From the NCBI GenBank assembly GCA_011087645.1, contig JAALLF010000001.1:208046-272045 (forward strand): a stretch of DNA of 64,000 nt, in the 5' to 3' direction. This stretch comes from Alphaproteobacteria bacterium. GTDB taxonomy: Bacteria > Pseudomonadota > Alphaproteobacteria > UBA6615. The notes under the pieces were generated by a model. It made no database searches, was not told the origin of the DNA, and was given only the letters and a program-made list of their open reading frames with translations. Both the position numbers and the translations under genes were made by a program. Below, one piece after another: positions 1-64,000 of this stretch. Within the stretch, counting starts at the first letter, position 1. The number at the start of each line of letters is the position of its first letter.

Positions 1-844
1 CTTTACCCATGCCGGCGACAGCCTGCATCTCAGCCAGTCGGCGATCAGCCGGCAGATCAGCTCCTTGGAAGAATCCCTCAACTGCCGGCTGTTCCACCGC
101 CACGCGCGCGGTCTGCTGCTGACCGAGCAGGGCGAGCTTTTGTACCGCACCGTGCACGAGGTCTTCGCCAAACTGACCATGGCCGAAGCTAAACTCAACG
201 ATGCCCAAGATCGGCCCCAGGGACCGCTCATCATCACCACGACCGTTGGACTGGGATCCCTCTGGCTCACACCGCGCATCCGCGAGTTCATCGACCTCTA
301 TCCTGATATCGAAGTCACCTTGATCACCTCGGACGAAGAATTGGACATTTCGATGCGCGAGGCCGACTGCGCCATTCGCCTGACGCCGCCGACCCAGCCT
401 GACCTGATCCAGCGCCGCCTTACCCGGGTCAATACCCATGTTTTCGCCTCGTCGGACTATTTGCAGCAACACGGCATGCCCGACCGGGTGACCGATCTCG
501 GCGACCACAAGCTGATCGTCTACAGCGAAGTTGGTGCGCTGCCGGCGCCCAATCTAAATTGGCTGCTCATCGCCGCGCGCGAAGCCGTCGGCCGTGAACC
601 ACAGAAAATCCTCACCCTCAACAATCTGTACGGCATGGTCCGCGCGGTCGAGGCGGGCATTGGCGTCGCTGGGCTGCCGGATTTTCTGGCCCGTGAATCA
701 CGCAGCCTGGTGCGCATCTTGCCCGAGCTCGAGGGGCCGGGAAACGACGCCTATTTCGTCTATCCGGAAGAATTAAGGGCGTCGCAACGTATTGGCGTAT
801 TCCGTGATTTCCTGGTCGGCAAGATTTCCGAGACAAGGTTTTAG
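1..844 (+). CDS. LysR-family transcriptional regulator, 5' end outside window
   Basis: Frame from nt 2 translates ..AGDSLHLSQSAISRQISSLEE.. (LysR HTH). It runs continuously into ORF 65..844, which carries a LysR substrate-binding domain. Confidence 0.85.
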   Translation, partial: FTHAGDSLHLSQSAISRQISSLEESLNCRLFHRHARGLLLTEQGELLYRTVHEVFAKLTMAEAKLNDAQDRPQGPLIITTTVGLGSLWLTPRIREFIDLYPDIEVTLITSDEELDISMREADCAIRLTPPTQPDLIQRRLTRVNTHVFASSDYLQQHGMPDRVTDLGDHKLIVYSEVGALPAPNLNWLLIAAREAVGREPQKILTLNNLYGMVRAVEAGIGVAGLPDFLARESRSLVRILPELEGPGNDAYFVYPEELRASQRIGVFRDFLVGKISETRF

Positions 845-1084
845 GCGTTCGATACACTCAAGTATCTGATATAAAAGACATAATTAAGATATTCGAAAAA
901 CGCATGGCTGGTTAACGTTTTCCGAACATGGAAAAATTGGCCCGAGGCTCTATTTAAATTGGAGCACGATGCTTCAAACCATCGTCCGCGCAACCCCGCG
1001 CCACCCTCCCGGCGCCTGCGCGAAGGGGTGCACATACAAGCAGCCCTTACGTCTCCCAAGACGTGAAGCCTCCCTGTTTAACTT

Positions 1085-1120
1085 GGCCGGACCCCTTACG
1101 GGGCCCGGCCTTGTTTTTCT
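1085..1120 (+). terminator. Rho-independent terminator-like hairpin, GGCCGGACCCC-TTAC-GGGGCCCGGCC followed by TTGTTTTTCT
   Basis: GC-rich perfect stem and T-rich tail read directly from the sequence. It lies about 240 nt downstream of the LysR stop, in an otherwise AT-rich spacer. Confidence 0.5.
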
Positions 1121-1162
1121 ATAACGTGATAATGGACCGGCGCGCGCAGCACGCCTGACGGG

Positions 1163-2143
1163 TTAGCGCCAGAGTGGCTCTCTGCCCAATTCGTCGTACA
1201 TATGGGAGACGAACTCGGTATAGCCGTTAAACAGCTGGGTCGGGACCCGGTCGCGCTGGCTGCCGCCAAGCAACCATTCGGTCGCCTGGCTCCACCGCGG
1301 ATGATTGACCTCCGGGTTCACGTTCGCCCAGAAGCCATATTCCTTTTCCGCCAACGCTTCCCAGAAGGTCTTGGGGCGCTGATCGGTGAAGGTGAAGCTG
1401 ATGATCGACTTGATCGATTTAAAGCCGTATTTCCAAGGCACCGCCAAGCGCAGCGGCGCGCCGTTTTGCGGCGGCACTGGCTTGCCATAGATACCGGTTA
1501 CCATGAAAGCCAGCTCGTTGGTGGCCTCTTCGATGGTCAGGGCCTCCGTATAGGGCCACGGGTACCAGAATTGACGCAAGCCGGGCATTTCCGACTTATT
1601 GCCCGAGATGGTTTTCATCACGACGTATTTGGCGCCAGCCTTGGGCTGCGCCAGATCGACCAGCTGCTTCATCGGGAAACCAGACCATGGCACCGCCATC
1701 GCCCAGGCCTCGACACATCGGTGGCGGTAGAGGCGCTCTTCCAGATCGACCTTTTTCAACAGATCGTCGATGCCGATTTCAAACTCTTTTTCAACCATGC
1801 CGTCGATCGAAATCATCCACGGCCGGATCGACAGCCGCTGCGCGCTGCGCGAAATCTGCTTGTGGGAGCCGAACTCGTAGAAATTGTTGTAGCTGATGGC
1901 GTTCTGCTCGGGCGTGATCTCGCGGTCGAGTTTGTATTTCGGATTGCGCGCGACCGGATATAGATCAACCGTGGGATCACCCGCCGCCTGAGCCTGTCCC
2001 GCCATTAGCAGGGGCGCCGCACCAGCAGCGAGAATGGGTCCCGCGGCGAGCGTCTTGGCAATCTGCCGCCGGTTCATGAATACGTCTTCGGGCGTCGCCA
2101 TATGCTCTGGCAACTCCCAACCGCGTTTGACTTTGACGAGCAT
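1163..2143 (-). CDS. msrP: Protein-methionine-sulfoxide reductase catalytic subunit MsrP (YedY), Mo-pterin oxidoreductase with Tat signal
   Basis: Close full-length similarity to E. coli MsrP/YedY, with the Tat motif MNRRQIAK and the conserved ERLYRHRCVEAWAM and LRLAVPWKYGFKSIKSI motifs. Confidence 0.9.
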   Translation of the reverse strand: MLVKVKRGWELPEHMATPEDVFMNRRQIAKTLAAGPILAAGAAPLLMAGQAQAAGDPTVDLYPVARNPKYKLDREITPEQNAISYNNFYEFGSHKQISRSAQRLSIRPWMISIDGMVEKEFEIGIDDLLKKVDLEERLYRHRCVEAWAMAVPWSGFPMKQLVDLAQPKAGAKYVVMKTISGNKSEMPGLRQFWYPWPYTEALTIEEATNELAFMVTGIYGKPVPPQNGAPLRLAVPWKYGFKSIKSIISFTFTDQRPKTFWEALAEKEYGFWANVNPEVNHPRWSQATEWLLGGSQRDRVPTQLFNGYTEFVSHMYDELGREPLWR

Positions 2144-2272
2144 CGTTCCTCCACACGTCTAGGGCGTAATAGGTCCCTTTTACGATGGGGGTATCCGAAA
2201 TGAAACGCAAGTCACACGAAGTTCAATGTTTCGTCATGGAATAAACCGCTTTTTACGGTGTTAACCCCCGGT

Positions 2273-3490
2273 TTAGGCAGATTGGGGCGATACCAGATGT
2301 TCCATCGGCTGGTCGCGGATCGGCCAATGGAGCAGGGCGGCGAGCAGGCCAAGCGCGATCGAGGCGTACCACATAGAGGTGTAGTTGCCGAAAGTGTCGA
2401 AGGCGACACCGCCCAGCCAAGCGCCGAAAAAAGCCCCGATTTGGTGGCTAAAGAAGACAAACCCGAACAACATACCTAAATGCTTTGCGCCGAAAATGCG
2501 CGCCACAACGCCGCTGGTCAGCGGCACCGTCGACAGCCACAGCAGGCCAAACACGGCGGAAAACGCATAAATCGTCCATTCGGTGGTCGGCAGGATCATC
2601 AGCGCGGCGATTAACAAGGCGCGGCCTAAATAGATAAAACTTAAGACGTTTTTTTGACGATATTTCTTACTCGACTCGCCGGCGAGGTAGGTTCCGATAA
2701 TATTGCCGACACCGATCACCGTCAGCGCCACCGCGCCAACCCCGGCATCCAAACCCTGCAGGTTGATATATCCGGGGAAATGGGTGCCGATGAAGGTCAC
2801 GTGAAAACCGCAAACGAAAAAACCGCTAACCAACAGGATGTACCCGGAATTCTTGCGCGCCGCGTTGATCACCTCGCGCAGATTGAGATCGGGTTCACCG
2901 GTCTCGATCGCCTCGGAATGATCAAACAGCCGCGTCAGCAGTATGAGCAACAGTACGATGATCGCGGTCGCGGTCAGCGAGAACGCCCATCCGGCAACGC
3001 CGATCACTGCCTGGCTGATCAACGGAAAAGTCATCGGCCCCAAGGCACCGATGGTGCTCACCAAGGCGACCGCATAGGTTCGGTTTTCCGGCGCCACCGC
3101 CCGCGACACCGCGCCGTAGACAACGGCGATACCGGCGCCGGCCATGCCCAAGCCAATCAACACGCCGCCGGTGATCAACAATCCGGCGGGCGTCACCACG
3201 CTCGCCATGCCAATCACCCCCAACGCGTAGAAGACCGCCCCGCCAGCGATCACCTTGCCCGACCCAAAGCGATCGGCGAGGCCGCCGACAAAGGGTTGCG
3301 CCGCCCCCCACACCAAGTTCTGCACCGCCATGGCAAGGCCGAACAGGCCGCGGCTCCAATCCAGATCCAGCGTCATCGGTACCAAGTAAATACCGAAGGT
3401 CTGGCGTACGCCCAGCGACACCCCCAGAACCACGGCGGCAGCAGCGATAACAAGAATTTGCGGTCGCGATAGGGCGCGGCTCATAACCAT
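2273..3490 (-). CDS. MFS transporter
   Basis: 405-aa ORF with about 12 predicted hydrophobic helices and an MFS-type loop, GGLADRFGSGKV. Confidence 0.85.
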   Translation of the reverse strand: MVMSRALSRPQILVIAAAAVVLGVSLGVRQTFGIYLVPMTLDLDWSRGLFGLAMAVQNLVWGAAQPFVGGLADRFGSGKVIAGGAVFYALGVIGMASVVTPAGLLITGGVLIGLGMAGAGIAVVYGAVSRAVAPENRTYAVALVSTIGALGPMTFPLISQAVIGVAGWAFSLTATAIIVLLLILLTRLFDHSEAIETGEPDLNLREVINAARKNSGYILLVSGFFVCGFHVTFIGTHFPGYINLQGLDAGVGAVALTVIGVGNIIGTYLAGESSKKYRQKNVLSFIYLGRALLIAALMILPTTEWTIYAFSAVFGLLWLSTVPLTSGVVARIFGAKHLGMLFGFVFFSHQIGAFFGAWLGGVAFDTFGNYTSMWYASIALGLLAALLHWPIRDQPMEHLVSPQSA

Positions 3491-3553
3491 TTCCAGTATG
3501 TGATAATGTCTGTCCTAGGTGGACTGTAACCGATGGGCTGTCAATATATCGGT

Positions 3554-4108
3554 CTAGAGCGAATTACGACCCAGATCGCGGCGCAATCTCTCAATAATGC
3601 CGCGAGTGCCCGGCAGATGCGGATGCACCTGTAGCGCCGCTTCAAACGCGTCCAACGCAGCCTCCGGCTGGCCGCGCTGCAGCTCGATTTGTCCCAGACC
3701 ACTCAGAGCGCCGAAATGGCGCGGCTCGAGCTTTAGAGTGACGTCAACATCGGCGATCGAGTCGGCCAGATTGCCGAGCAGGAAATGCACCGTGGCCCGC
3801 TTGTTCCAGGCCTCGGCGTAATTGGGGGCGATATCGACCAAATCGTCGAATACCTTCAGGGCCTCGTCCAGACGCCGGCGCTCCATCAACTCAACGCCAT
3901 GCTGCATCAGCGCGAAGTAATCCTGATCGTCATTATTGGTCCAGCGTTGCCAAATTTCGCCATGGGCATTGGACAACGCGCTGGGATCGTCGCTGGTCTG
4001 CAAGACCGCAAACAGCTTGTCCAGGTCGGGGTCCTTCTGATCGGCGCCGGCCGCTAGCGGCCACACCAGACCAAAGGCAATCATGGATCCAACGATAAGG
4101 CGTCGCAT
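3554..4108 (-). CDS. Secreted tetratricopeptide-repeat protein
   Basis: Signal peptide MRRLIVGSMIAFGLVWPLAAGA followed by TPR-like repeats (AEAWNKRATVHFLLGNLADS..). Start taken at ATG 4108 rather than the longer ORF. Confidence 0.6.
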   Translation of the reverse strand: MRRLIVGSMIAFGLVWPLAAGADQKDPDLDKLFAVLQTSDDPSALSNAHGEIWQRWTNNDDQDYFALMQHGVELMERRRLDEALKVFDDLVDIAPNYAEAWNKRATVHFLLGNLADSIADVDVTLKLEPRHFGALSGLGQIELQRGQPEAALDAFEAALQVHPHLPGTRGIIERLRRDLGRNSL

Positions 4109-4184
4109 GGTTGTAATTATCGTCCCATTTCCATGCGTCGCCAAGGGCCCGGCCGCGCTGGCCACGAAGATGTGAATCGCGGTG

Positions 4185-4988
4185 TTATTCGTGCCGGCCG
4201 ATAAAGTCGGCGATATCGGCGTTGAACCTGTCGACATGGACTATGAAGAAAAAGTGTCCACCATCCTCGTAGAGGTTTAGCTCGGCCCCGGGGATACGTT
4301 CCGCCATTTCCACCGAATTATAAGGCGGGGTGACCGCATCGTTCTTGGCGCAAACCACGATCACCGGCACGTCGATCGCGCCAAGCCGGTCGATCTGATC
4401 GTGCGCCATGATGGCATCGATACGCTCTGCCGCCACATCGGGCGGCGGGGCAGTGGCGATCATCATACGTTCGGTCTCGACCATGCGCTCGTAATTGTCG
4501 GTGAAGAATTTAGGATCATTGAGCGCTGGAGTGGTCATCAGGGTCAGCGCCTCGACACCCATTTCGGCAAGAACGCGCTTGCGCATCTCGAACTGGCGCA
4601 GGAAATAGGCATCCGATTTCGGCCAGGAACAGCAGATCGCCGCGCTCTGCACGCGGTCCGCATGATCGAGGCAGAGAATTTGGATAATCGCCCCACCGGT
4701 CGAGGTGCCAACCATATGGGCCTTAGCGATACCGGCATCGTCCATGATGGCGATAATGTCGGCAGCCATGTTGGCCACCGTGTAGACGCCCAGCGGCTTA
4801 GCGCTTTCACCGGTGCCACGATGATCGTGCAACACCACCGGCCGGTCGGCGGCGAAAACCGGCGACTGATTGATGAAGCTGCCACGGGTGCCACCCAATC
4901 CGGCGATGAAAAAGATCGGCACCTTGTCGCTGTTCGGGTTCAGGATCTCGTAGGAAATTTCGACGCCGCCGGAATCGACTGTCGCCAT
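4185..4988 (-). CDS. Alpha/beta-fold hydrolase
   Basis: HDHRGTGES and GTSTGG nucleophile-elbow motifs. GGAGG RBS precedes ATG at 4988. Confidence 0.75.
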   Translation of the reverse strand: MATVDSGGVEISYEILNPNSDKVPIFFIAGLGGTRGSFINQSPVFAADRPVVLHDHRGTGESAKPLGVYTVANMAADIIAIMDDAGIAKAHMVGTSTGGAIIQILCLDHADRVQSAAICCSWPKSDAYFLRQFEMRKRVLAEMGVEALTLMTTPALNDPKFFTDNYERMVETERMMIATAPPPDVAAERIDAIMAHDQIDRLGAIDVPVIVVCAKNDAVTPPYNSVEMAERIPGAELNLYEDGGHFFFIVHVDRFNADIADFIGRHE

Positions 4989-5177
4989 GGTGCTGCCTCC
5001 CTGGGTGTTTAGCATCATGTTCGCCGTCGCGACGGCGTAGGTCAACGTGACGAAACGAAGACCCGTTCCAACCACGACCGACGGCGTGAGGGTTGCCAAG
5101 CCAGCACGGTTTCGGCACGGTCTCCGCAACAATCGTTCCACTGGGGTATCCCGCCCCATTAGGAGAGGCAGTGCAAC

Positions 5178-5945
5178 ATGGTCGATTTGGTCAATGAACT
5201 CGCCGGCAAGGTGGCGATTGTCACCGGCAGTGCCCGTAATATCGGCCGCGCAACGGCGCTAGAGCTGGCGCGAGCTGGGGCAGCGCTGGTCATCAACGCG
5301 CGCGTCTCTGGCGATCTGTGCGAGGAAGTGGCGCGGGAAATCACCGATGCCGGTGGCAGGGCGCTGCCGTTCGTCGCCGATATCACCGACGCGGCCGCCG
5401 TCGGGCGCATGGTCGAGGCGGCCCGGGCCGAATTCGGCGGCATCGATATTCTGGTTAATAACGCGGCGTTTCGCTCGCGCGTGCCGTTTGTCGATCTCGA
5501 CGACGAGACCTGGCACCACACGCTCGGCGCCGGGTTTCAGGGCGCCTATCTCATGTGCAAGGCCTGCGTACCGGACATGATCGAGCGCGGCGGCGGCGCG
5601 ATTATCAGTGTTGGCGGGGTGGGGTCCTATGCCGGCCAGACCAAGCGCACCCACGCGATGGCGGCGAAGGCGGGCCTCGGGTCTCTGACGCGCGGCCTGG
5701 CGATCGATCTCGGCCAGCACAATATCCGCGCCAACAATGTCATCGTCGGTCATTACGATACCGAGATCGCCGGCAGCGGTTCGGCCAAGACGTCGAATGT
5801 CGAGGATTTATCGTCAATCCCGCTGGGGCGTCTCGGCACGCCGCAGGACATGGCCGATCTGATCCGTTTTCTGGTCGGCCCGGGCGGCAGCTATATCACC
5901 GCCCAGACCATCCACAGCAACGGCGGCTCGTTGAGCCCGTTGTAA
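5178..5945 (+). CDS. SDR-family NAD(P)-dependent oxidoreductase
   Basis: TGSARNIGRA dinucleotide motif, NNAA motif, and YxxxK-type active-site region. Confidence 0.85.
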   Translation: MVDLVNELAGKVAIVTGSARNIGRATALELARAGAALVINARVSGDLCEEVAREITDAGGRALPFVADITDAAAVGRMVEAARAEFGGIDILVNNAAFRSRVPFVDLDDETWHHTLGAGFQGAYLMCKACVPDMIERGGGAIISVGGVGSYAGQTKRTHAMAAKAGLGSLTRGLAIDLGQHNIRANNVIVGHYDTEIAGSGSAKTSNVEDLSSIPLGRLGTPQDMADLIRFLVGPGGSYITAQTIHSNGGSLSPL

Positions 5946-6060
5946 AGAAAACGCGACACGGCACGCGAATTATTATCGGCACCTGCATATGTGCGCTGCA
6001 ATCGATGACGTTCGCCCATTCCAGCGGTAAGATGCGCCAACGCATCAGAGAGAGGCTGCC

Positions 6061-6390
6061 ATGTCGACAAAATTAATAGACAAAACTGCATCGCAGGCGG
6101 CGGAACGCGGGATCGGCAAATTCGACTTGCTGCACGAGGACGAAAAAACGCGGATCACCCATTGGGTTATCAAGCCCGGCGAGCAAACCGGCTGGCATCT
6201 GCATGATTATGATTACGTCACGATACAGCAATCTACCGGTCGTCTGTTCCTCGAACATGCCGATGGATCGACACGGCAAGTGGACTACACGCCCGGTGTC
6301 GCGCGCGCGGTATCCGCGCCGGTCGAGCATAACGCCATCAATGTCGGCGACGTCGATATCGTCGTCTTAGAGGTCGAATATAAGAAATAG
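6061..6390 (+). CDS. Cupin-domain protein
   Basis: 109 aa with cupin-type GWHLHDYDY ... VEHNAINVGD motifs. Confidence 0.7.
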   Translation: MSTKLIDKTASQAAERGIGKFDLLHEDEKTRITHWVIKPGEQTGWHLHDYDYVTIQQSTGRLFLEHADGSTRQVDYTPGVARAVSAPVEHNAINVGDVDIVVLEVEYKK

Positions 6391-6408
6391 CGGCCGAGCC
6401 CCCAGCAC

Positions 6409-7119
6409 TCAGGTTTGGAGCTGCGCGGCTAAGTCGACAAAATCCGTCGCCACCACATCATAATCCCTTTCAGCGGACTGATCGGTTGACTGACCGGAGC
6501 CATATTCGGTCGGCCGAACAACGAACGCAGTGCGCAGGCCAACACCGCTGGCCGCTATCAGATCGCCGTTATGGGCCGCCACCATCATGACCTCACCCGG
6601 CGCCAGATCCAGAATGTCGGCGGCGTTCCGATAAACATCGGGCGCCGGCTTATAATTGCCGGCGATCTCGGCCCCCAGGATTGTGTCCCACGGCAGACCG
6701 GCGCGCTTTGCCATGTCGACCATCAGCGACACATTGCCATTGGATAGGGTCACCAGAATATATTTGGTCTTCAGACGCGTGAGGCCGGAGACAACGTCGG
6801 GCCAGGGATCGAGGCGATGCCACATACGATTAAAATCATCGAGCGCAGCCTCGGATAGGCCGCCAACTCCAAAGTCGTTCAAAACTTTTTCCAAGTTCAC
6901 CCGATGCAGGATGTCGAGCTTCACAAAGCCAATTTCGCCGGACCGGACCCGCTCCATCGAGGGCTGGTATTCCGCCCGCCAGGCATCGGCGAATGCCGCC
7001 CAATCGAGCTCGAAACCGTGCGCCGCGCTAAACGCCGGCCCCATCTTAATAATCGAGCCGCGCCAGTCGACCACCGTGCCGAACACGTCAAAGGCCAGCG
7101 CTTTCACCCCGCTTGTCAT
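6409..7119 (-). CDS. HAD-superfamily hydrolase, haloacid dehalogenase type II-like
   Basis: N-terminal LAFDVFGTVVDW (HAD motif I with Asp nucleophile) and later GNYKP and HNGDL motifs. GAGGGGA RBS precedes ATG 7119. Confidence 0.8.
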   Translation of the reverse strand: MTSGVKALAFDVFGTVVDWRGSIIKMGPAFSAAHGFELDWAAFADAWRAEYQPSMERVRSGEIGFVKLDILHRVNLEKVLNDFGVGGLSEAALDDFNRMWHRLDPWPDVVSGLTRLKTKYILVTLSNGNVSLMVDMAKRAGLPWDTILGAEIAGNYKPAPDVYRNAADILDLAPGEVMMVAAHNGDLIAASGVGLRTAFVVRPTEYGSGQSTDQSAERDYDVVATDFVDLAAQLQT

Positions 7120-7163
7120 CGGATTTCCCCTCGTTCCGAACTCCCCTACGAACCGGCACGACT

Positions 7164-7892
7164 TCAAAATGTTTCGGCGAAGAAGTCGCGCATCATCCGG
7201 TAGGACTGTTGGCACAGTTTCTCGTCATAGACCTGCACCGGCGGATTATTCGCGCCTTTGACACAAAACGAATGCATCGCGTGGCCGAACATCATGAATT
7301 GCCAATCGACCCCCGCGCCGGTCAGCTCGTCCTCAAGCGAGTCCATCATCGACTTCGGGGTCACCGGGTCCGCCGACCCATGAAGCGCCAGGACGCGTCC
7401 ATTGAAATTGGCCTCTGAGCCCGGATCGACCGGGTTGGGCGCGGTGACATGAAACACCACCGTGCCCTTGAAGTCGCTCCCGGCGCGCGCTTGTTCCAGC
7501 GCGAAGCCGCCGCCCATGCAAAAACCGATCGCCCCCGTTTTATCGGTGTCGATTAAACCGCGCTCGGCGGCCCCGGCGGTCAGCACCTCATAGGCCTTGG
7601 CGCCACAGCCGAGGATGAGTTTAAGATCGCGGCGAACCCCTTGCGCACTCGCCAATAGCTCATCATCGCTTTTTTCCCGTTCACCGTATCCCACGCCGTA
7701 CATATCGGCGACCATCACCACGTAATCGCTGCCGGCGACCTCCGTTGCCATATCGAGGGAATGGCGACACACGCCAAACCAGTCGGGCTGCATGAACACG
7801 GCCGGACGTTTGCCCGCAACGCTATCGTCATAGACCAGCGCTCCTTCAAACTGGCGCCCGTCATATTCGTAAGGAATTTTTATCTCAGCCAT
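7164..7892 (-). CDS. Dienelactone hydrolase-family protein
   Basis: DLH fold with nucleophile motif GFCMGG and a C-terminal His region. Confidence 0.8.
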   Translation of the reverse strand: MAEIKIPYEYDGRQFEGALVYDDSVAGKRPAVFMQPDWFGVCRHSLDMATEVAGSDYVVMVADMYGVGYGEREKSDDELLASAQGVRRDLKLILGCGAKAYEVLTAGAAERGLIDTDKTGAIGFCMGGGFALEQARAGSDFKGTVVFHVTAPNPVDPGSEANFNGRVLALHGSADPVTPKSMMDSLEDELTGAGVDWQFMMFGHAMHSFCVKGANNPPVQVYDEKLCQQSYRMMRDFFAETF

Positions 7893-8023
7893 ATCCTGTG
7901 CCTCCCCCCTTCGATGGATTTTTCGCGTTTGGGAAAGCCTATCGCGATCGGCTACGCAGAGAAAGGTTCGCGCGGTAAGGGTGTGAGGATTGGCGGCGTC
8001 AGGGTCATCGGCTATATCAGCTC

Positions 8024-8152
8024 ATGCAGAATTTCGACGTCATTATCATCGGCGCCGGCGCGGCGGGCGCGCCAATTTCACCAATCTGTAGGCCACGCCT
8101 GTGGGCAAGTGGTGTAGGCGCCTTTCCTACTTCCCCGTCAAACCGTAGATGA
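8024..8152 (+). pseudogene. Remnant of a FAD-dependent oxidoreductase gene; only the N-terminal Rossmann motif is intact
   Basis: ATG at 8024 encodes MQNFDVIIIGAGAAGAP (classic GxGxxG FAD-binding start). It then degenerates and stops after 43 codons at the 3' end of the convergent PQQ gene. Confidence 0.35.
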
Positions 8153-9266
8153 AGCCGGTATGGGCGCCGAAATAGACGCCGATCTCGGTGACGGTCGGCG
8201 AGGTCCATACATTATCGCCGATCGGCACCACCGCGCGTGGCGCGCCGGTGGCCCGGTCGAGAGCATAGAAGTTACCGTCGCTGGAGCCGATATAGATGCG
8301 GTTCTTCACCACCGCCGGCGAGCCGAACACCGCGCCGCGCAAGCTGGTCTGCCAGACCTGTTCGCCGTTGCTGGTGTCAATGGCATACAAAAATCCGGTG
8401 TGCGAGCCCACATAGACGATGCCGTCGCTGACCGTGGGCGAGGAGAAAATCTCGCGGCCGGCGAGAAACCGCCAACGCAATTCGCCGTCATCCGCGGCGA
8501 AGGCATAAAGGTGGCCATCGTCGGAACCCACATAGACTTCGCCGTTCGCCACCGCTGGCGATGAGAAGACAGGCCCGCCGGTGCGCTGCGACCAGCGCCG
8601 CGCGCCGGTCGCCGTATCCAGCGCGTAGAGCCTGCCATCGATGGAACCGATGAAGACCAGCCCGCCGCTGACTACCGGAGAAGAGAGGATCCCCGCGCCG
8701 GTCGCGAATTTCCACTTTTCCGCACCGGTCTTGGCGTCGAGCGCGTAGACATTGTTGTCGAAGGCGCCGAAATAGACCGTGCCATCGACCACGGCGGGCG
8801 AGGATTGCTCGCCGCCGGGACCCAGTTCGACTGCCCAGCGCTGGGTGCCGGTCTTGGCGTCGACCGCGTAGAAACGGTTATCGTCAGCGCCGAAATAGAC
8901 CAAGCCATCGACCACCGCCGGCGACGCGCGCAATAGCCCGCCAACCCGGAACCGCCACAGTTCGCGCCCGCTCTTGGCGTCGATCGCGAACAGCGCCCGG
9001 TTAAACGTGCCTTGGTAGAGCACCCCATCGGCGATGGCCGGCGACGATTCGACGGTGCCGCCGGTATTGAAGCGCCACAGAAACCGCGTTTCTTCGTTTA
9101 ACTCGACCGGGTCCGCCGTGGCCGCCACGCCGGTGTTCGAGACGTTGCCGCGAAACATCGGCCAGTCGGCCGCGGCCGCCGAGGCGCTGGCGAACAGCCC
9201 GGCGCCCAGCGCGATCACCAGCGGATGCATATAGCTGTAAAACGCTCGCATGACCCAATCATCCAA
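8127..9266 (-). CDS. Secreted PQQ-like beta-propeller repeat protein
   Basis: Signal peptide followed by about 8 repeats of the form G.VY.GS.DG.LYA.DA.TG...W. Confidence 0.75.
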   Translation of the reverse strand: MDDWVMRAFYSYMHPLVIALGAGLFASASAAAADWPMFRGNVSNTGVAATADPVELNEETRFLWRFNTGGTVESSPAIADGVLYQGTFNRALFAIDAKSGRELWRFRVGGLLRASPAVVDGLVYFGADDNRFYAVDAKTGTQRWAVELGPGGEQSSPAVVDGTVYFGAFDNNVYALDAKTGAEKWKFATGAGILSSPVVSGGLVFIGSIDGRLYALDTATGARRWSQRTGGPVFSSPAVANGEVYVGSDDGHLYAFAADDGELRWRFLAGREIFSSPTVSDGIVYVGSHTGFLYAIDTSNGEQVWQTSLRGAVFGSPAVVKNRIYIGSSDGNFYALDRATGAPRAVVPIGDNVWTSPTVTEIGVYFGAHTGFIYGLTGK

Positions 9267-9305
9267 TCTCGGCCGGATGCAGGCCAGTCACACTTGTGTG
9301 TAATT

Positions 9306-9475
9306 ACCCTCTCGCAGCGGGAGAGGGTGGTGAGCGATAGCGAGCCGGGGGAGGGGAAAACAAAACCCTATACCAAGCTTGTCGAAGCATGAGGCCGGCA
9401 GCACCTCGACCCTTCGACAAGCGCAGGACGAGGTGCAGGACGAGGTATTGCAGGTAGATTATGCCCCCTCACCCC
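9306..9475. repeat. Mosaic intergenic repeat element, copy 1 (CCCTCTC-GCAGC-GGGAGAGGG palindrome with CTTCGACAAGC/GACGAGG modules)
   Basis: Shares modules with the copies at 12018, 19679, 20965, 35505 and 41668. Overlaps the glcF stop codon. Confidence 0.6.
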
Positions 9476-10761
9476 AACCCAGATGGTTTGGGACCGCCGG
9501 TCGCCCAGTCGAGCAACTCGACGGTGTGGACGATCGGTGTGTCGAGGGCGTCGGCCAATTGCGCCATGCAGCCGATATTGCCGGTGGCGACGACGGCGGG
9601 CGCAGTAGCCGCGATGCTGGCGACCTTGCGGTCGCGCAACTGGTCGGCCAATTCGCTTTGCAGAATGTTGTAGGTGCCGGCGGAGCCGCAGCACAGATGG
9701 CCTTCGGCAGGCTCGCTTACCTCAAACCCGGCGGCCGACAGCAGGTCGCGCGGCTGCCGGCGCAGACCCTGGCCGTGCTGCATGGAACAGGCTGAATGAT
9801 AAGTCACCGGCAGATCCACCGCGCCGTCGAAAGTCGATAATTCAATATCGAGTTCGGCGACGAATTCGGTGACGTCGCGGGCCAATTCGGAAATCCGCGC
9901 CGCTTTCGCCGCATAGTCAGGGTCGTCGCGAAACATGAAGCCGTAATCCTTGACCTGGGTGCCGCAGCCGCTGGTGTTGATGATCAAGGCGTCGAGCCCG
10001 CCGTTTCCGATCTCACGGGACCAGGCATCGATATTGGCCTTCGCCTGCGCGTGGGACTGATCGACCTTGCCAAGGTGATGGACCAAGGAGCCACAGCACC
10101 CGGCGCCGTTGGTCACCACCACCTCAACCCCCAGGCGTGTCAGCAGTCGCACCGTCGCCTCGTTTATCTGCGGCGCCAACACGGTCTGGGCGCAGCCGTT
10201 GAGCAGCGCCACCCGCTTTCTCCGGGGGCCTTCGGCGGCAATCGCTTGCGGACGATCGACCGGCGAGCGTTTCGCCAGCCGGCGCGGCGCCAGCGCCAGC
10301 ATGGTGCGCACTCGTTTCGGCAGGAGCGGCGCGAACGGGCGCACCAGCATGGCGGCGGTCATCACCAGGCGAAACCGCGATGGATAGGGAATGGTCATCG
10401 CCAGGCCCCAGCGGATCATGCGATCCATCGCCGGGCGCCGGTACGTCTCTTCGATATGCTTGCGACCCTGATCGACCAAATGTTGGTAGTGCACCCCGGA
10501 CGGACAGGTCGTCATGCACGACAGGCACGACAGGCAGCGGTCGATATGGGTCACCACTTCTTCGGTCGCCGGCGCCGCTTCCTCGAACATTTGCTTCATC
10601 ATGTAGATGCGCCCGCGCGGGCTATCGAGCTCGTCGCCGAGCAGCACATAGGTCGGACAGGTCGCGGTGCAGAAACCGCAATGTACGCACGAACGCAGAA
10701 TATCGTTGGCGACCGCGGTATCGGAATCGGCCAATTGCGCGAGAGAGAAATGGGTTTGCAT
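9469..10761 (-). CDS. glcF: Glycolate oxidase iron-sulfur subunit GlcF
   Basis: Two 4Fe-4S cysteine clusters (CVHCGFCTATCP and CLSCLSCMTTCP) and C-terminal CCG domains. Confidence 0.9.
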   Translation of the reverse strand: MQTHFSLAQLADSDTAVANDILRSCVHCGFCTATCPTYVLLGDELDSPRGRIYMMKQMFEEAAPATEEVVTHIDRCLSCLSCMTTCPSGVHYQHLVDQGRKHIEETYRRPAMDRMIRWGLAMTIPYPSRFRLVMTAAMLVRPFAPLLPKRVRTMLALAPRRLAKRSPVDRPQAIAAEGPRRKRVALLNGCAQTVLAPQINEATVRLLTRLGVEVVVTNGAGCCGSLVHHLGKVDQSHAQAKANIDAWSREIGNGGLDALIINTSGCGTQVKDYGFMFRDDPDYAAKAARISELARDVTEFVAELDIELSTFDGAVDLPVTYHSACSMQHGQGLRRQPRDLLSAAGFEVSEPAEGHLCCGSAGTYNILQSELADQLRDRKVASIAATAPAVVATGNIGCMAQLADALDTPIVHTVELLDWATGGPKPSGLG

Positions 10762-10766
10762 GCGAC

Positions 10767-12017
10767 CTAAACCCCCTGATACATGCGGCCGGGATTTAAG
10801 ATGCGCCTAGGGTCGAAGCTGTCCTTGACCCGCGCCGACAAGGCCGCCAGCCCCTTGTCTTGCGGTTGGAAGACCGGCACCCGCGCCCGCACAGCGTCGT
10901 CCGCACGCACGAGGGTCGCGTGACCGCCGCCGTGGTTGGCCAAGACGGTGCGCACCACGTCGGCCCCGCCATCGTCACTGGGGCCATCGAGCCGATACCA
11001 GATCAAACCGCCTCCCCAATCGTAGAACGCTACGCCCGGCAAGGCGGCGGCAATGTCGCGCACCACCGCGGGGCCGGCACTCGGCGTTGCCGACAGACGC
11101 CACAGGGGCTGGTCACCGGTCTGAAACGGCGCGGCGTCGCGCACCTCCCGCCATAGCTTTATCGAGTTGGCGCTGTGCAACTCCTCCAGCGTGCCGAACG
11201 ATGCCAATAGATCACGCAAGGCTTCCAGGCGCGCCGCCACCGACGGGCTGAACCCCTCGATGCGCAACGCCGTTACCGCACCACCGGCGCCGCCGACATA
11301 GCTCACCGCCGATTGGCCCGCCACAGGGCCGGGCAAATGCGCCGCGCCGGAGACTTCATGGCTGGAATTGAGCGCCGCGGTCATGGCGCGCGCCGCCGCG
11401 TCATCATCAAGGCCGAGCACCAGCAGGGTGCGTATTTTCTCCGGCGCCGGCAGCACCTTGATGGTGATCTCGGTCAGCGCCGCCAACGTGCCGTATGAGC
11501 CGCTCATCAGTTTTGACAGGTCGTAGCCGGTGACGTTTTTGACCACCCGGCCGCCGCTCTTAAACGCCTCGCCGCGCCCGCTCATCCCCTGCACGCCGAG
11601 CACATGGTCGCGCGCCGCGCCGGCGTTAATTCGTCGGGGACCCGCTAAATTACAGGCAATCGCACCGCCCAAGGTGCCGCCCTCGTGGCCGTATAGAAGG
11701 GCCATATGCATCGGCTCGAACGCCAATTGCTGGCCCTTTTCGGCGACGGCCGCCTCGATCTCGGCCAAACTCGTGCCGGCGCCAGCGGTCAGCACCAGCT
11801 CTTCCGGTTCGTAGAGGGTGATGCCGCTCAGGCCCGACAGGTCCAGGCTGTGCCCGATAATCCGATTACCCTCGCCGCCATGGGCTCCCAGCAATGGCCG
11901 GCCCAACCCGCGCTTGGTTGCCGCGCCAGCGATCTCGAGCGGGATCTCCTCACCCGCCGCCCAGGCCAGGACCTCGCCAACCTGATCGGCGTTTTCGGGG
12001 GTAAGGGTCTCCGTCAT
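10767..12017 (-). CDS. glcE: Glycolate oxidase FAD-binding subunit GlcE
   Basis: FAD-binding PCMH-type domain positioned between glcD and glcF. Start taken at ATG 12017 (MTETLTPE). Confidence 0.85.
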   Translation of the reverse strand: MTETLTPENADQVGEVLAWAAGEEIPLEIAGAATKRGLGRPLLGAHGGEGNRIIGHSLDLSGLSGITLYEPEELVLTAGAGTSLAEIEAAVAEKGQQLAFEPMHMALLYGHEGGTLGGAIACNLAGPRRINAGAARDHVLGVQGMSGRGEAFKSGGRVVKNVTGYDLSKLMSGSYGTLAALTEITIKVLPAPEKIRTLLVLGLDDDAAARAMTAALNSSHEVSGAAHLPGPVAGQSAVSYVGGAGGAVTALRIEGFSPSVAARLEALRDLLASFGTLEELHSANSIKLWREVRDAAPFQTGDQPLWRLSATPSAGPAVVRDIAAALPGVAFYDWGGGLIWYRLDGPSDDGGADVVRTVLANHGGGHATLVRADDAVRARVPVFQPQDKGLAALSARVKDSFDPRRILNPGRMYQGV

Positions 12018-12300
12018 ACCCCCCACCCTCCCGCTTCGCGGGTCCCTCCCTCCCCCACAAGGGCAGGGCAATCGCACGTGACAGCCTCGCCCTTCGAGAC
12101 GCCGCCCTTCGGGCGGCTCCTCAGGATGAGGCTTTGCGCATATCTAACAGAATTCCTCATCCTGAGGGCTCGCGCAGCGAGTGTCTCGAAGGACGAGGAA
12201 TTCCAGCGCCGCCACATGCGATTCCCCTGCCCAAAGGGGGGGAGGGTGTATGGCCTATAAGCCCTCCCCCTTGATGGGGGAGGGTTTGGGTGGGGGTGAT
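12018..12300. repeat. Mosaic intergenic repeat element, copy 2, inserted between glcD and glcE
   Basis: Contains CTCCTCAGGATGAGG...CCTCATCCTGAGGG, GTCTCGAAGGACGAGG and the palindrome CCCTCCCCC-TTGAT-GGGGGAGGG. Confidence 0.6.
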
Positions 12301-12314
12301 GTCTCGCATCGAGC

Positions 12315-13802
12315 TTAGAACCGCGGCAGGTCGGGGAAGCGCGTTTGGCCGCGATGGATGTGCATGCGGCCGAGTTCGGCGCAGCGGTGCAGGGTTGGAA
12401 ACACCTTACCCGGATTGAGCAGCTGCTGGGGGTCGAAGGCGCATTTCACCCGTTGCTGCTGGTTGAGATCCTCTTCGGAGAACATAACACCCATCAAATC
12501 GCGCTTCTCGACCCCGACCCCATGCTCACCGGTGAGTACCCCGCCGACTTCGACACAGAGACGCAGAATATCTGAGCCGAAATCCTCCGCCCGTTCCAGC
12601 TCACCGGGATTATTGGCGTCGTACATGATCAGCGGATGCAGATTACCATCGCCGGCATGGAAAACATTGGCCACGCCGAGATCATATTTCTTCGACATCT
12701 CGGCCATGCGCGCCAACACTTCGGGCAGGCGGTGGCGCGGGATGGTGCCGTCCATGCAGTAATAATCGGGGGTCAGGCGGCCAATAGCCGGGAAGGCTGC
12801 CTTGCGCCCGGCCCAAAACTGCTCACGCTCTTCTTCGCTTTCGCTAACCCGCACCGAAATCGCGCCGCGCGCATCGGCCAGCCCGCGCACCCGCTCGATC
12901 AAATAATCGACTTCCGCCGGCGGACCGTCGAGCTCGACCAGCAATAACGCGCCGACATCTATGGGATAGCCCACCTGCACGAAGGCTTCCGCCGCCGCGA
13001 TGGCCGGGCCATCCATCATCTCCATACCGCCGGGAATGATGCCGTCGCTAATAATATCGGCGACGCATTGGCCACCGGCCTCCGAGGTGTCGAAACCGAT
13101 CATCAGCGCCCGCGCCGTGGTCGGCTTGGGCAGAATGCGCACCGTGACCTCGGTAATGATCCCCAGTAGGCCTTCCGAGCCGGTCATCAGGCCCAGCAGG
13201 TCGTAGCCTTCGCTGTCCATATGCTTGCCGCCGAGGCGCAGAATTTCGCCGTCGGGCAGCACCATTTCGAGCCCCAGAATGTTGTTGGTGGTGAGACCGT
13301 ATTTCAGACAATGCACGCCGCCGGAATTCTCCGCCACATTGCCGCCGATAGTGCACGCGATCTGGCTCGACGGATCGGGCGCGTAATAGAACCCCTCGCC
13401 CTGCACCGCTTGCGAAATGCCCAGATTGGTCACGCCCGGCTGCACCCGCGCGCAGCGGTTATCGTAGTCGATCTCCAGCACCCGGTTGAATTTACCCAAG
13501 CCCAGGGTGACGCCATCTGCGAGCGGCAGCGCACCGCCCGATAGCGACGTGCCGGCGCCGCGGGGTACGATTTTCACATTGTTCTGGTGGCAATAGGCCA
13601 GAACTTCGCTGACCTGCGCCACGTTTTCCGGCAGCACGACGATCATCGGCAATTGGTGGTAGGCGGTCAGCCCATCGGATTCATAGACCGCCAGCTCTTT
13701 TTCGTCGGCGATGACGCTTTGGTCCGGCACGATCGCGCGCAGGGCGGCGATGATCTCGGCGCGCCGGGCCAATACCGCTTGATCGGGATCGGGCATCTTC
13801 AT
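12315..13802 (-). CDS. glcD: Glycolate oxidase subunit GlcD (FAD-linked oxidase)
   Basis: FAD-binding domain followed by an FAD-oxidase C-terminal domain. First gene of the glcDEF order. Confidence 0.9.
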   Translation of the reverse strand: MKMPDPDQAVLARRAEIIAALRAIVPDQSVIADEKELAVYESDGLTAYHQLPMIVVLPENVAQVSEVLAYCHQNNVKIVPRGAGTSLSGGALPLADGVTLGLGKFNRVLEIDYDNRCARVQPGVTNLGISQAVQGEGFYYAPDPSSQIACTIGGNVAENSGGVHCLKYGLTTNNILGLEMVLPDGEILRLGGKHMDSEGYDLLGLMTGSEGLLGIITEVTVRILPKPTTARALMIGFDTSEAGGQCVADIISDGIIPGGMEMMDGPAIAAAEAFVQVGYPIDVGALLLVELDGPPAEVDYLIERVRGLADARGAISVRVSESEEEREQFWAGRKAAFPAIGRLTPDYYCMDGTIPRHRLPEVLARMAEMSKKYDLGVANVFHAGDGNLHPLIMYDANNPGELERAEDFGSDILRLCVEVGGVLTGEHGVGVEKRDLMGVMFSEEDLNQQQRVKCAFDPQQLLNPGKVFPTLHRCAELGRMHIHRGQTRFPDLPRF

Positions 13803-13922
13803 CGGCTTAGATCCTCAACTTAAGGCAATCACCAATTATAGGCGGTGTTCAGGCAACAAAAAACCGCGCCAACCGCGCGGTTTTCAGATCGCGGTCAAAC
13901 CGCATCGCAGGAACGCCGGATA

Positions 13923-14048
13923 TCAACCCTGGCGCGCCTTAAAACGCGGGTTGCGCTTGTTGATCACATAGAGACGCCCGCGCCGTTTCACCACCTGGCA
14001 GTGGCGATCGCGCTTCTTCAAAGTTTTCAACGAACTAGCGACTTTCAT
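13923..14048 (-). CDS. rpmJ: 50S ribosomal protein L36 (zinc-independent type, as in Alphaproteobacteria); absent from the ORF track because shorter than 60 aa
   Basis: Translates to [41 protein letters not shown], an unmistakable L36. Confidence 0.8.
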
Positions 14049-14283
14049 CGGTCTGACCTTCAGCTATCATCGGCACCCGAAATGGGGTGCGGCGCGGAAC
14101 CTACAAAGCCCCCGAAGGCGTGTCAACCACTGCTTTTCAGCCAATAATGCCGCCTTTGATATACGATAAGCGTCAAAACGCCGCCGTATCGCCGGGGGTC
14201 GCGCACCAGCCGCCAAGGCGTGCTATACATCGGATAAGCCGAATCGGAATTGCCCTTATTATGAACACGCAGAGGAATTGCGC

Positions 14284-15270
14284 GTGAGCGACCCGTCGAA
14301 CCCACAGTTTTGGTCCATGCGCCTGGGCAGCCATCCCAAGCGCGACGATGTGTCCTTCGATCTCGACTCGGTTTTGTCGTCGGTCGTATCCTTGCGCGCG
14401 ACCATCCCCGAAGACGCCTTCACCGCACCGATCCTCGGTACTGAGCGCGAGGGTCAGGGCGTGGTGATCGACAATAGCGGCACCGTGCTGACCATTGGCT
14501 ACCTGGTTACCGAAGCCGAAGAAATTTGGCTGATCGGCAACAACGGCATGGCATTGCCGGCTCATGTGCTGGCGTTTGATCAGGAAACCGGATTGGGTCT
14601 GGTACAGGCGTTAGGCAATCTTGGCCTGCCCGCCGCGGAGATCGGCGAATCGTTTCCCGTCGCTGTGGGCGAGCCAGTCATCGTCGCCGGCCAGGGCGGC
14701 ACGGAAGAGGCGGTCAACGCCCAAGTGGTGTCGGTGCGCGAATTCGCCGGATCATGGGAGTATCTGCTCGACGACGCCATTTTCACCATTCCCGCTCACT
14801 CGAAATGGAGCGGCGCCGGGGTGTTTAACCGGTTGGGACACCTCATCGGCATCGGCTCGCTCTATATCCAGCAGGCGATCCCCGGCGAAGATCAGATCGA
14901 TGGCAATATGATCGTGCCGATCGACATTCTGAAACCCATCTATGACGATTTGCTCACTCAGGGCCGGCAGAGTAAGCCGCCACGGCCCTGGTTGGGCATG
15001 ACGACCGCGGAAGCCGACGACAAGTTGGTGGTCGCTGGGCTAGCCAAACGGGGGCCCGCCATGCGCGCCGGCGTCGATCTGGGCGATATGATCGTCGGCA
15101 TCGCCGGCGAGCCGGTCTCGGGTCTGCCGACCATGTTCCGCAAGATTTGGGCGCTGGGCAGCGCCGGTGTCGCGGTGCCGCTCACGTTGGAGCGCGACGG
15201 CCGCACCCTGTCGATCACCGTGGATAGCGGGTCCCGGGCGGATTATCTGAAAAAGCCGGACTTAAACTAG
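14284..15270 (+). CDS. Trypsin-like (S1) serine protease with C-terminal PDZ domain, no signal peptide
   Basis: Trypsin-2-type domain followed by a PDZ-like segment (GLAKRGPAMRAGVDLGDMIVGIAGEPV). The start is ambiguous: TTG 14278 or GTG 14284, after an AGAGGA RBS. Confidence 0.7.
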   Translation: MSDPSNPQFWSMRLGSHPKRDDVSFDLDSVLSSVVSLRATIPEDAFTAPILGTEREGQGVVIDNSGTVLTIGYLVTEAEEIWLIGNNGMALPAHVLAFDQETGLGLVQALGNLGLPAAEIGESFPVAVGEPVIVAGQGGTEEAVNAQVVSVREFAGSWEYLLDDAIFTIPAHSKWSGAGVFNRLGHLIGIGSLYIQQAIPGEDQIDGNMIVPIDILKPIYDDLLTQGRQSKPPRPWLGMTTAEADDKLVVAGLAKRGPAMRAGVDLGDMIVGIAGEPVSGLPTMFRKIWALGSAGVAVPLTLERDGRTLSITVDSGSRADYLKKPDLN

Positions 15271-15446
15271 AGCACCGCCGGCGGGGCTTCAGGCGCGTGA
15301 CGTGGCCAATTTTCGCACCAAACACAAAATCGCTATCAAACTAAAGTCTGTTGTCTGCGGAGGCGATAACAGTGCAGTATCGGTGCGCACAAAAATTGCG
15401 TGTGATCGTTGAAGTTGCACGTGCATAACAAAATGGAGTGAGAGAG

Positions 15447-16481
15447 ATGAAATTTACAGCAATCACAGGCGCTGTGGCCGCAGTCGCGGCCATGTGGATC
15501 GCCGGTGGCGCCGCGGGCGGCGCCCATGCGGCCACGTTGGACGACGTGAAAGCAGCCGGTGAAGTGAAGTGCGGCATTAACACCGGCTTGCCGGGTTTTG
15601 CCTTCACCGACGACAAGGGCAACTGGACCGGCTTCGACGTCGCTTATTGCAAGGCGCTTGCCGCCGCCGTATTCGGCGATCCCGGCAAGGTCAAATATGT
15701 CAATTTGACTGGTAAGAACCGCTTCCCGGCGCTCGCCTCGGGCGAAATTGACGTATTGTCGCGCAACACCACCTGGACCTTCTCGCGCGATGTGGATTTG
15801 GGATTCACCTTCATCGGTGTCAGCTACTACGACGGTCAGGGCTTCATCGGCCGTACGGCCTTGGGCGCGAAAAGCGCGAAAGAGCTCGACGGCGCTTCGG
15901 TCTGCATCCAGACCGGCACCACCACCGAGCTAAATCTGGCGGACTATTTCCGCTCCAACAACATCAAGTACGAGCCAGTCCCCATCGAGACCAATGAAGA
16001 AGCCCGCAAGGCCTACGAAGCCGAGCGTTGCGACGTCTACACTACGGACGCCTCGGGTCTGGCGGCAACCAAGTCGACCTTCCCGGATGCCGAAAATCAC
16101 ATGGTATTCCCGGAAATCGTCTCGAAAGAGCCGCTCGGACCGCTGGTCCGCCAGGGCGACGATCAGTGGGCGGACATCGCGCGCTGGACGCTTAATGCGC
16201 TGATCAACGCCGAAGAGCTCGGTCTGACCCAGGCCAATGTCGATAAGATGGCGGTCAAGGGTAACAACCCAGAGGTCAACCGGATGCTGGGTTCGGAAGG
16301 CTCGCTCGGCGAGATGCTGGGACTGTCCAAGACCTGGGCAGTCGCGGTCATCAAGTCCGAAGGTAACTACAGCGAGATCTTCGAACGCTATCTCGGCAAG
16401 GACACCCCGCTCGGTCTCGCGCGCGGGCAAAACGCGCTCTACAAAGACGGCGGCATTCTCTACGCACCGCCGATGCGTTAA
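15447..16481 (+). CDS. aapJ: General L-amino-acid ABC transporter substrate-binding protein (AapJ/BztA-like)
   Basis: Signal peptide plus type-3 periplasmic binding fold. It is followed by two permeases and an ATPase in the aap/bzt order. GGAG RBS precedes ATG 15447. Confidence 0.85.
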   Translation: MKFTAITGAVAAVAAMWIAGGAAGGAHAATLDDVKAAGEVKCGINTGLPGFAFTDDKGNWTGFDVAYCKALAAAVFGDPGKVKYVNLTGKNRFPALASGEIDVLSRNTTWTFSRDVDLGFTFIGVSYYDGQGFIGRTALGAKSAKELDGASVCIQTGTTTELNLADYFRSNNIKYEPVPIETNEEARKAYEAERCDVYTTDASGLAATKSTFPDAENHMVFPEIVSKEPLGPLVRQGDDQWADIARWTLNALINAEELGLTQANVDKMAVKGNNPEVNRMLGSEGSLGEMLGLSKTWAVAVIKSEGNYSEIFERYLGKDTPLGLARGQNALYKDGGILYAPPMR

Positions 16482-16557
16482 TCCGATTGGATAAGTGGTC
16501 CGCCCGTGAAGGGCGGGCCACTTTCCATTAGACTTTGTCGCTTAAAGATTAGCTGTT

Positions 16558-17748
16558 GTGGCAACCACAGCCCTTACTAGTGAAGCCAAAGGCCTGGAAT
16601 TCCGGCGCCTCCTGACGGACGAGCGTTCGCGCGGCATTATTTTCCAACTCGCCGTCGCGTTGGGTCTCTTAGCTTTCATCATCTTCATCGTGGCGAATAC
16701 GCTGGCCAACTTGGAAAAGGCCGGGCTGGAGCCTGGCTACGGTTTCCTAAATGATCCCGCCTTTTTCGACATCAACCAGCGGCTGATCGAATATACGTCC
16801 CAGTCCACCTTCGGACGCGCATTGGTCGTCGGGTTTTTAAACACCATTCTCGTTTCCAGTCTGGGCATTATCGCGGCGGCCCTGATCGGATTTTCCGCCG
16901 GCGTGCTGCGGCTGTCGAATAATTGGATTCTCAGCCGGCTGGTGACGACCTATGTCGAATTCACCCGCAACGTGCCGGTTTTGCTGCAAATCATTTTCTG
17001 GTGGGCGATCCTCACCGGGCTGCCCAAGGTCCGCGACAGCCTGTCGATCGGCGACGCGCTCTTTTTGAATAATCGCGGCCTCCGCATGCCGGCGCCAATT
17101 TTAGAACAAGGCTTCGGCTGGGTGTTTGCCGCCTTCATCGTCGGCGTCGTTGCCACCATCGTCATCGCCAAATGGGCCAAGCGCCGCCAGGACCAGACCG
17201 GCCAAACCGCGCCGATGCTGTGGATCGGCTTGGGCTTAATCATCGGCTTGCCGGTGATCGTCCATTTTATCATCGGCCAACCGCTGAGTTGGGACATACC
17301 GGAGCGCACGCGGTTTAATTTCGCCGGCGGGTTTAATGTCACGCCAGAATTGATCGCGCTGTGGTTCGCCCTGTCGACCTATACCGGCGCGTTTATCTCG
17401 GAAAATGTGCGCGCTGGCATCATGGCGGTGAGCAAGGGGCAAAGCGAGGCGGCCTTCGCGCTCGGCCTGCGTCCCAACCAGACTATGCGTCTGATCGTTA
17501 TTCCCCAGGCGCTGCGCGTGATCATTCCGCCAACCACCAGCCAGTTCCTCAACCTAACCAAAAATTCATCGCTGGCCATCGCCATCGGCTACCAGGATTT
17601 GGTCTCCATCGGCGGCACCATTTTGAACCAGAGCGGCCAAGCGCTTGAGGTTGTCGGTATTTGGATGGCGGTCTATCTGAGCCTCAGTCTGCTCACATCG
17701 GCCTTTATGAACTGGTACAATAATAAAATTGCGCTGGTGGAGCGATGA
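16558..17748 (+). CDS. aapQ: Amino-acid ABC transporter permease (AapQ/BztB-like)
   Basis: Polar-amino-acid permease with an EAA loop region. GTG start. Confidence 0.85.
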   Translation: MATTALTSEAKGLEFRRLLTDERSRGIIFQLAVALGLLAFIIFIVANTLANLEKAGLEPGYGFLNDPAFFDINQRLIEYTSQSTFGRALVVGFLNTILVSSLGIIAAALIGFSAGVLRLSNNWILSRLVTTYVEFTRNVPVLLQIIFWWAILTGLPKVRDSLSIGDALFLNNRGLRMPAPILEQGFGWVFAAFIVGVVATIVIAKWAKRRQDQTGQTAPMLWIGLGLIIGLPVIVHFIIGQPLSWDIPERTRFNFAGGFNVTPELIALWFALSTYTGAFISENVRAGIMAVSKGQSEAAFALGLRPNQTMRLIVIPQALRVIIPPTTSQFLNLTKNSSLAIAIGYQDLVSIGGTILNQSGQALEVVGIWMAVYLSLSLLTSAFMNWYNNKIALVER

Positions 17749-18854
17749 CCGACCAAGCCTTCCATCGCCAGCAGGCCGAGCTCTTGCCGCAGCGCGCCGC
17801 GCCGATGACGCAAGTCGGCGTCGTCGGTTGGGCGCGCACCAATCTGTTCTCCAGCTGGCTCAACAGCATACTGACCCTCGTCGCCCTTTATATCATTTGG
17901 GTAGTTGTCTCGACGCTGATCGACTGGGCGTTCATCAGTTCCCATGTCAGCGGCACCGACCGCTTCGCCTGCACCAGCGAAGGTGCGTGCTGGGCCTGGC
18001 TCGACCAGCGCATCCAGCAGTTCCTCTATGGATTCTATCCGTCGGAAGAGACCTGGCGGGTCAATTTAGCCTTCGTGCTGCTATTTCCCGCCCTGGCGCC
18101 GTGGTTGTTCGACAATGTGCCCGGCGCCCGCTATCTGCGTTGGTTCTCGCTTGCCTATCCGATCATCGCCGCCATTCTGTTGGCCGGCGGCCTGGGCCTG
18201 ACCGTGGTCGGCACCGACAAGCTCGGTGGCTTCACCCTGAACCTGACCGTCGGGCTGGCCGGTATCGTCTTGTCCCTTCCCATCGGCATTGTACTGGCGC
18301 TGGGCCGCCAGTCGCGCCTGCCGATCATCCGCATCCTGTCGATCGTCTTTATCGAATCGGTGCGCGGCGTGCCGCTGATCACCCTGTTGTTCGTCTCGAA
18401 CATCATTCTGCCGATCTTCCTGCCGCCCGACGTCTCGCTGAACGCCGTCATTCGCGTCATCGTCATGGTGACCGCCTTTGCGTCGGCCTACATGGCCGAG
18501 GTCATTCGCGGCGGCCTGCAGGCGATCCCCAAGGGCCAATACGAAGCGGCCCAGGCGATGGGCCTTGGTTACTGGCAGATGATGCGCCTGATCATTCTGC
18601 CGCAGGCCTTGAAGATCTCGATCCCGGGCATCGTCAACACCTTCATCGGCCTGTTCAAGGACACCACCCTGGTCATCATCATCGGCCTGTTCGATATCCT
18701 CGGCATCGCCAACGCCATGGTCTCGAACCCCGATTGGCTGGGCCTGTCGTCGGAGACTTACGTGGTGGTGGCGCTATTCTTCTTCACCGTGTGCTTTTCC
18801 ATGTCACGGTATTCGATCCACCTCGAGCGCAAGCTCGATACAACAAACCGCTGA
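17745..18854 (+). CDS. aapM: Amino-acid ABC transporter permease (AapM/BztC-like)
   Basis: Second permease. ATGA overlap with the upstream gene. Confidence 0.85.
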   Translation: MTDQAFHRQQAELLPQRAAPMTQVGVVGWARTNLFSSWLNSILTLVALYIIWVVVSTLIDWAFISSHVSGTDRFACTSEGACWAWLDQRIQQFLYGFYPSEETWRVNLAFVLLFPALAPWLFDNVPGARYLRWFSLAYPIIAAILLAGGLGLTVVGTDKLGGFTLNLTVGLAGIVLSLPIGIVLALGRQSRLPIIRILSIVFIESVRGVPLITLLFVSNIILPIFLPPDVSLNAVIRVIVMVTAFASAYMAEVIRGGLQAIPKGQYEAAQAMGLGYWQMMRLIILPQALKISIPGIVNTFIGLFKDTTLVIIIGLFDILGIANAMVSNPDWLGLSSETYVVVALFFFTVCFSMSRYSIHLERKLDTTNR

Positions 18855-18866
18855 AGCGAGGCGATC

Positions 18867-19640
18867 ATGTCGATGGCAGATTCCACCCCTAGTTCCGAGA
18901 CCGGCGCACCGGTCATCGAGATCAACGGTCTCAACAAATGGTTCGGCCCGTTCCACGTTCTGCGCGACATAAACCTGTCGGTCGCGCAACGCGAACGCAT
19001 CGTCATCTGCGGCCCCTCGGGCAGCGGCAAATCGACCCTGATCCGCTGCATCAACCGCCTGGAAGAACACCAAGAGGGCCAGATTATTGTCGACGGCACC
19101 GAGCTGACCAACGATTTAAAAAATATCGACGCGGTGCGCCGCGAAGTCGGCATGGTGTTCCAGTCGTTCAACCTGTTCCCCCACCTCACCGTGCTGGAAA
19201 ACTGCACTCTGGCGCCGATTTGGGTGCGCAAGACCCCGAAGGCGGAGGCCGAGGCGATCGCCATGGAACTGCTCGAGCGGGTCAAAATTCCCGAACAGGC
19301 GGACAAATATCCCGGCCAGATGTCGGGCGGCCAGCAACAGCGCGTGGCCATCGCCCGATCCTTGTGCATGCGCCCCAACGTCATGCTGTTCGACGAGCCG
19401 ACCTCGGCGCTCGATCCGGAAATGATCAAGGAAGTGCTCGACGTGATGGTCGATCTGGCGGAATCCGGCATGACCATGCTGGTGGTCACCCACGAAATGG
19501 GCTTCGCCAGCCAAGTCGCCGACCGGGTGATTTTTATGGACGAGGGGCAGATCGTCGAGCAGAACACGCCGGACGAATTTTTCAACAATCCGCAGTCGGA
19601 CCGCACCAAGCTGTTCTTAAGCCAAATCCTCAGCCATTAG
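18867..19640 (+). CDS. aapP: Amino-acid ABC transporter ATP-binding protein (AapP/BztD-like)
   Basis: Walker [10 protein letters not shown], signature LSGGQQQRV and Walker [12 protein letters not shown]. Confidence 0.9.
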
Positions 19641-19678
19641 TCACACGACGCAGCCGAAGTTACGTCTCGGCAAATAAC

Positions 19679-19800
19679 CTTCTCCCATAGGGAGAGGGTG
19701 GCGAGCGAATGCGAGCCGGGTGAGGGGTTAGGGACAGTGACAGGTATCCTGGATATACCGTAACCCCTCACCCCAGCCCTCTCCCTATGGGAGAGGGGGC
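19679..19800. repeat. Mosaic intergenic repeat element, copy 3
   Basis: CTTCTCCC-ATA-GGGAGAGGG ... GCGAGCCGGGTGAGGGG ... CCCCTCACCCC ... CCCTCTCCC-TAT-GGGAGAGGG. Confidence 0.6.
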
Positions 19801-19821
19801 TTGGCGCGTTAATCACCCGAC

Positions 19822-20883
19822 CTATTCCGCGCTGGCGAGGCGGTCATTGAGGACTTCGCTGTAACCGAACAGCGCCGGCGTACCGCCGGTATGCAGGAAG
19901 ACCACCGTCGATCCGCGGGCGATGACGCCCTCTTTCGCGAGATGAACCAGCCCGGCCAGGGCGCGGCCAGAATAGACCGTATCGAGCATCAATCCCTCGG
20001 TGCGCGCCGCCAATAACACAGCCTCGTAAGTCGCGTCGTTCAACCGGCCATAGCCCGGCGACAGCACGTCATCGACCGTGCGAATATCGTCGCCGGAGAC
20101 GACGGTCGGCAATCCGAGCAGCTCCTCGACATTTCGGCAGTTGTCGGCGATACGCTGCGCCTGGGCGTCGGCGTCGCGGCGGACACAAATGCCGAACACC
20201 GGCGCGCGAACGCCCAGCGCCCGCAGGCCGACCAGAAAACCGCCATGGGTCATGCCGCTGCCAGAGGGCACCACGAAGGCGTCGATAGCGTCTGGGCCGT
20301 CCAACTGTTCGACCAGTTCCATCGCCCCTTTGACATAACCCAGCGCACCGATCGGTGGATTTCCCGGTCCCAACGGGATGACATAGGGGTTGAAGCCTTG
20401 GCGCCGCTCTTCGTCGGCAATTTCATGCAGGCGCGCGTCCGCGCCGGCCTCGTCCTCGCCTTCGGGATAGGTATGGACCATCGCGCCCAACAGCCGGTCG
20501 ACCAGCACATTGCCGCTATTCACGTAGCATTCGTCGTAGAGCGGAACCCGGTCTTCCAATTGCACATGACAGCGCAGGCCCAACTTGGCGGCCGCTCCGG
20601 CAGCCGCTCGGACATAATTAGACTGAACCGCGCCGGTAATCAGGATCGTATCGGCGTTCTGCGCCAGCGCTTTGCCCAGATAAAATTCAAGCTGGCGGAT
20701 CTTGTTGCCGCCAAAGGCCAACCCGGTGGCGTCGTCGCGCTTTATATGGAGATCCAAACCCAGCGCGTCGCCCAACCGCGGCGCCGCATCGAGTGGCGTC
20801 GGGTAATGGCCCAGGGGCGTCGCGGGAAATGCCGCCAGCAGGCCCGAGACATCGTGGCGCATCGTCATGACTTCTGTATCCAA
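19822..20883 (-). CDS. PLP-dependent D-cysteine desulfhydrase / ACC-deaminase-family enzyme
   Basis: Fold-II PLP family with a lysine motif in ...FGGNKIRQLEF... The nearest relatives named precisely are DcyD/ACC deaminase. Confidence 0.8.
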   Translation of the reverse strand: MDTEVMTMRHDVSGLLAAFPATPLGHYPTPLDAAPRLGDALGLDLHIKRDDATGLAFGGNKIRQLEFYLGKALAQNADTILITGAVQSNYVRAAAGAAAKLGLRCHVQLEDRVPLYDECYVNSGNVLVDRLLGAMVHTYPEGEDEAGADARLHEIADEERRQGFNPYVIPLGPGNPPIGALGYVKGAMELVEQLDGPDAIDAFVVPSGSGMTHGGFLVGLRALGVRAPVFGICVRRDADAQAQRIADNCRNVEELLGLPTVVSGDDIRTVDDVLSPGYGRLNDATYEAVLLAARTEGLMLDTVYSGRALAGLVHLAKEGVIARGSTVVFLHTGGTPALFGYSEVLNDRLASAE

Positions 20884-20964
20884 TTTACAATCATCGACAA
20901 CACCTCGCTTAGTTGCCTCCGCCGGTCAAGTCCGGGGTAACATAAAGCGCGAACTGGGCGGTTA

Positions 20965-21152
20965 GCCCCTCTCCCGCCGGGAGAGGGGTCGGGGTGAGGG
21001 GACATAATTCCATCCGCACCACCTCATCCTGAACTCGTCGAAGGATCGAGGTGGTGCGGCCCTCATACTTCGACAAGCGAGCCATGAGATGACTAATTTC
21101 CCCTCACCCGGCTCGCTGCTGCTCGCCACCCTCTCCCAACGGGAGAGGGTTT
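20965..21152. repeat. Mosaic intergenic repeat element, copy 4; ends with CCCTCTCCC-AAC-GGGAGAGGG plus T6
   Basis: Carries CCCCTCTCCC-GCC-GGGAGAGGGG, CACCTCATCCTGAACTCGTCGAAGGATCGAGGTGGTG and CCTCATACTTCGACAAGCG. Confidence 0.6.
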
Positions 21153-21153
21153 T

Positions 21154-22314
21154 TTACCCCAGCGCGTATTCCAGCTCGGCAAGCAGGTCGCGGGCGTCTT
21201 CCACGCCGACCGACAAGCGCACCAGACTGTCGCTGATGCCCAGCTCGGCGCGTTGTTCGGCGGGGATCGAGGCGTGGGTCATGATCGCCGGGTGCTCGAT
21301 CAGGCTTTCCACCCCCCCCAGGCTCTCGGCCAGGGCGAACAGCCGGCAGCGCTCGAGGAAGGCAACGCTTTCGTCGAGCCCACCTTTTAGGATGACCGTC
21401 ACCATGCCGCCGAAGCCGTTCATCTGCCGGCTTGCCAGTTCGTATTGCGGATGGCTTTCCAGCCCGGGATAGATCACCTGTTCGACCGCCGCGTGGCCCT
21501 CAAGATATTCGGCGACCTGTTGGGCGTTGTTGGCGTGCTGGGCCATGCGCAGGTGCAGGGTTTTCAGCGCGCGCAGCGACAGGAAACTGTCGAACGGCCC
21601 GGCGATGGCGCCCACCGCGTTCTGCAGATAGGCCAGTTGCTCGGCCAGATCGTCACGCTCAACCACCACCACGCCGCCGACCACATCGGAGTGGCCGTTG
21701 AGATATTTGGTCGCCGAATGGACGACGATATCGATGCCGTGATCGAGCGGCCGCTGGATGTAGGGCGACGCGAAGGTGTTGTCGCACACGGTGATCAGCC
21801 CATGCTCTTTGGCGACCGCGGCGACCGCCGACAAATCGACGATGCGCAGCATCGGGTTGGTCGGCGTCTCCACCCAGATCATCTTGGTGTTGGGCTTGAT
21901 CGCCGCGGCGATGCGATCCGGATCGGTCATATCGACCAGGGTGAAATCCAGATTGGCGGTGCGCCGGCGCACATTTTCGAAGATCCGGAAGGTGCCGCCA
22001 TACAGATCGTCCATCGAGATAACATGATCGCCGCTATCGAGTAACTCGAGGATGGTGCCGATCGCCGCCATGCCCGAGGCAAAGGCAAAGCCCGAGCTGC
22101 CATTCTCCAGATCGGCGATGCAAGCCTCGTAAGCCCCGCGCGTCGGGTTCTGAGTGCGGGCATATTCATAGCCCTTATGCTTGCCGGGGCTCTCCTGGAC
22201 GAAGGTCGAGGTGGCGTAGATCGGCGTCATGATCGCGCCGGTCGTCGGGTCGGGCTGCTGGCCGGCGTGGATGGCGCGCGTGGCAAATCGCGGCCGGTTG
22301 GTCTTCTCGGTCAT
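21154..22314 (-). CDS. Cys/Met-metabolism PLP enzyme (cystathionine gamma-lyase/beta-lyase/gamma-synthase family)
   Basis: Fold-I PLP family with the SATKYLNGHSDVVGG PLP-lysine motif. Confidence 0.85.
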   Translation of the reverse strand: MTEKTNRPRFATRAIHAGQQPDPTTGAIMTPIYATSTFVQESPGKHKGYEYARTQNPTRGAYEACIADLENGSSGFAFASGMAAIGTILELLDSGDHVISMDDLYGGTFRIFENVRRRTANLDFTLVDMTDPDRIAAAIKPNTKMIWVETPTNPMLRIVDLSAVAAVAKEHGLITVCDNTFASPYIQRPLDHGIDIVVHSATKYLNGHSDVVGGVVVVERDDLAEQLAYLQNAVGAIAGPFDSFLSLRALKTLHLRMAQHANNAQQVAEYLEGHAAVEQVIYPGLESHPQYELASRQMNGFGGMVTVILKGGLDESVAFLERCRLFALAESLGGVESLIEHPAIMTHASIPAEQRAELGISDSLVRLSVGVEDARDLLAELEYALG

Positions 22315-22361
22315 AAGATCTGATGGCTCCGTAAATACTCAGACAGTTCGACGGTCACGTC

Positions 22362-22787
22362 TTAATCGATGATCGCCACCGCGTCGATTTCAATCAGACA
22401 TCTTGGGTCGGTCGCCAACTGCACCACCTGCACCGTCGTCGTGGTCGGCTTGTTGTCGCCAAAATATTCGCCCCATACTTTATTGAGCGAATCTTGGTCG
22501 GCCAGATCGGTGCAATACCGGTTAGCGGTGACGATATCGGCGAAGGTCGCGCCGACGGAATCGAGACCCTTCTTGATGTTTTCCAGCACCATGCGGGTCT
22601 GGCCCTCCATATCCGGCGGAATGCCGTCGAACTCTTCCGGCACATGGGGGTGGCTGTGATAAACCGGCGTCGCCGTACAGCCCGCTAGATAGACCGTGGT
22701 GCCGCCCTTGACCTTGATCGCCGGGGCATAGGGCATCCACATATCCGGTGCGTCGGGCCAGTGAATATGTTCGATTTCTTTCGCCAT
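22362..22787 (-). CDS. RidA/YjgF-family reactive-intermediate deaminase
   Basis: 141 aa of the YjgF/chorismate-mutase-like fold. Immediately downstream of, and co-oriented with, the PLP lyase. Confidence 0.8.
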   Translation of the reverse strand: MAKEIEHIHWPDAPDMWMPYAPAIKVKGGTTVYLAGCTATPVYHSHPHVPEEFDGIPPDMEGQTRMVLENIKKGLDSVGATFADIVTANRYCTDLADQDSLNKVWGEYFGDNKPTTTTVQVVQLATDPRCLIEIDAVAIID

Positions 22788-22865
22788 GATGGGCCTCCTT
22801 TTATGTGATTTGTTGCGCGCCAGTGTAGCGGGATATTCGCGTCCGAAACAGCGGCGGTTGTGCGA

Positions 22866-23852
22866 TTACGCGTCGTACGGCTCGTGGTGTCCCTTGCCCA
22901 GCGGATCACGGTAAGCGTCGGCGTTTTCCAGCAACCCGCGCGCCAACAGATCCTTGAATGAAGCGATGCTCTGCGCCACGCCGGTCGCCAGGCCGATGCG
23001 TGGCCAGTCGCCGACCAACGCGCGCAAAGCGCTATCGTCGAGCCCGCTCACGAAGGGTAGCGGGTCGCCGTCGATGCGCATTTGGGCCTCGGGCGCCACT
23101 TGGCTGATCGCCGCGATAACCTCGGCAATGGTGGTATCGGCGCCGCACAGATCGCAGACATGGACGCCGTCAACACCCGCTCGCGCCGTGCGAATAAACG
23201 CGTCGGCGACCTCGACCGTGTGCTGCAGCATGATCGGCCCGTCGAAGGGGACGGTAAAACGCTGCCCGCCGGCGGCCGCCAGCATCGCCTTGGTCGGCGC
23301 CGCGGTGACCCCCTGGTCGCGGCCGGGGCCATAGACCGTGTGGGGGCGGATACCGATGCTCGGCACCTGCCAGGTGCGCCAATAGACATCGGCGATGGCT
23401 TCGTCGGCCATCTTGAACGCGCCATACAGGGTGCTCGGCCATTTTTCGTCACCCGGCGGCAACGCGGCGACCGAACTGGCATAGGCCAGCCCCTTGATCC
23501 CCAGCGACCGCGCCGCCTCGAAGACATTAACCTGACCGACCACATTGACCTGAGCGCCCATAACCGGGTCGGCGTTGCAGAACGGCACTTGCAGGGCCGC
23601 CAGATGAACGATCGCCGCTATATTGTGGTCGGACATGACGTCCTTCAGCAGGTCCGGCTCGCGGATATCGCCGGTCACCCACGCCACCGCGTCGGCCGCC
23701 GCGCCATCCATCATCAAATGCAGGCGGCGGCGATCCTCAGCGATATCGAAGACCACCGGCGTGCCCCCATCACGCACCAGATTGGCGACCACCTGCGCGC
23801 CGATACAGCCCGCCGCGCCAATCACCAGAACCGGTCCGTCGGATAATGCCAT
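22866..23852 (-). CDS. NAD-dependent epimerase/dehydratase-family protein
   Basis: N-terminal VLVIGAAGCIGAQVV Rossmann motif and a YGAFK active-site motif. Confidence 0.8.
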   Translation of the reverse strand: MALSDGPVLVIGAAGCIGAQVVANLVRDGGTPVVFDIAEDRRRLHLMMDGAAADAVAWVTGDIREPDLLKDVMSDHNIAAIVHLAALQVPFCNADPVMGAQVNVVGQVNVFEAARSLGIKGLAYASSVAALPPGDEKWPSTLYGAFKMADEAIADVYWRTWQVPSIGIRPHTVYGPGRDQGVTAAPTKAMLAAAGGQRFTVPFDGPIMLQHTVEVADAFIRTARAGVDGVHVCDLCGADTTIAEVIAAISQVAPEAQMRIDGDPLPFVSGLDDSALRALVGDWPRIGLATGVAQSIASFKDLLARGLLENADAYRDPLGKGHHEPYDA

Positions 23853-24033
23853 TTTTACCTCCCCGTCGGACTGTGCCCGGGCCGCAATTTATTACCCAAG
23901 CACAGCAGGTCATAGGTGCTCTAAACCATTTGTTTACCCTATTCGTGCTCCTGTCGCGTGTGAACCGCGGCGAAGATAATAATGCCTTCTCCCGCCGGAT
24001 TACGGGGCGAAACTCGTCCCCAACAATGGACCA

Positions 24034-25458
24034 ATGATCGACCAACTGCCCCAAGGTATTTCAGACAGCTTCCTCAGCGGTGACTACCGCAAGACGGTCG
24101 CCAGCCTGGACGACGTGCTGGCGCTTGTGAAGACCAGCGAAATCGGGCCGGAACATATCGGGCAGGTCACGCCACCGCTGCGTGAGATTCTGCAAAATGC
24201 CGAGCGTGTTCACAACGAGCACGTCGAGCAAATTTCGACCGGCAAGGGTACCGTGCACCATCACACCCTCGTCGTGCGCAAGGTCGAAGAGGTCGTCGAC
24301 GAACTGGCCAATTGCGGTGCCGAAAAAACCGGCGAATTGATCCAGCTGTCGGCGGAGATCCATTACCTGATGCGCGATCTGGACAAGGCCATCGCCGTCC
24401 TAAAGGACAATGAAGAGATAGTCGCCGGCGATGGCCGTGCGATGCAGTTGCTCGCCACCTGCTACATGTTGAACGACCAGCCCGATGAAGCCGATCAATA
24501 TATCGGCATCGCGCTGAAAAAGGCGCCGGATGATTCCGAAAACATTCGTCTTGCCGGAAAAATCGCCGACCTCAAAAAGAAAGGCGGCCGCCGCCGCATC
24601 GTTTCCGGCCGCTGGCCCCACTCGTTGACGCCGCCATCGGAGCTCGAGACTGCGGCCAGGGACCTCGTACTCGCCGAAAATCCCTTCGACCGGGCCCTTC
24701 TTAGCGACCGGTCGCGCGTCGTCACCGTGGGCTCGTGCTTCGCCAACAACCTGGCTGCAATTTTCAAGCGGTTCGGCAGGGACGCCTTCTCCTTTCCATT
24801 CGGCGAAGAAATCAACAACACCTATACGAACCGGCTGGTCTTCGAGGCGCTTAGCAACGATGCCGGCGAGAACCGGACGACCACGTTGTCCGAGCTCGGT
24901 ATGTCGCAAGAGAGCGTGGACACGTTCGGCGATTATCTTCGAACGTCGGACATACTGGTCTACACGTTGGGCGTATCCCAGGGATTTTTCGACAGCGACG
25001 GCAAGCCGGTTCAATTAAAGGGCTTTGGCGGAGTCGACCGGACGTTGCTGAACAGCGCGGAATACCGGAATATTTCCGTGGCCGAGAACGTCGCCAATGT
25101 CGGGGCAATTATCGAGTGCGTGCGCAACCTGAACCCCGAGATCGCGATCGTCTTCACCGTATCGCCGGTCCCCCTGGCGCGCACCTTCAATTCGCGCGCC
25201 GTCGTCACCAGCGACTGTGTTTCGAAATCGGCGCTGCGGGTAACGGCAGCGGAGCTGACCCAGGGTCAGGCTGACCGGAAAATCTATTACTGGCCGTCGT
25301 TCGAAATCGCCAAGTGGATGGCACCCCATATGGCAGTCGAATCGATGGAAGATTACCATTTCGGCGCCGACGATCTTTATTCCCGCCACGTGTCTGACCA
25401 TGTCGTTGAGACAATCGTCCGCCTCTTCATCGAGTTCTCCTCAGGCGAAGCGGCATAA
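24034..25458 (+). CDS. Two-domain protein: N-terminal helical/TPR-like region (about 200 aa) plus C-terminal GSCFA-family domain
   Basis: The literal GSCFANN motif, then TVSPVPLARTF and YWPSFEI blocks typical of the GSCFA domain of unknown function. GC is slightly below the window average. Confidence 0.7.
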   Translation: MIDQLPQGISDSFLSGDYRKTVASLDDVLALVKTSEIGPEHIGQVTPPLREILQNAERVHNEHVEQISTGKGTVHHHTLVVRKVEEVVDELANCGAEKTGELIQLSAEIHYLMRDLDKAIAVLKDNEEIVAGDGRAMQLLATCYMLNDQPDEADQYIGIALKKAPDDSENIRLAGKIADLKKKGGRRRIVSGRWPHSLTPPSELETAARDLVLAENPFDRALLSDRSRVVTVGSCFANNLAAIFKRFGRDAFSFPFGEEINNTYTNRLVFEALSNDAGENRTTTLSELGMSQESVDTFGDYLRTSDILVYTLGVSQGFFDSDGKPVQLKGFGGVDRTLLNSAEYRNISVAENVANVGAIIECVRNLNPEIAIVFTVSPVPLARTFNSRAVVTSDCVSKSALRVTAAELTQGQADRKIYYWPSFEIAKWMAPHMAVESMEDYHFGADDLYSRHVSDHVVETIVRLFIEFSSGEAA

Positions 25459-25545
25459 ACTCACTTCTATATCTCACTGTCGAAGTTTCCCCATCCAGAT
25501 TTATCGCGGTATCCGATCTGTAACCGGACATGTCGGATGCGGCGA

Positions 25546-26391
25546 TCAGCCCCCGCGGTTCCAGCCCCACCAGGCACAGACGGCGTCGCCCATGACCAGG
25601 CGCTTGTCGTCCTCGCTGAGCCCGGGCAACGCTTCGGTGAACATGGTGATGCATTCCCGCCACGAGCACGGCATCTTGGTGATGTCGGTGCCCCAGAACG
25701 TACGCTCTGGCCCGAAGGCGTCAAAAATTTGGCGAACGTAGGTCTGCATGATCGGGAAGGGATAGGGCTCGCCCGAATAACCGGGCGCGCCGGTGACCTT
25801 GACCGACACGTTGGGGTATTTCGCCATCGCCAGCAGCTCCGGTATATGGGTCATTGCCTCGTGGTCTTTCAGGGTGGTCAGGCCGCCGCGGCCGCCCAGG
25901 TGATCGATGGTGAGCCGCAGGCCCGGATGACGCTCTGCAACACCAGCGATCAGATCCATCGAATCCGTCGCCAGCATGGCGATCGGTACGCCGGCCGCCT
26001 CTGCCGCCGGCCACAGCCAGTCGAACTCGCCATCGTGTAGCCATTGGCGCTCCGGATCGTTGAGCATCACATAGCGCAGGCCGAGCATGCCCGGCTGTTC
26101 GAGCAAAGTGGCCACCTGGTCTCTCGATTGTGGGTCCGTCGGCGGCAGCTCGCCGAGCATGGCAAACCGCCCGGGGTATTTTTCAACCGCGTCCAGCGCC
26201 ACCTGATGGCAGTTGGGATCCCAATGGACCAAATGGATAACCGCAGCATCGACGCCGGCTTCGTCCATCATGGCGATGGCTTCTTCCGCCGGAAAGGATG
26301 TCACCTGGCGGTGGGAAAGGTTACTGGGCAAACCGTTGCCCCACAAATGTATCTGCGCATCGACAATCCGCATATCTTCGTCATTCGTCAT
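25546..26391 (-). CDS. Amidohydrolase-2 (PF04909-type, ACMSD/LigI-like) metal-dependent hydrolase
   Basis: N-terminal IVDAQIHLW (HxH-type metal ligands) and TIM-barrel signature motifs. The alternative start is MRIV at 26373. Confidence 0.75.
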   Translation of the reverse strand: MTNDEDMRIVDAQIHLWGNGLPSNLSHRQVTSFPAEEAIAMMDEAGVDAAVIHLVHWDPNCHQVALDAVEKYPGRFAMLGELPPTDPQSRDQVATLLEQPGMLGLRYVMLNDPERQWLHDGEFDWLWPAAEAAGVPIAMLATDSMDLIAGVAERHPGLRLTIDHLGGRGGLTTLKDHEAMTHIPELLAMAKYPNVSVKVTGAPGYSGEPYPFPIMQTYVRQIFDAFGPERTFWGTDITKMPCSWRECITMFTEALPGLSEDDKRLVMGDAVCAWWGWNRGG

Positions 26392-26556
26392 TCGCTTAGC
26401 CCGTCTTGATCAGAAATTTCTATGTGGCATCGTTCACAAAGCCTAATTGTAGCGCGAGATAGTCTAGATGCGAACGCGCTGGTCACGTTCGACAACATAT
26501 CGGCCTAATAAGGCGCAAACTTGTAATCCGCTCACAGTTCAAGGAGCACAGACCTG

Positions 26557-27438
26557 ATGATTAGCGCCGTGATGCCCTACAAAAAGAAGACCGTTCAGGT
26601 GAACGGTTACGACATCGCTTATGTCGACGAGGGCGACGGCGATCCAATCGTCTTCGTTCACGGCAATGCGAACTCGTCGTATATGTGGCGCAACATCATG
26701 CCGCACCTGACAGGGCTCGGCCGGCTGATCGCCATCGACAATATCGGCCAGGGCGATTCGGAGAAGCTTCGCGACAGCGGTCCCGACAGCTATATGCTCG
26801 CCGAGCACCAGGTCTATTTCGACGGCGCGCTGGCGGCGCTCGGCGTGGACCACAACGTCACGCTGGTGGTGCACGATTGGGGCGGCACGCTCGGCCTGTC
26901 CTGGGCGGAGCGTCATCCGAGTGCAATCAAAGGGGTCGCCCATAGCGAAATCGTCGTCGCCAACCATGAAAGCTACGAGGCTTACCCCGACGGGCACGGC
27001 GAACGCATACGGCGGGCGCAGGGGCCGGACGGCGAAGCGTTGGTACTCGACGATAACTTCTTCGTCGAGAGGGTGTTCACCGGCGGCGTCATCCGCGAGA
27101 TGGATGGCCAAGCGATGGCCGAGATCCGCCGCCCCTATGAAGAGCCCGGTGAGGCGCGCCGCCCAACCTTGTCCTGGGTGCGGCAGATTCCGATCGGCGG
27201 CAAACCGGCCAATGTCGCGGAACTCAGCGGGCGGCTATCGGCATGGATGGCGACAACGGATTTTCCGAAACTGTTCATCCAAGCCGACCCGGGGCAAATC
27301 ATCTTCGGGGCCGATCTCGACATCATCGACAGCTGGCCCAACCAGTCGCGCATCCGGGTCAAGGGCCTGCATCATCCGCAGGAAGATTCTCCTGACGACA
27401 TCGGCAAGGGGCTCGCCGACTGGTATCGAAGCATCTGA
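26557..27438 (+). CDS. Haloalkane dehalogenase, HLD-II subfamily (DhaA-like)
   Basis: Aligns along its length with Rhodococcus DhaA. Matching blocks: HGNANSSYMWRNI (halide-stabilising Asn), VHDWGG (Asp nucleophile and Trp), IPIGGKPANV, and HHPQEDSPDDIG (catalytic His). AAGGAG RBS. Confidence 0.85.
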   Translation: MISAVMPYKKKTVQVNGYDIAYVDEGDGDPIVFVHGNANSSYMWRNIMPHLTGLGRLIAIDNIGQGDSEKLRDSGPDSYMLAEHQVYFDGALAALGVDHNVTLVVHDWGGTLGLSWAERHPSAIKGVAHSEIVVANHESYEAYPDGHGERIRRAQGPDGEALVLDDNFFVERVFTGGVIREMDGQAMAEIRRPYEEPGEARRPTLSWVRQIPIGGKPANVAELSGRLSAWMATTDFPKLFIQADPGQIIFGADLDIIDSWPNQSRIRVKGLHHPQEDSPDDIGKGLADWYRSI

Positions 27439-27464
27439 CGCCGCGTGGGGTAGAGGCCTGCCAA

Positions 27465-28496
27465 TTACTGGCGCACCAGATCGAGATTGCTCGGATCGGG
27501 TTTCAATTCGCCGGCATGAATCTGACGGCTCAGCTCGACCATGTGCTCGCACACGGGCGCGGGCCGGCCGTTTTTCTCGCATTCCTCCGCGACCAGGCCA
27601 TTGATCAGGGCAGTCTCGCAGAGGCGGCCCTTCATATGATCCTGCAGAGAGGTGTTGACCGGCCCGGGGCCAATGTCGAGCAGGATCTTGTCGAGCAGGG
27701 TCTCCAGCAGGTTATTGGTGTTGGTGACGTCTTCCGGCTTCAGCCCAAATACCGGCACGATCTTATAATCGAGCGATTGGCCGGCCGCCAAAGCCTCCTC
27801 GCCCGCCTGGAGAAACCATTCGCGCGCGCGCTGCGCGTAGGCCGCGCCGTTCTGCTTTAAGATCTGTTCGGGCGTGCCGCCGAGGATCGCCATCGACCCC
27901 ATGATCATGGAATTGACGATCAGCTTCATCCATTTCGCCGAAAGAATATCGTCGATCACTTCCAGCCGCCCGGAGTGGCCGAGAATCTCGGCGACCAGGT
28001 CGATATGGCGTTCTTGCGACGGGTCGAAGGCGCCGATGCCGTACCAAGTGTGATCCTTCGTGGTGCTGCGACGGACTTCGCCGGGTTCGAATATTTGTGA
28101 CGCCAGCTCGACGACACAACCCAGCGTGCGCTCGACACCGACGATCTCGGCGATTTCCTCAGCGGTCATGGCGTTCTGCACCCCGACCATCACGCCGTCT
28201 TCAGCGATGTATGGCTTGATGAACTCGGCTAGCCAGCGCGTGTCATAGGCTTTCGACACGAGAAGCACGACATCGAATTTTTCGGTGAACGTGCAAACGT
28301 CGCTCAAGTGAAAGGCGTTCACCGCCAGATTGGTTTCATCTTCGCCACTGGCGATCGTCAGACCGTTCGCCCGCATCTCCTCGATGTGCGCGCCCCACAT
28401 GTCAATCATGGTCACGTCCAAGCCCGCCTGGATCAGATCGGCGGAGATGACGCTTCCGTTTGCCCCTGTTCCCAGTATCGCGATTTTCTTATTCAT
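27465..28496 (-). CDS. Ketopantoate reductase (ApbA/PanE)-family NAD(P)-dependent oxidoreductase
   Basis: N-terminal IAILGTGANGS Rossmann motif and a C-terminal PanE helical domain. GGAGG RBS precedes ATG 28496, so the longer ORF to 28739 is rejected. Confidence 0.7.
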   Translation of the reverse strand: MNKKIAILGTGANGSVISADLIQAGLDVTMIDMWGAHIEEMRANGLTIASGEDETNLAVNAFHLSDVCTFTEKFDVVLLVSKAYDTRWLAEFIKPYIAEDGVMVGVQNAMTAEEIAEIVGVERTLGCVVELASQIFEPGEVRRSTTKDHTWYGIGAFDPSQERHIDLVAEILGHSGRLEVIDDILSAKWMKLIVNSMIMGSMAILGGTPEQILKQNGAAYAQRAREWFLQAGEEALAAGQSLDYKIVPVFGLKPEDVTNTNNLLETLLDKILLDIGPGPVNTSLQDHMKGRLCETALINGLVAEECEKNGRPAPVCEHMVELSRQIHAGELKPDPSNLDLVRQ

Positions 28497-28696
28497 TGGT
28501 TCCTGCCTCCAGTATCTATGTTCAACATCATAGGTTGTTGTTATTCGGCGCCTATATCCAATCGATAGCGATCGCGCAGCTTGCCAGTCTACGCCACCCG
28601 GCCGGCCCGGTGGAGAGGATATTTCACCGCAAGCCTCTGGTCGCCCGATACGACCACCTGTAGAATTTAGGGAGAAGATTAGCGGGAGGCCACGCC

Positions 28697-29569
28697 ATGA
28701 GTAGCCAAGAACAAGAGCTCGGCTCGCCGCCGGGGCCATCCGAGATTGAAGTGCCGATCCACTATATGGTGGACACCGGCGAAACGCCGGTTTTCCACCA
28801 AACGGCTTCGGCCGCCGACCCGGTCACCATGCGCGGCACGCGCGAGGCGCGTCCGATGACCATTCGCAACGCGCGCCTGCAGCCCGATGGCTTCTCGCTC
28901 GACGTGGAGGGGTTCACCTTCGCCGAGCATGTCACCGCGGTGGCCGATTTCTACGACGATGCGCAGTTGTCGTCGGTGTATACGCCGGAGATCGAACAGC
29001 TCATCGCCCGGATAGCCGGCGCCAGCGAGGTGGTGGTGTTCGACCACACCCGCCGCTCCACTGATGGCGCGCAACGGGTGAAGCGCGACTGGCGCGACCC
29101 GGTTCCCCTGCCGCACAGCGACTATACGGACGCATCGGCGGCGCAGCGTATGCGCGATGTGTTCGGTGACGGCGCAGACGACAGGCTGACCCGGCGCTTT
29201 GCCGTGGTGAATGTCTGGCGATCGATGACCGGCCCGATCGAACAGTGGCCGGTGGCGGTGTGCGATGCCCGTACGATCAACGACGATAGGATGCATAAAA
29301 TCGTGCGCAGCGCGCCACATCGCACCGAACCGTCCTTCGAATATTCGCGCAGCAGTGAGACCCGCCATGCGTCCTACGACGCCAACCACCGCTGGTTCTA
29401 TTTTCCGCAAATGACCCGCAACGAGACCCTGCTGTTCAAGAACTACGATACGTTGCGCGACGGTACCGCGCGCTATGCGCTGCACTCGGCTTTTGAAGAC
29501 CCGACCAGCCCATCCGATCCGGCACCGCGCGAAAGCATCGAGAGCAGAGCCTTTTTATTCTTCGATTAG
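28697..29569 (+). CDS. CmcJ/NvfI-family (7-alpha-cephem-methoxylase P8-like) putative oxygenase, paralog 1
   Basis: Shares the blocks WRDPVPLPHSDYT, VNVWRSM..PLAVCDAR, RWFYFPQMTRNETLLFK and HSAFEDP with the paralog at 34645 and with this family. Confidence 0.65.
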   Translation: MSSQEQELGSPPGPSEIEVPIHYMVDTGETPVFHQTASAADPVTMRGTREARPMTIRNARLQPDGFSLDVEGFTFAEHVTAVADFYDDAQLSSVYTPEIEQLIARIAGASEVVVFDHTRRSTDGAQRVKRDWRDPVPLPHSDYTDASAAQRMRDVFGDGADDRLTRRFAVVNVWRSMTGPIEQWPVAVCDARTINDDRMHKIVRSAPHRTEPSFEYSRSSETRHASYDANHRWFYFPQMTRNETLLFKNYDTLRDGTARYALHSAFEDPTSPSDPAPRESIESRAFLFFD

Positions 29570-29578
29570 GCGCGCGGT

Positions 29579-30193
29579 CTATGTCCGGCCTTCCTCCGCC
29601 AGGTCGTCCTTAATATGGCCGTCGTAGATTTTATCCGTGGCCGCCGGGTCCTTGCCGAGTTGGTCGGCGAACATGCGACCCGCCGTCGCGATGGTTCCCT
29701 GTGGCGCCTGCGCGTCCGCGCTCCATAAATGCGAGCGTTTGAGCGCCTTGGCGCAATGCAGGTAGGCTTCCTCGACATGCACGACGATGGCCGAGGCCGG
29801 CGCCCTGCCGTTAATAGCGAGGGGGTCGAGGATGCCAGGATCGATGGAGAGTTCCGCGCGACCGTTGACGCGCAATGTCTCATCCACGCCGGGGATCATA
29901 AACAACAGCCCGACATTCGGATTATCGAGAATGTTTTGCAATGAATCCATCCGATTATTGCCCTTGCGGTCGGGGATGATAATGGTGTTGTCGTCGAGCA
30001 CCTGGACAAATCCCGGATCATCGCCCTTCGGCGATACGTCGCCGTCGGTGCCCAGCACCAGAAACGGCGAATGGGCAATAAAGTTCCGGCAATGGGGGTC
30101 CAAGGCCGAAAGCTGTTTCTCGGCGGCGATGCCTTTGGGCTCGGGATAAATTTCACGAAGTCCCCGCGCATCGTTGATGATGTAGTCAGACAT
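29579..30193 (-). CDS. PNPOx-like FMN-binding split-barrel flavoprotein
   Basis: Pyridoxamine-5'-phosphate-oxidase-like fold (LFMIPGVDETLRVNGRA). AAAGGTGAG RBS precedes ATG 30193. Confidence 0.7.
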   Translation of the reverse strand: MSDYIINDARGLREIYPEPKGIAAEKQLSALDPHCRNFIAHSPFLVLGTDGDVSPKGDDPGFVQVLDDNTIIIPDRKGNNRMDSLQNILDNPNVGLLFMIPGVDETLRVNGRAELSIDPGILDPLAINGRAPASAIVVHVEEAYLHCAKALKRSHLWSADAQAPQGTIATAGRMFADQLGKDPAATDKIYDGHIKDDLAEEGRT

Positions 30194-30461
30194 CGAACTC
30201 ACCTTTCATCTGGTCGTGCGAAATTTGCAGGCGGCGAATTTAAGGCAGGCCGCAAAAGTGGAAAATGAAACGCAACGTTATGTTCGAAAGAGATTAGGTA
30301 CGGCCAAGGCGGGTGTCTAGCAATTCGAGAATGGCCGGTTGACCCCAATCCCGAAATCGGACACTCGGCCTTGATGGACTCGCTTGGTTTCCAAGCCTAG
30401 GATCGGCGGCGTTTTTCACGTTCGCGTCGGCGATTATCCAAGTTTTATGGGAGGGGCATTC

Positions 30462-31430
30462 ATGGCACAGCACGAACATTCTCACGGCAAAAGCAACCAT
30501 ATCGACGTGCATCATCATTTTTACCCGCCAGAGTTTCGCGACGCTGTCGACGACTTCTCAGGCTTCAAACTGCCGATGGTCGAGAATTGGACGCCCGAGG
30601 CCAGCCTGGAAGAGATGGATTCCAACGGGGTCAGCACAGCCATTCTGTCGCTATGGTCCATCCCCGGCGTTTGGATGGGCGCGGACGCGGCCGGCATGCG
30701 ACGTTGGGCGCGGCTGGTCAATGATTATGCCGCCGATATGCGGCGCGACAATCCGGGCCGCTTCGGGCTGTTCGCCGCACTGCCGATGCCCGATGTCGAA
30801 GGCAGTCTGGCCGAGATCGAATACGCGCTCGATGTCCTCAACGCCGACGGCGTCGGCCTGATGACCAATTACGGCGACACCTGGCCCGGCGACCCCGTCT
30901 ACCGGCCGGTGTTCGAGGAGCTCAACAGGCGCAAGGCCACCGTCTATTTCCACCCCGTGGCGCCGACCTGCTGCTCCGGCCAAATCATTCCCGGCGTTCA
31001 CGAAAGCTGGGCGGAAGTTATCTTCGATTCCGGGCGCGCCGTATTGAGCCTGCTGATCAACGGCGCCTTTCGCGATTTGCGCGATATCAATTGGATTTTC
31101 TCCCATTCCGGCGGCACCGCACCGGTCATCGCGCAACGCGCCGCCACGCTCGGCCGGCATTCCCCGCAACTACAAGAAGCCGCGCCCGACGGCGTCGCCG
31201 CGGAACTGACACGGCTGTATTATGAGATTGCCAATGGCTTCCATGCCCCGAACATGGCGGCGCTGCTGGCCTATATCCCGATCTCGCAAGTGATGTTCGG
31301 CACCGACTACCCCTATCTTTCGGTTGGCGACAATGTCGAAGGGCTGGCCGAGGTGATCAGCGGCGCCGATCTGGAAGCGATCCGCAGCGGCAACGCGCTT
31401 CGTCTATTCCCGCAATTTGCATCCGCATGA
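30462..31430 (+). CDS. Amidohydrolase-2 (ACMSD-like) metal-dependent hydrolase/decarboxylase
   Basis: N-terminal HIDVHHHFYPPEF metal-ligand motif and a C-terminal FGTDYPY motif. GGGAGGGG RBS. Confidence 0.75.
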   Translation: MAQHEHSHGKSNHIDVHHHFYPPEFRDAVDDFSGFKLPMVENWTPEASLEEMDSNGVSTAILSLWSIPGVWMGADAAGMRRWARLVNDYAADMRRDNPGRFGLFAALPMPDVEGSLAEIEYALDVLNADGVGLMTNYGDTWPGDPVYRPVFEELNRRKATVYFHPVAPTCCSGQIIPGVHESWAEVIFDSGRAVLSLLINGAFRDLRDINWIFSHSGGTAPVIAQRAATLGRHSPQLQEAAPDGVAAELTRLYYEIANGFHAPNMAALLAYIPISQVMFGTDYPYLSVGDNVEGLAEVISGADLEAIRSGNALRLFPQFASA

Positions 31431-31499
31431 CGGCGGGCGGCGACAGGTGCCTGCGTCTTAGCGATTAAGAACGCGATGCCGACATAATGCTGTGTTGGG

Positions 31500-32990
31500 T
31501 TAATCGAGCCGGTTGATGCCGTCGAAGGCGGCGGTCTTGTAGCACTCGGCCAAGGTCGGATAGTTGAACACGGTGTCGACGAAATAATCCACCGTACCGT
31601 CATGGGCCATAACGGCCTGGCCGATATGGATCAGCTCCGACGCACCTTCTCCGAGGATTGAAACCCCCAGAAGCTTGCGCGAATGGCGTTGGAACATCAA
31701 CTTCAACATGCCGGTCGAGTCGCCGATAATTTGACCGCGCGCGATCTCGCGATAGAACGCATGGCCGACCTCATAAGGTACGCCGTCCGCGGTGAGTTGG
31801 CCTTCATTTTTCCCGACCACCGAGATTTCGGGAATTGTATAGATGCCATACGGAAACAACTCGGCAACGCTTTCGGCTTCTGCGTCGAACGCATCGCAGG
31901 CGGCGAGCCTGCCTTGTTCCATCGACGTCGACGCCAGGCTGGGAAATCCGATGACATCGCCCACGGCGTAAATGTGGGGACACGATGTCTGGTAATTCTC
32001 ATTCACCGTGAGACGGCCGCGCTCATCGGCGGTGAGACCAGCCGCCGGCAGGTTAAGAGTGTCCGTCGCCCCGGTGCGGCCGATACTATAGAGCGCCTTC
32101 TGGGTGATGATCTGTTTACCGCTCTCCAGCTCGATGCAGACCTTCTTGCCCTTTGGTCCGTCGCAAATATCGAGAGACTCGACGTCTTCGCCGAGGCGGA
32201 AGGTCACGCGGTTCTGGCGCATCTGGTAGACCAGCGCATCGGTGATTTCGGAATCGATAAAGTCGAGCACGTTCGGGCGCTTGTCGATCACCGTCACACG
32301 CACGCCAAGGGTCGAAAACATCGTCGCATATTCGAGCCCTATGACACCGGCACCGACGATGGACAGACTATCGGGCAATTCCGTCAACTCCAATATGTCG
32401 TCGCTGGTGAAAATCTGCTGGCCATCGAACGGGATGGCGGAATCGCGGGTGGTTTCGGTCCCGACAGCGATCACAATACGATCGGCGGTGATGTCGCGCT
32501 GACCCCTGCCATCGAAAAAACTAAGCCGCACGGTGTGGTCGTCAACAAAACTGGCTTTCGCTTCCAGCACATTGACACCGTTGCGCTTTAGTTGATGGTT
32601 GGTGACGTCGATTTCGTTGCGGATCACATAATCGGCGCGGAACAGCAAATCCGCCATGGTGATATCCCGTTTCACGGCATAAGACGCACCATAGATATTG
32701 CGCTCGCGATAGCCCGACAGGTGAATAACCGCCTCGCGCAATGTCTTCGACGGGATCGTACCGGTATTGATACACACGCCGCCAACAACCGCGCGCCGTT
32801 CGATAATCGCCGCCCGCTTGCCCAGCTTGGCCGCCTGAATGGCGGCGCGTTGCCCGGCAGGTCCCGAGCCCAAGACCACCATATCGAAATCATACGCGGG
32901 CGACGGCTGCGGCGTGATATCGGATTCGGGTTTTTCGCTCCGGCTGAATTCTCCGGCAACATCGGCGACGGGAACGGCTTCAACACCCAT
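31500..32990 (-). CDS. sthA: Soluble pyridine nucleotide transhydrogenase (SthA/UdhA)
   Basis: The motif FDMVVLGSGPAGQRAA, the redox-disulfide region GGVCINTGTIPSK and a C-terminal dimerisation domain. The start codon is uncertain. Confidence 0.85.
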   Translation of the reverse strand: MGVEAVPVADVAGEFSRSEKPESDITPQPSPAYDFDMVVLGSGPAGQRAAIQAAKLGKRAAIIERRAVVGGVCINTGTIPSKTLREAVIHLSGYRERNIYGASYAVKRDITMADLLFRADYVIRNEIDVTNHQLKRNGVNVLEAKASFVDDHTVRLSFFDGRGQRDITADRIVIAVGTETTRDSAIPFDGQQIFTSDDILELTELPDSLSIVGAGVIGLEYATMFSTLGVRVTVIDKRPNVLDFIDSEITDALVYQMRQNRVTFRLGEDVESLDICDGPKGKKVCIELESGKQIITQKALYSIGRTGATDTLNLPAAGLTADERGRLTVNENYQTSCPHIYAVGDVIGFPSLASTSMEQGRLAACDAFDAEAESVAELFPYGIYTIPEISVVGKNEGQLTADGVPYEVGHAFYREIARGQIIGDSTGMLKLMFQRHSRKLLGVSILGEGASELIHIGQAVMAHDGTVDYFVDTVFNYPTLAECYKTAAFDGINRLD

Positions 32991-33142
32991 AATTTTTAGC
33001 TCACATAGTTACAGTGACCAGGTATTGGCCATTCCGCTTAACAAACTAATAACTCTCGCCGGGGCGGTGTCGGTGCGGCTGTGGCCGTAATTTAGCGTTT
33101 GCTGATTGACAGGCCCAGCAAGGGCGTTTAATCCTTGCCCAT

Positions 33143-33200
33143 CGCGCCGATTTGAGCGGCCAGCTTGCGGGCGCGTAATAAATGCAGCTAAACGGGCGAT
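33143..33200 (+). ncRNA. Candidate SAM-II-like riboswitch aptamer 1 (P1 CGCGCC/GGCGCG; loop GAUUUGAGCGGCCAGCUUGC pseudoknots with 3' GCAGCUAAAC)
   Basis: Sequence and H-type pseudoknot architecture resemble SAM-II elements upstream of met genes in Alphaproteobacteria. A second similar copy follows. Confidence 0.45.
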
Positions 33201-33208
33201 TGCATCAT

Positions 33209-33247
33209 CCGCCCAGCATGGCTGTGGCGGTTTTTTGTTGTTTTAGA
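33209..33247 (+). terminator. Intrinsic terminator (CCGCCCAGC-AUG-GCUGUGGCGG plus UUUUUUGUUGUUUU) immediately after aptamer 1
   Basis: Stem of about 9 bp followed by a long U tract, as read from the sequence. Confidence 0.6.
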
Positions 33248-33300
33248 ACCAGTTATGGAATTCCGGGCCGATCCCCCGGCGGCATAGCCGCGCACCGGAT

Positions 33301-33352
33301 CCGCGGTAATTTGATGGGCAGCTTGCGTCCGCGTCACCAATAGCTAAAGCGC
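33301..33352 (+). ncRNA. Candidate SAM-II-like riboswitch aptamer 2 (UAAUUUGAUGGGCAGCUUGCGUCCGCGUCACCAAUAGCUAAAGCGCC)
   Basis: Aligns position by position with aptamer 1 (AUUUGA..GGC.AGCUUGCG..CGCGU....AGCUAAA.). It sits directly 5' of the metZ start region. Confidence 0.45.
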
Positions 33353-33404
33353 CGTGGGACAGGTGTTCCGCGGGCCCGAATTCAGGCCTGGGAACCTATG
33401 TGTC

Positions 33405-34595
33405 ATGACCAAAGACCCCTCTAATTATCGCCAGGAGACCGCCCTGGTGCGCGGCGGCTTGCAGCGTTCGCCCAACCGCGAGACCAGCGAGGCGCTGTTT
33501 CTCAACTCCGGCTATGTGTTCGACGACGCAGCCCAAGCCGAAGCCGCGTTCAAGGGCGAGAACGACAACTACATCTATTCGCGCTACGGCAATCCCACGG
33601 TCACCATGTTCCAGGAGCGGCTGGCCGCGCTTGAGGGCGCGGAAGCCTGCTACGCCACCGCCACCGGCATGGCGGCGGTGTTCGCGTCCCTGGCCTGCCA
33701 GCTCAACGCCGGCGACCGGGTGGTGTCATCGCGCGCGGTGTTCGGCTCGTGCCACATCATCGTCGACCAGATCCTGCCGCGCTGGGGCATCGAGACCGTG
33801 TTCGTCGACGGCACCAATCTCGACGAATGGCAGGCGGCATTGTCTAAGCCGACCCACGCGGTGTTCCTGGAAAGCCCGTCCAACCCTATGCTCGATCTGG
33901 TCGATATCGCCGCGGTCAGCGAAATGGCCCACGCCGCCGGCGCCTGCGTCATCGTCGACAATGTGTTCGCCACGCCGCTTTATCAACGTCCGCTCGAGCT
34001 CGGCGCCGACATCGTGGTCTATTCCGCCACCAAACATATCGACGGCCAGGGGCGATGTCTGGGCGGCGCAGTGCTGGCCGATGCGGCTTTCATGACAGAG
34101 CGCTTTATGCCGTTCTACCGCCACACCGGCCCGGCGCTCAGCCCGTTCAATGCCTGGATTATGCTCAAGGCGTTGGAGACGCTATCGGTGCGCGTCGAGC
34201 GCCAATGCGACAACTCGCTTGACCTAGCGCGCTTCCTGCTAGCCCAACCGAAGGTCACCAAAGTCTGCCATCCGGGGCTGGAGAGCCACCCCCAAGCCGA
34301 GCTGGCGCGGCGGCAAATGTCAGGCTTCGGCAATCTGGTGACCTTCGAAGTCGAGGGCGGTAAGGCGGCGGCATTCCGGATCGCCGACGCCCTGCGGCTC
34401 ATCGATATCTCCAACAATCTCGGCGATACCAAGAGCCTGATCTGCCACCCGGCGACCACCACCCATTCCAGACTATCCGAAGAAGAGCGCAGCCAGCTCG
34501 GCATCTCACCCGGCGTCTTACGCATCTCGGTGGGCTTGGAACATCTCGACGATCTGAAGGAAGATCTGGAGCGCGCGCTCGCCGCTTTGCCCTAG
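33405..34595 (+). CDS. metZ: O-succinylhomoserine sulfhydrylase
   Basis: Full-length colinear similarity to MetZ, including a PLP-lysine motif (SATKHIDGQGR). ATG 33405 matches the length of MetZ homologs. GTG 33354 is an alternative start. Confidence 0.85.
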   Translation: MTKDPSNYRQETALVRGGLQRSPNRETSEALFLNSGYVFDDAAQAEAAFKGENDNYIYSRYGNPTVTMFQERLAALEGAEACYATATGMAAVFASLACQLNAGDRVVSSRAVFGSCHIIVDQILPRWGIETVFVDGTNLDEWQAALSKPTHAVFLESPSNPMLDLVDIAAVSEMAHAAGACVIVDNVFATPLYQRPLELGADIVVYSATKHIDGQGRCLGGAVLADAAFMTERFMPFYRHTGPALSPFNAWIMLKALETLSVRVERQCDNSLDLARFLLAQPKVTKVCHPGLESHPQAELARRQMSGFGNLVTFEVEGGKAAAFRIADALRLIDISNNLGDTKSLICHPATTTHSRLSEEERSQLGISPGVLRISVGLEHLDDLKEDLERALAALP

Positions 34596-34644
34596 CGATC
34601 AACCGGCCTATATAATTTCCGCAGCGGCCGAGGAGATAGCAACG

Positions 34645-35481
34645 ATGACCCTGTTAGCACCCGAAGAAACGGAAACCGGCTTCGTTGAAGCCAATCTGAG
34701 CTACACAGTCGATACCGGCGTGAAACCGGTCAACCAGACCATGGGTCCCGGCGATATGTCGCGGCGGATCGTCGGCACGGTGGAAGACCATTTGATGACC
34801 ATCCGCGATGGCCGGCCGCTGCGCGACGAATTCGCCGCCGACGTCACCGGGTTCGAGTTCGTCGACCACCAAACCGCCATGACCGATTTCTACAACGCCG
34901 ACGCGCTTAAATCGGTCTACTATCCAGAGGTCGAGGCGTTGATTAAAGCGCGCATCGGCGCGGCGCGGGTTCATATCTTCGATCACACGCTACGCTCGGG
35001 CGACGAGGCAGCCCGCAACGAAAAACTGCTCCGCGAGCCGGTGCTATCGGTGCACAACGACTATACCGAATGGTCGGGCCCACAACGGGTGCGCGAATTG
35101 ATGCCGGCCGACGAGGTCGAGGATTTATTGAGCCGCCGCTTCGCCATCGTCCAGGTATGGCGGCCGATCCGCAATCCCATCCAATCGAACCCGCTGGCGA
35201 TCTGCGACGCGCGCTCCCTGTCGGCAGACAACCTCATCGCCTCGGAGCGCCGTTACCCGGACCGGGTCGGCGAGACCTACCGGATTTCGCACGACGCTGA
35301 CCAGCGCTGGTTCTATTTTCCCAATATGACCCGCAACGAGGCCTTGCTGTTCAAGGTGTTCGATTCCGCCACCGACGGCCGCGCCCGCTTCACCCCCCAC
35401 ACCTCGTTCGACGACCCCAACACGCCGCCGGACGCACCGGCCCGCGAATCGATCGAGGTTCGCGCCCTGGTGTTTTTTTAA
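34645..35481 (+). CDS. CmcJ/NvfI-family putative oxygenase, paralog 2
   Basis: Roughly 40-45% identical by eye to the 28697 paralog. Shared blocks include HNDYTEW, VQVWRPI..PLAICDARS, RWFYFPNMTRNEALLFK and HTSFDDP. Confidence 0.65.
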   Translation: MTLLAPEETETGFVEANLSYTVDTGVKPVNQTMGPGDMSRRIVGTVEDHLMTIRDGRPLRDEFAADVTGFEFVDHQTAMTDFYNADALKSVYYPEVEALIKARIGAARVHIFDHTLRSGDEAARNEKLLREPVLSVHNDYTEWSGPQRVRELMPADEVEDLLSRRFAIVQVWRPIRNPIQSNPLAICDARSLSADNLIASERRYPDRVGETYRISHDADQRWFYFPNMTRNEALLFKVFDSATDGRARFTPHTSFDDPNTPPDAPARESIEVRALVFF

Positions 35482-35504
35482 GCGGCGGGTCGATTGGGTT
35501 CGCC

Positions 35505-35600
35505 GCCCTCATACTTCGACAAGCTTAGTATGAGGAATAATGTTGGTGAGAATAAAAACTCAGCCTCATCCTGAGCTTGTCGAAGGACGAGGCTTCAATC
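35505..35600. repeat. Mosaic intergenic repeat element, copy 5
   Basis: CCCTCATACTTCGACAAGCTTAGTATGAGG ... CCTCATCCTGAGCTTGTCGAAGGACGAGG. Confidence 0.6.
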
Positions 35601-35609
35601 AAATAGTAC

Positions 35610-36377
35610 CTACCCGATCCAGGCGCCGCCGTTCACGTCGAGCACCGCGCCGGTGGTGAAACCGGCGCCGGGCGTCGATAGGTACAGAATCGCGTGGGCC
35701 AGTTCTTCCGACGTGCCGAGGCGGCGCACCGGGGTTCCGGCGGCGCGTTGGGCTAAATGTTCCTCGCTGTGGCGCCCCACCCGCGGCGTGCGCACCAGGC
35801 CCGGCGCCACCACGTTGACGGTGATGCCGAACGGAGCGACTTCAATCGCAAGGCGCCGGGTGAGGCCAACCACGGCGGCCTTGCCAGTGGCGTAGTCCAA
35901 CGATGCGCCGCGCGACGCGGTACGCCCGGCGACCGACGAGATATTGACGATACGCCCATAGCTGTTGCGCTTCATGATCGGCACCACCTCGCGGCTGATC
36001 AGGAACTTGGTGTCGATGTTCCAGCTCAGCCCCTTGGCCCACATCTCGTCGGTGATCTCTTCGATGTCCGGCGCGTCGAGGAACCCGCCGGCGCAATTGA
36101 CCAGAATATCGACCCGGCCCCAGGCTTCGTCGACCACACCCACTACAGCCTTCATGTCACTGGAGTCGGCGCACTCGCCGGTCAGAAACATAGCCTCCGC
36201 GCCGCTGTCTTGCAGATCGCCGACGATCCGCGCGCCGGCCTCCTGGTTGCGGCCAACGATGGCGACCTTCGCACCCTCAGCCGCGAACCGCTCGACGCAA
36301 CCCTGGCCGATGCCCGCCGTGCCGCCGGTCACGATGGCCACCTGTCCCTCGATGGAGGCCAGTTCCGATACCGTCAT
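35610..36377 (-). CDS. SDR-family oxidoreductase
   Basis: Motifs VTGGTAGIGQG and NCAGG, plus a YxxxK-type motif. GGGAGAG RBS precedes ATG 36377. Confidence 0.8.
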   Translation of the reverse strand: MTVSELASIEGQVAIVTGGTAGIGQGCVERFAAEGAKVAIVGRNQEAGARIVGDLQDSGAEAMFLTGECADSSDMKAVVGVVDEAWGRVDILVNCAGGFLDAPDIEEITDEMWAKGLSWNIDTKFLISREVVPIMKRNSYGRIVNISSVAGRTASRGASLDYATGKAAVVGLTRRLAIEVAPFGITVNVVAPGLVRTPRVGRHSEEHLAQRAAGTPVRRLGTSEELAHAILYLSTPGAGFTTGAVLDVNGGAWIG

Positions 36378-36509
36378 GTTATTCTCTCCCGCGAAATATG
36401 TTGGCCGCCATGCCGCCACATTCGCCAGCCAAATGCAATCGGCGGGTAATTGTGGCAATCTTCGATGGCGGCCATCGGGTCGCGGCGCACGAAAGATCAG
36501 AAGGGTCCT

Positions 36510-38249
36510 GTGCATATCGAAGCGTTGAGTTTACGCGAGGTCATCGTCTTTCTTGTCGCCGCCGGTGTCGTCGTCCCCCTGGTCCAGCGGCTTAAAGTCA
36601 GCCCGGTGCTTGCCTTTCTCGCCGTGGGCGTCGTCATCGGGCCCCATGGGCTGGTCCGCTTTGCCGATACTCTGCCGTGGCTTGGCTATGGGACGATCGC
36701 CGATCTGGAAGGGGTCCGCGCGCTGGCCGAACTCGGCGTCGTATTCCTGCTCTTCATGATCGGTCTGGAACTCTCTCTGGAGCGGTTATGGGCGATGCGG
36801 CGGCTGGTCTTTGGCCTCGGCGGCGCCCAGGTTGTGGTCACCGGCGCGGTGATCGCGGGGATTGCGTCTTTGTTCGACAATTCGTTGCCGGTCGCCACCA
36901 TATTGGGCGCCGGCTTCGCGCTGTCCTCGACCGCCATCGTCATGCAGATCCTGGCCGAGAACCGGCGTCTCGGAACGCGGACCGGGCGCACCAGCTTCGC
37001 CATTCTGCTGTGCCAAGACTTAGCCGTCGTGCCAATCCTGTTCCTGGTCGCCGCCTTCGCCGCGCAGAGCGACGGGTCGCTGCTGCTGGCCTTTGGCGGG
37101 GCTATCGGCCAGGCGCTGGGCGCGGTCGCCGTGATCTTGGTCATCGGCCGTCTGGTGATCCGGCCGCTATTCCGATTTATCGGCAGCGCCGCCAGCCGTG
37201 AGATGTTTCTCGCCCTCGTGCTGCTGGTAATCATCGGCACCGCCCTGGCGACCCAGAAAGCCGGTCTGTCCCTGGCGCTCGGCGCGTTCCTGGCCGGACT
37301 GTTATTCGCCGAGACCGAGTATCGCCACGCCATCGAAGTCGATATCGAACCCTTCAAGGGATTGCTTCTGGGGCTGTTCTTCGTCTCGGTCGGCATGTCG
37401 ATCGATCTGGCCCAGATCGCCGCGCAGCCGATTTGGCTGTTCGCTTCCGTCGCGGCACTATTCCTGGTGAAAAGCCCAATTATCTTCGTCCTGGCGCGGC
37501 TGTTCGGCGAACCGCGCTCGGTAGCGCTCGAAGCGGCGTTGCTGCTCGGCCAGGGCGGCGAATTCGCCTTCGTGATCTTCGGCTTGGCCGCCGGCTTGGG
37601 CTTGTTGCCGGCCGACACCGCCCAGTTCATGTTGATCGTCGCCGGGTTGACCATGATCGCCACCCCGCCGGTGGCCCACGCAGCGCGCAAGGCCGCGCGT
37701 GCACTCGAAGCGCGGGACGCGCGCCACGGCGCGCCGGCGGCCGATATTCCCGCCGATCTCGCCAACCATGTGATCATCGTCGGCTTTGGCCGGGTCGGTC
37801 AGTTGCTGGGCTCGCTACTCGACACCCAAGAGCTACCCTATGTTGCCTTGGATATCGACGCCAACCTGGTCGCGCGCTTTCGCACCCACGGCGCCAGCAT
37901 CTTTTTCGGTGACGCCAGCCGTCCCGAAATGTTGCGTAAATTTGGTGTCGAAGACGCCGCCGCCTTGGTGGTGACTATGGACAGCCCGCAAGCCGCCGAG
38001 CAGGTGGTCACCGCCGCGCGCGAACACTGGCCCGACCTCGCCATCTATGCCCGCGCCCGCGACACCGACCATGCCGCGCGTCTCATAGGCCACGGCGCCA
38101 GTCACGCGGTGCCCGAGACAACCGAGGCTAGCCTACAGCTCAGCGAGATAGTGCTGATGGGGGCCGGCGTTCCCGACAACGCCGCCCGCCACATGGTCGA
38201 GACGCGCCGCCAATCCGAGCAGGCCGCTATCGATGAAAGCCGATCGTGA
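36510..38249 (+). CDS. Monovalent cation:proton antiporter-2 (KefB/KefC-like) with C-terminal TrkA-N/RCK domain
   Basis: Colinear with E. coli KefB over the membrane domain and the IIVGFGRVGQ Rossmann motif. Probable GTG start at 36510 (AGAAGGG RBS); the ORF track extends back to 36450. Confidence 0.8.
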   Translation: MHIEALSLREVIVFLVAAGVVVPLVQRLKVSPVLAFLAVGVVIGPHGLVRFADTLPWLGYGTIADLEGVRALAELGVVFLLFMIGLELSLERLWAMRRLVFGLGGAQVVVTGAVIAGIASLFDNSLPVATILGAGFALSSTAIVMQILAENRRLGTRTGRTSFAILLCQDLAVVPILFLVAAFAAQSDGSLLLAFGGAIGQALGAVAVILVIGRLVIRPLFRFIGSAASREMFLALVLLVIIGTALATQKAGLSLALGAFLAGLLFAETEYRHAIEVDIEPFKGLLLGLFFVSVGMSIDLAQIAAQPIWLFASVAALFLVKSPIIFVLARLFGEPRSVALEAALLLGQGGEFAFVIFGLAAGLGLLPADTAQFMLIVAGLTMIATPPVAHAARKAARALEARDARHGAPAADIPADLANHVIIVGFGRVGQLLGSLLDTQELPYVALDIDANLVARFRTHGASIFFGDASRPEMLRKFGVEDAAALVVTMDSPQAAEQVVTAAREHWPDLAIYARARDTDHAARLIGHGASHAVPETTEASLQLSEIVLMGAGVPDNAARHMVETRRQSEQAAIDESRS

Positions 38250-38267
38250 TCGGCCTCGCTTAACCGG

Positions 38268-38603
38268 TTATTCGTTGTCGGCTAACGCCCGCATATTGAG
38301 AATGAAGCCGATTACATCGTCGGTTTCCTGCCGCGACAATTGCAGGTCGGGCATATTGCGATGGGGGGTCTGCAGAAACACCCGTAAGCCCAACTCGGTG
38401 ACCGCCGGATCGGCGGCGATCTCATCGAACGGGGGCGCGTCGGAACGCGGAATCAAAGTTTGCGTCTCGGAGACAAAGTGGCACTGAGCGCAAACCTCCA
38501 GCGCCAATTTCTTGCCGGCCACTATGTCCGCAACGGTCTGGCTCTGGGCGATTGTCGGCGCCAACAGGGATAGCGCAATGGCTGTCACGGGGAGAATTCG
38601 CAT
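38268..38603 (-). CDS. Small periplasmic c-type cytochrome
   Basis: Signal peptide and a single CAQCH haem-binding motif. Confidence 0.7.
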   Translation of the reverse strand: MRILPVTAIALSLLAPTIAQSQTVADIVAGKKLALEVCAQCHFVSETQTLIPRSDAPPFDEIAADPAVTELGLRVFLQTPHRNMPDLQLSRQETDDVIGFILNMRALADNE

Positions 38604-38789
38604 GGTTGAGCAACTCCTTCGTTAACGGACCGACGTGCGCGAACACCCATGATCAGCGCTCTTATTGATTAAAGACTGCGCGCCAAAACCGAGGAGTGCC
38701 TTGACGCACATCAATGGTCGCCCAGGGGCGAAAGGGGACAATCGAATCGCTCACTGGCGAACCGCCACCGCGGATAATGAGGAACAATC

Positions 38790-39128
38790 GTGATTAAACT
38801 GACCGCAAGATATTTTGGTGCAGCTTTCATTTTCGCTATGGCGATAGGCGTCAGCGGTACCGCACAGGCCGATGACGCGCGCGATCGCGCCGCCGGCGCA
38901 GCAGTGGCGCAAGAGCTGTGCAGCGGTTGCCATATTGTTGCCGAAGGCCAAAGCGGCCCGGTTCCCGACGGGCCAGCGCCCTTCCCAGTTATCGCCGAAC
39001 GGCCAGGACGGACCGTCGGCTATCTTCAGGCCTATCTGTCGGCCCCCACACCGCCGATGCCCCACGTACCGCTCTCGAAACGCGAAATCGACAGCGTCAT
39101 CGCCTATATCCGCTCGTTCGCGGATTGA
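38790..39128 (+). CDS. Small periplasmic c-type cytochrome (paralog of 38268..38603)
   Basis: Signal peptide and a CSGCH motif. The C-terminal half aligns with the convergent neighbour. Confidence 0.7.
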   Translation: MIKLTARYFGAAFIFAMAIGVSGTAQADDARDRAAGAAVAQELCSGCHIVAEGQSGPVPDGPAPFPVIAERPGRTVGYLQAYLSAPTPPMPHVPLSKREIDSVIAYIRSFAD

Positions 39129-39144
39129 GGCTTTCGCCAGCGAA

Positions 39145-39381
39145 AACAACGAACGCGGTAGGGTCCGCGCGACAGCGCAAGATTAAGACTCAATCCCGCT
39201 AAGCAGATATTCTGAGGTAGAAAATGGTGGGCGCGGTAGGGCCCGCGCGACAGCGCAAGATTAAAACTCAATCCCGCTAAGCAGATCTTCTGAGGTGGAA
39301 AATGGTGGGCGCGGTAGGGCCCGCGCGACAGCGCAAAATCGAGACTCAATCCCGCTAGCTACATTTTTCCGGCATAAGGAA
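39145..39381. repeat. Three tandem 78-79-bp direct repeats, each beginning with a copy of the 3'-terminal 17-19 nt of the adjacent tRNA-Val
   Basis: AATGGTGGGCGCGGTAGGG is found at 39223, 39301 and 39380 (the last is the true tRNA end). A diverged copy, GCGGTAGGG, lies at 39155. Each copy is followed by CCCGCGCGACAGCGCAAGATTA.ACTCAATCCCGCTAAGCAGAT.TTCTGAGGT.GAA. Confidence 0.8.
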
Positions 39382-39456
39382 TGGTGGGCGCGGTAGGGAT
39401 TGAACCTACGACCCCCTCGATGTCACCGAGGTGCTCTCCCGCTGAGCTACGCGCCC
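39382..39456 (-). tRNA. tRNA-Val (anticodon GAC)
   Basis: The reverse complement folds as a cloverleaf: acceptor GGGCGCG/CGCGCCC, D-arm GCTC-AGCGGGA-GAGC, anticodon stem CCTCG with loop GUGACAU (anticodon GAC), T-arm GTAGG-TTCAATC-CCTAC, and an encoded CCA. Confidence 0.85.
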
Positions 39457-39614
39457 CACCTTAACGTGGGCCGGATGCCTGATTTGGTCTGGCAAAGCGC
39501 GCGACAGATTGCGCTTTCGAAAACGGCGATCCGGTCGCGCGTCTTACAACGACAGGGGGTTGATGGCAAGCCTGCGCCGCGTCGAAACACGACGCCAGGG
39601 AGCTCGATCAGAGG

Positions 39615-39977
39615 TTAGGGGCCGACGGAGAGGATGCGGTCGACATTGTCGACTAGTTCGCGCAGATGAAACGGCTTCGACAAGACTTTGGTTTCGCCCA
39701 TCTCGACCCGCGCATTCATCGCCACCGCGGCAAACCCGGTGATGAACAACACCTTCAAGTCGGCGTTCACCCGGTTGGCCTGATGCGACAGTTCGATGCC
39801 ATCCATCCCGGGCATGACAATATCGGCGATCAGCAGCTCGAAAGGCCGCTCATGGACTTCATGGAGCGCCGCCAAACCGTCGGGCACCGCGATCACCTCA
39901 TGGCCGTTACGCTCCAGCGCCCGCGCCAGGAACTCACGCATGGATGTGTCATCTTCAGCCAGCAAAATGCGCGCCAT
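39615..39977 (-). CDS. cpdR: Single-domain response regulator, CpdR-like
   Basis: 120-aa REC domain, highly similar along its length to Caulobacter CpdR (ILLAEDD..MR.FL..ALE, DIVMPGMDGIEL, FITGFAAVA, LSKPFHLRELVD). Confidence 0.8.
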   Translation of the reverse strand: MARILLAEDDTSMREFLARALERNGHEVIAVPDGLAALHEVHERPFELLIADIVMPGMDGIELSHQANRVNADLKVLFITGFAAVAMNARVEMGETKVLSKPFHLRELVDNVDRILSVGP

Positions 39978-40209
39978 GGCGTGACGATCCTCTTATTCTT
40001 CTTGGGCTGTGGCAGCCGTCGAGGCTGTCACTGCGGTGGAGCGTCAGGTTAAACGGCAGTTCTTGCGAAACTGTTAAGCAAATATAAATAAAATCGAAAC
40101 ATACCGTAATACCGCAAACTTAATTTCCAGCCGGGAAGCCGGATTTGCCCCCAATTTCGAAGCGTGGCCGGGGATGACAGAGCGCGTGGTTTTGGTTAAT
40201 CAATAGGCC

Positions 40210-41094
40210 ATGGATCAAGAAACCCGAATCGATGCCGATCAAGCGATCGAGATTCTGGCGCCGGTGCAACAAACGGCGCCGCTGGTTTTTTCATCCCCCC
40301 ATAGCGGCCGCGACTATCCGGCGGACTTTCTGGCCGCCGCCCGCCTCGACGATCAGGCAATTCGGCGCTCGGAAGACAGTTTCGTTGACGAAATTTTCGC
40401 CACCGCCCCCCATTACGGCGCGCCGCTGCTCAGAGCGCTGTTTCCGCGCGCTTATGTCGACCCCAATCGCGAACCCTATGAGCTTGATCCGGCGATGTTC
40501 GACGGGGCCCTGCCCGGCTATGTGAACAAACGCTCGCCGCGGGTCGCCGCCGGGCTAGGGACAATCGCCAGGGTAGTCGCCAACGGCGCCGAAATTTATG
40601 CTGGCAAGCTGAAATTTGACGAGGCCCATGCGCGCATCGACCGGTGCTACCGGCCCTACCACGCAGCGCTAGAAGACCTCATCGAGACCACTCAGCGACG
40701 CTTCAACCATTGTATCTTGATCGACTGCCATTCCATGCCGTCGGTCGGCGGACCAATGGAAAACGACGCCGGCCATCGCCGCCAGGTGGATTTCGTGCTG
40801 GGCGATGCCCACGGCCGCAGCTGCTCGCGCGCGTTGACCGTGATGGTTGAGGAAACCCTGCGCGGCATGGGCTACACCGTGGTGCGCAACGCCCCCTATT
40901 CGGGCGGCTTCATCACCCGCAATTACGGCCAACCGGCCAAGGGTGTGCACGCCCTGCAGATTGAGATTAATCGCGGGCTTTACATGTATGAACCGACCTA
41001 TTCCCGCAGCGACGAAATGGCCGCGGTGGTGGCCAACATTGCTCAGCTAACCGAGCGCCTGGTGGGCTTAGAGCCGCAGGCGCTCGCCGCCTAA
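40210..41094 (+). CDS. N-formylglutamate amidohydrolase-family protein
   Basis: FGase (PF05013)-type motifs SSPHSGRDYP and IDCHSMPS. Confidence 0.8.
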   Translation: MDQETRIDADQAIEILAPVQQTAPLVFSSPHSGRDYPADFLAAARLDDQAIRRSEDSFVDEIFATAPHYGAPLLRALFPRAYVDPNREPYELDPAMFDGALPGYVNKRSPRVAAGLGTIARVVANGAEIYAGKLKFDEAHARIDRCYRPYHAALEDLIETTQRRFNHCILIDCHSMPSVGGPMENDAGHRRQVDFVLGDAHGRSCSRALTVMVEETLRGMGYTVVRNAPYSGGFITRNYGQPAKGVHALQIEINRGLYMYEPTYSRSDEMAAVVANIAQLTERLVGLEPQALAA

Positions 41095-41117
41095 CCGCGA
41101 CAATTCGGCGAAACACC

Positions 41118-41651
41118 TTGCCCGGCGATAGCGTTTTTATCCGTGATGCGACCGAAGACGATCTGGCGGCGATCCAGCTTATCTATGCCCATCACGTGAA
41201 CCACGGCTTGGCGTCGTTCGAAGAAATACCGCCCGACCTCGCGGAAATTTCGCGCCGCCGCGATGTGGCCCGCGAACATGATCTGCCCTACCTGGTCGCC
41301 GAGCAGGAAGGCGCGGTCCGCGGCTTCGCCTATGCCAGTCCGTTTCGCGACCGCACCGCCTACCGCTACACCGTCGAGGATTCGGTCTATGTGGCGCCAG
41401 ACGCGCTGGGCGGCGGCGTCGGCTCGGCGCTATTATCAGCGGTGATCGAACACTGCACCGAACGGGGATTCCGCCAGATGATCGCGGTAATCGGCGATAC
41501 CGCCAACCAAGCCTCGATCGGCCTCCACGCCAAACATGGGTTCGTTCACGCCGGTGAGATGCCGGCTGTCGGGTTCAAGTTCGGCCGTTGGGTCGATAGC
41601 GTGCGCATGCAACGCGCCCTGGGTGAGGGCGATAAAACCCTGCCGGAATGA
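41118..41651 (+). CDS. GNAT-family N-acetyltransferase (phosphinothricin-acetyltransferase-like)
   Basis: GNAT motif A region GVGSALLSAVIEHCTERGFRQMIAVI. Confidence 0.8.
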   Translation: MPGDSVFIRDATEDDLAAIQLIYAHHVNHGLASFEEIPPDLAEISRRRDVAREHDLPYLVAEQEGAVRGFAYASPFRDRTAYRYTVEDSVYVAPDALGGGVGSALLSAVIEHCTERGFRQMIAVIGDTANQASIGLHAKHGFVHAGEMPAVGFKFGRWVDSVRMQRALGEGDKTLPE

Positions 41652-41667
41652 CACCGACCTGCGGGCA

Positions 41668-41785
41668 ACATACTTCGAGACGGCGCTAAAGCGCCTCCTC
41701 AGTATGAGGCTTTGTGAAACGAATGAAACGAACCTCATCCTGAGGAGCGATCGAAGATCGCGTCTCGAAGGGTGGCGCCTCAAAT
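41668..41785. repeat. Mosaic intergenic repeat element, copy 6
   Basis: CATACTTCGAGACG..CTCCTCAGTATGAGG ... CCTCATCCTGAGGAGCGATCGAAG..GTCTCGAAGGG. Confidence 0.6.
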
Positions 41786-41853
41786 CATATGGGCGTTAAC
41801 AATATTGAATATCTCCCAGGCTAGCCTACTTATGTTGAAGTCGAGGAAATGCC

Positions 41854-42675
41854 ATGGCCACGACCGAACAAGGCGGCGACGTCCGCAACAACGATAACGT
41901 CATCGCGCAAGACTGGGAGGCCTATAGCGCCCAGGACCATGCCATTTGGCGTCGCCTGTTCGAACGACAATCGCGTTTGCTGGTCGGCCGCGCCTGCGAC
42001 GAATATCTCGCCGGGCTCGATCAATTGGGTGTCTGCGCCGACGGCATACCCGATTTTCGCGAGTTAAACGAGGTGCTGGCGCAAGCAACAGGGTGGCAGA
42101 TCGTCGCCGTGCCCGGTCTGATTTCCGAGGCGGCGTTTTTCGGCCACATGGCCGAGCGTCGGTTCGTCGCCACGCGATGGATCCGCACACCGGAACAGAT
42201 GGACTATCTGCAAGAGCCGGATATTTTCCACGATGTCTTCGGCCATGTGCCCCTGCTCACCAACCCGGCCTTCGCCGATTACTTGCAAGCCTATGGCCGC
42301 GGCGGCCTCAAGGCCTTGCGTCTCGGCGCGCTGGATATGCTGGCGCGGCTTTATTGGTACACCGTCGAATTCGGTCTGCTACGCACAGCGGAGGGTCCGC
42401 GCATTTATGGCTCGGGCATCCTGTCGTCGAAGGGTGAATCGATCTATTGCCTCGACGATGCCAAACCCCACCGCATCGCCTTCGACCTGAAGCGCATTCT
42501 GCGCACCCGCTACCGCATCGACGATTTTCAGGAATCTTATTTCGTCATCGACAGTTTCGAGCAACTGATGGGCGAGACGGCGCCCGACTTCGCGCCGACC
42601 TACCAGGAACTCACCGGTTTGGCGGAATTCGAGCCCGGCGACCTGCAGCCCAGCGATATTCTGGCAGACGCCTGA
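41854..42675 (+). CDS. phhA: Phenylalanine 4-monooxygenase
   Basis: Aromatic-amino-acid hydroxylase catalytic domain with the iron-ligand motif PDIFHDVFGHVPLL. Its length (273 aa) matches bacterial PhhA. Confidence 0.9.
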   Translation: MATTEQGGDVRNNDNVIAQDWEAYSAQDHAIWRRLFERQSRLLVGRACDEYLAGLDQLGVCADGIPDFRELNEVLAQATGWQIVAVPGLISEAAFFGHMAERRFVATRWIRTPEQMDYLQEPDIFHDVFGHVPLLTNPAFADYLQAYGRGGLKALRLGALDMLARLYWYTVEFGLLRTAEGPRIYGSGILSSKGESIYCLDDAKPHRIAFDLKRILRTRYRIDDFQESYFVIDSFEQLMGETAPDFAPTYQELTGLAEFEPGDLQPSDILADA

Positions 42676-42985
42676 TCGACGACCGCGGCGGGGCTACGGC
42701 GTAAAAAAAAGGCCGCGGTCGAAACCACGGCCCAAGTAAAGGGAGGAAACGCTAAATATGCGGCCTCGGCGTTAGTCCGATACCGCAACGCAGTATTTAC
42801 TTCGCATATGCAGCATTTTCAAGACTTCGGATAACTATCTGAAAATAAGAACTCTTTGTAAATTTTCCTAGTCGCGTACGAAATATAATTTCAACATTAT
42901 ATTGCATTGCACAATTTTCTTGAGCGGCGTACTTTTAATCTCCTCAAAAGCGGCTGTCTGGCACAGGAATTGCTCCACATAACCC

Positions 42986-43657
42986 ATGCAAAGACTTCTT
43001 CAGCTCTGGGTTTTGGCCACTGGCTTATTGACAATATTTCTGCCGGTTTCCGCCGCCAACGCCGCTCCCGCCCTACCGTTCCCAGAATTCCGCCATATTT
43101 GCCAAGCCGCCACCCAGCAGGCCGAGGCCCGTGCCACGTTGCCGCAGGACCTGCTGACCGCGATTTCCTTCGCCGAATCCGGCAAATGGGATGCCGAGGA
43201 AGAGGCAATTATTGCCTGGCCCTGGACCGTTACCAGCGGCGGCAAGGGCAACTTTTTCCCCGATAAGCAAACCGCCATCGCCTTCGTGCGCGACCTACAG
43301 GCCAAGGGCGTGCGTAATATCGACGTCGGCTGCATGCAGGTGAACCTGCACTACCATCCCGACGCGTTCGACACGCTGGACGAAGCCCTCGACCCAAAAG
43401 CAAATGCGCGCTATGCCGCCTCCTTTCTCGGCAAGCTGCACCAAGACAAGAAATCCTGGTCCGAGGCTATCCAGCGGTATCACTCGGCCGATCCCACCCG
43501 CGGCGGGCCGTATCGCGAGCGCGTGCTGAATTTTTGGAATAAGAAACAGCGCAGCTCGGCTGAGGTTTACCGTCAATCGGTGATTATCGCTTACAAACAG
43601 CAACGCGCCGAACGGCAGCGCGAACGCAACCTCAAGCTAATGGCCCGCACGCGCTAA
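42986..43657 (+). CDS. Secreted lytic transglycosylase (SLT-domain) protein
   Basis: Signal peptide and an SLT catalytic region (AISFAESGKWDAEEEAI...DVGCMQVN) with the catalytic Glu in the ES motif. Confidence 0.75.
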   Translation: MQRLLQLWVLATGLLTIFLPVSAANAAPALPFPEFRHICQAATQQAEARATLPQDLLTAISFAESGKWDAEEEAIIAWPWTVTSGGKGNFFPDKQTAIAFVRDLQAKGVRNIDVGCMQVNLHYHPDAFDTLDEALDPKANARYAASFLGKLHQDKKSWSEAIQRYHSADPTRGGPYRERVLNFWNKKQRSSAEVYRQSVIIAYKQQRAERQRERNLKLMARTR

Positions 43658-43748
43658 CTTCCGTCGCCCCGTTAACCATGTCATCTTGTCGCCTATAGTC
43701 TGCCCCCGGGGCAGAAACTGTTTCGTTTTGGCATGATGGTGGTAAGGC

Positions 43749-44900
43749 ATGAGCACGGACGCCGGCACCGCACACGATATCGGGACCGTCGATAGCCGGC
43801 TCGACGGCGACCTATGGCGTATTGTGCTCGCCGGCCAATGGACCGTTGCCGCCGCCACCGGTATCGACCGGGCGCTTAAGTCGCTGCCATCGGCAACCCA
43901 GAACCGAGTAGCCATCGATATGGCGCAGGTATCGGCGCTCGATACAGCGGGCGCCTGGCTTGTTTGGCGCACCATCGCGGCGCTCAACGACCAGGGCGTT
44001 GAGACCGAATTGGTCGCCGCCCAACCGGCGCACACATCGCTGATCGATACCGTGGCGCGCAACGCCGTACCCTGCCCAGACCCACCGCGTCGCCGCAACG
44101 CTTTTATCGCCATGGTCGAGCGGGTCGGCGCCGCGACCTTCGCCGCCCTGTACGAGGCGCGCGATCTGCTCAACTTTCTCGGCCTTGTGGTGATCGTGCT
44201 GGCGCGCTCGATCGTCCGGCCCCACCGCATTCGCCTGACGCCGTTGATCTTTCACATCGAGCAAAGCGGGCTCAACGCCATCCCGATCGTCGGCTTGATA
44301 TCGTTTTTGATCGGCGTGGTTCTGGCCTTTCAGGGCGCCGAACAGTTGGCGAAATTCGGCGTGGAGATCTTCACGGTCAACATTGTCGCCTCCGGCGTGC
44401 TGCGCGAGATGGGCGTGCTGCTCACCGCGATTATGCTGGCGGGAAGATCGGGCAGCGCGTTTACCGCGCAAATCGGCACCATGAAGGTCAACGAAGAGAT
44501 CGACGCCATGCGCACGATCGGCCTCGACCCGATGGAAGTTCTGGTGCTGCCACGCATGTGGGCCTTGGTGATCTGCCTGCCGCTGCTGGCTTTTTTCGCC
44601 AATGTGATGGGCCTGCTCGGCGGCGCCATCATGGCGACCACAGCCCTCGACATCACCTTCTTCCAGTTCGCCCGCCAGCTCGCCAGCGCCACCACCCTAT
44701 GGACTTTCTGGATCGGTATCATCAAAGCGCCAATATTCGGGTTCATCATCGGCCTGGTCGGCTGTTATGAGGGCCTGCGGGTTTCCGGCAGCGCTGAATC
44801 GGTCGGCCGGCTGACCACCCGCGCGGTGGTGGAATCGATCTTCCTGGTGATCATACTCGACGCGTTGTTTTCGATACTATTCGCCGAGTTGGGCATCTGA
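43749..44900 (+). CDS. MlaE-family ABC permease fused to an N-terminal STAS domain
   Basis: The first ~100 aa are STAS-like (WRIVLAGQWTVAAATGIDRAL). The remainder is MlaE/YrbE-type permease. Confidence 0.8.
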   Translation: MSTDAGTAHDIGTVDSRLDGDLWRIVLAGQWTVAAATGIDRALKSLPSATQNRVAIDMAQVSALDTAGAWLVWRTIAALNDQGVETELVAAQPAHTSLIDTVARNAVPCPDPPRRRNAFIAMVERVGAATFAALYEARDLLNFLGLVVIVLARSIVRPHRIRLTPLIFHIEQSGLNAIPIVGLISFLIGVVLAFQGAEQLAKFGVEIFTVNIVASGVLREMGVLLTAIMLAGRSGSAFTAQIGTMKVNEEIDAMRTIGLDPMEVLVLPRMWALVICLPLLAFFANVMGLLGGAIMATTALDITFFQFARQLASATTLWTFWIGIIKAPIFGFIIGLVGCYEGLRVSGSAESVGRLTTRAVVESIFLVIILDALFSILFAELGI

Positions 44901-45700
44901 TGGCCATTTCAGCAACCAACGGCGCGGGCGTGACGGTCCTTAGGGTGAGCGGATTACGCACCCAGTTCGGCGCCCAGGTCATCCATGACGATTTAGAGCT
45001 GACCATCAAACGCGGCGAAATAATCGGCATTGTCGGTGGCTCGGGTACCGGCAAATCGGTGCTGCTGCGCACCATGGTCGGCCTCATCCGTCCCGCCGCC
45101 GGACAAATCAACATGCTGGGCGCGGAGATCACCGCGCTCAACGACGATGCGCGCGCGACCTTGCAGAAACGCATCGGCGTGCTGTTTCAAGACGGCGCCT
45201 TGTTCAGCTCGCTCACCGTGGCGCAGAACATCATGTTACCGTTGAAAGAACATACCGACCTGCCGCCGGCGCTCCGCCTGGAAATTGCGGAGGTCAAAAT
45301 CAACATGGTGGGTTTGGCGCCCGACGCGGCCAACAAGTATCCGTCGGAACTGTCCGGCGGCATGCGCAAACGCGCCGGCCTGGCGCGGGCCCTGGCGCTA
45401 GATCCCGAAATCCTGTTCCTCGACGAGCCGACGGCCGGGCTCGACCCGATCGGCGCCGCGGCCTTCGATCAACTCATTGGCGAATTGCGCCAGGCGCTGA
45501 ACCTGACGGTTGTCATGGTCACCCACGACCTGGACAGTCTGGGGGCAATTTGCGACCGCATCGCGGTATTACTCGACAAACGCGTCAAGGTCGGCACAAT
45601 GGCCAGCCTGCGGCAAGATAGCGAACCCTGGATACACGAATATTTTCACGGCCCCCGCGCTCGGGCTGCCCTTGACCCCTTAACTGCCGGCAACGAATAA
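44900..45700 (+). CDS. MlaF-type ABC transporter ATP-binding protein
   Basis: Walker A GGSGTGKS, signature LSGGMRKRAG and Walker B LFLDEPTAGLD. Confidence 0.85.
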   Translation: MAISATNGAGVTVLRVSGLRTQFGAQVIHDDLELTIKRGEIIGIVGGSGTGKSVLLRTMVGLIRPAAGQINMLGAEITALNDDARATLQKRIGVLFQDGALFSSLTVAQNIMLPLKEHTDLPPALRLEIAEVKINMVGLAPDAANKYPSELSGGMRKRAGLARALALDPEILFLDEPTAGLDPIGAAAFDQLIGELRQALNLTVVMVTHDLDSLGAICDRIAVLLDKRVKVGTMASLRQDSEPWIHEYFHGPRARAALDPLTAGNE

Positions 45701-45705
45701 CCATA

Positions 45706-46683
45706 ATGGAAACACGCGCAAACAATCTCCTGGTCGGTAGTTTTGTGCTGCTGATATTGGTCGGCACGGCGGTGTTCTTCCTGTGGCTGGCGAAATTCCA
45801 GTTCGATGCGGTGTTCAGCCGCTACGACATACACTTTCAAGGTTCCGTCAGCGGCTTGAAAGTTGGCAGCTCGGTCGAGATCAACGGCATTTTAGTGGGC
45901 GAGGTCATCGATATTCGCATCGACCCGGCGCAGGTCGAGAACGTCATCGTCACCATCGAAGTTCCAGCCGAAACGCCGGTACGCGAAGACACGGTGGCGA
46001 GCCTCCAGATCAAAGGCCTGACGGGCGGCATCACAGTTCAGCTCGCCGGCGGCACACAAAACGCACCGCCATTGCGGCCCAAGCCGGGCGAGAAGCGCGC
46101 AGTCATCGCGTCCCAGGCTTCCTCATTCGAACAGTTGTTAGAGGATGCGCCCGAACTATTACAAAGTCTGCAAGTGTTGATCAGCCGGGCCTCGACATTG
46201 CTGAACGAGAACAATCAGGCCGCTTTTGCGGAGTCATTACGCAATGTGTCGGCCCTGACCGGCGCCCTGGCAGCCCGGACCGACGATATCGAAACACTGT
46301 TCATCGGCGCCGCGCAAACCATGGACAATTTGCGCGACGCCAGCGACGCGCTTAAATCAACCGCAGGGACAATCAAAACGACGGCCGGCACAATCAACAC
46401 CACCGTTGTGCGCAACGAGCCGAAGATCGCTGGCCTGGTTGACGATCTGCGAACCTCGGCTAAAACCATGACCCGGGTTTCCAACGAGATCGAGGCGCTG
46501 GTCGCGGAAAACCGCGCGCCGCTACGCGATTTTACCGGCGAGGGTTTGTACGAATTGACGAATTTTTTGAGCGAGGCCCGCGCTTTGATCGACGGACTCA
46601 ACCGAGTCACCACCCAGGTTGAGCGCGACCCCGCCCGCTTTATTTTCGGCGGTCAGCAACAAGGTTACGAAACACAGCAGTGA
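45706..46683 (+). CDS. MlaD/MCE-family substrate-binding protein
   Basis: N-terminal TM helix plus MCE domain, with a long helical C-terminal extension. Confidence 0.8.
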   Translation: METRANNLLVGSFVLLILVGTAVFFLWLAKFQFDAVFSRYDIHFQGSVSGLKVGSSVEINGILVGEVIDIRIDPAQVENVIVTIEVPAETPVREDTVASLQIKGLTGGITVQLAGGTQNAPPLRPKPGEKRAVIASQASSFEQLLEDAPELLQSLQVLISRASTLLNENNQAAFAESLRNVSALTGALAARTDDIETLFIGAAQTMDNLRDASDALKSTAGTIKTTAGTINTTVVRNEPKIAGLVDDLRTSAKTMTRVSNEIEALVAENRAPLRDFTGEGLYELTNFLSEARALIDGLNRVTTQVERDPARFIFGGQQQGYETQQ

Positions 46684-46684
46684 T

Positions 46685-47356
46685 ATGAGCGCCTTTGAAA
46701 AACACGCCCCCTCCAGGATGACCCAAGATCGCCGCCGGTTACTAAAGACCGCAACATTTGCGGCGTTCGGCGCGCTGGCCAGCGGTTGTGCGAGTATTTT
46801 GCCGAATACGGGCCCGCCACCCCGCCTCTTCCGCCTGTCACCCAAAAGCACCTTTCCCGGTGAACTAGATACGGTCGGCTGGCAGTTGGTGATCGAACCA
46901 CCTTTGGCGCCGGCCGGCCTAGACACCACCCGGATCGCGCTGCACCGCGCCGCGGTCGAACTGGAATATTATGCCCGCGCGAACTGGACCGATCTGGCGC
47001 CGGCAATGATCCAAACGCTGGTCGTAGAGTCCTTCGAAAATTCAGGCAAAATCGTCGCCGTCGGGCGGGAGTCCCTGGGGCTGCGCGCCGATTTCGTCTT
47101 GAAGCTGGAGCTGCGGGAATTTCAAAGCGAATACGCCAACAACGGTATCCCCGATGCAAATGTGCGATTGAACGCCAAACTGGTGAAAATGCCCCAGCGC
47201 ACGATCATCGGATCGGAATCGTTCGAAGCGAGGGTCGGCGCCAGCGCCGATCGGATCGAAGATATTGTCGCGGCGTTCGATGAGGCGCTCGGCAAAGCCC
47301 TGAAAGATCTGGTCGTTTGGACGCTACAAACCGGTCAATCGGGACGGCGCGCTTAG
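46685..47356 (+). CDS. ABC-transport auxiliary lipoprotein (PF03886-like)
   Basis: Lipobox ALASGC. It follows the MCE protein, as is usual for this family. The start could instead be 46619 or 46719. Confidence 0.65.
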   Translation: MSAFEKHAPSRMTQDRRRLLKTATFAAFGALASGCASILPNTGPPPRLFRLSPKSTFPGELDTVGWQLVIEPPLAPAGLDTTRIALHRAAVELEYYARANWTDLAPAMIQTLVVESFENSGKIVAVGRESLGLRADFVLKLELREFQSEYANNGIPDANVRLNAKLVKMPQRTIIGSESFEARVGASADRIEDIVAAFDEALGKALKDLVVWTLQTGQSGRRA

Positions 47357-47368
47357 AGCAGTACCCCG

Positions 47369-47782
47369 CTAAGCGCCATCGTGCAGCGCCGCTTGGATGA
47401 AGCGAACCAACACCCGCAGCGCCAGGGGTTTATCCACGACGGCGAAGACGTCGAGCTCTTCTTCCGTCGCCCGCTTGATCTGATCGGCATAGCCCGACAT
47501 CAATATTATTTTCGCCTTGATGTCGGGGCCGGAGGTCAATTGCGCCGCCTTGATGCCATCCAAGCCCGGCATGCGGACATCCATTAGTACGACCGCGGGC
47601 TGGATCCGACGGATCGTATTTACCGCGGCAAATCCATTGTCTTCGAGCATTACGGACATGCCGAATTTCGACAGGAATGTGCCGATTTGTTCCGCTTGTT
47701 CGCGATCGTCATCGACAATCAGAATTTTGGGACGTGTATCACTGTCATCGTCAGAGAGCCGTTTATCATCACTGTCGGCCAT
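47369..47782 (-). CDS. Single-domain response regulator with acidic N-terminal tail
   Basis: REC domain (ILIVDDD ... VLMDVRMPGLDG ... ILMSGY). Directly downstream of the sensor kinase. Confidence 0.8.
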   Translation of the reverse strand: MADSDDKRLSDDDSDTRPKILIVDDDREQAEQIGTFLSKFGMSVMLEDNGFAAVNTIRRIQPAVVLMDVRMPGLDGIKAAQLTSGPDIKAKIILMSGYADQIKRATEEELDVFAVVDKPLALRVLVRFIQAALHDGA

Positions 47783-47790
47783 ATCCCAGC

Positions 47791-50700
47791 TTACATCCTT
47801 TGTCCCGCCGATCTATTCGACCGGACCGTTTGCCCGATCGACGCGGCCATATCGGCGTCATTTGCCCTGGGTATCCAAACCTCGAACCGGGCGCCGTCCG
47901 AGCCATTCGACGCGATTAGACGACCGCCCATACTGTCCACGATATTGTAGCCAATGGCCAGGCCAAGGCCAGTACCCTCACCGGTACGCTTGGTGGTGAA
48001 AAAGGGATCGAAGACGCGGTCGAGAGAATCGGTTGGAATACCACCACCATTATCGTCGATTTGAATAACGATATAGCCGTGCTGATTTTCCGTTTCACCG
48101 GCGTCGGGCACCTCATGGCGCCCAGAAACCTTTATCCATCCTGGTTTTACGTCTTTGAATGTGCGCCCCGATTCCGGGTCCACTTTATCCAACACCAAGG
48201 CGTCGCGGGCGTTCGTCAGCAAGTTCAAGATCACCTGCTCGAGACGAATGGAGTTACCAAAGATCAGGCCCGTATCCTCCGGCAATTCGACTTCGATATT
48301 CACGGAATCGGCGACATACTGGTCGTACACCATGGAGACGGCGGCTTTGACGCACTCGATAGGGTTGATCAATTCACGATCTCCCTCATCGTCAACGCGC
48401 CGGCTAAAGGTCGCCATGTGGCTAATAATATTGGCCATCCGTACCGCCTGGGCGGAAATTCGCTCAAATTGTTGGCGCTCGAATTCCGGATCCGTCTTTC
48501 CCTGCTCCGTCAAAATCAGACTGGAATCAGCCGCCATACGGATGATGTTGAGCGGTTGGTTGAGTTCATGGGTAATGCCGGCCGCCAGTTCGCCCAGCGT
48601 CGCCAGCTTCGACGTCTGGACCAGTTGCGCCTGGGCCAGCTTGCGTAGTGTGATGTCACGCACCACGCTGAGAATTGCCGGGCCGCCGCGGTAAGTAAAT
48701 TCAACCGTTGTGCCCTCAACATCGAACACCGATCCATCATCGCGCAGACCTCGAAACTCGTAGAACGCGCCGACACCGTCCGCCTGCACCGTCGTTCCGG
48801 AAACCCGGAACGCGTCATGATAATCCGGATGAACAAAGTCCAGCGCCCGACGGCCGATCATTTCCTCGGGCGACGACACCCCCACCAAACGCGCACCGGC
48901 AGGGTTCACAAAAATAAATCGGCCGTCCTTATGGATAGAAATCAAGTCGGGCGAATTCTCAACGAGCTGACGGTACCGGTCCTCACTCTCCTCCAGCGCT
49001 GCGAGGGCCATGCGCTGGGCGGTCGTATCGGTCAACAGCAGCACCCAACAACCATCCTCAAGCGGACTGGCGCGCACCAGAAGCCGGGTGCCGGACGGAC
49101 GCACATGTTCGATTTGAAAAGAGTCTGCGGTTTTGAGGAGCTCGCTGACCGACAATCGCCCCAAATCTTCACCGCCGGATAAATCCGAACGCCCGTCGCC
49201 TTCCATTTGCATGATTATCTCGGTAAATGAATCATCGGCAACCGCTGCATCGGCGGGCAAGCCGAACAATTCCTGCAATTGATTATTCGCCAAAATCACC
49301 CTTTGGGATTGATCGAGCACTAAAATTCCCCCACCCATACCCTCCAGAGTCGTCTGCAGTAGCGAGGTCTTTTCCGCCAATTCCTGCTGATCACGACGAA
49401 TATCGGTGATGTCGGTGAAAATCGCGACAACACCGCCATCGGCTGTGCGGCGGCCCAATTTCTGTATATGGCGACCATCGGAGAGACGAAACTCGATCGC
49501 CGTCTCCGGTTCGTCAAACCATTTTACTTGTTCGGCATGCCACACCCCTCCGTCATCACGGGCATCGATGACCCCATCGCTTTCGGCGGCCGAACGTAGG
49601 AGTTCGAGATATTGCACGCCGGTGCGAATGAGGTTGCGATCAGCACGTAGGAATTCCGGCGCCTTCGAATTCCACAGAATTAAGCGACCATCTTTATCGA
49701 ACAAAATGAGTGCCGCAGGAATCGACTCGATGGCGTCGAACAATTGTTTTCGCGCTTCGCGCGCCGTCGCTTCCGCACGAACGATCGCCGTGATATCCGA
49801 TCCGGTTCCGCGATATCCGAGAAAAGTTCCATCGTCGGAAAACACCGGAATGGCGCTAAACAGAAACTGAAACGGCTCCTCATTGGCATCCGGCCGCGTT
49901 ATGCGCCGATGATGGAAAGGCTGCCGTCGGGCTAAGGCCGTAGCGACGGCGTGCCAATCGGCGTCCTGGGTAAGGGAGGGATAGTCGGTCAATTTCTTAC
50001 CGATGAGAAAATCGGGGCTGCGCCCCGTCACTTCGGCGTAGCGCCCACTCACCGAGGTAAAGCGAAGATCGGCATCAATCTCCATAACCCAATCGGACGC
50101 GGCTTGCGTAAAATCTCGGAACCGCTCTTCACTTTCAGCCAGCGCGGCTTCCCGGTTTTTCAGCTCGGTAAGGTCGGAAAATATCGAAACGATACCTCTA
50201 TCGCTTGTCTCCTGTTCGCTAACCCGCAGCCAACGGCCGTTGGCAAGTTCCATCTCGAACGGTTCGCCGGGCGAGCGATGCGCGCCCATAAATTTTTTGG
50301 TCCAGCTTTCGACCTGCGCCGGAGCCGCATCCGCTAGCACAGCTTTCGCGAAAACTCCGACAAACTCTTCGTAGCTAATGGCGGCCGCAGATCGTTGATT
50401 TAGCGTTGGAACAAGTTCGCGGAGCCGGTCATTCGCCAAAACCAGGCAATCATCGACATCAAACAGCGCAAACGCCTCAGACATACTGTCAACGGCGTCA
50501 CCCAATCGCCGGCGCGCATCCTTGAGACCAAGTGCTAAAAACGCGTTCTCGAATTCCAAGCGAACGTTCATCGCGAAACTGCGATGCCCGGCCGACCCGA
50601 GCAAAAGCAAAACGACGAGAAACAGCAGCCCAAAACTACCTAGCGCGACATGGATTTGGGTTTGCTGGACCAGCAGAGTTGCCGTCGCTGGAACTATCAG

Positions 50701-51198
50701 TGGAATCAGATAGAGAGCGAGCGCGGGGAAATAAGGCCCAAAGCTTGCCGCCGCGCCCGCGCCCATCCCCAAAACCACGACGATAAGGAACACCTGCAGC
50801 GCAAGATTATCCACCGGGAACAGCAACGGCATCCCGGCTCCCCATGCCAATCCGCTTACGCAGATAGATCCGAGGAACATGAACCTTGTGAATCCCGATA
50901 CAGTCGTGCGCGTCGGGACAACCGGCTCAAACCGATGATGCATAATACCGCGCGCAACCGCGGCAACGACGACTAACCCCAACCAAACAGAAATTTGGCC
51001 AACGCCGACATCGCTCAGCAGAATATAACCGACAAAGGCGGCAATTACCGGCGAGGCCAAATTGGTGATACGCCCCTGACGGTAGAGCGCAACAAATTGC
51101 GCAGTGAGAATCCGGTCTTCCATACCGACTATTTCGCCGGAAGGAACCGCTTCCCCCACTCCGTTCGAGCCTTCACTATCGGTTTCGCCAGCCATCAT
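47791..51198 (-). CDS. Membrane-anchored multi-PAS sensor histidine kinase (about 6 TM, about 5 PAS, HisKA, HATPase_c)
   Basis: Hydrophobic N-terminus followed by repeated PAS cores. H-box [11 protein letters not shown] and ATPase motifs LLTNARDAL and [10 protein letters not shown] (about 54%) is lower than the flanks. Confidence 0.85.
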
Positions 51199-51292
51199 CC
51201 CTTTGCGTTGTCGTTCTGCGGACCATCGATTCTACAGCATATGCGGGTCGCGGCGGGGATCAAAGTGATCACATGGTAAACGCGCTGCTGGG

Positions 51293-52282
51293 CTAGCCCC
51301 ACAAACCTGCTGTGGGTGGCGATATTCGGCTGCCCTCCACCTCCAGGGACGGTTCACGGTCTTTTGCTAATAACAGAGGCCCGTCGAGGTCGACATATGC
51401 CGCACCCTGGGCCACCAGCAAGGCCGGTGCCATGGCTAGGCTGGTTCCCACCATGCAGCCCACCATGACCTCAAGATCAGCCGCCCGCGCCGCTGCGGCG
51501 GTCGCCAACGCCTCGGTGAGGCCACCGGCTTTATCGAGCTTGATGTTTACCATGTCGTAGCGGTCGACCAGCCCCGCCACGCTGGCCCGATCGTGACAGG
51601 ATTCGTCGGCGCAGATCGCCACCGGATGGTCGAGCACGGCGAGCACCGCATCGTCGCCGGCCGGCAGCGGCTGTTCTATCAATTCCACACCCAGACGGCC
51701 CAGTTCCGTCGCCAGCCTGGTAAAGTCATCCGGCGTCCAAGCCTCATTGGCATCGACAATGAGCCGGGCGTCCGGCGCGCCCTCGCGCACCGCCTGAACC
51801 CGTTCGAGATCCCCACCGCCGGTCAGTTTTAGTTTAAGCAACGGCCGCGCCGCATTAGCCCGCGCCGCGTCGGCCATCGCCGTCGGCGTATCGACGCTCA
51901 GTGTAAACGCGGTCTCGACCGGTGCCGGCGCAGCCAATTCCGCCAGCGTCCACACCGGCCGGCCGGTTCGCTTAGCCTCCAAATCCCAGAGAGCGCAGTC
52001 AATCGCATTGCGCGCGGCCCCCGGTGGCATCGCGTGCTGCAAGCCATCGCGATCGAGCCCCGCGGCAATATCGGCCGCCATCGCGGCGATCGCAGCGGCA
52101 ACACTTTCCGGCGTCTCGCCGTAGCGGATATTCGGTCCGCATTCGCCGCGGCCCACACAGTCGCCGTCACGAAGCTCGGCGGTCACCACGATGGTCTCGG
52201 TTTTGCTGCCGCGCGAGATGGCAAAGCGCTGGCGCAGCGCGAAAGTCTCGATGCGCGCTTCAAGAGTAGGTAATTCGGCCAC
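51293..52282 (-). CDS. Enolase-superfamily racemase (dipeptide-epimerase / N-acetyl-D-glutamate racemase DgcA-like)
   Basis: MR/MLE fold with the metal-ligand pattern IVDANEAW and a KLDKAGG-type Lys-x-Lys region. Confidence 0.75.
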   Translation of the reverse strand: MAELPTLEARIETFALRQRFAISRGSKTETIVVTAELRDGDCVGRGECGPNIRYGETPESVAAAIAAMAADIAAGLDRDGLQHAMPPGAARNAIDCALWDLEAKRTGRPVWTLAELAAPAPVETAFTLSVDTPTAMADAARANAARPLLKLKLTGGGDLERVQAVREGAPDARLIVDANEAWTPDDFTRLATELGRLGVELIEQPLPAGDDAVLAVLDHPVAICADESCHDRASVAGLVDRYDMVNIKLDKAGGLTEALATAAAARAADLEVMVGCMVGTSLAMAPALLVAQGAAYVDLDGPLLLAKDREPSLEVEGSRISPPTAGLWG

Positions 52283-52284
52283 TA

Positions 52285-53286
52285 CTAGGTCAACTTGGTA
52301 ACGATCGCGGCAACGCCGTCGATCACCGGATCGACCGCCGGGAGCCCGGTCTGTGCCGCGATGTCCGTTAAGCAGCGGCGACGTTCCTCGTCACTCGCTA
52401 AGCCCGAGCTATTCACCGCAACACCGACACACACCGCATCCGGATTAGTTAGCCGCGCGGCGGCAAGGTGTCCGTCGATGCACGTTTGGATGTCCGGGAG
52501 CGGCTGATGGGGCAGCCCGCGCATATGGGTCCGCGTCGGTTCGTGACACACCACCAGCGCATCCGGCTGCGCACCATGCACCAGCCCCATGGTGACCCCC
52601 GCATAAGAGGGGTGAAACAACGAACCTTGGCCCTCGACCAAATCCCAATGGTCGGGATCGTTGGCCGGGGTCAGCCATTCGGTGGCGCCGGAAATAAAGT
52701 CGGAGACCACGGCATCGACCGAAACGCCATCCCCGGCAATGAAAATGCCGGTCTGTCCGGTGGCGCGGAAATCGGATTTCACGTTCTCTGCCTGCAACGC
52801 CTGATCAATGGCCAGGGCGGTATACATCTTACCCACCGAACAATCGGTGCCGACGGTGAGCAGGCGCTTGCCAGGACGCCGCTCTCCCGAGCCGACGTTG
52901 AAACTTCGCGTGGGGTGGCGCACGTCGAACAGCTGGCGCCCATTGGTATCGGCGGCCTTGGCAACGTCGCCAATGTCGGCGACACGCTGATGCAGACCCG
53001 CCGCGATATCCATGCCGCCTTCCAGAGCATCTACCATGGTGGGTATCCACGCATCCGGAATAACACCGCCGCGATTGGCCACGCCGATCACCAAGGTCCG
53101 GCAACCAGCCGCGAGGGCCCCTGCGATCGTCATCTCGGGCAGTCCCAGATCAGCCTTGCAGGCTGGCAACTGGAACTGACCCAGGCACCAATCGCGCCGC
53201 CAATGGACGATGCCGCTGGCCGTCTTCGCCGCCAACTGATCCGGCGCGTCGCCTAGAAACATCAGATATGGGTGCTGTATTTTCAT
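52285..53286 (-). CDS. DUF1611-family protein (DgcN-like D-glutamate N-acetyltransferase family)
   Basis: Typical DUF1611 length and motifs (TVGTDCSVGKMYTALA). GGGAGA RBS precedes ATG 53286. Confidence 0.7.
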   Translation of the reverse strand: MKIQHPYLMFLGDAPDQLAAKTASGIVHWRRDWCLGQFQLPACKADLGLPEMTIAGALAAGCRTLVIGVANRGGVIPDAWIPTMVDALEGGMDIAAGLHQRVADIGDVAKAADTNGRQLFDVRHPTRSFNVGSGERRPGKRLLTVGTDCSVGKMYTALAIDQALQAENVKSDFRATGQTGIFIAGDGVSVDAVVSDFISGATEWLTPANDPDHWDLVEGQGSLFHPSYAGVTMGLVHGAQPDALVVCHEPTRTHMRGLPHQPLPDIQTCIDGHLAAARLTNPDAVCVGVAVNSSGLASDEERRRCLTDIAAQTGLPAVDPVIDGVAAIVTKLT

Positions 53287-53350
53287 TGGTCTCCCGCTTT
53301 CGCCGCCGCTAAGGTCGCCTCTCGACTTTGCGCGCCCGGAAAGGCTCGAC

Positions 53351-55162
53351 ATGTTTACCACACGGCCCGAAATTCGTGGCACATTTGGAATGGTCGCGTC
53401 GACCCATTACCTGGCCACCATGGCCGGTTGGGCGATGCTCGAAAAGGGCGGCAACGCCTTCGATGCCGCCGTCGCCACCGGCTTGGCGCTACAGGTGGTG
53501 CACCCCTATCAAAATGGACCCGGCGGTGACCTGCCGATCGTGCTGCACAATGCGGCGACGGATAAAACCGACGTCATCTGCGGCCAAGGGGTCTCGCCGC
53601 AAGCCGCGACGATCGACCGGTTCCAACAGCTCGGTCTCGACCTCGTGCCCGGCACCGGGCTGCTGGCGCCGTGCGTGCCCGGCGCCTTCGGCGCCTGGAT
53701 GGTGCTGCTGCGCGATTACGGCACCTTGCCCCTGGCCGACATAATCCAACCAGCCATCGATTATGGCCGCAACGGCTATGCCGTGGTGCCGATGATGAAC
53801 ACGGTCATCGGTAATGTCGCCGAATTGTTCCGCAGCGCCTGGCCAACGTCGGCCGCGACGTATCTGGTCGATGACGCGCCGCCCAAAGTCGGATCGCTGC
53901 ACCGTAACCCGGTCCTCGCCGACACCTATGCCCGATTGTTGCGCGAGGCCGAAGCCCAGGGCGGCAATCGCGAGGCCGTGGTCGAGGCCGCGCGGAAGGT
54001 ATTTTACGAAGGTTTTATCGCCGAAGAAATCGACCGCTTCTGCCGCGAGACCGAATGGCTCGACAGTTCAGGCGAGGTGCATGGCGGGTTGCTCACGGGC
54101 GACGATATGGCCGGCTGGCAAGCCACCATCGAAGCGCCGGCGACTTACGATTATCACGGCTACACATTGTGCAAGCCGGGCCCGTGGAGCCAGGGGCCGG
54201 TGTTTCTGCAGCAATTGGCGTTGCTGAAAGGTTTCGATCTGGCGGCGATGGACCCGCTGGGGCCGGACTTCATCCACACCCAGGTCGAATGCGCTAAGCT
54301 GGCGCTGGCCGACCGGGAAGCCTGGTACGGCGACCCCAATGCGCACGACGTGCCCTTAAAGACGCTGCTGTCGGACGCCTACAACGATGAACGACGGGCG
54401 CTGGTTGAAACCCAGGCCTCGTTGGAGCTGCGTCCGGGCAGCCCCGACGGCCGCGACCCCCGTCTCGCCGATTTCGATATTCCGGATTTGGAGGCCGAAC
54501 TGCCGGCCGGCGCCGGCGAACCCAATGCGGCGCGCGGCAACGCGGTCGCCGACGATCACGGACCGGCCGATGGCGATACGGTGCATCTCGATGCGGGCGA
54601 CCGCTGGGGCAATATGGTTACCTGCATGCCCAGCGGCGGCTGGCTGCAATCATCGCCAGTGATCCCGGCGCTGGGATTTTGTCTGGGCACGCGCGCGCAA
54701 ATGTTTTGGCTGCAGGACGGGTTTCCAACGACGCTGCAACCGGGCATCCGCCCGCGCACGACCCTCAGCCCAACCTTGGCGCTGCGCGACGGTGCCCCGG
54801 CGCTGGCCTTCGGCACACCGGGCGGCGACGCCCAGGACCAATGGGGTCTGACCATGTTCCTGCGCCACATCCACCACGGCATGGACCTCCAGGCGGCGAT
54901 CGACGCCCCCAACTTCCACACCGATCATCTGCCGTCGAGTTTCTATCCCCGCACCTTCCAGCCTGCCGTGGTGAAGGCCGAAAGCCGGCTGCCGCAGCAA
55001 ACCATCGACACATTGCGCGACCGCGGACATCGGCTGGAAATGGTCGACGATTGGGCGCTCGGCCGTATGACGGCGGTCGGTCGTGAGCGCACCGAGGACG
55101 GCTGGTTATTAAAGGCCGCCGCCCATCCCAGATTTCAAGAAGCCTACGCTGTTGGCCGCTAG
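53351..55162 (+). CDS. Gamma-glutamyltransferase-family protein, no signal peptide
   Basis: GGT fold with the autoprocessing/nucleophile motif DGDTVHLDAGD and a C-terminal GTPGGD motif. Confidence 0.85.
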   Translation: MFTTRPEIRGTFGMVASTHYLATMAGWAMLEKGGNAFDAAVATGLALQVVHPYQNGPGGDLPIVLHNAATDKTDVICGQGVSPQAATIDRFQQLGLDLVPGTGLLAPCVPGAFGAWMVLLRDYGTLPLADIIQPAIDYGRNGYAVVPMMNTVIGNVAELFRSAWPTSAATYLVDDAPPKVGSLHRNPVLADTYARLLREAEAQGGNREAVVEAARKVFYEGFIAEEIDRFCRETEWLDSSGEVHGGLLTGDDMAGWQATIEAPATYDYHGYTLCKPGPWSQGPVFLQQLALLKGFDLAAMDPLGPDFIHTQVECAKLALADREAWYGDPNAHDVPLKTLLSDAYNDERRALVETQASLELRPGSPDGRDPRLADFDIPDLEAELPAGAGEPNAARGNAVADDHGPADGDTVHLDAGDRWGNMVTCMPSGGWLQSSPVIPALGFCLGTRAQMFWLQDGFPTTLQPGIRPRTTLSPTLALRDGAPALAFGTPGGDAQDQWGLTMFLRHIHHGMDLQAAIDAPNFHTDHLPSSFYPRTFQPAVVKAESRLPQQTIDTLRDRGHRLEMVDDWALGRMTAVGRERTEDGWLLKAAAHPRFQEAYAVGR

Positions 55163-55180
55163 GCGCCCCACACCGCCCTC

Positions 55181-56557
55181 ATGACCGCGGCAGCGAACCA
55201 CTCGCTCGGCATCGCCGACAGCCTGCGCAACGGTCCCTATCGACGGGTTTGGAACCTGTCTTGGCCAACCATCCTGTCGAACCTCACCGTACCGCTACTC
55301 GGCGCGGTGGATACCGCTGTGATGGGACACTTGCCCGATGCCGCCTATGTCGGCGCGGTCGCCGTCGGCGCGATGATTTTCAGCTTCGTCTATTGGGGCT
55401 TCGGATTCTTGCGCATGGGCACCGTCGGCTTTGCCGCCCAGGCCAGGGGCAGCGGCGATAGCGACGAAATCCGCGCGGTGCTGGCGCGCGCCCTGTTGGT
55501 CGGCCTGGCGCTCGCCGTCGTGATTCTGATCCTGCAGACCCCCATCCGCATCGGCGCTCTGTTAATTGTCGACGGCGAGGCACAGGTGGAGCAGTTGGCC
55601 GGCGCCTATTTCGATGCGCGGGTCTGGGGCGCGCCGGCGACCCTGGCCAATTACGGCCTGCTCGGCTGGCTACTCGGCATGCAGTATGTGCGCACCGCGC
55701 TCGTCGTTCAGGTCGCCATTAACGCGTTGAACGTTGTCCTCGACCTGTGGTTCGTCCTCGATCTGGGCTGGGGCGTCGAAGGGGTCGCCCTGGCAACCGC
55801 CATTGCGCAATATGCCGGCGCCTTTCTGGGGCTCGCCTTGGTTTTACGCCATCTCGGCGTGATCGGCGGCCAATGGCGGCGCACGCGCATTCTCGACGCC
55901 ACGGCGCTGGCTGAGACCTTTCGGGTCAACCGCGACATTTTTCTGCGCACCCTGGCGATGATTTTTGCCTGGTCCCTGATGACTTGGACCAGTGCCCGGC
56001 TCGGCACCACCGTATTGGCCGCCAACGCCATATTGATGAACTTCCAATCGTTTCTGGCCCACGGATTGGACGGTTTCGCACACGCCACATCGGCGCTTAT
56101 CGGCGAGGCGGTCGGCGCCCGCGACCGACGCGCCTTTCGCCGCTGCGTCGCCGCCGCCACTTTCATGGCGATCGTCGTGGCTGTTGCGTATACGCTTGTC
56201 TACGCCGCCGCCGGGCCGGCGATCATCCGAGCCTTCACCGACATAGCGGATTTGCGCGCGTTCTCTTCGACCTATTTGGTGTGGGTCATTGTCTCGCCAT
56301 TACTGTCGGTATGGGCTTATCAACTCGACGGTATATTTATCGGCGCCACCCGTTCAGCGGAAATGCGCAACGCCATGCTGGCCTCGGTAGCGCTGTATGT
56401 TTTGGCCATCGCCACCCTGCCCGGACTGTTCGGAAACCATGGCCTGTGGCTCTCGGTGATGATCTTCATGGTCATTCGCGCCGTAACATTGGCGATCTAC
56501 TATCCGAGAATCGAGATCACGAATGCGGACAGCCCTGCTAAAACTGGCGCGCCTTAA
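55181..56557 (+). CDS. MATE-family efflux transporter (DinF-like)
   Basis: 12-TM MATE topology with two internally repeated halves. Confidence 0.85.
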   Translation: MTAAANHSLGIADSLRNGPYRRVWNLSWPTILSNLTVPLLGAVDTAVMGHLPDAAYVGAVAVGAMIFSFVYWGFGFLRMGTVGFAAQARGSGDSDEIRAVLARALLVGLALAVVILILQTPIRIGALLIVDGEAQVEQLAGAYFDARVWGAPATLANYGLLGWLLGMQYVRTALVVQVAINALNVVLDLWFVLDLGWGVEGVALATAIAQYAGAFLGLALVLRHLGVIGGQWRRTRILDATALAETFRVNRDIFLRTLAMIFAWSLMTWTSARLGTTVLAANAILMNFQSFLAHGLDGFAHATSALIGEAVGARDRRAFRRCVAAATFMAIVVAVAYTLVYAAAGPAIIRAFTDIADLRAFSSTYLVWVIVSPLLSVWAYQLDGIFIGATRSAEMRNAMLASVALYVLAIATLPGLFGNHGLWLSVMIFMVIRAVTLAIYYPRIEITNADSPAKTGAP

Positions 56558-56679
56558 CGGTTTCTTGACGCAAACCGTTGAAATCATTGATTGACACAGG
56601 AATCGCCGTTGCGCATGTTCTGCCCTTCCGTCGATTCGGCGGGCGCGACGTCTGTAGAACGTTCGAATTAGGATCGTAG

Positions 56680-58071
56680 ATGAGCCAAGTGACGAAAACT
56701 GGTTGGCTGTTCAAACCCCGCACCATTGTATTCGCCGTCGCCTTAGTGATTGCTGCTCCCGCCGCCGCCTTCGTGGGCGGATTTTTAGCCGGACAGAATA
56801 CCGCTGTACCGCCAGGCGATGCTGACACGCTGACCGATGGCTTCGCGCAAGTCGTCACACTGGCCAAATGGGAGGCGGAGACAGCGCCCCAGCCACCCGC
56901 GCCGATCACCCGCGTGGTCGCGGTGGAAAGCGGCGATAATCTGATGGGTGTCTTAATCCGCGCCGGTGCCGAACGCACGGTTGCCCATGCAGCCATCCAA
57001 TCGCTCAAGGGCAGTTATGATCCGAGACGCGATTTGAATGTCGGCGACGAACTGCAGATCACCTTCGGACCCGGCACCATCCGGTCGGTCGAAGATGCCC
57101 AGCCCGACGACAATCCCAATTATGTCCTCGCCCGGCTGACCATTCCGGTTTCCTATGACAAGCTCATCGATGTCAGCCTCACCGACGAGGGCGGCTACGA
57201 AGCCAACGAAGTCGAACGCCAACTCGAGCGCGAAGTCGTTCAGGCATCGGGTCAAATCGATTCCAGCCTGTTCGTCGCCGCCAGCGAGGCCGGCATCCCG
57301 GCGCGGGTTCTGGCCGAACTCATCCGTATCTTCAGTTTCGATGTCGATTTCCAACGCGACATTTGGCAGGGCGACAAGTTCGAGCTGATGTACGAACAGT
57401 TTCGCGGCGAGAACGGCGAGGTCGTCCATCAAGGTGAAATTCATTACGCCAAGCTCACCCTGCGCGATACCGAGACACCGCTTTATCGATACAAAACAAC
57501 GGCGGGAAATCTCGATTATTTCAACGCCAAGGGTAATAGCGTGCGCAAGACCTTGATGCGCACCCCGGTTGACGGTGCGCGACTCTCCTCGCGGTTTGGC
57601 AAGCGCAAGCACCCCATCCTGGGCTATACCCGCATGCATTCTGGCGTCGATTTCGCCGCCCCGCGCGGCACGCCAATTTACGCCGCGGGTAATGGCACCA
57701 TCGTCCAGGCCGGCCGCAACGGCGGCTACGGCAACTATATCCGTATTCGCCACAACGGCACGTTCCAGACCGCTTACGCGCATTTATCCAAGTTCGCGCG
57801 CAAAGCCCGCAAAGGCGCCCGCGTGAAGCAGGGTCAGGTCATTGGCTATGTGGGCACCACCGGCCGATCGACCGGGCCGCATCTGCACTACGAAGTGCTA
57901 CGCAACGGTCGTCAGATAAATCCCCGTTCGGTCCGCATTCCCAGTGGCGAAAAGCTTAAAGGTGCCGAGCTAAAGAAGTTTATCGCGCTGCGCGACGCGA
58001 CCGATAAACAATATGCCGAACTGCGCGACGCCGCGGTACGGCTCGTCGAGAATAAAACCGACGAACAGTAG
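56680..58071 (+). CDS. Membrane-anchored M23-family metallo-endopeptidase
   Basis: N-terminal TM helix and a C-terminal M23 domain (HSGVDFAAPRGTPIYA ... GPHLHYEV). Confidence 0.85.
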   Translation: MSQVTKTGWLFKPRTIVFAVALVIAAPAAAFVGGFLAGQNTAVPPGDADTLTDGFAQVVTLAKWEAETAPQPPAPITRVVAVESGDNLMGVLIRAGAERTVAHAAIQSLKGSYDPRRDLNVGDELQITFGPGTIRSVEDAQPDDNPNYVLARLTIPVSYDKLIDVSLTDEGGYEANEVERQLEREVVQASGQIDSSLFVAASEAGIPARVLAELIRIFSFDVDFQRDIWQGDKFELMYEQFRGENGEVVHQGEIHYAKLTLRDTETPLYRYKTTAGNLDYFNAKGNSVRKTLMRTPVDGARLSSRFGKRKHPILGYTRMHSGVDFAAPRGTPIYAAGNGTIVQAGRNGGYGNYIRIRHNGTFQTAYAHLSKFARKARKGARVKQGQVIGYVGTTGRSTGPHLHYEVLRNGRQINPRSVRIPSGEKLKGAELKKFIALRDATDKQYAELRDAAVRLVENKTDEQ

Positions 58072-58091
58072 GACGACTTTCGCGGCTGGTC

Positions 58092-58853
58092 CTAAGGATT
58101 GATCTGGCTGTAGGTGGCGCGGGCTAAGCCGAGAAGCTGTTCGCGCGCCGCCCGACCGATCAACGCATAGGCCAAGGGACCGTCCTTCCAATAGAAGGCC
58201 GACACCTCATCTTCCTCGACAAAGCGGAACGAGGTCTCATCGCCGGCCCGGTTGCGCTCGACATACAGGGTCAGCCGGTCGCCTTTTTCATTTTCATACA
58301 TGAACTGAGCGGCCGGACCGCTCTCCGTGGGCAGCAGACGCCCGCCGACCAATTGAAACCCGCCGATCGATAAATCTGGCGCGCGCACCGGCGCCTCCAG
58401 TCGCTTCGATAGCCAGGCCACCAAATGCTTCTCTTCCTTGGCGGGTACTTCGACAGCGTGGCGCACCTCAATCTCATAAATGCGGTGGGCAACCACCGCG
58501 TCGCGCGCCAGCGCCAGTTCCGCGTTCGGCCCGGAATGGAAATATTCGTTCGCCGACCAGCCACCGCCGGCACCGAGGACGAGCGCGACGACAGCAGCAA
58601 TCTGCCAAACCCGCGAGGTATTTACCCGCACCCGGTCGAGGTTTTGAAAGCGCCCGCCGGCCGGGCGCCCCAACAACGGCTCAAAGGCGTCGTGGAGCGC
58701 TCGATTCTGCGCCCGATAATGAGCCAGGGTCGCCGCTTCTTCGGGGTTCTCCTCGAGCCAATTGTCGATTTGGGCCCGCCGCGAATCATCGAGCTGCTTA
58801 TCGACATAGGCCTGAAGTTCGGCCTCATCGGGTTTTGATCCAAAACTACTCAC
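58092..58853 (-). CDS. Anti-sigma factor (single TM, periplasmic domain)
   Basis: Translationally coupled (ATGA overlap) to the ECF sigma gene. Has an anti-sigma N-terminal helix region, a TM helix (VWQIAAVVALVLGAGG) and an RskA-like C-terminus. Confidence 0.65.
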   Translation of the reverse strand: MSSFGSKPDEAELQAYVDKQLDDSRRAQIDNWLEENPEEAATLAHYRAQNRALHDAFEPLLGRPAGGRFQNLDRVRVNTSRVWQIAAVVALVLGAGGGWSANEYFHSGPNAELALARDAVVAHRIYEIEVRHAVEVPAKEEKHLVAWLSKRLEAPVRAPDLSIGGFQLVGGRLLPTESGPAAQFMYENEKGDRLTLYVERNRAGDETSFRFVEEDEVSAFYWKDGPLAYALIGRAAREQLLGLARATYSQINP

Positions 58854-59362
58854 GTCACATTCCGCTCAATTGAACTGTCACCATCGTCCAACATGCCCCG
58901 CAACTTGGCCCGCGCCCGCGACAGCCGCGACATCACGGTCCCCACGGGCACGCCGGCGATATGGGCCGCTTCCTCGTAGCTGAAGCCCTCCAGGCCAACC
59001 AGCAAGAGGATTTGCCTCTGGTCCTCGGGCAGCCGCTGTACCGACTGCGCGACCTCGCGCAGGGCCAGACCATCACCTTGATCCGGGGGCACTGAAATAC
59101 CCGGTAAATATTCCTGCAACTCGATCACATTCGGCCTCGCCGCCGCCTTCTGCACATCGTTGACGTAAATATTGTGCAAAATCGTAAACAACCACGCGCG
59201 CAAATTTCCCGGCCGCCGCCACAAATGCCACTTCGACATGGCACGCACCAAACAGTCCTGGACGAGATCGTCGGATCGGTCTTCGTCGTACCGCAAGAGC
59301 ACCATCGCGTAACGGCGAAGGCTCGGGATATGCGGTTCAACCAGGTCGAACTTCCGCGACAA
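58850..59362 (-). CDS. ECF (sigma-70 family) RNA polymerase sigma factor
   Basis: Sigma regions 2 and 4 (DLVQDCLVRAMSKWHLW ... EEAAHIAGVPVGTVMSRLSRARAKL). Start refined to TTG 59362, preceded by a GGGGGAAGGGGA RBS. The ORF track begins at GTG 59419. Confidence 0.8.
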   Translation of the reverse strand: MSRKFDLVEPHIPSLRRYAMVLLRYDEDRSDDLVQDCLVRAMSKWHLWRRPGNLRAWLFTILHNIYVNDVQKAAARPNVIELQEYLPGISVPPDQGDGLALREVAQSVQRLPEDQRQILLLVGLEGFSYEEAAHIAGVPVGTVMSRLSRARAKLRGMLDDGDSSIERNVT

Positions 59363-59729
59363 AATCGTCCCCTTCCCCCAACAGTATGGAAGGCGGCGCC
59401 GCGTTGGGGGGTGCGGCACCGCCCGGTGGCCCTAGGGTTGAACCACCGTCCATACATTCTTGAACCTATGACACGCCGTGTCACCAGGTTTCTTGTTATT
59501 CGCCCCTTGTCCGGCTACCTGTGCGGACAGGGTAAATCGGCCCGATAACGAGACGGCGGGACGGATTCCACACATCACATGCGAAACCGGATCGCCCCGC
59601 CGACCCACCGTTTAGTCTGCCTAGGCAACTCATAAACAGCGCTGGCGGGGTTTTATTCCCCGGAAAAGGTGAAACGCCGCCACCGGAGTCTGTCTCCAGC
59701 GGCGGCGCAGCACTTGTTTGGTTAACGCG

Positions 59730-62327
59730 CTATTCGGCAGCTTCGGCGCGAATCGCCTCGCCGTTGACCACCAGCCCATCGGCATCGGTGCCGACATGCA
59801 CCGTGTCGCCTTCGTTGATGCGGCCCTCGAGCAACTGGCTGGCCAATTGGTTCTGTAAGCCGCGCTGAATGACCCGCTTGAGGGGCCGGGCGCCATAAAC
59901 GGGATCGTAGCCGGCATCGGCGAGCCACTCACGCGCCGCCATATCGAGCTCCAGCGCTACCTTGCGTTCGGCCAAAAGCGCGCTTAACCGCGCCAATTGG
60001 ATATCGACGATAGCGCCCATATGCGCCCGGGTGAGGCAATGGAAGAGCAGCGTTTCGTCCAACCGGTTTAAGAACTCAGGCCGGAACGCGCTGCGAACCA
60101 CACCCATCACCTCTTCGCGCACCGCGTCGCTGTCCTCGCCTTCGAGCTGTTCGGATAAATACTCGCTACCCAAATTCGAGGTCATGATGATCAGCGTGTT
60201 CTTGAAATCGACCGTGCGGCCGTGACCGTCGGTCAGCCGGCCATCATCGAGTACCTGCAGCAGAATGTTGAAGGCATCGGGATGCGCCTTCTCGACCTCG
60301 TCGAACAGGATCACCTGGTAAGGCCGGCGGCGAACCGCTTCGGTTAACACGCCGCCCTCTTCATAGCCGACATAGCCCGGGGGCGCACCGATCAACCGAG
60401 CGACCGCGTGCTTTTCCATGAACTCCGACATGTCGATGCGCACCATGGCCTGTTCGTCATCGAACAGGAAGTCGGCCAACGCCTTAGTCAGTTCGGTCTT
60501 GCCGACACCGGTGGGACCGAGAAACAGAAACGAGCCGATCGGCCGGTCGGGATCCTGCAGGCCGGCACGCGCGCGGCGTACGGCGTTCGACACGGCAACC
60601 ACCGCCTCGTCCTGGCCGATCACCCGGGTGCCAAGCGCGGCTTCCATCTGGAGTAATTTATCGCGCTCGCCTTCGAGCATCTTGTCGACTGGGATGCCGG
60701 TCCAGCGCGAGACGATGGCGGCGATGTCGCTTTCCTTGACCTCTTCTTCAAGCGTCCGGTCATCGGAGGCTCCCTCAGCCTCGCCGAGCTTGCCTTCCAG
60801 TTCGGGAATAACGCTGTAGGCGAGCTCACCGGCTTCTTCGAGCTTACCGTCACGCTGGGCAATCTCGAGCTGCTGACGCGCCTTATCGAGCTGTTCCTTG
60901 ATCTTTTGCGAACCGGCGAGAATTTCGCGCTCGGCCTGCCAAACCGATGTCATATCGGCCGAGCGGCCTTCCAGCCCGGAGAGTTCCAGTTCGAGGGCCT
61001 CTAGACGATCCGTCGAAGCGCTATCGGATTCCTTCTTTAGCGCTTCACGTTCGATTTTCATTTGGATGATGCGGCGGTCGAGCTCGTCGATTTCTTCCGG
61101 CTTGGAATCGACCTCCATGCGCAAACGCGACCCCGCCTCGTCCATCAGGTCGATCGCCTTATCCGGCAGAAACCGGTCGGAGATATAGCGGTTCGACATG
61201 GTCGCGGCGGCGACCAACGCGCTATCGGTAATGCGCACACCGTGATGTAGCTCGTATTTTTCCTTCAAGCCGCGCAGGATCGAGATCGTGTCCTCGACCG
61301 TGGGTTCGGCCACGAAGACCGGTTGGAACCGGCGCGCCAGGGCGGCGTCTTTTTCCACATGTTGGCGATATTCATCAAGGGTGGTGGCGCCCACGCAATG
61401 CAGCTCGCCGCGCGCCAACGCCGGCTTCAGCATGTTCGAGGCGTCCATCGATCCCTCCGCCGCACCGGCGCCGACGATGGTGTGCATCTCGTCAATGAAT
61501 AGAACGATTTCGCCGGCGGCGGCGACTTCCTGCAAAACCGCCTTCAGCCGTTCCTCGAACTCGCCGCGAAATTTAGCACCGGCGATGAGCGCGCCCATAT
61601 CGAGCGCCAACAGGCTCTTATCGCGCAGGCTTTCCGGCACATCGCCGTTGACGATGCGCAGGGCCAAACCCTCGATAATCGCCGTCTTGCCGACCCCGGG
61701 TTCGCCAATGAGGACTGGGTTATTCTTGGTGCGCCGCGACAGCACCTGCACCGTGCGGCGGATTTCCTCGTCACGGCCGATGACCGGATCGAGCCGGCCC
61801 TCACGCGCCGCCGCCGTTAGATCGAGGGTGTATTTCTTCAACGCGTCGTAGGCGTTTTCCGCGGTCGGCGAGTCGGCCGTGCGGCCCTGCCGCAGCGCTT
61901 CGATCGCCCGGTTCAAATTTTGCGGTGTGACCCCAGCTTCAGCGAGAACTTTCGCAACGTCACTGCCCGACGCCATCGCCAACGCCAGCAACAACCGTTC
62001 GACAGTGACGAACTCATCACCCGCCTTCTTGGCAAGGCTCTCTGCCGATTTAAGGATTTTCGAGGCTTCCGACGCGATGTACACGCCGCTGGCGCCATCG
62101 CCTTCGACCCGTGGCATTTTGTCGAGCGCGCTATCAACCGCACCTTCAGCGGCCGCGGGGTCGCCGCCAGCATTGCGAATCAAATTGGCGCACAGCCCTT
62201 CCTCATCATCGAGCAGGACTTTCAAAAGATGTTGGCTGGTCAGATGTTGGTGGGAGCGCCCCTGGGCCAAATCGTGGGCCGCCTGGACAAAGCCTCGCGC
62301 GCGCTCGGTAAACGCTTCAAAGTTCAT
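59730..62327 (-). CDS. clpB: ATP-dependent chaperone ClpB
   Basis: Clp N-domain, two AAA+ modules (GEPGVGKT and GPTGVGKT) and the long coiled-coil middle domain. GGAAGAGGGG RBS precedes ATG 62327. Confidence 0.95.
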
Positions 62328-62633
62328 ATCGCCCCTCTTCCGTCTTCCTCTTCTGAGGCAAGACACACTGGCGGACCCAATTGCGGCATCCGCTCAAAGG
62401 AAACCCATATTCCACCGGTTCATCAGCGGATCCTCTCTACCTTGCTGGAGGATCGCGGCGTCTGCCTTGAGGCAACTCAACCGGCGACTTTTAATATGGT
62501 GTGGCTTTACCGCAACACAAGTCGTGCTGGCGCAATTATGCCGGGCAAACCTTACGCAATAGCGAACGGATCGCCGCCGCACATAACGGTTCGTCAATAA
62601 ATTCCAGCGTTTGCGAAGGAATAGGCGCGCGCT

Positions 62634-63281
62634 TTAGGCGCTGACCGGTTCGCTATCCTCAGCCGGCGTCTCCGAACCATCATCGTTGGATTCCGCCTCA
62701 GCCGCCTTTGCCGACTTGCTTTGACGATTGGCCGATCCGTTCGCCCGACGGCTCCGGGTGCGGCGGGCCGGTTTGCCCTCATCCGCATCGCCGCTTCCAC
62801 TCGAAGTGTCGGCGGGCGCTTGATCCGACTGCCCGGCCTCTTTTGATTGCACCAGTTCGGCAAGTTCGGCCGGTGTGGTTGCGGTTTCGGCGTCAACCTC
62901 GGCGGCCGGCGCAGCCGGTGCGGATGGCTGCTCGACCGAGGCTTCAGCGCTCTCGGCGGCGGCCCCATTCGGCGCCACGTTACCATTGCGTTGTTGCGGC
63001 TGTTGGGCCTGATCTTGCGAATTATTCTCGCGATTGAGGCCTGCTGCTTCCATCAGCCGATAGTAATGCTCGGCATGCTGATAAAAACCTTCAGCCGCGA
63101 CCCGGTCGCCACTCGATGCGGCATCGCGCGCCAGCTGTTGGTATTTTTCGTAGATCTGCGCCGAGTTGCCCCGGACGCGGGCGCCCGGACCATTACTATC
63201 GAAAACTTGGTTGCGGGAGTTACCGCCCGGCTTTCTATTGCCGCGGCCTCGAGACCGCCGTGAGTTCGGATTTTGTCGCAT
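62634..63281 (-). CDS. DUF4167-domain protein (conserved alphaproteobacterial, Arg-rich N-terminus with Ala/Glu-rich low-complexity tail)
   Basis: N-terminal block RGRGNRKP..NQVFDSNGP..VRGN.QIYEKYQQLARDA...DRVAAE.YYQHAEHYYR is typical of DUF4167. Confidence 0.65.
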   Translation of the reverse strand: MRQNPNSRRSRGRGNRKPGGNSRNQVFDSNGPGARVRGNSAQIYEKYQQLARDAASSGDRVAAEGFYQHAEHYYRLMEAAGLNRENNSQDQAQQPQQRNGNVAPNGAAAESAEASVEQPSAPAAPAAEVDAETATTPAELAELVQSKEAGQSDQAPADTSSGSGDADEGKPARRTRSRRANGSANRQSKSAKAAEAESNDDGSETPAEDSEPVSA

Positions 63282-63544
63282 CGCTCCAATAGTCCGGAAT
63301 TTATACCGCTGTACGGGGCCGCTTCCACGACTTACCCGTATGAGCCCAATCTGCAGACCAAGCTAAGACCCGCTCACCCCTTGCGGTGGAGTGATGTGCG
63401 GTCGTTCTATTCGGGGAGTTTACCCTCGACGCAAATGCTTAATAGATTGTGATCACATAAACATTTTTATCGTGTAAACCATCCCCACCCTAGGAAAGTC
63501 GGGCCCATATTCCAAGCCTTTTTTTCGAAAAAACAGAAACTAAT

Positions 63545-64000
63545 CTACGGCAGACGTAATATGGCAACACGGGAGATACCGGCGATATCGGCCCGTAAAC
63601 CGGCGATTACAAGGCCATAGTCGCGCGCTAATACACTGACAGCCTCATCTTGGCCCGCCCCCAATTCAAACAATGCCATCCCGTCCGACGCCAAAACATC
63701 GGACATGAGCGGTAAAAGGGTGCGGTACGCGTCCAACCCGTCTTCGCCGCCGTCGAGCGCGCCGCGCGGTTCGTAGCGCGCTACTTCCGGCGATAATCTC
63801 GCTATATTCGCGGTCGCGATATAAGGGGGGTTGCTGAGGACAATATCGAAGCGTCCGGCGATCGCGGCCGTCCAGTCGCCGACGACGAAATCCGACCGCG
63901 CGCCGAGGCCCAACCCCATGGCATTACGGCGCGCCAGATCGATGGCCGCCGGGCTGATATCGACCCCGGTGCCGGTGGCGGCGGGGAACTCGTGCAAGAG
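63545..64000 (-). CDS. prmC: Release-factor glutamine N5-methyltransferase PrmC/HemK, C-terminal part (5' end beyond window)
   Basis: NPPY catalytic motif (IVLSNPPYIA) with a SAM-methyltransferase fold. The ORF runs off the window end. Confidence 0.75.
   Translation of the reverse strand, partial: LLHEFPAATGTGVDISPAAIDLARRNAMGLGLGARSDFVVGDWTAAIAGRFDIVLSNPPYIATANIARLSPEVARYEPRGALDGGEDGLDAYRTLLPLMSDVLASDGMALFELGAGQDEAVSVLARDYGLVIAGLRADIAGISRVAILRLP

Follow-up and report, generated by a model that had tools for sequence, protein, structure and literature searches.

REP, REPIN and BIME elements of Enterobacteria and Pseudomonas are short, imperfect, GC-rich hairpins, and the REPs of E. coli have been shown to slow 3'-exonucleases or to stall ribosomes near stop codons. 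The BoxC repeat of E. coli is likewise GC-rich and extragenic and is without known function (Bachellier et al.). Among the Alphaproteobacteria, mosaic palindromic intergenic repeats are represented by the Rhizobium-specific intergenic mosaic elements RIME1 and RIME2 and by Br-REP1 and Br-REP2 of Bradyrhizobium, the latter lying in 3' UTRs and being transcribed (PMC5082802). The CGTC REPs of the same class are described in general terms as having an unpaired CGTC, TGTC or CCTC tag and a stem of 8-9 bp that starts with AT; the loop measures 4-5 nt and the tail is CCA (Di Nocera et al. 2013, PMC3733652).

Six intergenic loci of the 64-kb window, by which we mean the whole stretch of alphaproteobacterial DNA analysed here, are most probably insertions of small non-coding, non-autonomous palindromic repeats of two unrelated families, A and B, nested in one another. 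A first-pass annotation had read them as REP/BIME/RIME-like mosaic palindromic repeats built from one vocabulary of three freely recombining modules, A, B and C. The core of that reading stands: all six copies hold the motifs reported for them, each is placed between called genes, and the window does contain about one copy per 10 kb, most copies being missing in relatives. The module list, the mosaic origin and the proposed functions need revision. Extents had been given nearly correctly, copies 2 and 6 really covering 12016-12302 and 41662-41781; no seventh copy is found. The parts of the six copies are as follows.

Copy 1, 9306-9475: BoxC-like composite minus one terminal hairpin
9306-9328: A hairpin
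9329-9346: linker GGTGAGCGATAGCGAGCC
9347-9356: GGGGGAGGGG
9377-9396 and 9400-9437 (minus strand): decayed B doublet in the loop
9464-9475: CCCCCTCACCCC, holding the glcF stop codon (TCA, 9469-9471)
Copy 2, 12016-12302: 287-nt nested palindrome between glcD and glcE
Outer arms of copy 2: divergent BoxC-like variant, ACCCCCCACCC... and CCCTCCCCC-TTGAT-GGGGGAGGG-TTT-GGGTGGGGGT
Middle arms of copy 2: GGGCAGGGCAATCGCA and TGCGATTCCCCTGCCC
12081-12135 (minus strand) and 12151-12202 (plus strand): core B doublet
Copy 3, 19673-19802: BoxC-like palindrome without B units, between convergent ABC ATPase and PALP genes
19678-19698: hairpin
19699-19727: linker and GGGTGAGGGG
19728-19761: short loop of about 34 nt
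19762-19799: CCCCTCACCC-CAG-hairpin
Copy 4, 20963-21156: complete composite of about 190 nt, between Cys_Met_Meta_PP and PALP genes
20966-21004: BoxC-like unit
21018-21055 (plus strand) and about 21059-21090: B unit and degenerate reverse B unit in the loop
21100-21150: CCCCTCACCC, linker and hairpin
21151-21156: T-run
Copy 5, 35503-35596: stand-alone short-form B doublet, between convergent YDMC-family (hyp278) and SDR genes
35503-35539 (minus strand) and 35560-35596 (plus strand): units of copy 5, gap 20 nt, 28 nt core to core
Copy 6, 41662-41781: stand-alone long-form B doublet with differing apical stems, between GNAT and phenylalanine hydroxylase genes
41662-41713 (minus strand) and 41729-41781 (plus strand): units of copy 6, gap 15 nt, 23 nt core to core

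The overlap of one copy with the glcF stop, claimed earlier, is thus that of copy 1. ORF finders call small ORFs across the repeats, one of 34 aa in copy 4 among them. Such calls, and the G- and C-rich motifs, would be expected if the loci were protein-coding or GC-rich low-complexity spacers alike by chance, an explanation that is hardly conceivable and that we rejected on three grounds. With at most three mismatches CCCTCTCCCNNNGGGAGAGGG is matched 5 times where 0.02 matches are expected, and the full B pattern twice against 0.00 expected, far above chance; independent models from other genomes (a BoxC profile and a B covariance model) match the copies at E values down to 1e-16; and the variation in the stems is compensatory rather than codon-like. 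The first-pass view of the ORFs as repeat artefacts holds. The prediction of strong hairpins was also borne out, every copy folding far more stably than its shuffles, at z between -4.4 and -13.7 (copy 2, -201.3 kcal/mol and z=-13.65; copy 3, -10.2; copy 4, -10.5; copy 5, -7.2; copy 6, -8.9). A scan of the six regions with Rfam 15 gave no family at gathering score, and a permissive E-value search only miR-7386 and LPR69, at a sub-threshold 26 bits.

Sequence comparison relates module A to the E. coli BoxC repeat. An nhmmer profile of 22 published E. coli BoxC sequences (supplement of PMC2267715) matched 19763-19801 in copy 3 over the full model (E=1.3e-8), 20966-21004 and 21097-21149 in copy 4 (E=4.6e-4 and 0.014), and 12262-12296 in copy 2 (E=0.053), and with it module A shows the BoxC consensus, CCCCTCACCC-TAA-CCCTCTCCC-loop-GGGGCGAGGGG, as an imperfect palindrome of about 40-56 nt. 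The family is laid out as CCCCTCACCC, a linker of 3 or 18 nt, and CCCTCTCCC-loop-GGGAGAGGG; core order and sequence are those of BoxC (CCCCTCACCC, 3 nt, CCCTCTCCC, short loop, GGG(A/C)GAGGG), and the extragenic siting of BoxC is shared by all A and B units of the window. The A unit differs from BoxC in its alphaproteobacterial host, in the 18-nt GGCGAGCGnnnGCGAGCC linker between the halves of some units, and in its arrangement as inverted pairs, which form the terminal arms (about 55 nt) of MITE-like palindromes of 120-190 nt with room for other repeats in the loop. BLAST also finds it in Xanthomonas, Klebsiella, Enterobacter, Azospirillum, Sphingobium, Neorhizobium and 560 E. coli genomes.

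The second family unites the former modules B and C: once reverse-complemented, CCTCATACTTCGACAAGC..GTATGAGG, listed earlier as a separate module C, turns out to be a B-type unit. The two are one bulged hairpin of 29-55 nt seen from opposite strands, present mostly as inverted doublets. Its outer stem of 9 bp (CCTCATCCT/AGGAYGAGG) is followed by an invariant 2-nt GA bulge, a 4-bp stem GAGG/YCTC and a freely varying GC-rich apical stem-loop. The window holds three intact doublets (12081-12202, 35503-35596, 41662-41781) and two decayed ones; they stand alone in copies 5 and 6 and lie inside the loop of an A-type palindrome in copies 1, 2 and 4. A covariance-model search had been suggested by the first-pass annotation, and a model trained solely on B units from other genomes indeed detects seven window units at E<1e-4, all inside copies 2 (61.8 and 52.6 bits), 4 (23.8 bits), 5 (23.3 and 34.7 bits) and 6 (39.5 and 55.0 bits), with a weak eighth in copy 1 (9400-9437, E=0.14) and none elsewhere in the window. 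The mosaic structure is a product of nesting, in which a hairpin doublet came to sit within the loop of a BoxC-like palindrome before the combined element was copied, and not of free recombination of modules: copies 1 and 4 are homologous end to end, internal doublet included, which argues that the A+B composite was duplicated as a unit.

Beyond the window, the exact B core is present on 40 IMG/VR contigs and at no fewer than (that is, at least) 120 loci of species-representative genomes, nearly all of them from several orders of Alphaproteobacteria. In other genomes 92 neighbouring pairs of units are inverted and genuine direct pairs are practically absent, 13 same-strand calls being mostly overlapping detections. 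In the stems 93% of cells are paired, and changes on both sides occur in 90 cells against 25.8 in shuffles, a value reached by none of 500 shuffles; pairs of the outer stem exchange CC/GG for GG/CC while T-GAGG...CTCGAA is invariant. Compensatory changes of this kind can also arise in a DNA palindrome by arm-to-arm templated repair without selection on RNA.

Like REP and REPIN elements, B is a short, imperfect, GC-rich hairpin that forms mostly inverted doublets with a short spacer, which is the mark of a REPIN, occupies sites downstream of genes and in convergent spacers with depletion from promoter regions, and groups with other repeats into mosaics as in BIMEs. Its sequence is nevertheless unrelated, and its apical stem is hypervariable. 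The CGTC REPs, as far as their published general description goes, share with B the taxonomic range, the predominance of inverted dimers and the lack of a known dedicated transposase, and they permit a variant tag CCTC followed by AT, with which B begins (PMC3733652). In that same description the tag is unpaired, whereas the CCTC of B pairs with a 3' GAGG in 60-66 of 68 sequences; the interior of B (11-35 nt, with bulge and second stem) is not a simple stem-loop, and its right flank is not CCA (PMC3733652). B thus departs from the general description of the CGTC REPs, yet it may be identical with one of the families in that paper. RIME1 and RIME2, compared by description only, and the Br-REPs resemble the present elements in being mosaic, palindromic and intergenic repeats from the same class; neither A nor B shows any relation to the consensus sequences of Br-REP1 and Br-REP2.

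Filled and empty loci show insertion of the elements into very short spacers, both at gene 3' ends and within the glc operon of this lineage, after it had split from relatives about 80-84% identical. The site of copy 2 is empty in nine relatives (L046-L054), where the glcD-glcE gap is 5 nt compared to 297 nt here. In one relative about 80% identical (L259) the genes overlap at the site of copy 3 and the element is absent, the spacers at the sites of copies 4 and 5 are 7 and 12 nt, and no A or B unit occurs over 21 kb. L046 has an orthologous A element with a different loop downstream of glcF, the site of copy 1; L261 and L263 carry a different, long-form B doublet at the site of copy 5; and the site of copy 6 is taken by an AsnC-type gene in L260 and in other relatives by a 95-nt spacer with just an 11-nt arm remnant. 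Since relatives have empty sites, the elements are to be regarded as inserted, non-autonomous repeats. Two MAGs of the same species (99.99% identical) show no insertion polymorphism and thus no recent movement.

The A palindromes could also be DDE-type MITEs, deletion derivatives of an insertion sequence (IS) that shares their terminal inverted repeats and whose transposase would move them, generating target-site duplications. We consider this quite unlikely, even though terminal inverted repeats are present (in copies 1, 3 and 4 as arms of 54-59 nt with 83-85% complementarity), sizes of 120-190 nt fit and IS elements are plentiful in related genomes (L263). No IS bearing these ends was seen in the sequences examined, and the arms are themselves BoxC-like units that occur single or in tandem in other bacteria. 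Nor was a clean target-site duplication found: copy 2 is flanked only by ATG or a possible imperfect 9-11-nt direct repeat, ATG(A)CG(G)AGAC, and duplications are not discernible at copies 3, 4 and 5, whose empty sites are merely 80% identical.

The inverted B doublets, with spacers mostly of 0-60 nt, could be REPINs whose copying depends on a REP-associated tyrosine transposase (RAYT) encoded elsewhere in the genome by a single, vertically inherited gene. The imperfect hairpin with its conserved bulge and conserved A.C mismatch is an asymmetric single-strand feature of the type recognised by HUH Y1 enzymes, and singleton B units are biased in orientation, 40 to 13, toward the sense strand. We judge such a system unlikely. 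A tblastn search with E. coli RayT gave no RAYT-like ORF, either in the window or across 2.5 Mb of B-bearing loci, weak matches being phage tail genes and GroEL, and none of 26 plasmid records with RayT homologues was alphaproteobacterial. A GTAG tag lies within 10 nt upstream in only 19 of 312 B units, the CGTC tag is absent from B flanks and no other conserved tag is present there; head-to-head and tail-to-tail doublets are almost equally common (51 and 41). A RAYT group is reported to occur only rarely in Alphaproteobacteria (PMC5581495), and published surveys turned up no transposase dedicated to the CGTC REPs of the class (PMC3733652). The B core, finally, is exact over several orders of the class instead of being lineage-specific.

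Such exactness across orders is unusual for selfish REPINs, and a conserved host function could be an alternative reading of it. It is possible, if doubtful, that the hairpins are host-selected cis-acting RNA, kept for terminating transcripts, stabilising 3' ends or dividing expression between cistrons, with spread being secondary. The 104 B clusters fall into 37 convergent, 63 tandem and 4 divergent spacers against a background of 107, 305 and 108 (p=2.5e-6); the elements shun promoter-side spacers and are enriched downstream of genes. Covarying stems go together with an invariant internal loop, the antisense singletons bear a variant that gives G.U in the mRNA, and REPs in 3' UTRs of E. coli and Bradyrhizobium are transcribed and functional (cited in PMC5082802). 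One phage-like operon holds seven co-oriented B singletons, which fits a function in RNA as well. Against it, both strands are equally represented in doublets, roughly half of the singletons in sense orientation have the A.C mismatch in the RNA, close relatives do with 5-12-nt spacers at the same sites, and identical sequence stands behind unrelated genes.

As to termination, the hairpin with T-run that the first-pass annotation saw at 21128-21156 in copy 4 is real, and the hairpin, 21128-21150, is the only one with a T-run among about a dozen in the window, which speaks against a general terminator role. It ends no plus-strand gene: both adjoining genes lie on the minus strand, and with no co-oriented gene facing this single U-tract we rejected it as an intrinsic terminator. 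Any role of the elements as terminators, mRNA stabilisers or recombination hot spots is putative.

Somewhat improbable, in our estimation, is the proposal that B represents an undescribed class-wide structured element in which the invariant bulge and internal loop (U-GAGG ... CUC-GA-A) within the covarying stem form the recognition site of a conserved, as yet hypothetical protein, either a hairpin-specific mobilising enzyme of a new kind or an RNA- or DNA-binding host factor.

In the reading that we favour, inverted A pairs supply the palindrome arms and B doublets nest in their loops, as in copies 1, 2 and 4, one composite then having been copied whole to give copies 1 and 4. On this reading a putative enzyme recognising the bulged hairpin would mobilise the elements in trans, probably acting on single-stranded DNA by analogy with REP/REPIN elements, and the elements would persist where promoters stay undisrupted. 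Once transcribed, they would form very stable 3'-end or intercistronic RNA hairpins, which could impede 3'-exonucleases or make ribosomes stall close to stop codons in the manner of E. coli REPs.

The repeats of the six loci are an ordinary sort of bacterial junk-or-regulatory DNA. Both families are widespread, small, hairpin-forming and probably mobile, and one of them seems to be without prior formal description. If a new hairpin-specific mobilising enzyme does exist, it would explain the spread of "orphan" alphaproteobacterial REPs without RAYTs.

Reading all six regions confirmed the family of six palindromic repeat copies, with their motifs, that a first-pass annotation had described in the window, and every copy sits between genes as had been claimed. 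The six copies add up to 995 nt, 1.6% of the window.

Repeat copies and their gene context.
9306-9475, copy 1: 3' of glcF, with the glcF stop codon inside the copy
12016-12302, copy 2: glcD/glcE spacer
19673-19802, copy 3: spacer of the convergent ABC ATPase gene and PALP-family gene
20963-21156, copy 4: spacer of the Cys/Met-metabolism gene and the PALP gene
35503-35596, copy 5: spacer of the convergent YDMC-family and SDR genes
41662-41781, copy 6: spacer of the GNAT gene and the phenylalanine hydroxylase gene

It is clear that the motifs of these copies are far above chance: with up to 3 mismatches allowed, the palindrome CCCTCTCCCNNNGGGAGAGGG occurs 5 times in the window against 0.02 expected, the full pattern of module B twice against 0.00 expected, and GCGAGCCGGGKGAGGGG has three exact matches. 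Repeat detection linked the copies by inverted matches, namely copy 3 with copy 4 (59 nt, 85%), copy 1 with copy 4 (59 and 54 nt, 83-85%), copy 2 with copy 6 (52 nt) and the two halves of copy 5 with each other (29 nt, 86%). All six copies have a predicted fold much more stable than dinucleotide shuffles, with z values of -4.4 to -13.7, and copy 2 folds as one nested 287-nt hairpin of -201 kcal/mol. The feature is real, had largely been interpreted correctly and is ordinary in kind; the most fitting description is nested palindromic repeats of BoxC-like and REP type.

Module A builds larger palindromes in which a hairpin, CCCTCTCCC-N3-GGGAGAGGG, adjoins GGGGTGAGGGG, sometimes with the 18-nt linker GGCGAGCGnnnGCGAGCC between the two, and the same layout recurs, inverted, at the other end of the palindrome. 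When copy 4 was compared by BLAST with plasmids, matches were obtained in Xanthomonas sacchari (18 places), Klebsiella, Enterobacter, Azospirillum, Sphingobium and Neorhizobium, and the comparison with E. coli gave matches in 560 of 5426 genomes. BoxC is a repeat known from enterobacteria, without known function. A BoxC profile made from the 22 E. coli members (e.g. TTCCCCTCACCCTAACCCTCTCCCCAAAGGGGCGAGGGGAC) in the supplement of Petrillo/Cozzuto et al. 2008 (PMC2267715) matched the following parts of the window.

Matches to the BoxC profile.
19763-19801: match over the whole model length, E=1.3e-8
20966-21004: match, E=4.6e-4
21097-21149: match, E=0.014
Outer arm of copy 2: match, E=0.053

The profile also matches many of the alphaproteobacterial loci fetched for comparison, and module A is thus a BoxC-like unit. 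While agreeing with BoxC in sequence, it differs from the E. coli repeat in its host, the optional 18-nt linker and the inverted arm pairs. The outer arms of copy 2, CCCTCCCCC-TTGAT-GGGGGAGGG-TTT-GGGTGGGGG, form a divergent variant that keeps the layout of module A.

Two other arrangements of BoxC-like units were seen among the fetched loci. In E. coli the spacer between phnL and phnK is polymorphic (1420-1540 of the AR_0077 locus L003 versus 890-1010 of the MG1655 locus L055): 560 of 5426 complete genomes carry two paired BoxC units there, and MG1655 has classical REP/BIME sequences in their place. The cstA-pirin spacer of the Xanthomonas sacchari plasmid NZ_CP010410.1 (locus L004, 1360-2060) holds approximately five tandem mosaics of about 140 nt, each consisting of a BoxC-like unit, a long stem GGGTGAGGGTACGGG...CCCGTACCCTCATCC and a hairpin CACCTTCTCCC-N4-GGGAGAAGG.

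Of the three modules originally distinguished, A and B proved real, whereas C (CCTCATACTTCGACAAGC...GTATGAGG) is no module of its own: repeat detection identified it as the reverse complement of a B-type unit, and its parts score as opposite-strand B units under a covariance model built solely from B units of other genomes. This model found seven significant B units and a weak one in the window, and zero outside the six regions.

Module B units in the window.
9400-9437, minus strand: B unit in copy 1, weak match
12081-12135, minus strand: B unit in copy 2, significant
12151-12202, plus strand: B unit in copy 2, significant
21018-21055, plus strand: B unit in copy 4, significant
35503-35539, minus strand: B unit in copy 5, significant
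35560-35596, plus strand: B unit in copy 5, significant
41662-41713, minus strand: B unit in copy 6, significant
41729-41781, plus strand: B unit in copy 6, significant

B therefore occurs as inverted doublets, which are free-standing in copies 5 and 6 and lie within larger palindromes in copies 1, 2 and 4. In an alignment of copy 4, copy 1, copy 3 and one element from a relative, copies 4 and 1 are homologous end to end, the internal B doublet included, and a composite of approximately 190 nt has therefore been copied as a unit. Arms of about 55 nt are all that is shared by copy 3 and the element from the relative. We thus have two repeat families, with B nested in A and one composite copied as a unit. 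A BoxC-like unit lies near only 2 of 202 B clusters elsewhere, which rules out a general association of BoxC with B and makes the nesting specific to the lineage of the window.

The exact pattern CCTCATCCTGAG-N4-34-TCGAAGGAYGAGG of module B was found on 40 IMG/VR contigs and at at least 120 loci of species-representative genomes, and among the matches listed it is almost wholly alphaproteobacterial (Bradyrhizobium, Rhodopseudomonas, Methylocystis, Beijerinckia, Methylobacterium, Devosia, Rhizobium, Aurantimonas, Chelativorans, Caulobacter, Henriciella, Glycocaulis, Reyranella, Parvibaculum and Rhodospirillaceae). On plasmids, full-length matches to the short form of B were confined to alphaproteobacterial replicons and always unannotated, and the matches to it on other plasmids (Comamonas, Methylobacter, a cyanobacterium) were few, weak and partial. 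In the unit, an outer stem of 9 bp (CCTCATCCT/AGGAYGAGG) leads past a GA bulge, located on the 3' side, to an inner stem of 4 bp (GAGG/(U or C)CUC) and then, after a mismatch, to a GC-rich apical stem (5-10 bp, loop of 3-5 nt). The apical stem varies between copies with its complementarity kept; the short form, CCTCATCCTGAGCYTGTCGAAGGAYGAGG, is without it.

This hairpin shows strong covariation around an invariant bulged core. In a sample of 68 distinct B units 93.1% of the stem cells are paired, compared to 83.6% in shuffles and at most 53% when the partners are slid, and both sides have changed in 90 cells where 25.8 are expected, a value reached by none of 500 shuffles. The CC/GG of the outer stem is switched to GG/CC in 7-9 sequences, T13, G14 and TCGAA are invariant in all 68 units, and at position 9-48 the pair A-U is found in 41 sequences, with A.C in 25. 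The flanks directly outside the core are complementary more often than expected by chance, with a mean of 1.57 consecutive pairs versus 0.45 (0 of 2000 permutations as high). Neighbouring B units are inverted in 92 cases, 51 in one arrangement and 41 in the other, and same-strand neighbours are few and mostly overlapping detections.

B works like a REP/REPIN. Neither a GTAG nor a CGTC tag was found in the flanks of B, which separates it from the GTAG REPs. Range, dimer habit and an absent transposase are common to B and the CGTC REPs, but B lies outside the stem, loop and tail definition of the latter (PMC3733652). The Bradyrhizobium repeats Br-REP1 and Br-REP2 differ from B in sequence, zero families in Rfam 15 match A or B, and nothing relevant was found with the motif strings in the full-text literature. 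The B hairpin is apparently class-wide and undescribed, with a structure supported by covariation.

Orthologous loci of relatives supplied filled and empty sites. Nine syntenic relatives' loci were obtained via the exact L36 protein encoded beside glcD, and in all nine the glcD stop and the glcE start are 5 nt apart; the closest of them (L046, approximately 84% nucleotide identity) reads TAAGGGCGATGAC at this place, where the window has a gap of 297 nt, which is copy 2. An ATG stands at either end of copy 2; alternatively, the flanking repeat can be taken as an imperfect one of 9-11 nt, ATG(A)CG(G)AGAC. At its right end copy 2 is G-rich and provides a GGAGG 9 nt upstream of the glcE start, which may now be the glcE ribosome-binding site. 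Another relative's locus (L259), found via PALP protein homologues on a 4.33-Mb contig with genes approximately 80% identical, contains no A or B units throughout 21 kb.

Sites occupied in the window and empty in L259.
Cys_Met / PALP: genes 7 nt apart in L259, copy 4 in the window
PALP / ABC ATPase: genes overlap in L259, copy 3 in the window
SDR / YDMC: genes 12 nt apart in L259, copy 5 in the window

At the copy 5 site two relatives (L261 and L263) have a long-form B doublet with another spacer, and the site of copy 6 is a 95-nt spacer in L261-L263, with the 11-nt ATACTTCGAGA as its sole arm-like remnant. An orthologous A-type element with the same arms and loop start, without intact B units, lies 3' of glcF in L046; relative to it, copy 1 has lost one terminal hairpin and is fused to the glcF end. 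The elements are therefore gained and lost as blocks over genus-level divergence. Two same-species MAGs are 99.99-100% identical, as are L001, L002 and L258 to the window, so recent movement is not visible. A metagenome scan with a KefB-like protein gave 80 loci in which that gene alone was syntenic, and zero empty-site comparisons.

Because L046 and marine relatives have a Mem_trans gene where the window has PALP (19822-20883), the latter was considered as a mobile cassette bounded by the inverted copies 3 and 4 that had replaced Mem_trans. This was rejected, since PALP is at the same place without repeats in L259; the gene was thus already resident when repeats inserted on either side of it.

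L260 carries, where copy 6 lies in the window, a regulator gene of AsnC/Lrp type (9413-9880) that is divergent from the gene for phenylalanine hydroxylase; the window genome lacks this regulator, and copy 6 occupies the spacer there (41652-41853). The syntenic locus L263 (ENA ERZ28763718 ctg124808) is peppered with IS transposase genes (rve, DDE_Tnp_1, DDE_3, IS1595, Transposase_mut), which break the mla operon region; in the window this region is intact.

Copies 1 and 4 start 0-4 nt past a stop codon. According to crude, GC3-based and rough gene calls on the 120 genomic loci, the 104 classifiable B clusters lie in 37 convergent, 63 tandem and 4 divergent spacers, compared to 107, 305 and 108 for all spacers (chi-square p=2.5e-6), and 8 of 142 B clusters fall inside a called gene. 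REPs in general are reported to follow the same spacer pattern (PMC3733652). The elements have been inserted into minimal spacers, and promoter-side spacers are avoided.

B singletons between co-directional genes, which may be doublets with a decayed partner, are sense in 40 cases and antisense in 13 (binomial p=2.7e-4), and 12 of the 13 antisense ones have the A.C variant, which is G.U in the mRNA (Fisher p=0.008). As RNA, approximately one in two sense singletons would contain an A.C mismatch. Seven single B units are found in 19.5 kb of a phage-like IMG/VR contig (2767802479_000002; L005/L028), all in one orientation opposite to nearly all genes, with CCACC after most of them. These singleton biases could reflect a constraint at the RNA level or a single-strand insertion biased by replication strand, and the evidence is mixed.

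The elements may be mobilised in trans by an enzyme reading the bulged hairpin. A tblastn search of the window and of 2.5 Mb of fetched DNA found no RAYT-like ORF (REP-associated tyrosine transposase), its weak matches being phage tail and GroEL genes, and 0 of 26 plasmid records with RayT homologues are alphaproteobacterial. By analogy with the REPs of E. coli, the elements would act in transcripts as hairpins at 3' ends or between cistrons; for the E. coli REPs, PMC5082802 summarises a block of 3' exonucleases, possible transcription termination, and ribosome stalling when they lie within 15 nt of a stop codon. The first-pass annotation had also suggested terminators, and copy 4 does have a T-run at its hairpin 21128-21150; a general terminator role is unsupported, since this is the only hairpin with a T-run and it faces no co-oriented gene.

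Other features of the window were recorded as well. Direct repeats with a 120-nt period at 8127-9266 on the minus strand (repeat-scan families D1 and D3) were rejected as non-coding repeats, since they encode the blades of a beta-propeller protein of PQQ/BamB-like type. A tandem array of three 78-nt repeats (39154-39387; the others matching the first at 95% and 71% identity) borders the minus-strand tRNA-Val(GAC) at 39382-39456, and every unit starts with the 3'-terminal 17 nt of this tRNA, TGGTGGGCGCGGTAGGG; they look like stacked att-site remnants of repeated integration and excision at the tRNA gene. Two tandem SAM_alpha riboswitch aptamers, at 33134-33211 (48.6 bits) and 33293-33367 (33.8 bits, just below the gathering score of 36), lie upstream of a Cys/Met-metabolism PLP enzyme gene (ORF 33354-34595), the start of which is probably further downstream, since the second aptamer overlaps the GTG that was called mechanically. 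A small RNA of the mmgR/suhB family (Rfam RF00519, 46.7 bits) is found at 42696-42768 on the minus strand, directly 3' of the phenylalanine hydroxylase gene.

For the annotation of this genome, the repeats remove spurious ORFs such as a 34-aa "gene" in copy 4 and a 5' extension of glcE, and the unusual gap within the glcDEF operon is now explained. BoxC has clear relatives in Alphaproteobacteria and xanthomonads, a link worth keeping, and a REP-type hairpin with an exact core common to alphaproteobacterial orders is missing from Rfam. Filled and empty orthologous sites are now usable for studying the insertion of "orphan" REPs, and a protein recognising the bulged hairpin, if found, would address how alphaproteobacterial REPs spread without a RAYT.

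Follow-up and report, generated by a model that had tools for sequence, protein, structure and literature searches.

Two old CmcJ/NvfI-family paralogs of an alphaproteobacterium as predicted Fe(II)/2-oxoglutarate dioxygenases that probably stand alone

Described members of the CmcJ/NvfI family

CmcJ, the name-giving bacterial member of the family, acts in the cephamycin C pathway of Streptomyces and Nocardia, where it is the hydroxylase that forms a two-protein 7-alpha-cephem methoxylase together with the methyltransferase CmcI. The two genes considered here, PAR1 and PAR2, lie 5 kb apart in an alphaproteobacterial MAG (Table 1; the window is the whole stretch of 64,000 nucleotides that was analyzed) and are linked to CmcJ via the family model NF041278. 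While CmcJ is encoded beside cmcI in a beta-lactam cluster, neither a cmcI-like methyltransferase nor a beta-lactam gene was found among the annotated neighbors of PAR1 and PAR2. The public records of both proteins do carry the label 'methyltransferase', a misannotation to which the earlier note had pointed and which was presumably inherited from CmcJ.

Two fungal members have been solved structurally. NvfI of Aspergillus novofumigatus (PDB 7DE2/7ENB/7EMZ) is an endoperoxidase that depends on Fe(II)/alpha-KG and takes part in novofumigatonin biosynthesis; its loop I (residues 122-128) and loop II (residues 199-209) contact the substrate. Its chemistry and iron triad have been described (PMC8292354), where the printed residue order of the triad seems swapped and the numbering is 20 off relative to the PDB chain index. 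NvfI falls into the same NF041278 family, is likewise a single domain of about 290 aa, and matches over the whole double-stranded beta-helix (DSBH) domain with 26% identity and a TM of 0.79-0.85 (phmmer E 4e-28 for PAR1; E 1e-37 for the PAR2 profile built from alignment A3). However, it belongs to a fungal meroterpenoid biosynthetic cluster and acts on a large meroterpenoid (PMC8292354, PMC6030086), whereas the window proteins are bacterial, apparently stand-alone and part of no biosynthetic cluster. CTB9 of Cercospora (PDB 7EUS/7EUT/7EUU), the 2-oxoglutarate dioxygenase closing the methylenedioxy bridge of cercosporin, was the best PDB match in both sequence and structure (PAR1 phmmer E 8e-30, PAR2 profile E 2e-42, TM 0.80-0.82, 28% identity) and has the same iron-ligand pattern. 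It differs in being fungal, in acting on a perylenequinone together with CTB10 from within the CTB cluster (PMC6004482), and in carrying insertions relative to the bacterial proteins in the alignment. Since crystal structures define NvfI and CTB9 as Fe(II)/2-oxoglutarate dioxygenases (PMC8292354; PDB titles), the family is better understood than the 'poorly characterised, probably Fe-dependent' group of the earlier description.

Table 1. Features of the PAR1/PAR2 region in window coordinates.
Feature	Position	Strand	Assignment and evidence
Lineage-specific block (9.3 kb)	23843..33103	.	GSCFA protein, amidohydrolase, haloalkane dehalogenase, KPR, PAR1, PPOX, amidohydrolase, SthA
GSCFA-domain protein	within 23843..33103		
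Amidohydrolase	25546-26391	-	PF04909
Haloalkane dehalogenase	26557-27438	+	NF002938, 321 bits (cut-off 241)
KPR	27465..28496	-	ketopantoate-reductase-family (ApbA/PanE) NAD(P)H oxidoreductase; PF02558, PF08546; divergent from PAR1
PAR1	28697..29569	+	290 aa; CmcJ/NvfI family, 'DHTRRS' subtype; predicted Fe(II)/2-oxoglutarate dioxygenase
PPOX	29579..30193	-	PPOX-type (PNPOx-like) FMN flavoprotein, MSMEG_1061 family; PF01243; TIGR04025, 237 bits (cut-off 170); convergent with PAR1
Amidohydrolase	30462-31430	+	PF04909
SthA	31500-32990	-	NF003585, 647 bits
metZ	33405..34595	+	O-succinylhomoserine sulfhydrylase; TIGR01325, 587 bits; upstream of PAR2
Promoter-like box	34587..34616	+	TTGCCC-N18-TATAAT; 10/12 consensus match; between metZ stop codon and PAR2 start
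PAR2	34645..35481	+	278 aa; CmcJ/NvfI family, 'DHTLRS' subtype; predicted Fe(II)/2-oxoglutarate dioxygenase
SDR	35610..36377	-	short-chain dehydrogenase; PF00106, PF13561; convergent with PAR2

Paralogy, fold and iron site

Both open reading frames were confirmed at the coordinates of the first reading. PAR1 and PAR2 aligned with 46% identity over 275 residues, and the E value of 2e-78 (BLASTP) places this similarity far above chance; they are thus clear paralogs, as proposed, and the blocks quoted as shared were recovered in the alignment (HSDYT/HNDYT, VWR..P.A.CDAR, RWFYFP.MTRNE.LLFK, H..F.DP). In PAR1, nine extra residues are inserted at roughly positions 209-217. As each protein has far closer orthologs elsewhere (80-82% identity for PAR1, 74-88% for PAR2) than the other paralog, the duplication is old, and the two copies are near one another only in this lineage.

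The NCBIfam model NF041278 ('CmcJ/NvfI family oxidoreductase') scored 258 bits for PAR1 and 318 bits for PAR2 at a cut-off of 80, with matches running from model positions 1-3 to 263 of 263, and PF27522 is precomputed for both proteins. This search, together with CTB9 and NvfI as the best solved relatives, bears out the proposed family assignment. The family had also been called rare, which does not hold: 6,865 clusters at 50% identity (E<=1e-3) and at least 8,000 clusters at 90% identity match, and at least three copies are present in related genomes.

For PAR1, an AF2 model (pLDDT 87.5, pTM 0.87) was compared with the PDB by Foldseek. The top 10 hits were all CTB9 or NvfI (E 2.5e-24 to 5e-23, TM 0.78-0.85), with 7eus (CTB9) and 7de2 (NvfI) as the best chains (E about 1e-24, TM about 0.8), and further down the list other 2-oxoglutarate oxygenases such as PtlH, SnoN and WelO5 appeared. 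The modeled PAR1 thus shares the double-stranded beta-helix fold of NvfI and CTB9, while the fold of PAR2 is supported by its profile match to the same PDB chains. A 2-His-1-carboxylate site, for which a structure prediction had been suggested, is present in the form of an HxD motif and a distal His that match the corresponding residues of NvfI and CTB9 in the alignments. Iron would be bound by H140, D142 and H263 in PAR1 (H140-S-D142) and H137, D139 and H252 in PAR2 (H137-N-D139), and these columns were invariant in alignments A1 and A2 for PAR1 (8 and 25 sequences) and A3 for PAR2 (21 sequences). An invariant arginine pair in the C-terminal PRESIExR motif (PAR1 R278/R284, PAR2 R267/R273), the counterpart of PRESIxxR in NvfI and common to CTB9 as well, may help to bind 2-oxoglutarate, given that it follows the distal His.

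Based on the NF041278 scores, the structural match to CTB9 and NvfI and the invariant His-x-Asp...His triad, we infer that PAR1 and PAR2 are Fe(II)/2-oxoglutarate dioxygenases. By analogy with the family, each double-stranded beta-helix would hold Fe(II) through the triad and 2-oxoglutarate with the help of the arginines; decarboxylation of 2-oxoglutarate with O2 would then yield an Fe(IV)-oxo species, which would hydroxylate or otherwise oxidize a small-molecule substrate. The two proteins should be annotated accordingly with their family name, not as methyltransferases, and should not serve to mark a pathway cluster; the importance of the finding lies mostly in this annotation correction. 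The bacterial branch of the family is large, comprising thousands of clusters, and genomes of these marine Alphaproteobacteria contain several copies each. Any substrate assignment within it would be useful, for which the PAR1/PAR2 locus offers no special handle.

PAR1 and the variable slot

We consider it likely that PAR1 and PAR2 are anciently diverged, independently transcribed, stand-alone dioxygenases that share no pathway. Collinearity of the window with a related genome (L005, blastn) breaks at 23842 and resumes at 33104, and in relatives the same slot is empty (L158), holds a P450 gene (L159) or holds an acetyltransferase and a methyltransferase gene (L005), its content varying among four relatives. 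The block in between is therefore a lineage-specific insertion in a variable slot just upstream of a conserved metZ-PAR2-SDR stretch; flanking repeats, an integrase and an adjacent tRNA were looked for at 23843-33103 and none were found. PAR1 lies near PAR2 in this genome because the inserted block carries it, and not because of a shared pathway. In the closest complete genome (OZ253937.1, 4.33 Mb), the ortholog of PAR1 is found at 0.45-0.47 Mb and that of PAR2 maps to 3.83-3.85 Mb; the distance is about 0.95 Mb if the chromosome is circular.

Neighborhoods were compared in 69 genome loci and 80 metagenome loci (149 in all), with genes called by a crude longest-ORF heuristic. The sample is biased: the genome loci come largely from MAGs of a single marine alphaproteobacterial group, and short contigs are frequent among the metagenome loci. 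Of the 69 genome loci, 37 had a PAR1-like gene (56-82% identity), the rest belonging to other subtypes. Within 10 kb in these 69 loci, KPR, PPOX and an amidohydrolase were each encountered in only one. Six PAR1 loci at 73% identity or more were informative, with KPR in two and PPOX in three.

A small functional module, in which PAR1 and KPR and/or PPOX act on one metabolite, for example by first hydroxylating it and then reducing or oxidizing the product, with PAR2 unrelated, could explain these cases. In OZ253937.1 only window positions 27473-29575 of the block are shared, namely KPR (79% identity), PAR1 and their divergent intergenic region, so that KPR is the sole neighbor moving with PAR1 there. 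In two further loci (L007, L155), an 86-87% PPOX ortholog abuts an 80-82% PAR1 ortholog in divergent instead of convergent orientation, hence the adjacency has outlived a rearrangement. However, the association is confined to a clade at 80% identity or above, and both partners are missing at the PAR1 orthologs of L156 (80%, IS transposases on its flanks) and L157 (73%). None of the PAR1-type loci at 56-70% identity has either partner; they adjoin either enoyl-CoA hydratase, GH18 and ABC-transporter genes or polysaccharide genes. Moreover, KPR and PPOX never occur together by PAR1 outside the window. The adjacency is thus weak and clade-restricted, and we regard a PAR1 module of this kind as unlikely. 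The recurrence of the same PPOX ortholog beside PAR1 in half of the informative loci and in two orientations, along with the KPR cases, is nonetheless a pattern that such a module could give, and it speaks against a stand-alone PAR1.

PAR2, metZ and the question of a common pathway

An equally doubtful variant would combine a clade-specific redox module of PAR1 and KPR and/or PPOX with a PAR2 that is a widespread stand-alone 2-oxoglutarate oxygenase for a common primary metabolite or damage product rather than a secondary metabolite. If true, either part would give the large bacterial branch its first physiological role. In the PAR2 subtype, 60-70% identity is kept among marine Alphaproteobacteria, Burkholderiales-like lineages from soil and further lineages, yet no neighbor is fixed. 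MetZ and SDR are neighbors of PAR2 solely in loci with at least 74% identity: the order MetZ-PAR2-SDR is present in four relatives (in L005 and L075 the SDR is an ortholog of 81-90% identity, and L158 and L159 have an SDR gene in this position) and is kept in one of the 80 metagenome loci (75% identity). It is lost in L160, where a 69% PAR2 ortholog on a 2-Mb contig sits in unrelated context among Rieske, SnoaL, SDR and PF04909 genes.

PAR2 could also be the last gene of a metZ operon under SAM-riboswitch control and play a role in sulfur or methionine metabolism, for example by oxidatively releasing or salvaging a sulfur compound when SAM is low. The two genes share a strand with a gap of 49 nt, a plus-strand terminator between them was looked for and none was detected, and two tandem SAM-II aptamers upstream of metZ are conserved in four relatives that also keep metZ-PAR2. 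Against this, the spacer widens to about 90-300 nt in relatives and contains the promoter-like box, which is kept in L005 and L075 while the intergenic sequence around it diverges, and at 70% identity or less the metZ adjacency is gone in L160 and 79 of the 80 metagenome loci, although the PAR2-type protein stays highly conserved (mean column identity of 77% in A3). An operon role is accordingly improbable. The box suggests that PAR2 is transcribed on its own, though promoter-like matches across the region are at chance level overall and it is suggestive only. Read-through co-expression from metZ, for which the short gap and the riboswitches leave room, would count against an independently transcribed PAR2.

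The earlier note had combined both dioxygenases, PPOX, two PF04909 amidohydrolases, the dehalogenase, KPR and SDR (about 25.5-36.4 kb) into one oxidative or catabolic pathway for a small molecule, a reading that is largely refuted by the synteny data and highly improbable: all enzyme types do lie within 11 kb, an 81% ortholog of the amidohydrolase at 25546-26391 sits 2 kb from a 57% PAR1-like gene (L024), and the surroundings of PAR2 in L160 show that family members can occur in catabolic-looking settings, but a long distance separates the orthologs of the two paralogs in OZ253937.1, three relatives differ from the window by an indel that comprises the PAR1 block, the gene set is broken up by the housekeeping gene sthA and by riboswitch-controlled metZ, the alternating strands (- + - + - + - + + - from 25.5 to 36.4 kb, only metZ and PAR2 on the same strand) provide no operon, and the proposed partners are absent in nearly all 149 related loci. 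Of the neighborhood proposed there, the weak link of PAR1 with PPOX and/or KPR stood, while amidohydrolases, dehalogenase, SthA, MetZ and SDR did not recur beyond shallow synteny.

The individual gene calls for the neighbors were all correct according to the profile matches. KPR is not a bona fide PanE, scoring 126 bits against TIGR00745 (cut-off 141), and its 424-aa ORF overlapping the PAR1 start is probably over-extended, because the domain match begins near residue 84 and the length is 343-353 aa in other gene calls.

Family, fold and metal site of the two paralogs

Both ORFs assigned to the CmcJ/NvfI family in the earlier note, PAR1 and PAR2, are present in the window, and their paralogy is real (46% identity over 275 residues, E 2e-78). 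The NCBIfam model NF041278 ('CmcJ/NvfI family oxidoreductase') is matched end to end, with 258 bits for PAR1 and 318 bits for PAR2 at a cut-off of 80, and precomputed annotation assigns the newer Pfam family PF27522 to both. An older local copy of Pfam gave no match for either paralog because this copy is too old. By sequence, the only solved relatives found with PAR1 as query were CTB9 (7EUS, E 8e-30) and NvfI (7DE2, E 4e-28), and a PAR2 profile matched the same two structures with 2e-42 and 1e-37, respectively. An AlphaFold2 model of PAR1, built from 25 orthologs, was confident (pLDDT 87.5, pTM 0.87). When the model was compared with the PDB by Foldseek, the ten top-ranking matches belonged without exception to CTB9 or NvfI (E about 1e-24, TM 0.78-0.85), followed by remoter 2-oxoglutarate (2OG) oxygenases such as PtlH, SnoN, WelO5, EasH and FtmOx1.

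NvfI has been defined by crystallography as an Fe(II)/alpha-ketoglutarate oxygenase; its core is a DSBH, and iron is bound at a His/Asp/His site (PMC8292354). CTB9 is a 2OG dioxygenase required for closing the methylenedioxy bridge of cercosporin (PMC6004482). Residues H140/D142/H263 of PAR1 and H137/D139/H252 of PAR2 align with the HxD motif and the distal His of both enzymes, and these iron-ligand columns, like the two arginines of a C-terminal PRESIExR motif, do not vary in any of the three alignments built. The NF041278 scores, the PAR1 model with its Foldseek matches and the invariant ligand columns thus establish family membership, fold and metal ligands, and PAR1 and PAR2 are further members of an already known family. 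By analogy, we infer that both depend on Fe and 2OG and perform oxygen-transfer chemistry. The original family assignment is therefore borne out and can be sharpened to putative Fe(II)/2OG dioxygenases, from a family with solved structures.

Genomic setting of PAR1 and PAR2

All neighbouring genes named in the earlier note were upheld by Pfam and NCBIfam, and their positions are summarized in the table together with further features. The longest ORF of the ketopantoate-reductase-family gene KPR (27465-28739, 424 aa) reaches 43 nt into the start of PAR1. Since about 83 residues precede its domain match and the protein is 343-353 aa long in other gene calls, the true start probably lies near 28496, in which case KPR and PAR1 have a 200-nt divergent intergenic region in common.

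Features of the window and of homologous loci in relatives
Feature	Sequence	Position	Strand	Support or remark
PALP-domain gene, suggested	Window	19822-20883	-	Homology with L005 2929-3959
Second Cys/Met-metabolism PLP enzyme	Window	21154-22314	-	38% identical to MetZ
RidA/L-PSP gene	Window	22362-22787	-	Adjoins PLP enzyme gene
NAD-epimerase gene	Window	22866-23852
Lineage-specific block	Window	23843-33103		9.3 kb
PF04909 amidohydrolase	Window	25546-26391	-	Pfam/NCBIfam
Haloalkane dehalogenase	Window	26557-27438	+	Pfam/NCBIfam
KPR	Window	27465-28496	-	Pfam/NCBIfam
PAR1	Window	28697-29569	+	NF041278
PPOX-type FMN flavoprotein (PPOX), MSMEG_1061 family	Window	29579-30193	-	Pfam/NCBIfam
PF04909 amidohydrolase	Window	30462-31430	+	Pfam/NCBIfam
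SthA	Window	31500-32990	-	Pfam/NCBIfam
SAM-II (SAM_alpha, RF00521) aptamer 1	Window	33134-33211	+	48.6 bits
Terminator-like hairpin and U-run	Window	about 33209-33245		-18.3 kcal/mol, z -1.6
SAM-II (RF00521) aptamer 2	Window	33293-33367	+	33.8 bits, slightly under gathering score 36
MetZ	Window	33405-34595	+	Pfam/NCBIfam
PAR2	Window	34645-35481	+	NF041278
SDR	Window	35610-36377	-	Pfam/NCBIfam
tRNA-Val(GAC)	Window	39382-39456	-	Syntenic in L005
mmgR/suhB-family small RNA (RF00519)	Window	42696-42768	-	46.7 bits; syntenic in L005
Slot	L005	7265-8409		Acetyltransferase + methyltransferase; 1.1 kb
Slot	L158	about 3342-3454		Empty
Slot	L159	about 1421-3234		P450

The PLP enzyme, RidA and PALP-domain candidate genes (19822-22787) form a set that is syntenic in the relatives L005 and L158.

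From the two paralogs and their neighbouring enzymes, the earlier note had read a single oxidative or catabolic pathway. In OZ253937.1, the closest complete genome (4.33 Mb), the orthologs map to 0.45-0.47 Mb (PAR1, 80%) and 3.83-3.85 Mb (PAR2, 75%). A blastn comparison of the window with the PAR2 region of this genome (L005) was collinear over 16712-23842 and resumed at 33104-36438, leaving 9.3 kb in the window versus 1.1 kb in L005. This block comprises eight genes, encoding a GSCFA protein, an amidohydrolase, the dehalogenase, KPR, PAR1, PPOX, the second amidohydrolase and SthA, and sits in a slot between the NAD-epimerase gene and the metZ riboswitch. L158 and L159 keep the order epimerase, slot, riboswitch, metZ, PAR2 and SDR. 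PAR1 is therefore found near PAR2 because a lineage-specific block occupies a variable slot. Within the block, KPR and PAR1 (27473-29575) are the only part co-occurring elsewhere in OZ253937.1. Neither meaningful boundary repeats nor an integrase, mobility genes or an adjacent tRNA were found at the block; the only tRNA is 6 kb away, and the GC content agrees with that of the flanks.

The neighbours were followed in a sample of one genome per GTDB species, which gave 69 loci of PAR1-like subtypes, by tblastn of all eleven window proteins within 10 kb of each locus. They were scarce, with KPR recurring only in OZ253937.1, PPOX only in L007 and the amidohydrolase at 25546-26391 only in L024. PAR1-type loci at 56-70% identity lie in quite different, lineage-restricted contexts: one with an enoyl-CoA hydratase, a GH18 protein and an ABC transporter, another with glycosyltransferase and polysaccharide genes, and a further one with a formylglutamate-amidohydrolase/acetyltransferase pair, which the window carries at 40210-41651. 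PAR2 was followed in 80 metagenome loci (60-75% identity), and MetZ and SDR were kept in a single one, the locus at 75%. The commonest other neighbour was an NAD-dependent epimerase (17 of 80), and TctC or TRAP transporter genes occurred too. A 69% PAR2 ortholog in a 2-Mb contig (L160) lies among kinase, CMD, GFA and Rieske genes. When neighbours were clustered de novo across the 69 genome and 80 metagenome loci, only lineage-restricted partners emerged, each in at most about 20% of loci; clusters d3, d6 and d15 were discarded as spurious high-GC antisense ORFs.

Because the neighbours recur so rarely across genome and metagenome loci, the paralogs are essentially not co-conserved with their flanking genes. 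With the orthologs far apart in OZ253937.1, a lineage-specific block and partners that rarely recur, one pathway cluster is unsupported. A smaller module of PAR1 with PPOX and/or KPR has a low probability. At 73% identity or more, PAR1 adjoins PPOX in three of six informative loci, in two orientations and including the added close ortholog L155 (82%), and KPR in two of the six, but neither gene lies beside PAR1 in L156 (80%) and L157 (73%), and the more distant PAR1-type loci have other contexts.

In L156 (339-5771), the PAR1 ortholog stands directly 3' of two equal-length DDE_Tnp_1 transposase genes and a DDE_3/HTH transposase, an arrangement which suggests relocation of the gene by IS activity in this lineage.

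Putative control regions of metZ and PAR2

Upstream of metZ, two SAM-II aptamers are separated by the terminator-like hairpin. The two-aptamer layout, spaced by about 160 nt, recurred 5' of metZ in all four relatives examined (L005, L075, L158 and L159), where aptamer 2 scored 33.9-38.5 bits and exceeded the gathering score in L158 (38.5). This tandem layout may combine transcriptional and translational control.

Between 25.5 and 36.4 kb, the strand alternates gene by gene with the exception of metZ and PAR2, which are separated by a 49-nt spacer, and PAR2 could be transcribed by read-through from metZ. The spacer contains a TTGCCC-N18-TATAAT box (10/12 match) that is kept in L005 and L075. 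Since this box is conserved while the remaining spacer has diverged or expanded, a dedicated, predicted PAR2 promoter is favoured.

Age of the duplication and extent of the family

A recent tandem duplication was ruled out, as PAR1 and PAR2 share 46% identity versus 80-88% (PAR1) and 74-88% (PAR2) to orthologs in other assemblies. The PAR1 type is marked by a 9-residue insert and by the motif DHTRRS, which in PAR2-type proteins reads DHTLRS.

The family, regarded as rare in the earlier note, turned out to be large. When 1.84 billion cluster representatives were searched exhaustively, the number of matching clusters was 6,865 at E<=1e-3, 3,594 at E<=1e-10 and 677 at E<=1e-30, and the PAR2 search gave at least 8,000 candidates. 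Related genomes hold several copies, with at least three on the complete chromosome OZ253937.1 (L005, L008 and L041). In a plasmid search, plasmid and chromid copies were routinely named 'CmcJ/NvfI family oxidoreductase', the name now used by PGAP.

A third subtype (L041-L063 and L074; e.g., L048 10001-10795), 49-53% identical to PAR1, was found in the same marine alphaproteobacterial genomes as the other subtypes, which therefore hold at least three family paralogs. Its context is fairly conserved: it is preceded by two large ORFs (clusters c1 and c4; about 770 and 610 aa), which by eye look like candidates for a molybdopterin oxidoreductase subunit and a TypA/BipA-like GTPase.

CmcJ was the sole characterised bacterial family member found in a literature search. 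DcmB, a protein of no assigned function encoded in the dichloromethane-dehalogenase cluster dcmRABC of methylotrophic Alphaproteobacteria, is reported to be about 30% identical to the cephamycin hydroxylation/methyl-transfer protein (PMC7760279), which may be either CmcJ or CmcI. If DcmB is CmcJ-like, the CmcJ/NvfI family would include a bacterial member induced by DCM.

Follow-up and report, generated by a model that had tools for sequence, protein, structure and literature searches.

The locus is bounded by two divergent genes. sthA occupies 31500–32990 on the minus strand (NF003585, 647 bits), and metZ, which encodes O-succinylhomoserine sulfhydrylase, occupies 33405–34595 on the plus strand (TIGR01325, 587 bits against a cut-off of 510). 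The genes flank a spacer of 414 nt (32991–33404). Two tandem motifs had been proposed in this spacer upstream of metZ, the presumed regulated gene, and both were recovered in place on the plus strand. The metZ start at AUG 33405 is ATG in all eight sequences of the close orthologue alignment. The open reading frame list also offers an in-frame GTG at 33354, which lies within the riboswitch platform and would extend metZ by 17 codons beyond ATG 33405. This codon is not conserved, as four orthologues have GCG instead and the interval carries 12–16-nt indels, and it should stay out of the metZ annotation.

Other features were recorded in the window, the whole 64-kb stretch of DNA analysed here. 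A CmcJ/NvfI-family oxidoreductase gene (NF041278, 317.6 bits) lies directly 3′ of metZ at 34645–35481 on the plus strand. A tRNA-Val with anticodon GAC (39382–39456, minus strand) was called by both Rfam and ARAGORN. A match to mmgR (RF00519, suhB family), an alphaproteobacterial sRNA, was found at 42696–42768 on the minus strand with 46.7 bits against an Rfam gathering threshold (GA) of 41.

For comparison, MetZ was searched in 185,579 species genomes, which gave 80 loci. Two-aptamer loci were identified by applying to the metZ leaders a covariance model built here (the R1 model). Two aptamers were found in the window and in 11 other loci, and one aptamer in about 45 others. Conservation of both copies upstream of metZ, a check suggested by the initial annotation, therefore extends to 11 further loci. 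Seven of these (L001–L007) form a close lineage with MetZ 84–91% identical to that of the window, and four (L015, L016, L028, and L053; hereafter lineage 2) are distant, with MetZ about 64–66% identical.

Both motifs are SAM-II aptamers

The core pattern TTTG-N(3-16)-GCTTGC-N(8-38)-GCTAAA has exactly two matches in the 64-kb window, at 33151–33192 and 33310–33348. The chance expectation is 0.01, and at least two matches occurred in 0 of 100 shuffles. Rfam cmscan was run on the whole window at the gathering threshold and then with permissive filters at E ≤ 10 on 32990–33480 (491 nt). Aptamer 1 (33134–33211, plus strand; core 33143–33198) matched SAM_alpha (RF00521) with 48.6 bits, above the GA of 36. 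Aptamer 2 (33293–33367, plus strand; core 33302–33353) scored 33.8 bits (E = 5.5e-6); it is 2.2 bits short of GA and was found only by the permissive search of the spacer. Two features lower its score: the L3 loop is shorter, and P1 is capped by a U·U mismatch. Automated annotation relying on the Rfam gathering score would miss copy 2 and report a single riboswitch. The initial annotation had left the class at SAM-II or SAM-V and named cmscan as the way to decide. RF00521 was the sole family reported for both copies, and SAM-V gave no match at E ≤ 10 in the permissive search of 32990–33480.

The R1 model gave 71.5 bits for aptamer 1 and 57.9 bits for aptamer 2. With RF00521, copy 1 of the close orthologues L001–L007 scored 42.6–51.7 bits. 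Copy 1 lies above GA in 10 of the 11 other tandem loci, the exception (L016) being just under at 34.6 bits. Copy 2 scored 30.3–39.5 bits in the seven close relatives, among which L003 (39.5) alone passes GA.

In aptamer 1, P1 is a 6-bp helix between 33143–48 and 33170–75, and L1 is GAUUUGAG with U33151–53. The pseudoknot joins 33157–68 to 33187–98, and U33189 corresponds to U44 of the 2QWY structure. In aptamer 2, P1 consists of five G-C pairs (33302–06/33329–33) with the U33307·U33328 mismatch on top, L1 is UAAUUUGAU with U33310–12, the pseudoknot joins 33317–26 to 33343–53, and U33345 corresponds to U44. In the binding pocket of 2QWY, L1 residues U10–U12 sit in the major groove of P2b, U21–A45 and U20–A46 are paired, and the unpaired U44 reads the SAM adenine from between G22–C43 and C23–G42; P1 of SAM-II is ligand-independent (PMC3303485). 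All the SAM-contacting nucleotides of 2QWY (U10–12, U20/21, U44, A45/46) are kept in both copies. Both copies contain the pocket equivalents AUUUGA, GCUUGC, and GCUAAA, none of which varies among the 54 distinct metZ-leader aptamers. Both copies are thus identified as SAM-II aptamers, and both would be expected to bind SAM. The H-type pseudoknot of the initial annotation holds, but its pairing has to be redrawn: AUUUGA is L1 and forms base triples, and the Watson-Crick pairs join the 3′ half of the loop (..GGCC-A-GCUUGC) with the tail (GCUAAA-C-GGGCG).

Covariation in homologues, on which the earlier proposal had been made to depend, was found at the level of the family but not within copy 2. 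Among the 54 distinct aptamers, P1 shows double-sided changes at five of its six pairs, and 96.6% of cells are paired. The variable pseudoknot tail could not be registered by MAFFT, and P2a was tested by comparing cognate with non-cognate loop–tail pairs; complementarity was complete (5/5) in 52% of the former and 18% of the latter. Copy 1 of L002 carries a compensatory change in P2a, G33158A together with C33197U, which converts a G–C into an A–U pair. In copy 2, P1 and P2 are fully paired (100%) and show no variation among the 12 tandem loci, hence no covariation of their own. An extended P2a register for copy 2 (A33314–U33355 onward) was considered and rejected, as it is lost in lineage 2.

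Terminator, a putative promoter and the interval between the copies

A −35-like box, TTGACA, lies at 33106–33111 on the plus strand. It is invariant in seven of the eight close orthologues (TTGACT in L007) and precedes aptamer 1 at a constant spacing in each of the 12 tandem loci, with none before copy 2. A −10-like TTAATC is located at about 33128–33133, which would place the transcription start near 33140. Immediately 5′ of TTGACA is a further box, GTAATTTAGCGTTTGCTGA (33087–33105), which is unique in the window and contains the imperfect inverted repeat TTAGC-N4-GCTGA. It is kept in six of the eight close orthologues (absent from L004 and L005) and absent from lineage 2. Possible roles are those of an UP element or of a binding site for a transcription factor, which would add control of metZ at the promoter level.

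Aptamer 1 is followed by a strong intrinsic terminator, as the initial annotation had it. The stem (33209–17/33221–30, plus strand) has a bulged U33225 and an AUG loop, the hairpin 33209–33230 reading CCGCCCAGC-AUG-GCUG(U)GGCGG; it folds at −16.2 kcal/mol and runs into the U-tract U6GUUGU4 (33231–44). A consensus scan for promoters and terminators called nothing in 32900–33500, and the terminator was probably missed by this simple scan because of the one-base bulge. With a bulged stem and a weak −10, promoter and terminator are argued here from folding and conservation. In eight orthologous leaders, 94.4% of cells in the terminator stem are paired, against 25–70% when the strands are slid, and the U-tract is conserved. 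One compensatory pair occurs, in L001; the covariation is not significant with eight near-identical sequences (124 of 500 shuffles). When the aptamer region was made unavailable, the terminator hairpin was the minimum-energy fold in seven of the eight orthologues. The terminator is also conserved in lineage 2. In L002 (2290–2330) the stem is degenerate (UCUCCCCGGCUUGUCUGUGGCGG) and the U-tract is kept, which may reflect an assembly error or a weakened terminator.

The tail of aptamer 1, GGGCG (33194–98), is the 3′ strand of P2a and is complementary to CGCCC (33210–14) in the 5′ arm of the terminator. For the window, L003, and L004, the fold of lowest energy is this candidate antiterminator; across the orthologues it is 94.7% paired, without covariation. 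When SAM binds aptamer 1, the H-type pseudoknot would lock GGGCG; the hairpin 33209–30 with its U-tract would then form, transcription would end, and an RNA of about 105 nt would be released. Without SAM, the GGGCG tail would pair with CGCCC of the terminator arm and allow read-through.

Between the two copies we identified a hairpin, P0 (33270–33301, plus strand), that directly adjoins P1 of aptamer 2. Its outer stem pairs GAUCC 33270–74 with GGAUC 33297–33301 and its inner stem GCGGC with GCCGC. P0 is supported by covariation: pair 33271:33300 is A-U in seven sequences, G-C in two, and C-G in one, and lineage 2 has GGUCCG/CGGACC at this position. A probable role of P0 is to insulate aptamer 2 against the strands of aptamer 1, which are nearly identical to its own. 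We rejected an outer CCGG/CCGG stem enclosing P0, since it is supported in L002 alone.

The consensus scan of 32900–33500 found no promoter-like site between the copies. From the U-tract to aptamer 2 there are 56 nt in the window and only about 35 nt in L015, a gap that leaves no room for a second promoter. Judged from the sequences, this argues for both aptamers being carried on one transcript. The 56-nt interval of the window would by itself be compatible with a different arrangement, in which an internal promoter after the terminator gives separate transcripts, or in which copy 2 is a duplication relic that does not bind SAM; either way a single riboswitch would act on each mRNA. The score of copy 2 below the Rfam GA and the mismatch atop its P1 also speak for such a relic. 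However, the core of copy 2 is invariant in 12 loci of two lineages while the L3 loop and the flanks vary freely, which indicates purifying selection, and every SAM contact is kept. Separate transcripts are hard to reconcile with the short spacer of L015, with the absence of a promoter-like site between the copies in the scanned interval, and with the presence of TTGACA before copy 1 alone. We regard this as the least probable of the readings weighed here and retain two SAM-II riboswitches in series behind one promoter.

Two competing helices between aptamer 2 and the metZ start

Aptamer 2 had been described as abutting the metZ start region. It ends at C33353, 51 nt before AUG 33405, and the interval is occupied by two helices. 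The first, helix X, pairs a mimic of the Shine-Dalgarno (SD) sequence with an anti-SD strand (CCGUGGGAC 33352–60/GUUCCGCGG 33365–73, loop AGGU, plus strand). Its first two cytosines, C33352 and C33353, also belong to the 3′ strand of the aptamer 2 pseudoknot. Across the 12 tandem loci, all 84 cells of the seven core pairs of helix X are paired (100%), a share that falls to 57% or less when the strands are slid. Supporting covariation, one pair occurs as G–C or A–U and another as C–G, U–A, or U·G. Four loci (L001, L005, L006, and L007) carry an insertion of 12–16 nt with a small hairpin of its own (CCAGA...UCUGG) exactly in the loop of helix X; it occupies columns 401–412 of alignment A1, equivalent to a position between 33360 and 33361 of the window, and lengthens the helix.

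The second helix is a hairpin that sequesters the SD. It pairs the anti-SD GUUCC 33365–69 with GGAAC 33391–95, has an inner stem 33371–76/33385–90 (plus strand), and is present in the minimum-energy fold. GGAAC overlaps the SD-like GGGAA 33390–94, a weak SD located 10 nt before the AUG. Pair 33365:33395 is G-C in seven loci and C-G in four, and pair 33366:33394 is U-A in eight and C-G in three, because lineage 2 uses CCUCC:GGAGG. Helix X and the SD hairpin share the anti-SD strand 33365–69 and are mutually exclusive, and covariation supports both. This arrangement points to a relay of SD-mimic, anti-SD, and SD as the candidate expression platform of switch 2.

Two other pairings were tried and rejected. 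A helix between 33297–33310 (the 5′ strand of P1) and 33365–77 is contradicted by G33370A in L001 and L002, which fits helix X and produces a mismatch in the alternative. A 'helix Y' between 33301–07 and 33351–57 was dismissed as a selected structure on account of a C·A mismatch in lineage 2 and the ligand independence of P1.

In transcripts that read through the terminator, riboswitch 2 would act on translation. With the anti-SD GUUCC held in helix X, the SD would be free and metZ translation on; with GUUCC on GGAAC 33391–95, translation would be off. The SAM-dependent pseudoknot would take C33352–53, weaken helix X, and thereby move the anti-SD onto the SD.

Energies calculated for lineage 2 agree with such a coupling. 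There the two shared G–C pairs are worth 4–6 kcal/mol, and, compared with the SD-sequestered fold, helix X lies at −1.5 to +1.0 kcal/mol with the shared pairs and at +2.7 to +6.7 kcal/mol without them, so that sequestration is favoured once they are lost. With P1 held and the pseudoknot strands blocked, L003, L016, and L053 flip to the SD-sequestered fold, and none of the loci flips in reverse. These modelled flips support the reading that switch 2 turns translation off in response to SAM. For the window and most close orthologues, the calculation prefers the SD hairpin whether aptamer 2 is free or bound (window, +9.4 kcal/mol free and +8.4 kcal/mol bound), and the 2-nt overlap is worth just 1–2 kcal/mol in this lineage. 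Switching would then be kinetic, helix X being transcribed first, or would work through another contact. Unconstrained folds are inconsistent: with a SAM mimic, helix X increases in L004, L006, and L007 to 0.42–0.86, from 0.04 or less. For the window's lineage, thermodynamic folding of switch 2, with or without constraints, did not point consistently to either ON or OFF. The direction (OFF) and the coupling of switch 2 in this genome are the least secure step of the scheme. The order suggested by the initial annotation, a transcriptional OFF switch followed by a translational one, is supported; for the second switch we infer the OFF direction.

One candidate for another contact is a long-range pairing of the aptamer 2 loop, (U)GGGC 33315–19, with the invariant GCCC(G) 33374–78. 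Without SAM, this pairing would open the inner stem of the SD hairpin; SAM would recapture GGGC and the SD hairpin would close, giving the same OFF logic. GGGCCC 33372–77 is invariant in 12 of 12 tandem loci though its partner in the SD hairpin differs between the lineages, and GCCC 33374–77 is complementary to the equally invariant loop GGGC 33316–19. Such a contact would also explain why the 2-nt overlap with helix X shifts the energy so little in the window's lineage. Invariance of both strands makes covariation uninformative, however, and the pairing is a pseudoknot, beyond scoring by the folding tools used here. It also leaves the covariation of helix X to be explained, although the two mechanisms could coexist. 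We give this contact a small chance of being the route by which switch 2 works.

An opposite sign for aptamer 2, SAM-ON or 'incoherent', is suggested by the occurrence of helix Y when the window and several orthologues are folded to minimum energy without constraints. In such a scheme, CCGCGGU 33301–07 would pair with GCCGUGG 33351–57 without SAM and the SD would be sequestered; SAM would restore P1 and P2, free 33354–60 for helix X, and open the SD, giving basal MetZ translation from transcripts that escape riboswitch 1. The rise of helix X with the SAM mimic in the three loci above points the same way, and an incoherent mode of SAM-II regulation is known from S. meliloti (PMC9373788). But P1 of SAM-II is ligand-independent and is transcribed first, and none of the loci switches toward ON once it is kept formed. 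In lineage 2 the alternative helix carries its mismatch (CCGCGG vs CCACGG) while helix X is perfectly kept, and activation by SAM would be biologically odd for a methionine-synthesis gene. We consider this scheme very improbable. The broader proposition that aptamer 2 is something other than a simple second OFF switch, whether translation is activated by SAM (the SD-mimic being released from the P1 5′ strand) or the signal passes through the loop GGGC:GCCC, also appears quite improbable. If it were true, the response of the tandem would not be a steeper OFF curve; MetZ might, for instance, be assured at a basal level or produced in a band-pass manner. The tandem would then represent an old, conserved two-input device common to two alphaproteobacterial lineages. 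The SAM-OFF relay remains the preferred reading of switch 2.

Conservation of the tandem unit

Each copy has features of its own that are common to both lineages. Copy 1 has P1 CGCGCC/GGCGCG and the terminator. Copy 2 has P1 CGCGG/CCGCG, the loop GGGCAGCUUGC, and the tail AAAGCGCC, followed by helix X. Since these copy-specific features are shared, the unit is either old or was transferred whole and is not the product of a recent local duplication.

The genes downstream of the unit differ in lineage 2. In L015 (1933–2447), and also in L016, L028, and L053, the riboswitch pair is followed by a 30-codon ORF, a gene for a 144-aa rhodanese-like protein, and then metZ; the stop of the ORF overlaps the start of the rhodanese-like gene (ATGA). 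From this gene order, the unit in lineage 2 possibly controls the small ORF and the rhodanese-like gene ahead of metZ, as a SAM-controlled sulfurtransferase-metZ operon in which the ORF may be a leader peptide.

Discussion

The metZ leader contains two aptamers of identified class, a terminator after the first, two competing helices after the second, and a unit of these parts conserved as a whole. The most probable explanation, in which we have good confidence, is that two SAM-II riboswitches stand in series behind one promoter as a 'bi-mechanism' tandem that acts on transcription and then on translation. This scheme would have both copies bind SAM on a single transcript, the antiterminator form in its absence, and switch 2 respond to it by closing the SD. 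Together, the two switches would shut methionine synthesis off more tightly and more steeply at high SAM.

If so, a single methionine-synthesis gene would here be under the control of a clean natural two-stage SAM sensor that acts on transcription before translation. The unit is conserved in two lineages of uncultured Alphaproteobacteria, and its second stage has unusually well-supported competing helices. It offers a convenient system for testing whether tandem riboswitches sharpen a dose response, and it is also suited to testing how a pseudoknot aptamer controls an SD about 40 nt away.

Tandems of this kind are already known. Sherlock et al. (2022, RNA Biol 19:1059, PMC9481103) catalogue 44 examples of tandem SAM-II/SAM-II riboswitches, some of them with a terminator followed by control of the RBS, and group them with the SAM-II/SAM-V bi-mechanism tandems of Pelagibacter. 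The initial annotation, which called such pairs uncommon and mainly marine, overstated their novelty in view of that catalogue. The locus fits this description, with two SAM-II aptamers in one leader, and is no new element class; the present lineage is possibly among the 44. Tandem SAM-II arrangements are not mentioned in PMC4239095 or PMC12452182.

The tandem of Candidatus Pelagibacter ubique (PMC9481103, PMC11508383) likewise begins with a SAM-II aptamer and its terminator and continues with a SAM switch that acts on translation, and the same benefit, control of transcription and then of translation, has been proposed for it. In contrast to that tandem, the second aptamer here is SAM-II by Rfam, and the SD lies outside the pseudoknot, 37 nt downstream, and would be reached through the relay.

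Among single-aptamer leaders, the closest counterpart is metZ of Sinorhizobium meliloti, where a SAM-II aptamer lies upstream of a Rho-independent terminator and a short RNA is produced (Scheuer et al., 2022, PMC9373788). A transcriptional OFF design has been predicted for that riboswitch, the terminated product being the sRNA RZ (PMC9373788). Riboswitch 1 is the standard SAM-II transcriptional OFF design. Switch 2 has a parallel in S. meliloti metA, whose SAM-II element acts 'at a distance' on a start codon lying tens of nucleotides further downstream (PMC9373788). The S. meliloti leaders carry one aptamer each (PMC9373788), whereas two stand in series here, and the distant start would here be linked by an anti-SD relay and not by an SD inside the aptamer. 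Relative to the text of Sherlock et al. (2022, PMC9481103) that was available, which does not dissect individual loci, the present analysis adds the anatomy of the second platform, a relay of SD-mimic, anti-SD, and SD described from covariation in both of its helices, together with the covarying hairpin P0 and the conservation of the whole unit across two lineages.

Follow-up and report, generated by a model that had tools for sequence, protein, structure and literature searches.

Tandem copies of a tRNA-Val(GAC) 3' end in an alphaproteobacterium, best compared with the tyrT trailer repeats of Escherichia coli

Tandem repeats that carry the end of a tRNA have long been known from the region behind the tyrosine tRNA genes of E. 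coli. In the tyrT-tyrV locus of E. coli K-12 (L032), a 178-nt unit is present in 3.1 copies with 95% matches, and the last 19 nt of tRNA-Tyr (AATCCTTCCCCCACCACCA), CCA included, occur in six copies, namely in both tRNAs, in the inter-tRNA spacer, and at the end of each trailing unit. These 178-nt units have been thought to derive from a duplication of the tRNA plus its spacer, and we know of no proposal of an integrase origin for the E. coli locus. In the annotation, the small RNA rttR stops precisely at one of these CCA ends and encloses tpr, a small ORF of doubtful status. The Rfam family RtT matched four E. coli units with 133-137 bits, which served as a positive control, and the fold predicted for RtT has the tRNA-derived segment base-paired to a complement upstream of it, with ..ACCACCA left over as a single-stranded tail. 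As a passage in PMC3318445 states, citing Bosl and Kersten 1991, the rttR / rtT RNA is encoded by one tyrT repeat unit.

The locus described here lies in a 64-kb stretch of DNA from an uncultured alphaproteobacterium, which as a whole is called the window in the following. According to ARAGORN, tRNA-Val(GAC) is the sole tRNA gene of the window, and the Rfam tRNA model recognized it with 63.6 bits (E 3e-13), bearing out the position on the minus strand that had been given in an earlier note on this DNA. The arrangement of cpdR, a promoter-like motif, and tRNA-Val(GAC) was kept in all relatives found, and the motif itself (..CTTGCC...GTTGTAAGACGCGCGACCGG..) in all relatives that were read; a consensus promoter scanner made no call for it. 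Directly downstream of the tRNA gene and on its strand, there are tandem units that close with a repeat of the tRNA's final 17-19 nt, CCA included; two have this end in full and one has 10 nt of it. TRF delimited this array to 39154-39357, with a period of 78, 2.6 copies, 93% matches, and zero indels. By repeat search, the 19-mer AATGGTGGGCGCGGTAGGG was found at 39223-39241, 39301-39319, and 39380-39398, each time with 100% identity and with spacings of 78 and 79 nt. Besides the tRNA end itself, the array thus contains two exact copies (17 nt, or 19 nt including the next TT) and a third, degraded copy that is cut to the 10 nt CCCTACCGCG at 39154-39163. With up to 3 mismatches allowed, the 17-mer CCCTACCGCGCCCACCA had 3 matches in the window compared with 0.34 expected, and 0/100 shuffles reached this number. 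The re-duplication of the tRNA-Val 3' end is real, and both the recurrences that the earlier note had placed at 39223, 39301, and, in degraded form, near 39155 and its period of 78-79 bp proved correct.

Read in the sense of the tRNA, the order of elements is the tRNA with its core, v0 (24 nt), C (38 nt, TAGCGGGATTGAGT...TTGCGCTGTCGCGCGGG), core, v1 (23 nt), C, core, v2 (23 nt), C, and then CCCTACCGCG only, followed by TTCGTTGTTTTCG. The coordinates of these and the neighboring features are collected in Table 1.

Table 1. Features of the tRNA-Val(GAC) locus, given in positions of the window.
Feature	Position	Strand	Basis
Lineage-specific insertion, 1,132 bp, from the KefB stop to the tRNA 3' end; contains cytochrome c-111, cytochrome c-112, and the array	38250..39381	.	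Comparison with L033/L034
Cytochrome c, 111 aa, inside the insertion	38268..38603	-	Pfam PF00034; tblastn 72% to a 111-aa protein of L028
Cytochrome c, 112 aa, convergent with the tRNA, inside the insertion	38790..39128	+	Pfam PF00034; homologues in a different gene context in relatives
81-aa ORF, judged spurious	39104..39349	-	TTG start, GC3, Pfam
Terminator-like site: hairpin GCGCGGACCCTACCGCGT, then directly TCGTTGTTTT	39143..39170	-	Terminator scan; hairpin -9.2 kcal/mol
Module 3, truncated: conserved 38 nt and first 10 nt of the core (CCCTACCGCG); tRNA-end similarity stops there	39154..39201	-	
v2, 23-nt spacer, 2 positions differ from v1	39202..39224	-	Sequence, repeat search
Module 2, 55 nt; same two hairpins, exact tRNA 3' end	39225..39279	-	Repeat search and fold
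v1, 23-nt U-rich spacer TTTTCCACCTCAGAAGATCTGCT	39280..39302	-	Sequence, repeat search
Module 1, 55 nt; last 17 nt equal the tRNA 3' end	39303..39357	-	Repeat search and fold, -21.9 kcal/mol
v0, 24-nt trailer directly after the tRNA CCA, unlike the later spacers	39358..39381	-	14/26 columns match v1, P = 0.13 vs shuffles
Repeated core, last 17 nt of tRNA-Val, CCCTACCGCGCCCACCA	39382-39398		
tRNA-Val(GAC), intact, CCA gene-encoded	39382..39456	-	ARAGORN, Rfam, and 72-75/75 nt identity in five relatives
Promoter-like TTGCCA-17 nt-TAAGAC upstream of tRNA-Val	39541..39569	-	Inferred from motif conservation
Part of the array-unit sequence, TAGCGGGATTGAG..GCGCTGTCGCGCGG			

The DNA between the cores measures 62, 61, and 61 nt and is mostly alike. 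The earlier note had assigned the same 60-nt tail to each unit, which is right for the two distal units, being 95% identical to each other, but not for the proximal unit (71% identity to the reference unit). In the spacer of the latter, the final 38 nt are all that it has in common with the others, and the initial 24 nt (v0) are not demonstrably homologous. The 55-nt module of the proximal unit, consisting of C and the core, matches at 51/55 positions (Fisher p = 1e-4). Four transitions, one TT indel, and a replaced patch of about 20 nt distinguish the proximal unit from the other two. The boundaries of the core are sharp, as its 5' flank is GGTTCAAT in the tRNA and GCGCGGG in the units. In the last core copy, 10/10 nt are kept and then essentially none of the next 7, and the convergent cytochrome c gene has its stop codon (39128) 25 bases past this 10-mer.

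Short-read assemblies of tandem repeats can be collapsed or expanded, and the unitigs of run SRR10090331 do break inside the array, as they might if the array were an assembly artefact. However, the unitig ends agree with the expected unit junctions, the fixed substitutions among the three units provide a unique path, and two further, separately assembled records of the organism, an ENA scaffold and the NCBI MAG GCA_012103305.1 (L001, L002), show exactly the array that the window has. We therefore regard an artefact as hardly credible. An 81-aa ORF also runs through the repeats, as noted earlier, and it stays open because the period of 78 corresponds to 26 codons. It was rejected as a real protein on account of its TTG start, its low GC3 (0.60 compared with about 0.75 in neighboring genes), and the lack of any Pfam match above cut-off, in agreement with the earlier view that it is spurious.

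The modules of all three units are predicted to fold alike, with two hairpins each, hairpin 1 being formed by GCGGGAUUGA/UCGAUUUUGC and hairpin 2 by GCGCGG-GCCCUA-CCGCGC, followed by a single-stranded CCACCA tail. In this predicted fold, the tRNA-derived CCGCGC pairs with the GCGCGG upstream of it, the CCACCA stays unpaired, and a U-rich stretch comes next. The GC hairpin that had been claimed for each unit was located, in the form GCGCGG-6 nt-CCGCGC, in every one of them. Since G-U pairs are required for hairpin 1, it is predicted to form solely on the tRNA-sense strand. According to a hand count based on the sequences and the predicted fold, each of the six substitutions among the modules either falls in a loop or is a transition that preserves the base pair, but such a stem-sparing pattern has a chance probability of about 0.2 and thus does not show selection on structure. 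The folding z-scores of the units, from -1.1 to -2.3, were unremarkable as well, and selection on RNA structure was rejected for these two reasons.

The usual mark of an intrinsic terminator, a GC-rich hairpin with an immediate U tract, was found in the last unit only. Its hairpin is the sole one of the array with a T-rich tail adjoining the stem, and the sole one that passed the terminator scan. In the interior hairpins, CCCACCA lies between the stem and the U run (6-7 nt gap), and the terminator criteria failed. To our knowledge, terminators normally do not copy the CCA end of a tRNA. In the relative L033, a small hairpin and a T run are found at the corresponding place after tRNA-Val.

With moderate confidence, we read the array as the 3' trailer of tRNA-Val(GAC) duplicated locally and in tandem, with the same architecture as at tyrT/tyrV; it would be transcribed together with the tRNA and would end at the terminator-like site of the last unit. 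Replication slippage or unequal crossing-over would first have doubled a segment reaching from the last 17 nt of the tRNA through the trailer. A second duplication, this time of the distal unit, would explain the presence of two young units (95%) and an older unit adjoining the tRNA. The proximal unit would later have undergone the replacement of about 20 nt, the four transitions, and the TT indel. A simple unequal-crossover model predicts the same spacer in the proximal unit, and as the first 24 nt of this unit are not demonstrably homologous, the trailer-duplication model needs the extra replacement event. Local amplification, be it by slippage or by unequal crossing-over, is nevertheless the best account of the copy number.

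That the last core ends after 10 nt could have come about in two ways. The 10-mer may have been part of the original terminator hairpin and may have served as the microhomology that seeded the first duplication; it speaks against this account that a match of 10 nt to the end of the tRNA would have been present downstream beforehand only by a rare coincidence. Alternatively, the rearrangement that joined the cytochrome c segment may have cut through the last copy, as the junction lies within about 25 nt.

A variant of the trailer-duplication reading differs in the first step and takes the units as tRNA pseudogenes, descended from tandem copies of the complete tRNA-Val gene by decay. The D-arm region would have survived in them along with the 3' end, whereas the middle would have been lost or replaced. 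The 78-nt unit is close to the 75 nt of the tRNA, and the proximal unit has GTAGCT-AGCGGGA where the D-arm has GTAGCTCAGCGGGA, collinear with the 3' end (p = 0.002 vs dinucleotide shuffles); the other units agree at 10/11 D-arm positions (p about 0.03). However, this D-arm test was picked after inspection of the sequence, and the 30 nt between the two blocks have no similarity (p about 0.9) to the middle of the tRNA. No cloverleaf or tRNA-model match was found in the units, either by ARAGORN or by the Rfam tRNA model with E up to 10, and a perfect 17-nt end beside a wholly lost center is unlike uniform decay. The likeness in sequence makes a descent of the units from whole tRNA copies suggestive only, and we rate it as distinctly unlikely.

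For the comparison with other genomes, relatives were found via the FGase, cytochrome c, and KefB proteins. In five relatives, five different sequences and genes follow straight after the tRNA CCA, with a similarity at about the level of shuffled sequences, and on this comparison the 3' flank of tRNA-Val(GAC) is a recombination hot spot. A single-unit ancestral state was seen in none of the relatives, and none of them shares the downstream sequence of the window, which speaks against the trailer-duplication model. The most informative relative was L033/L034, with protein identities of 77-95% to the window; its gene order is CysMet, YDMC, SDR, KefB, 27 nt, tRNA-Val, cpdR, FGase, GNAT, and PAH. 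These genes recur on either side in the window, where the position of the 27 nt is taken by 1,132 bp (38250-39381). The array thus forms the edge, on the side of the tRNA, of a lineage-specific insertion. Looking for insertions at the tRNA-Val locus of relatives had been proposed in the earlier note, and this comparison showed one in the window itself. The note had also mentioned two small cytochrome c genes in the flank, both of which match Pfam PF00034, and had seen no integrase or island nearby. This holds for the integrase, which Pfam did not find within 19.8-55 kb apart from a few short ORFs, but it is incomplete for the island, as the array and the two cytochrome c genes together form the insertion.

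A cytochrome c pair with 72-74% identity to that of the window was found elsewhere on a second contig, with a CBS/BON gene between the two genes and an AAA_33 gene after them. This contig is from the same sample as L033 and has a similar coverage, and therefore it probably belongs to this relative. Nucleotide homology to the cytochrome c locus of the relatives ends at 39131, 3 nt past the stop of the 112-aa gene, and the base composition is flat across the region.

The position of the array at such an insertion bears on the explanation that the earlier note had put forward, namely that the units are footprints of an integrase. They would then be att sites of a tyrosine-integrase element at the tRNA-Val 3' end, with the 61-nt fillers as remains of the arms of a cargo-less, att-bounded element and with amplification by recombination between att copies, and the cytochrome c genes would have arrived by the same route. 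It agrees with this idea that the tRNA 3' end is duplicated, that its 3' flank is hypervariable among close relatives, and that the 1,132-bp insertion sits exactly at the tRNA 3' end. The unit can also be laid out as arm-core-arm, with a 6-6-6 inverted repeat around CCCTA. Moreover, a scan of IMG/VR with the 17-mer revealed two viral contigs, L038 and L041, which carry a 34-nt fragment of the tRNA-Val end (GGGGTCGTAGGTTCAATCCCTACCGCGCCCACCA) without the full tRNA. In both, a tyrosine integrase gene (PF00589) lies upstream, 23-50 nt from where the fragment begins, and their integrases share only 27% identity. These fragments beside integrase genes indicate that the tRNA-Val end is a genuine attachment site in nature.

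In the window, however, most of what would be expected of such a site was not found. A Pfam search of the ORFs within 19.8-55 kb, apart from a few short ORFs, detected no integrase, and nothing resembling the integrases of L038 and L041 occurs anywhere in the 64-kb window, as tblastn with both returned only E above 2. Both flanks are syntenic core genes. There is no further copy of the core in the window with up to 3 mismatches. The inserted genes are not framed by cores, as both cytochrome c genes are found past the last copy and the KefB-side border has no core. The block of identity is 17-19 nt compared with 34 nt in the real sites, the flanks are unrelated, and the 5' flank GCGCGG was present in 0/6 viral core matches. 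Near-equal fillers of 62, 61, and 61 nt are unlikely to result from independent deletions, and as they are mostly the same sequence, they point to duplication and not to independent integrations. Among the features that define an att scar, the direct repeat of the tRNA 3' end is present, but neither an integrase beside repeat-bounded DNA nor the bracketing of lineage-specific DNA was seen. The earlier note had left the choice between repeated integration and excision on the one hand and slippage amplification on the other; slippage, together with unequal crossing-over, agrees with the best account of the copy number, whereas serial integration is at odds with the fillers of equal length and like sequence. 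The integrase-scar reading is thus only partly supported and mostly fails. The flank is a hot spot and amplification did occur, but an integrase and bracketing repeats, as defining att features, were not seen, and we consider this reading unlikely as an explanation of the units. The array locus may still have some history of site-specific recombination, as it is the edge of an insertion at a tRNA end that is targeted by integrases. In a more special form, the 78-nt unit would be a miniature attP-type cassette (arm, core, arm), cargo-less and non-autonomous, whose repeated insertion at tRNA-Val would be due to an integrase gene in another part of the genome, with the same trans-acting system delivering the cytochrome c pair; this we hold to be very unlikely.

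Whether the unit is a widespread dispersed element had been named in the earlier note as decisive for its explanation. Neither the module nor the unit was seen elsewhere in the 64-kb window, and blastn-short against the array-masked window returned only the tRNA's own 17 nt, the rest being at chance level, including a 10-mer common to the array and the tRNA leader (E = 3.3). No Rfam family other than tRNA matched in the array region. BLAST of the array against 72,556 plasmids and 50,697 phage records gave zero matches, as did a pattern scan of the IMG/VR viral contigs with the 38-nt module. When this module was scanned against one genome each for 185,579 species, a single chance match was obtained, inside a Patescibacteria coding sequence. 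The module-core junction had six matches in JGI metagenome contigs, all within genes encoding ..LSRGPYR.., and these are therefore chance matches. As the unit is absent elsewhere in the window and from the collections scanned, bar such chance matches, a dispersed element of the REP or MITE kind was rejected, and on these scans the array looks specific to this lineage. The absence of the unit from phages, plasmids, and viral contigs, and the occurrence of the junction in metagenome contigs only as chance matches in coding sequence, also count against an integrase origin.

If the array is a duplicated trailer, as we favor, its anatomy and the E. coli precedent together suggest how it is transcribed and processed. 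The tRNA promoter probably drives transcription through the interior units, whose hairpins would be read through because CCCACCA separates the stem from the U run, and transcription would stop at the last unit. As the hairpin-CCA-UUUU junction copies the tRNA's own 3' processing site, the precursor would probably be cut into CCA-ended pieces of about 78 nt, as is the case with rtT RNA. In view of the lack of a statistical sign of selection on structure, it is most likely that the array is a nearly neutral by-product. At most, it is possible that it provides added termination and processing sites between a strongly transcribed tRNA and the convergent cytochrome c gene.

Should this working model be true, the tyrT/RtT layout would not be an enterobacterial oddity but a recurrent one at tRNA genes, having arisen independently in an alphaproteobacterium. 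The unrelated sequence and the different tRNA would then offer a second system for the same layout, in which it could be tested whether such units are processing or termination modules or small RNAs, or else by-products of recombination at tRNA 3' ends. For the mapping of genomic islands, it follows that tandem copies of a tRNA 3' end are not automatically integrase scars.

Three known systems lend themselves to comparison. With the intrinsic or tandem terminators downstream of tRNA genes, the window shares the GC hairpin and the U-rich tail of its last unit, whereas its interior units differ by the 6-7 nt between stem and U run. With the attL/attR repeats of tRNA-targeting islands and prophages, including cargo-less att-bounded elements, it shares a direct repeat of the tRNA 3' end at a variable, insertion-bearing flank. 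It differs from them in that an integrase is absent, the inserted genes are unbracketed, the fillers of 61-62 nt are mostly alike, the block of identity is shorter, and the 5' flank is another one.

The closest likeness in layout is to tyrT/tyrV of E. coli (RtT, RF00391; rttR, tpr). In both loci, a tRNA gene is followed directly, on its own strand, by tandem units, there are about three copies, the unit ends equal the last 17-19 nt of the tRNA including CCA, and a small doubtful ORF runs through the repeats. The predicted folds also correspond, with a tRNA-derived segment, its upstream complement, and a single-stranded ..CCA tail. The unit is 178 nt in E. coli compared with 78 nt in the window, the tRNA is Tyr compared with Val, and two tRNA genes stand against one; the hosts are an enterobacterium and an alphaproteobacterium, the last tRNA-end copy of the window is truncated, and the window is known from sequence alone. 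Membership in RtT was taken to demand a covariance-model match of at least 45 bits, and the RtT model (RF00391) gave zero matches in 38600-39700 even at E up to 10. Judged by such sequence comparison, the units of the window are analogous to RtT and not homologous. As the layout is already known from the tyrosine tRNA genes of E. coli, the array is a curiosity and not a new kind of element, and it is best filed as a further, non-homologous example of a tyrT-type tRNA-trailer repeat.

The sequence 3' of the tRNA-Val(GAC) gene differs in all five relatives whose contigs carry this gene (L007, L009, L012, L013, and L033), and the cpdR side of the gene is kept in each of them. The genes past the tRNA differ as well in the four relatives whose contigs extend beyond it, where an FMN reductase, a ferritin, a P-type ATPase, and KefB are encoded; the L012 contig stops 35 nt past tRNA-Val. 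The 3' flank of tRNA-Val(GAC) is a recombination hot spot, located exactly at the CCA. In L007, an IS transposase gene (DDE_Tnp_1) interrupts the interval between cpdR and FGase, and a second transposase (DDE_3 with HTH) is encoded a few kb from it.

On the 5' side of tRNA-Val, every relative read keeps TTGCCA-17 nt-TAAGAC with GCGCGACCGG after it. This TTGCCA-17 nt-TAAGAC motif is probably the promoter of the tRNA gene; a consensus promoter scanner did not call it at this position. Three short-read contigs from different samples (L008, L010, and L011) all stop within tRNA-Val at ...GAGAGCACCTCG, just 5' of the anticodon. This common end point suggests an assembly-graph branch inside the tRNA gene, the partner being perhaps another tRNA-Val isoacceptor or a strain variant.

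In the window, two small cytochrome c genes separate KefB from tRNA-Val as a lineage-specific insertion. Because the homologous pair of the relatives sits at another locus, with a CBS/BON gene between its two members, we infer from gene order that the pair in the window was relocated or acquired and that the CBS/BON gene was lost. The pair of the relatives is flanked by a Lon-like gene on one side and an AAA_33 gene on the opposite side. The convergent genes for KefB and the 111-aa cytochrome c in the window have the palindrome GCCGATC-AC-GATCGGC between them, overlapping the stop codon of KefB; this palindrome may be a terminator common to both genes. The longest ORFs of SDR and KefB overlap head to head, and their start codons are uncertain because both genes are called with later starts in other assemblies, giving 255 aa and 579 aa, respectively.

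Positions of the features in the window and in the compared contigs
Feature	Sequence	Positions	Strand	Remark
SDR, longest ORF	window	35610-36515	-	
KefB, longest ORF	window	36450-38249	+	
Palindrome	window	38239-38254		
Cytochrome c gene pair	window	38250-39131		compared with L028, L022, L024, L033
Promoter-like motif	window	39541-39569	-	upstream of tRNA-Val
tRNA-Val(GAC)	L007	909-983		
tRNA-Val(GAC)	L009	2204-2278		
tRNA-Val(GAC)	L012	36-110		
tRNA-Val(GAC)	L013	2199-2273		
tRNA-Val(GAC)	L033	5774-5848		
Both transposases	L007	1809-2978, 5536-6425		
Tyrosine integrase gene and tRNA-Val 3'-end fragment	L038	6522-7580		IMG/VR
Tyrosine integrase gene and tRNA-Val 3'-end fragment	L041	383-1487		IMG/VR

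Two viral contigs (L038 and L041), whose tyrosine integrases share only 27% identity, each carry a 34-nt stretch identical to the tRNA-Val 3' end a short way downstream of the integrase gene, and the 14 nt ahead of this fragment (GCCTTCACACGGGT) are the same in both.
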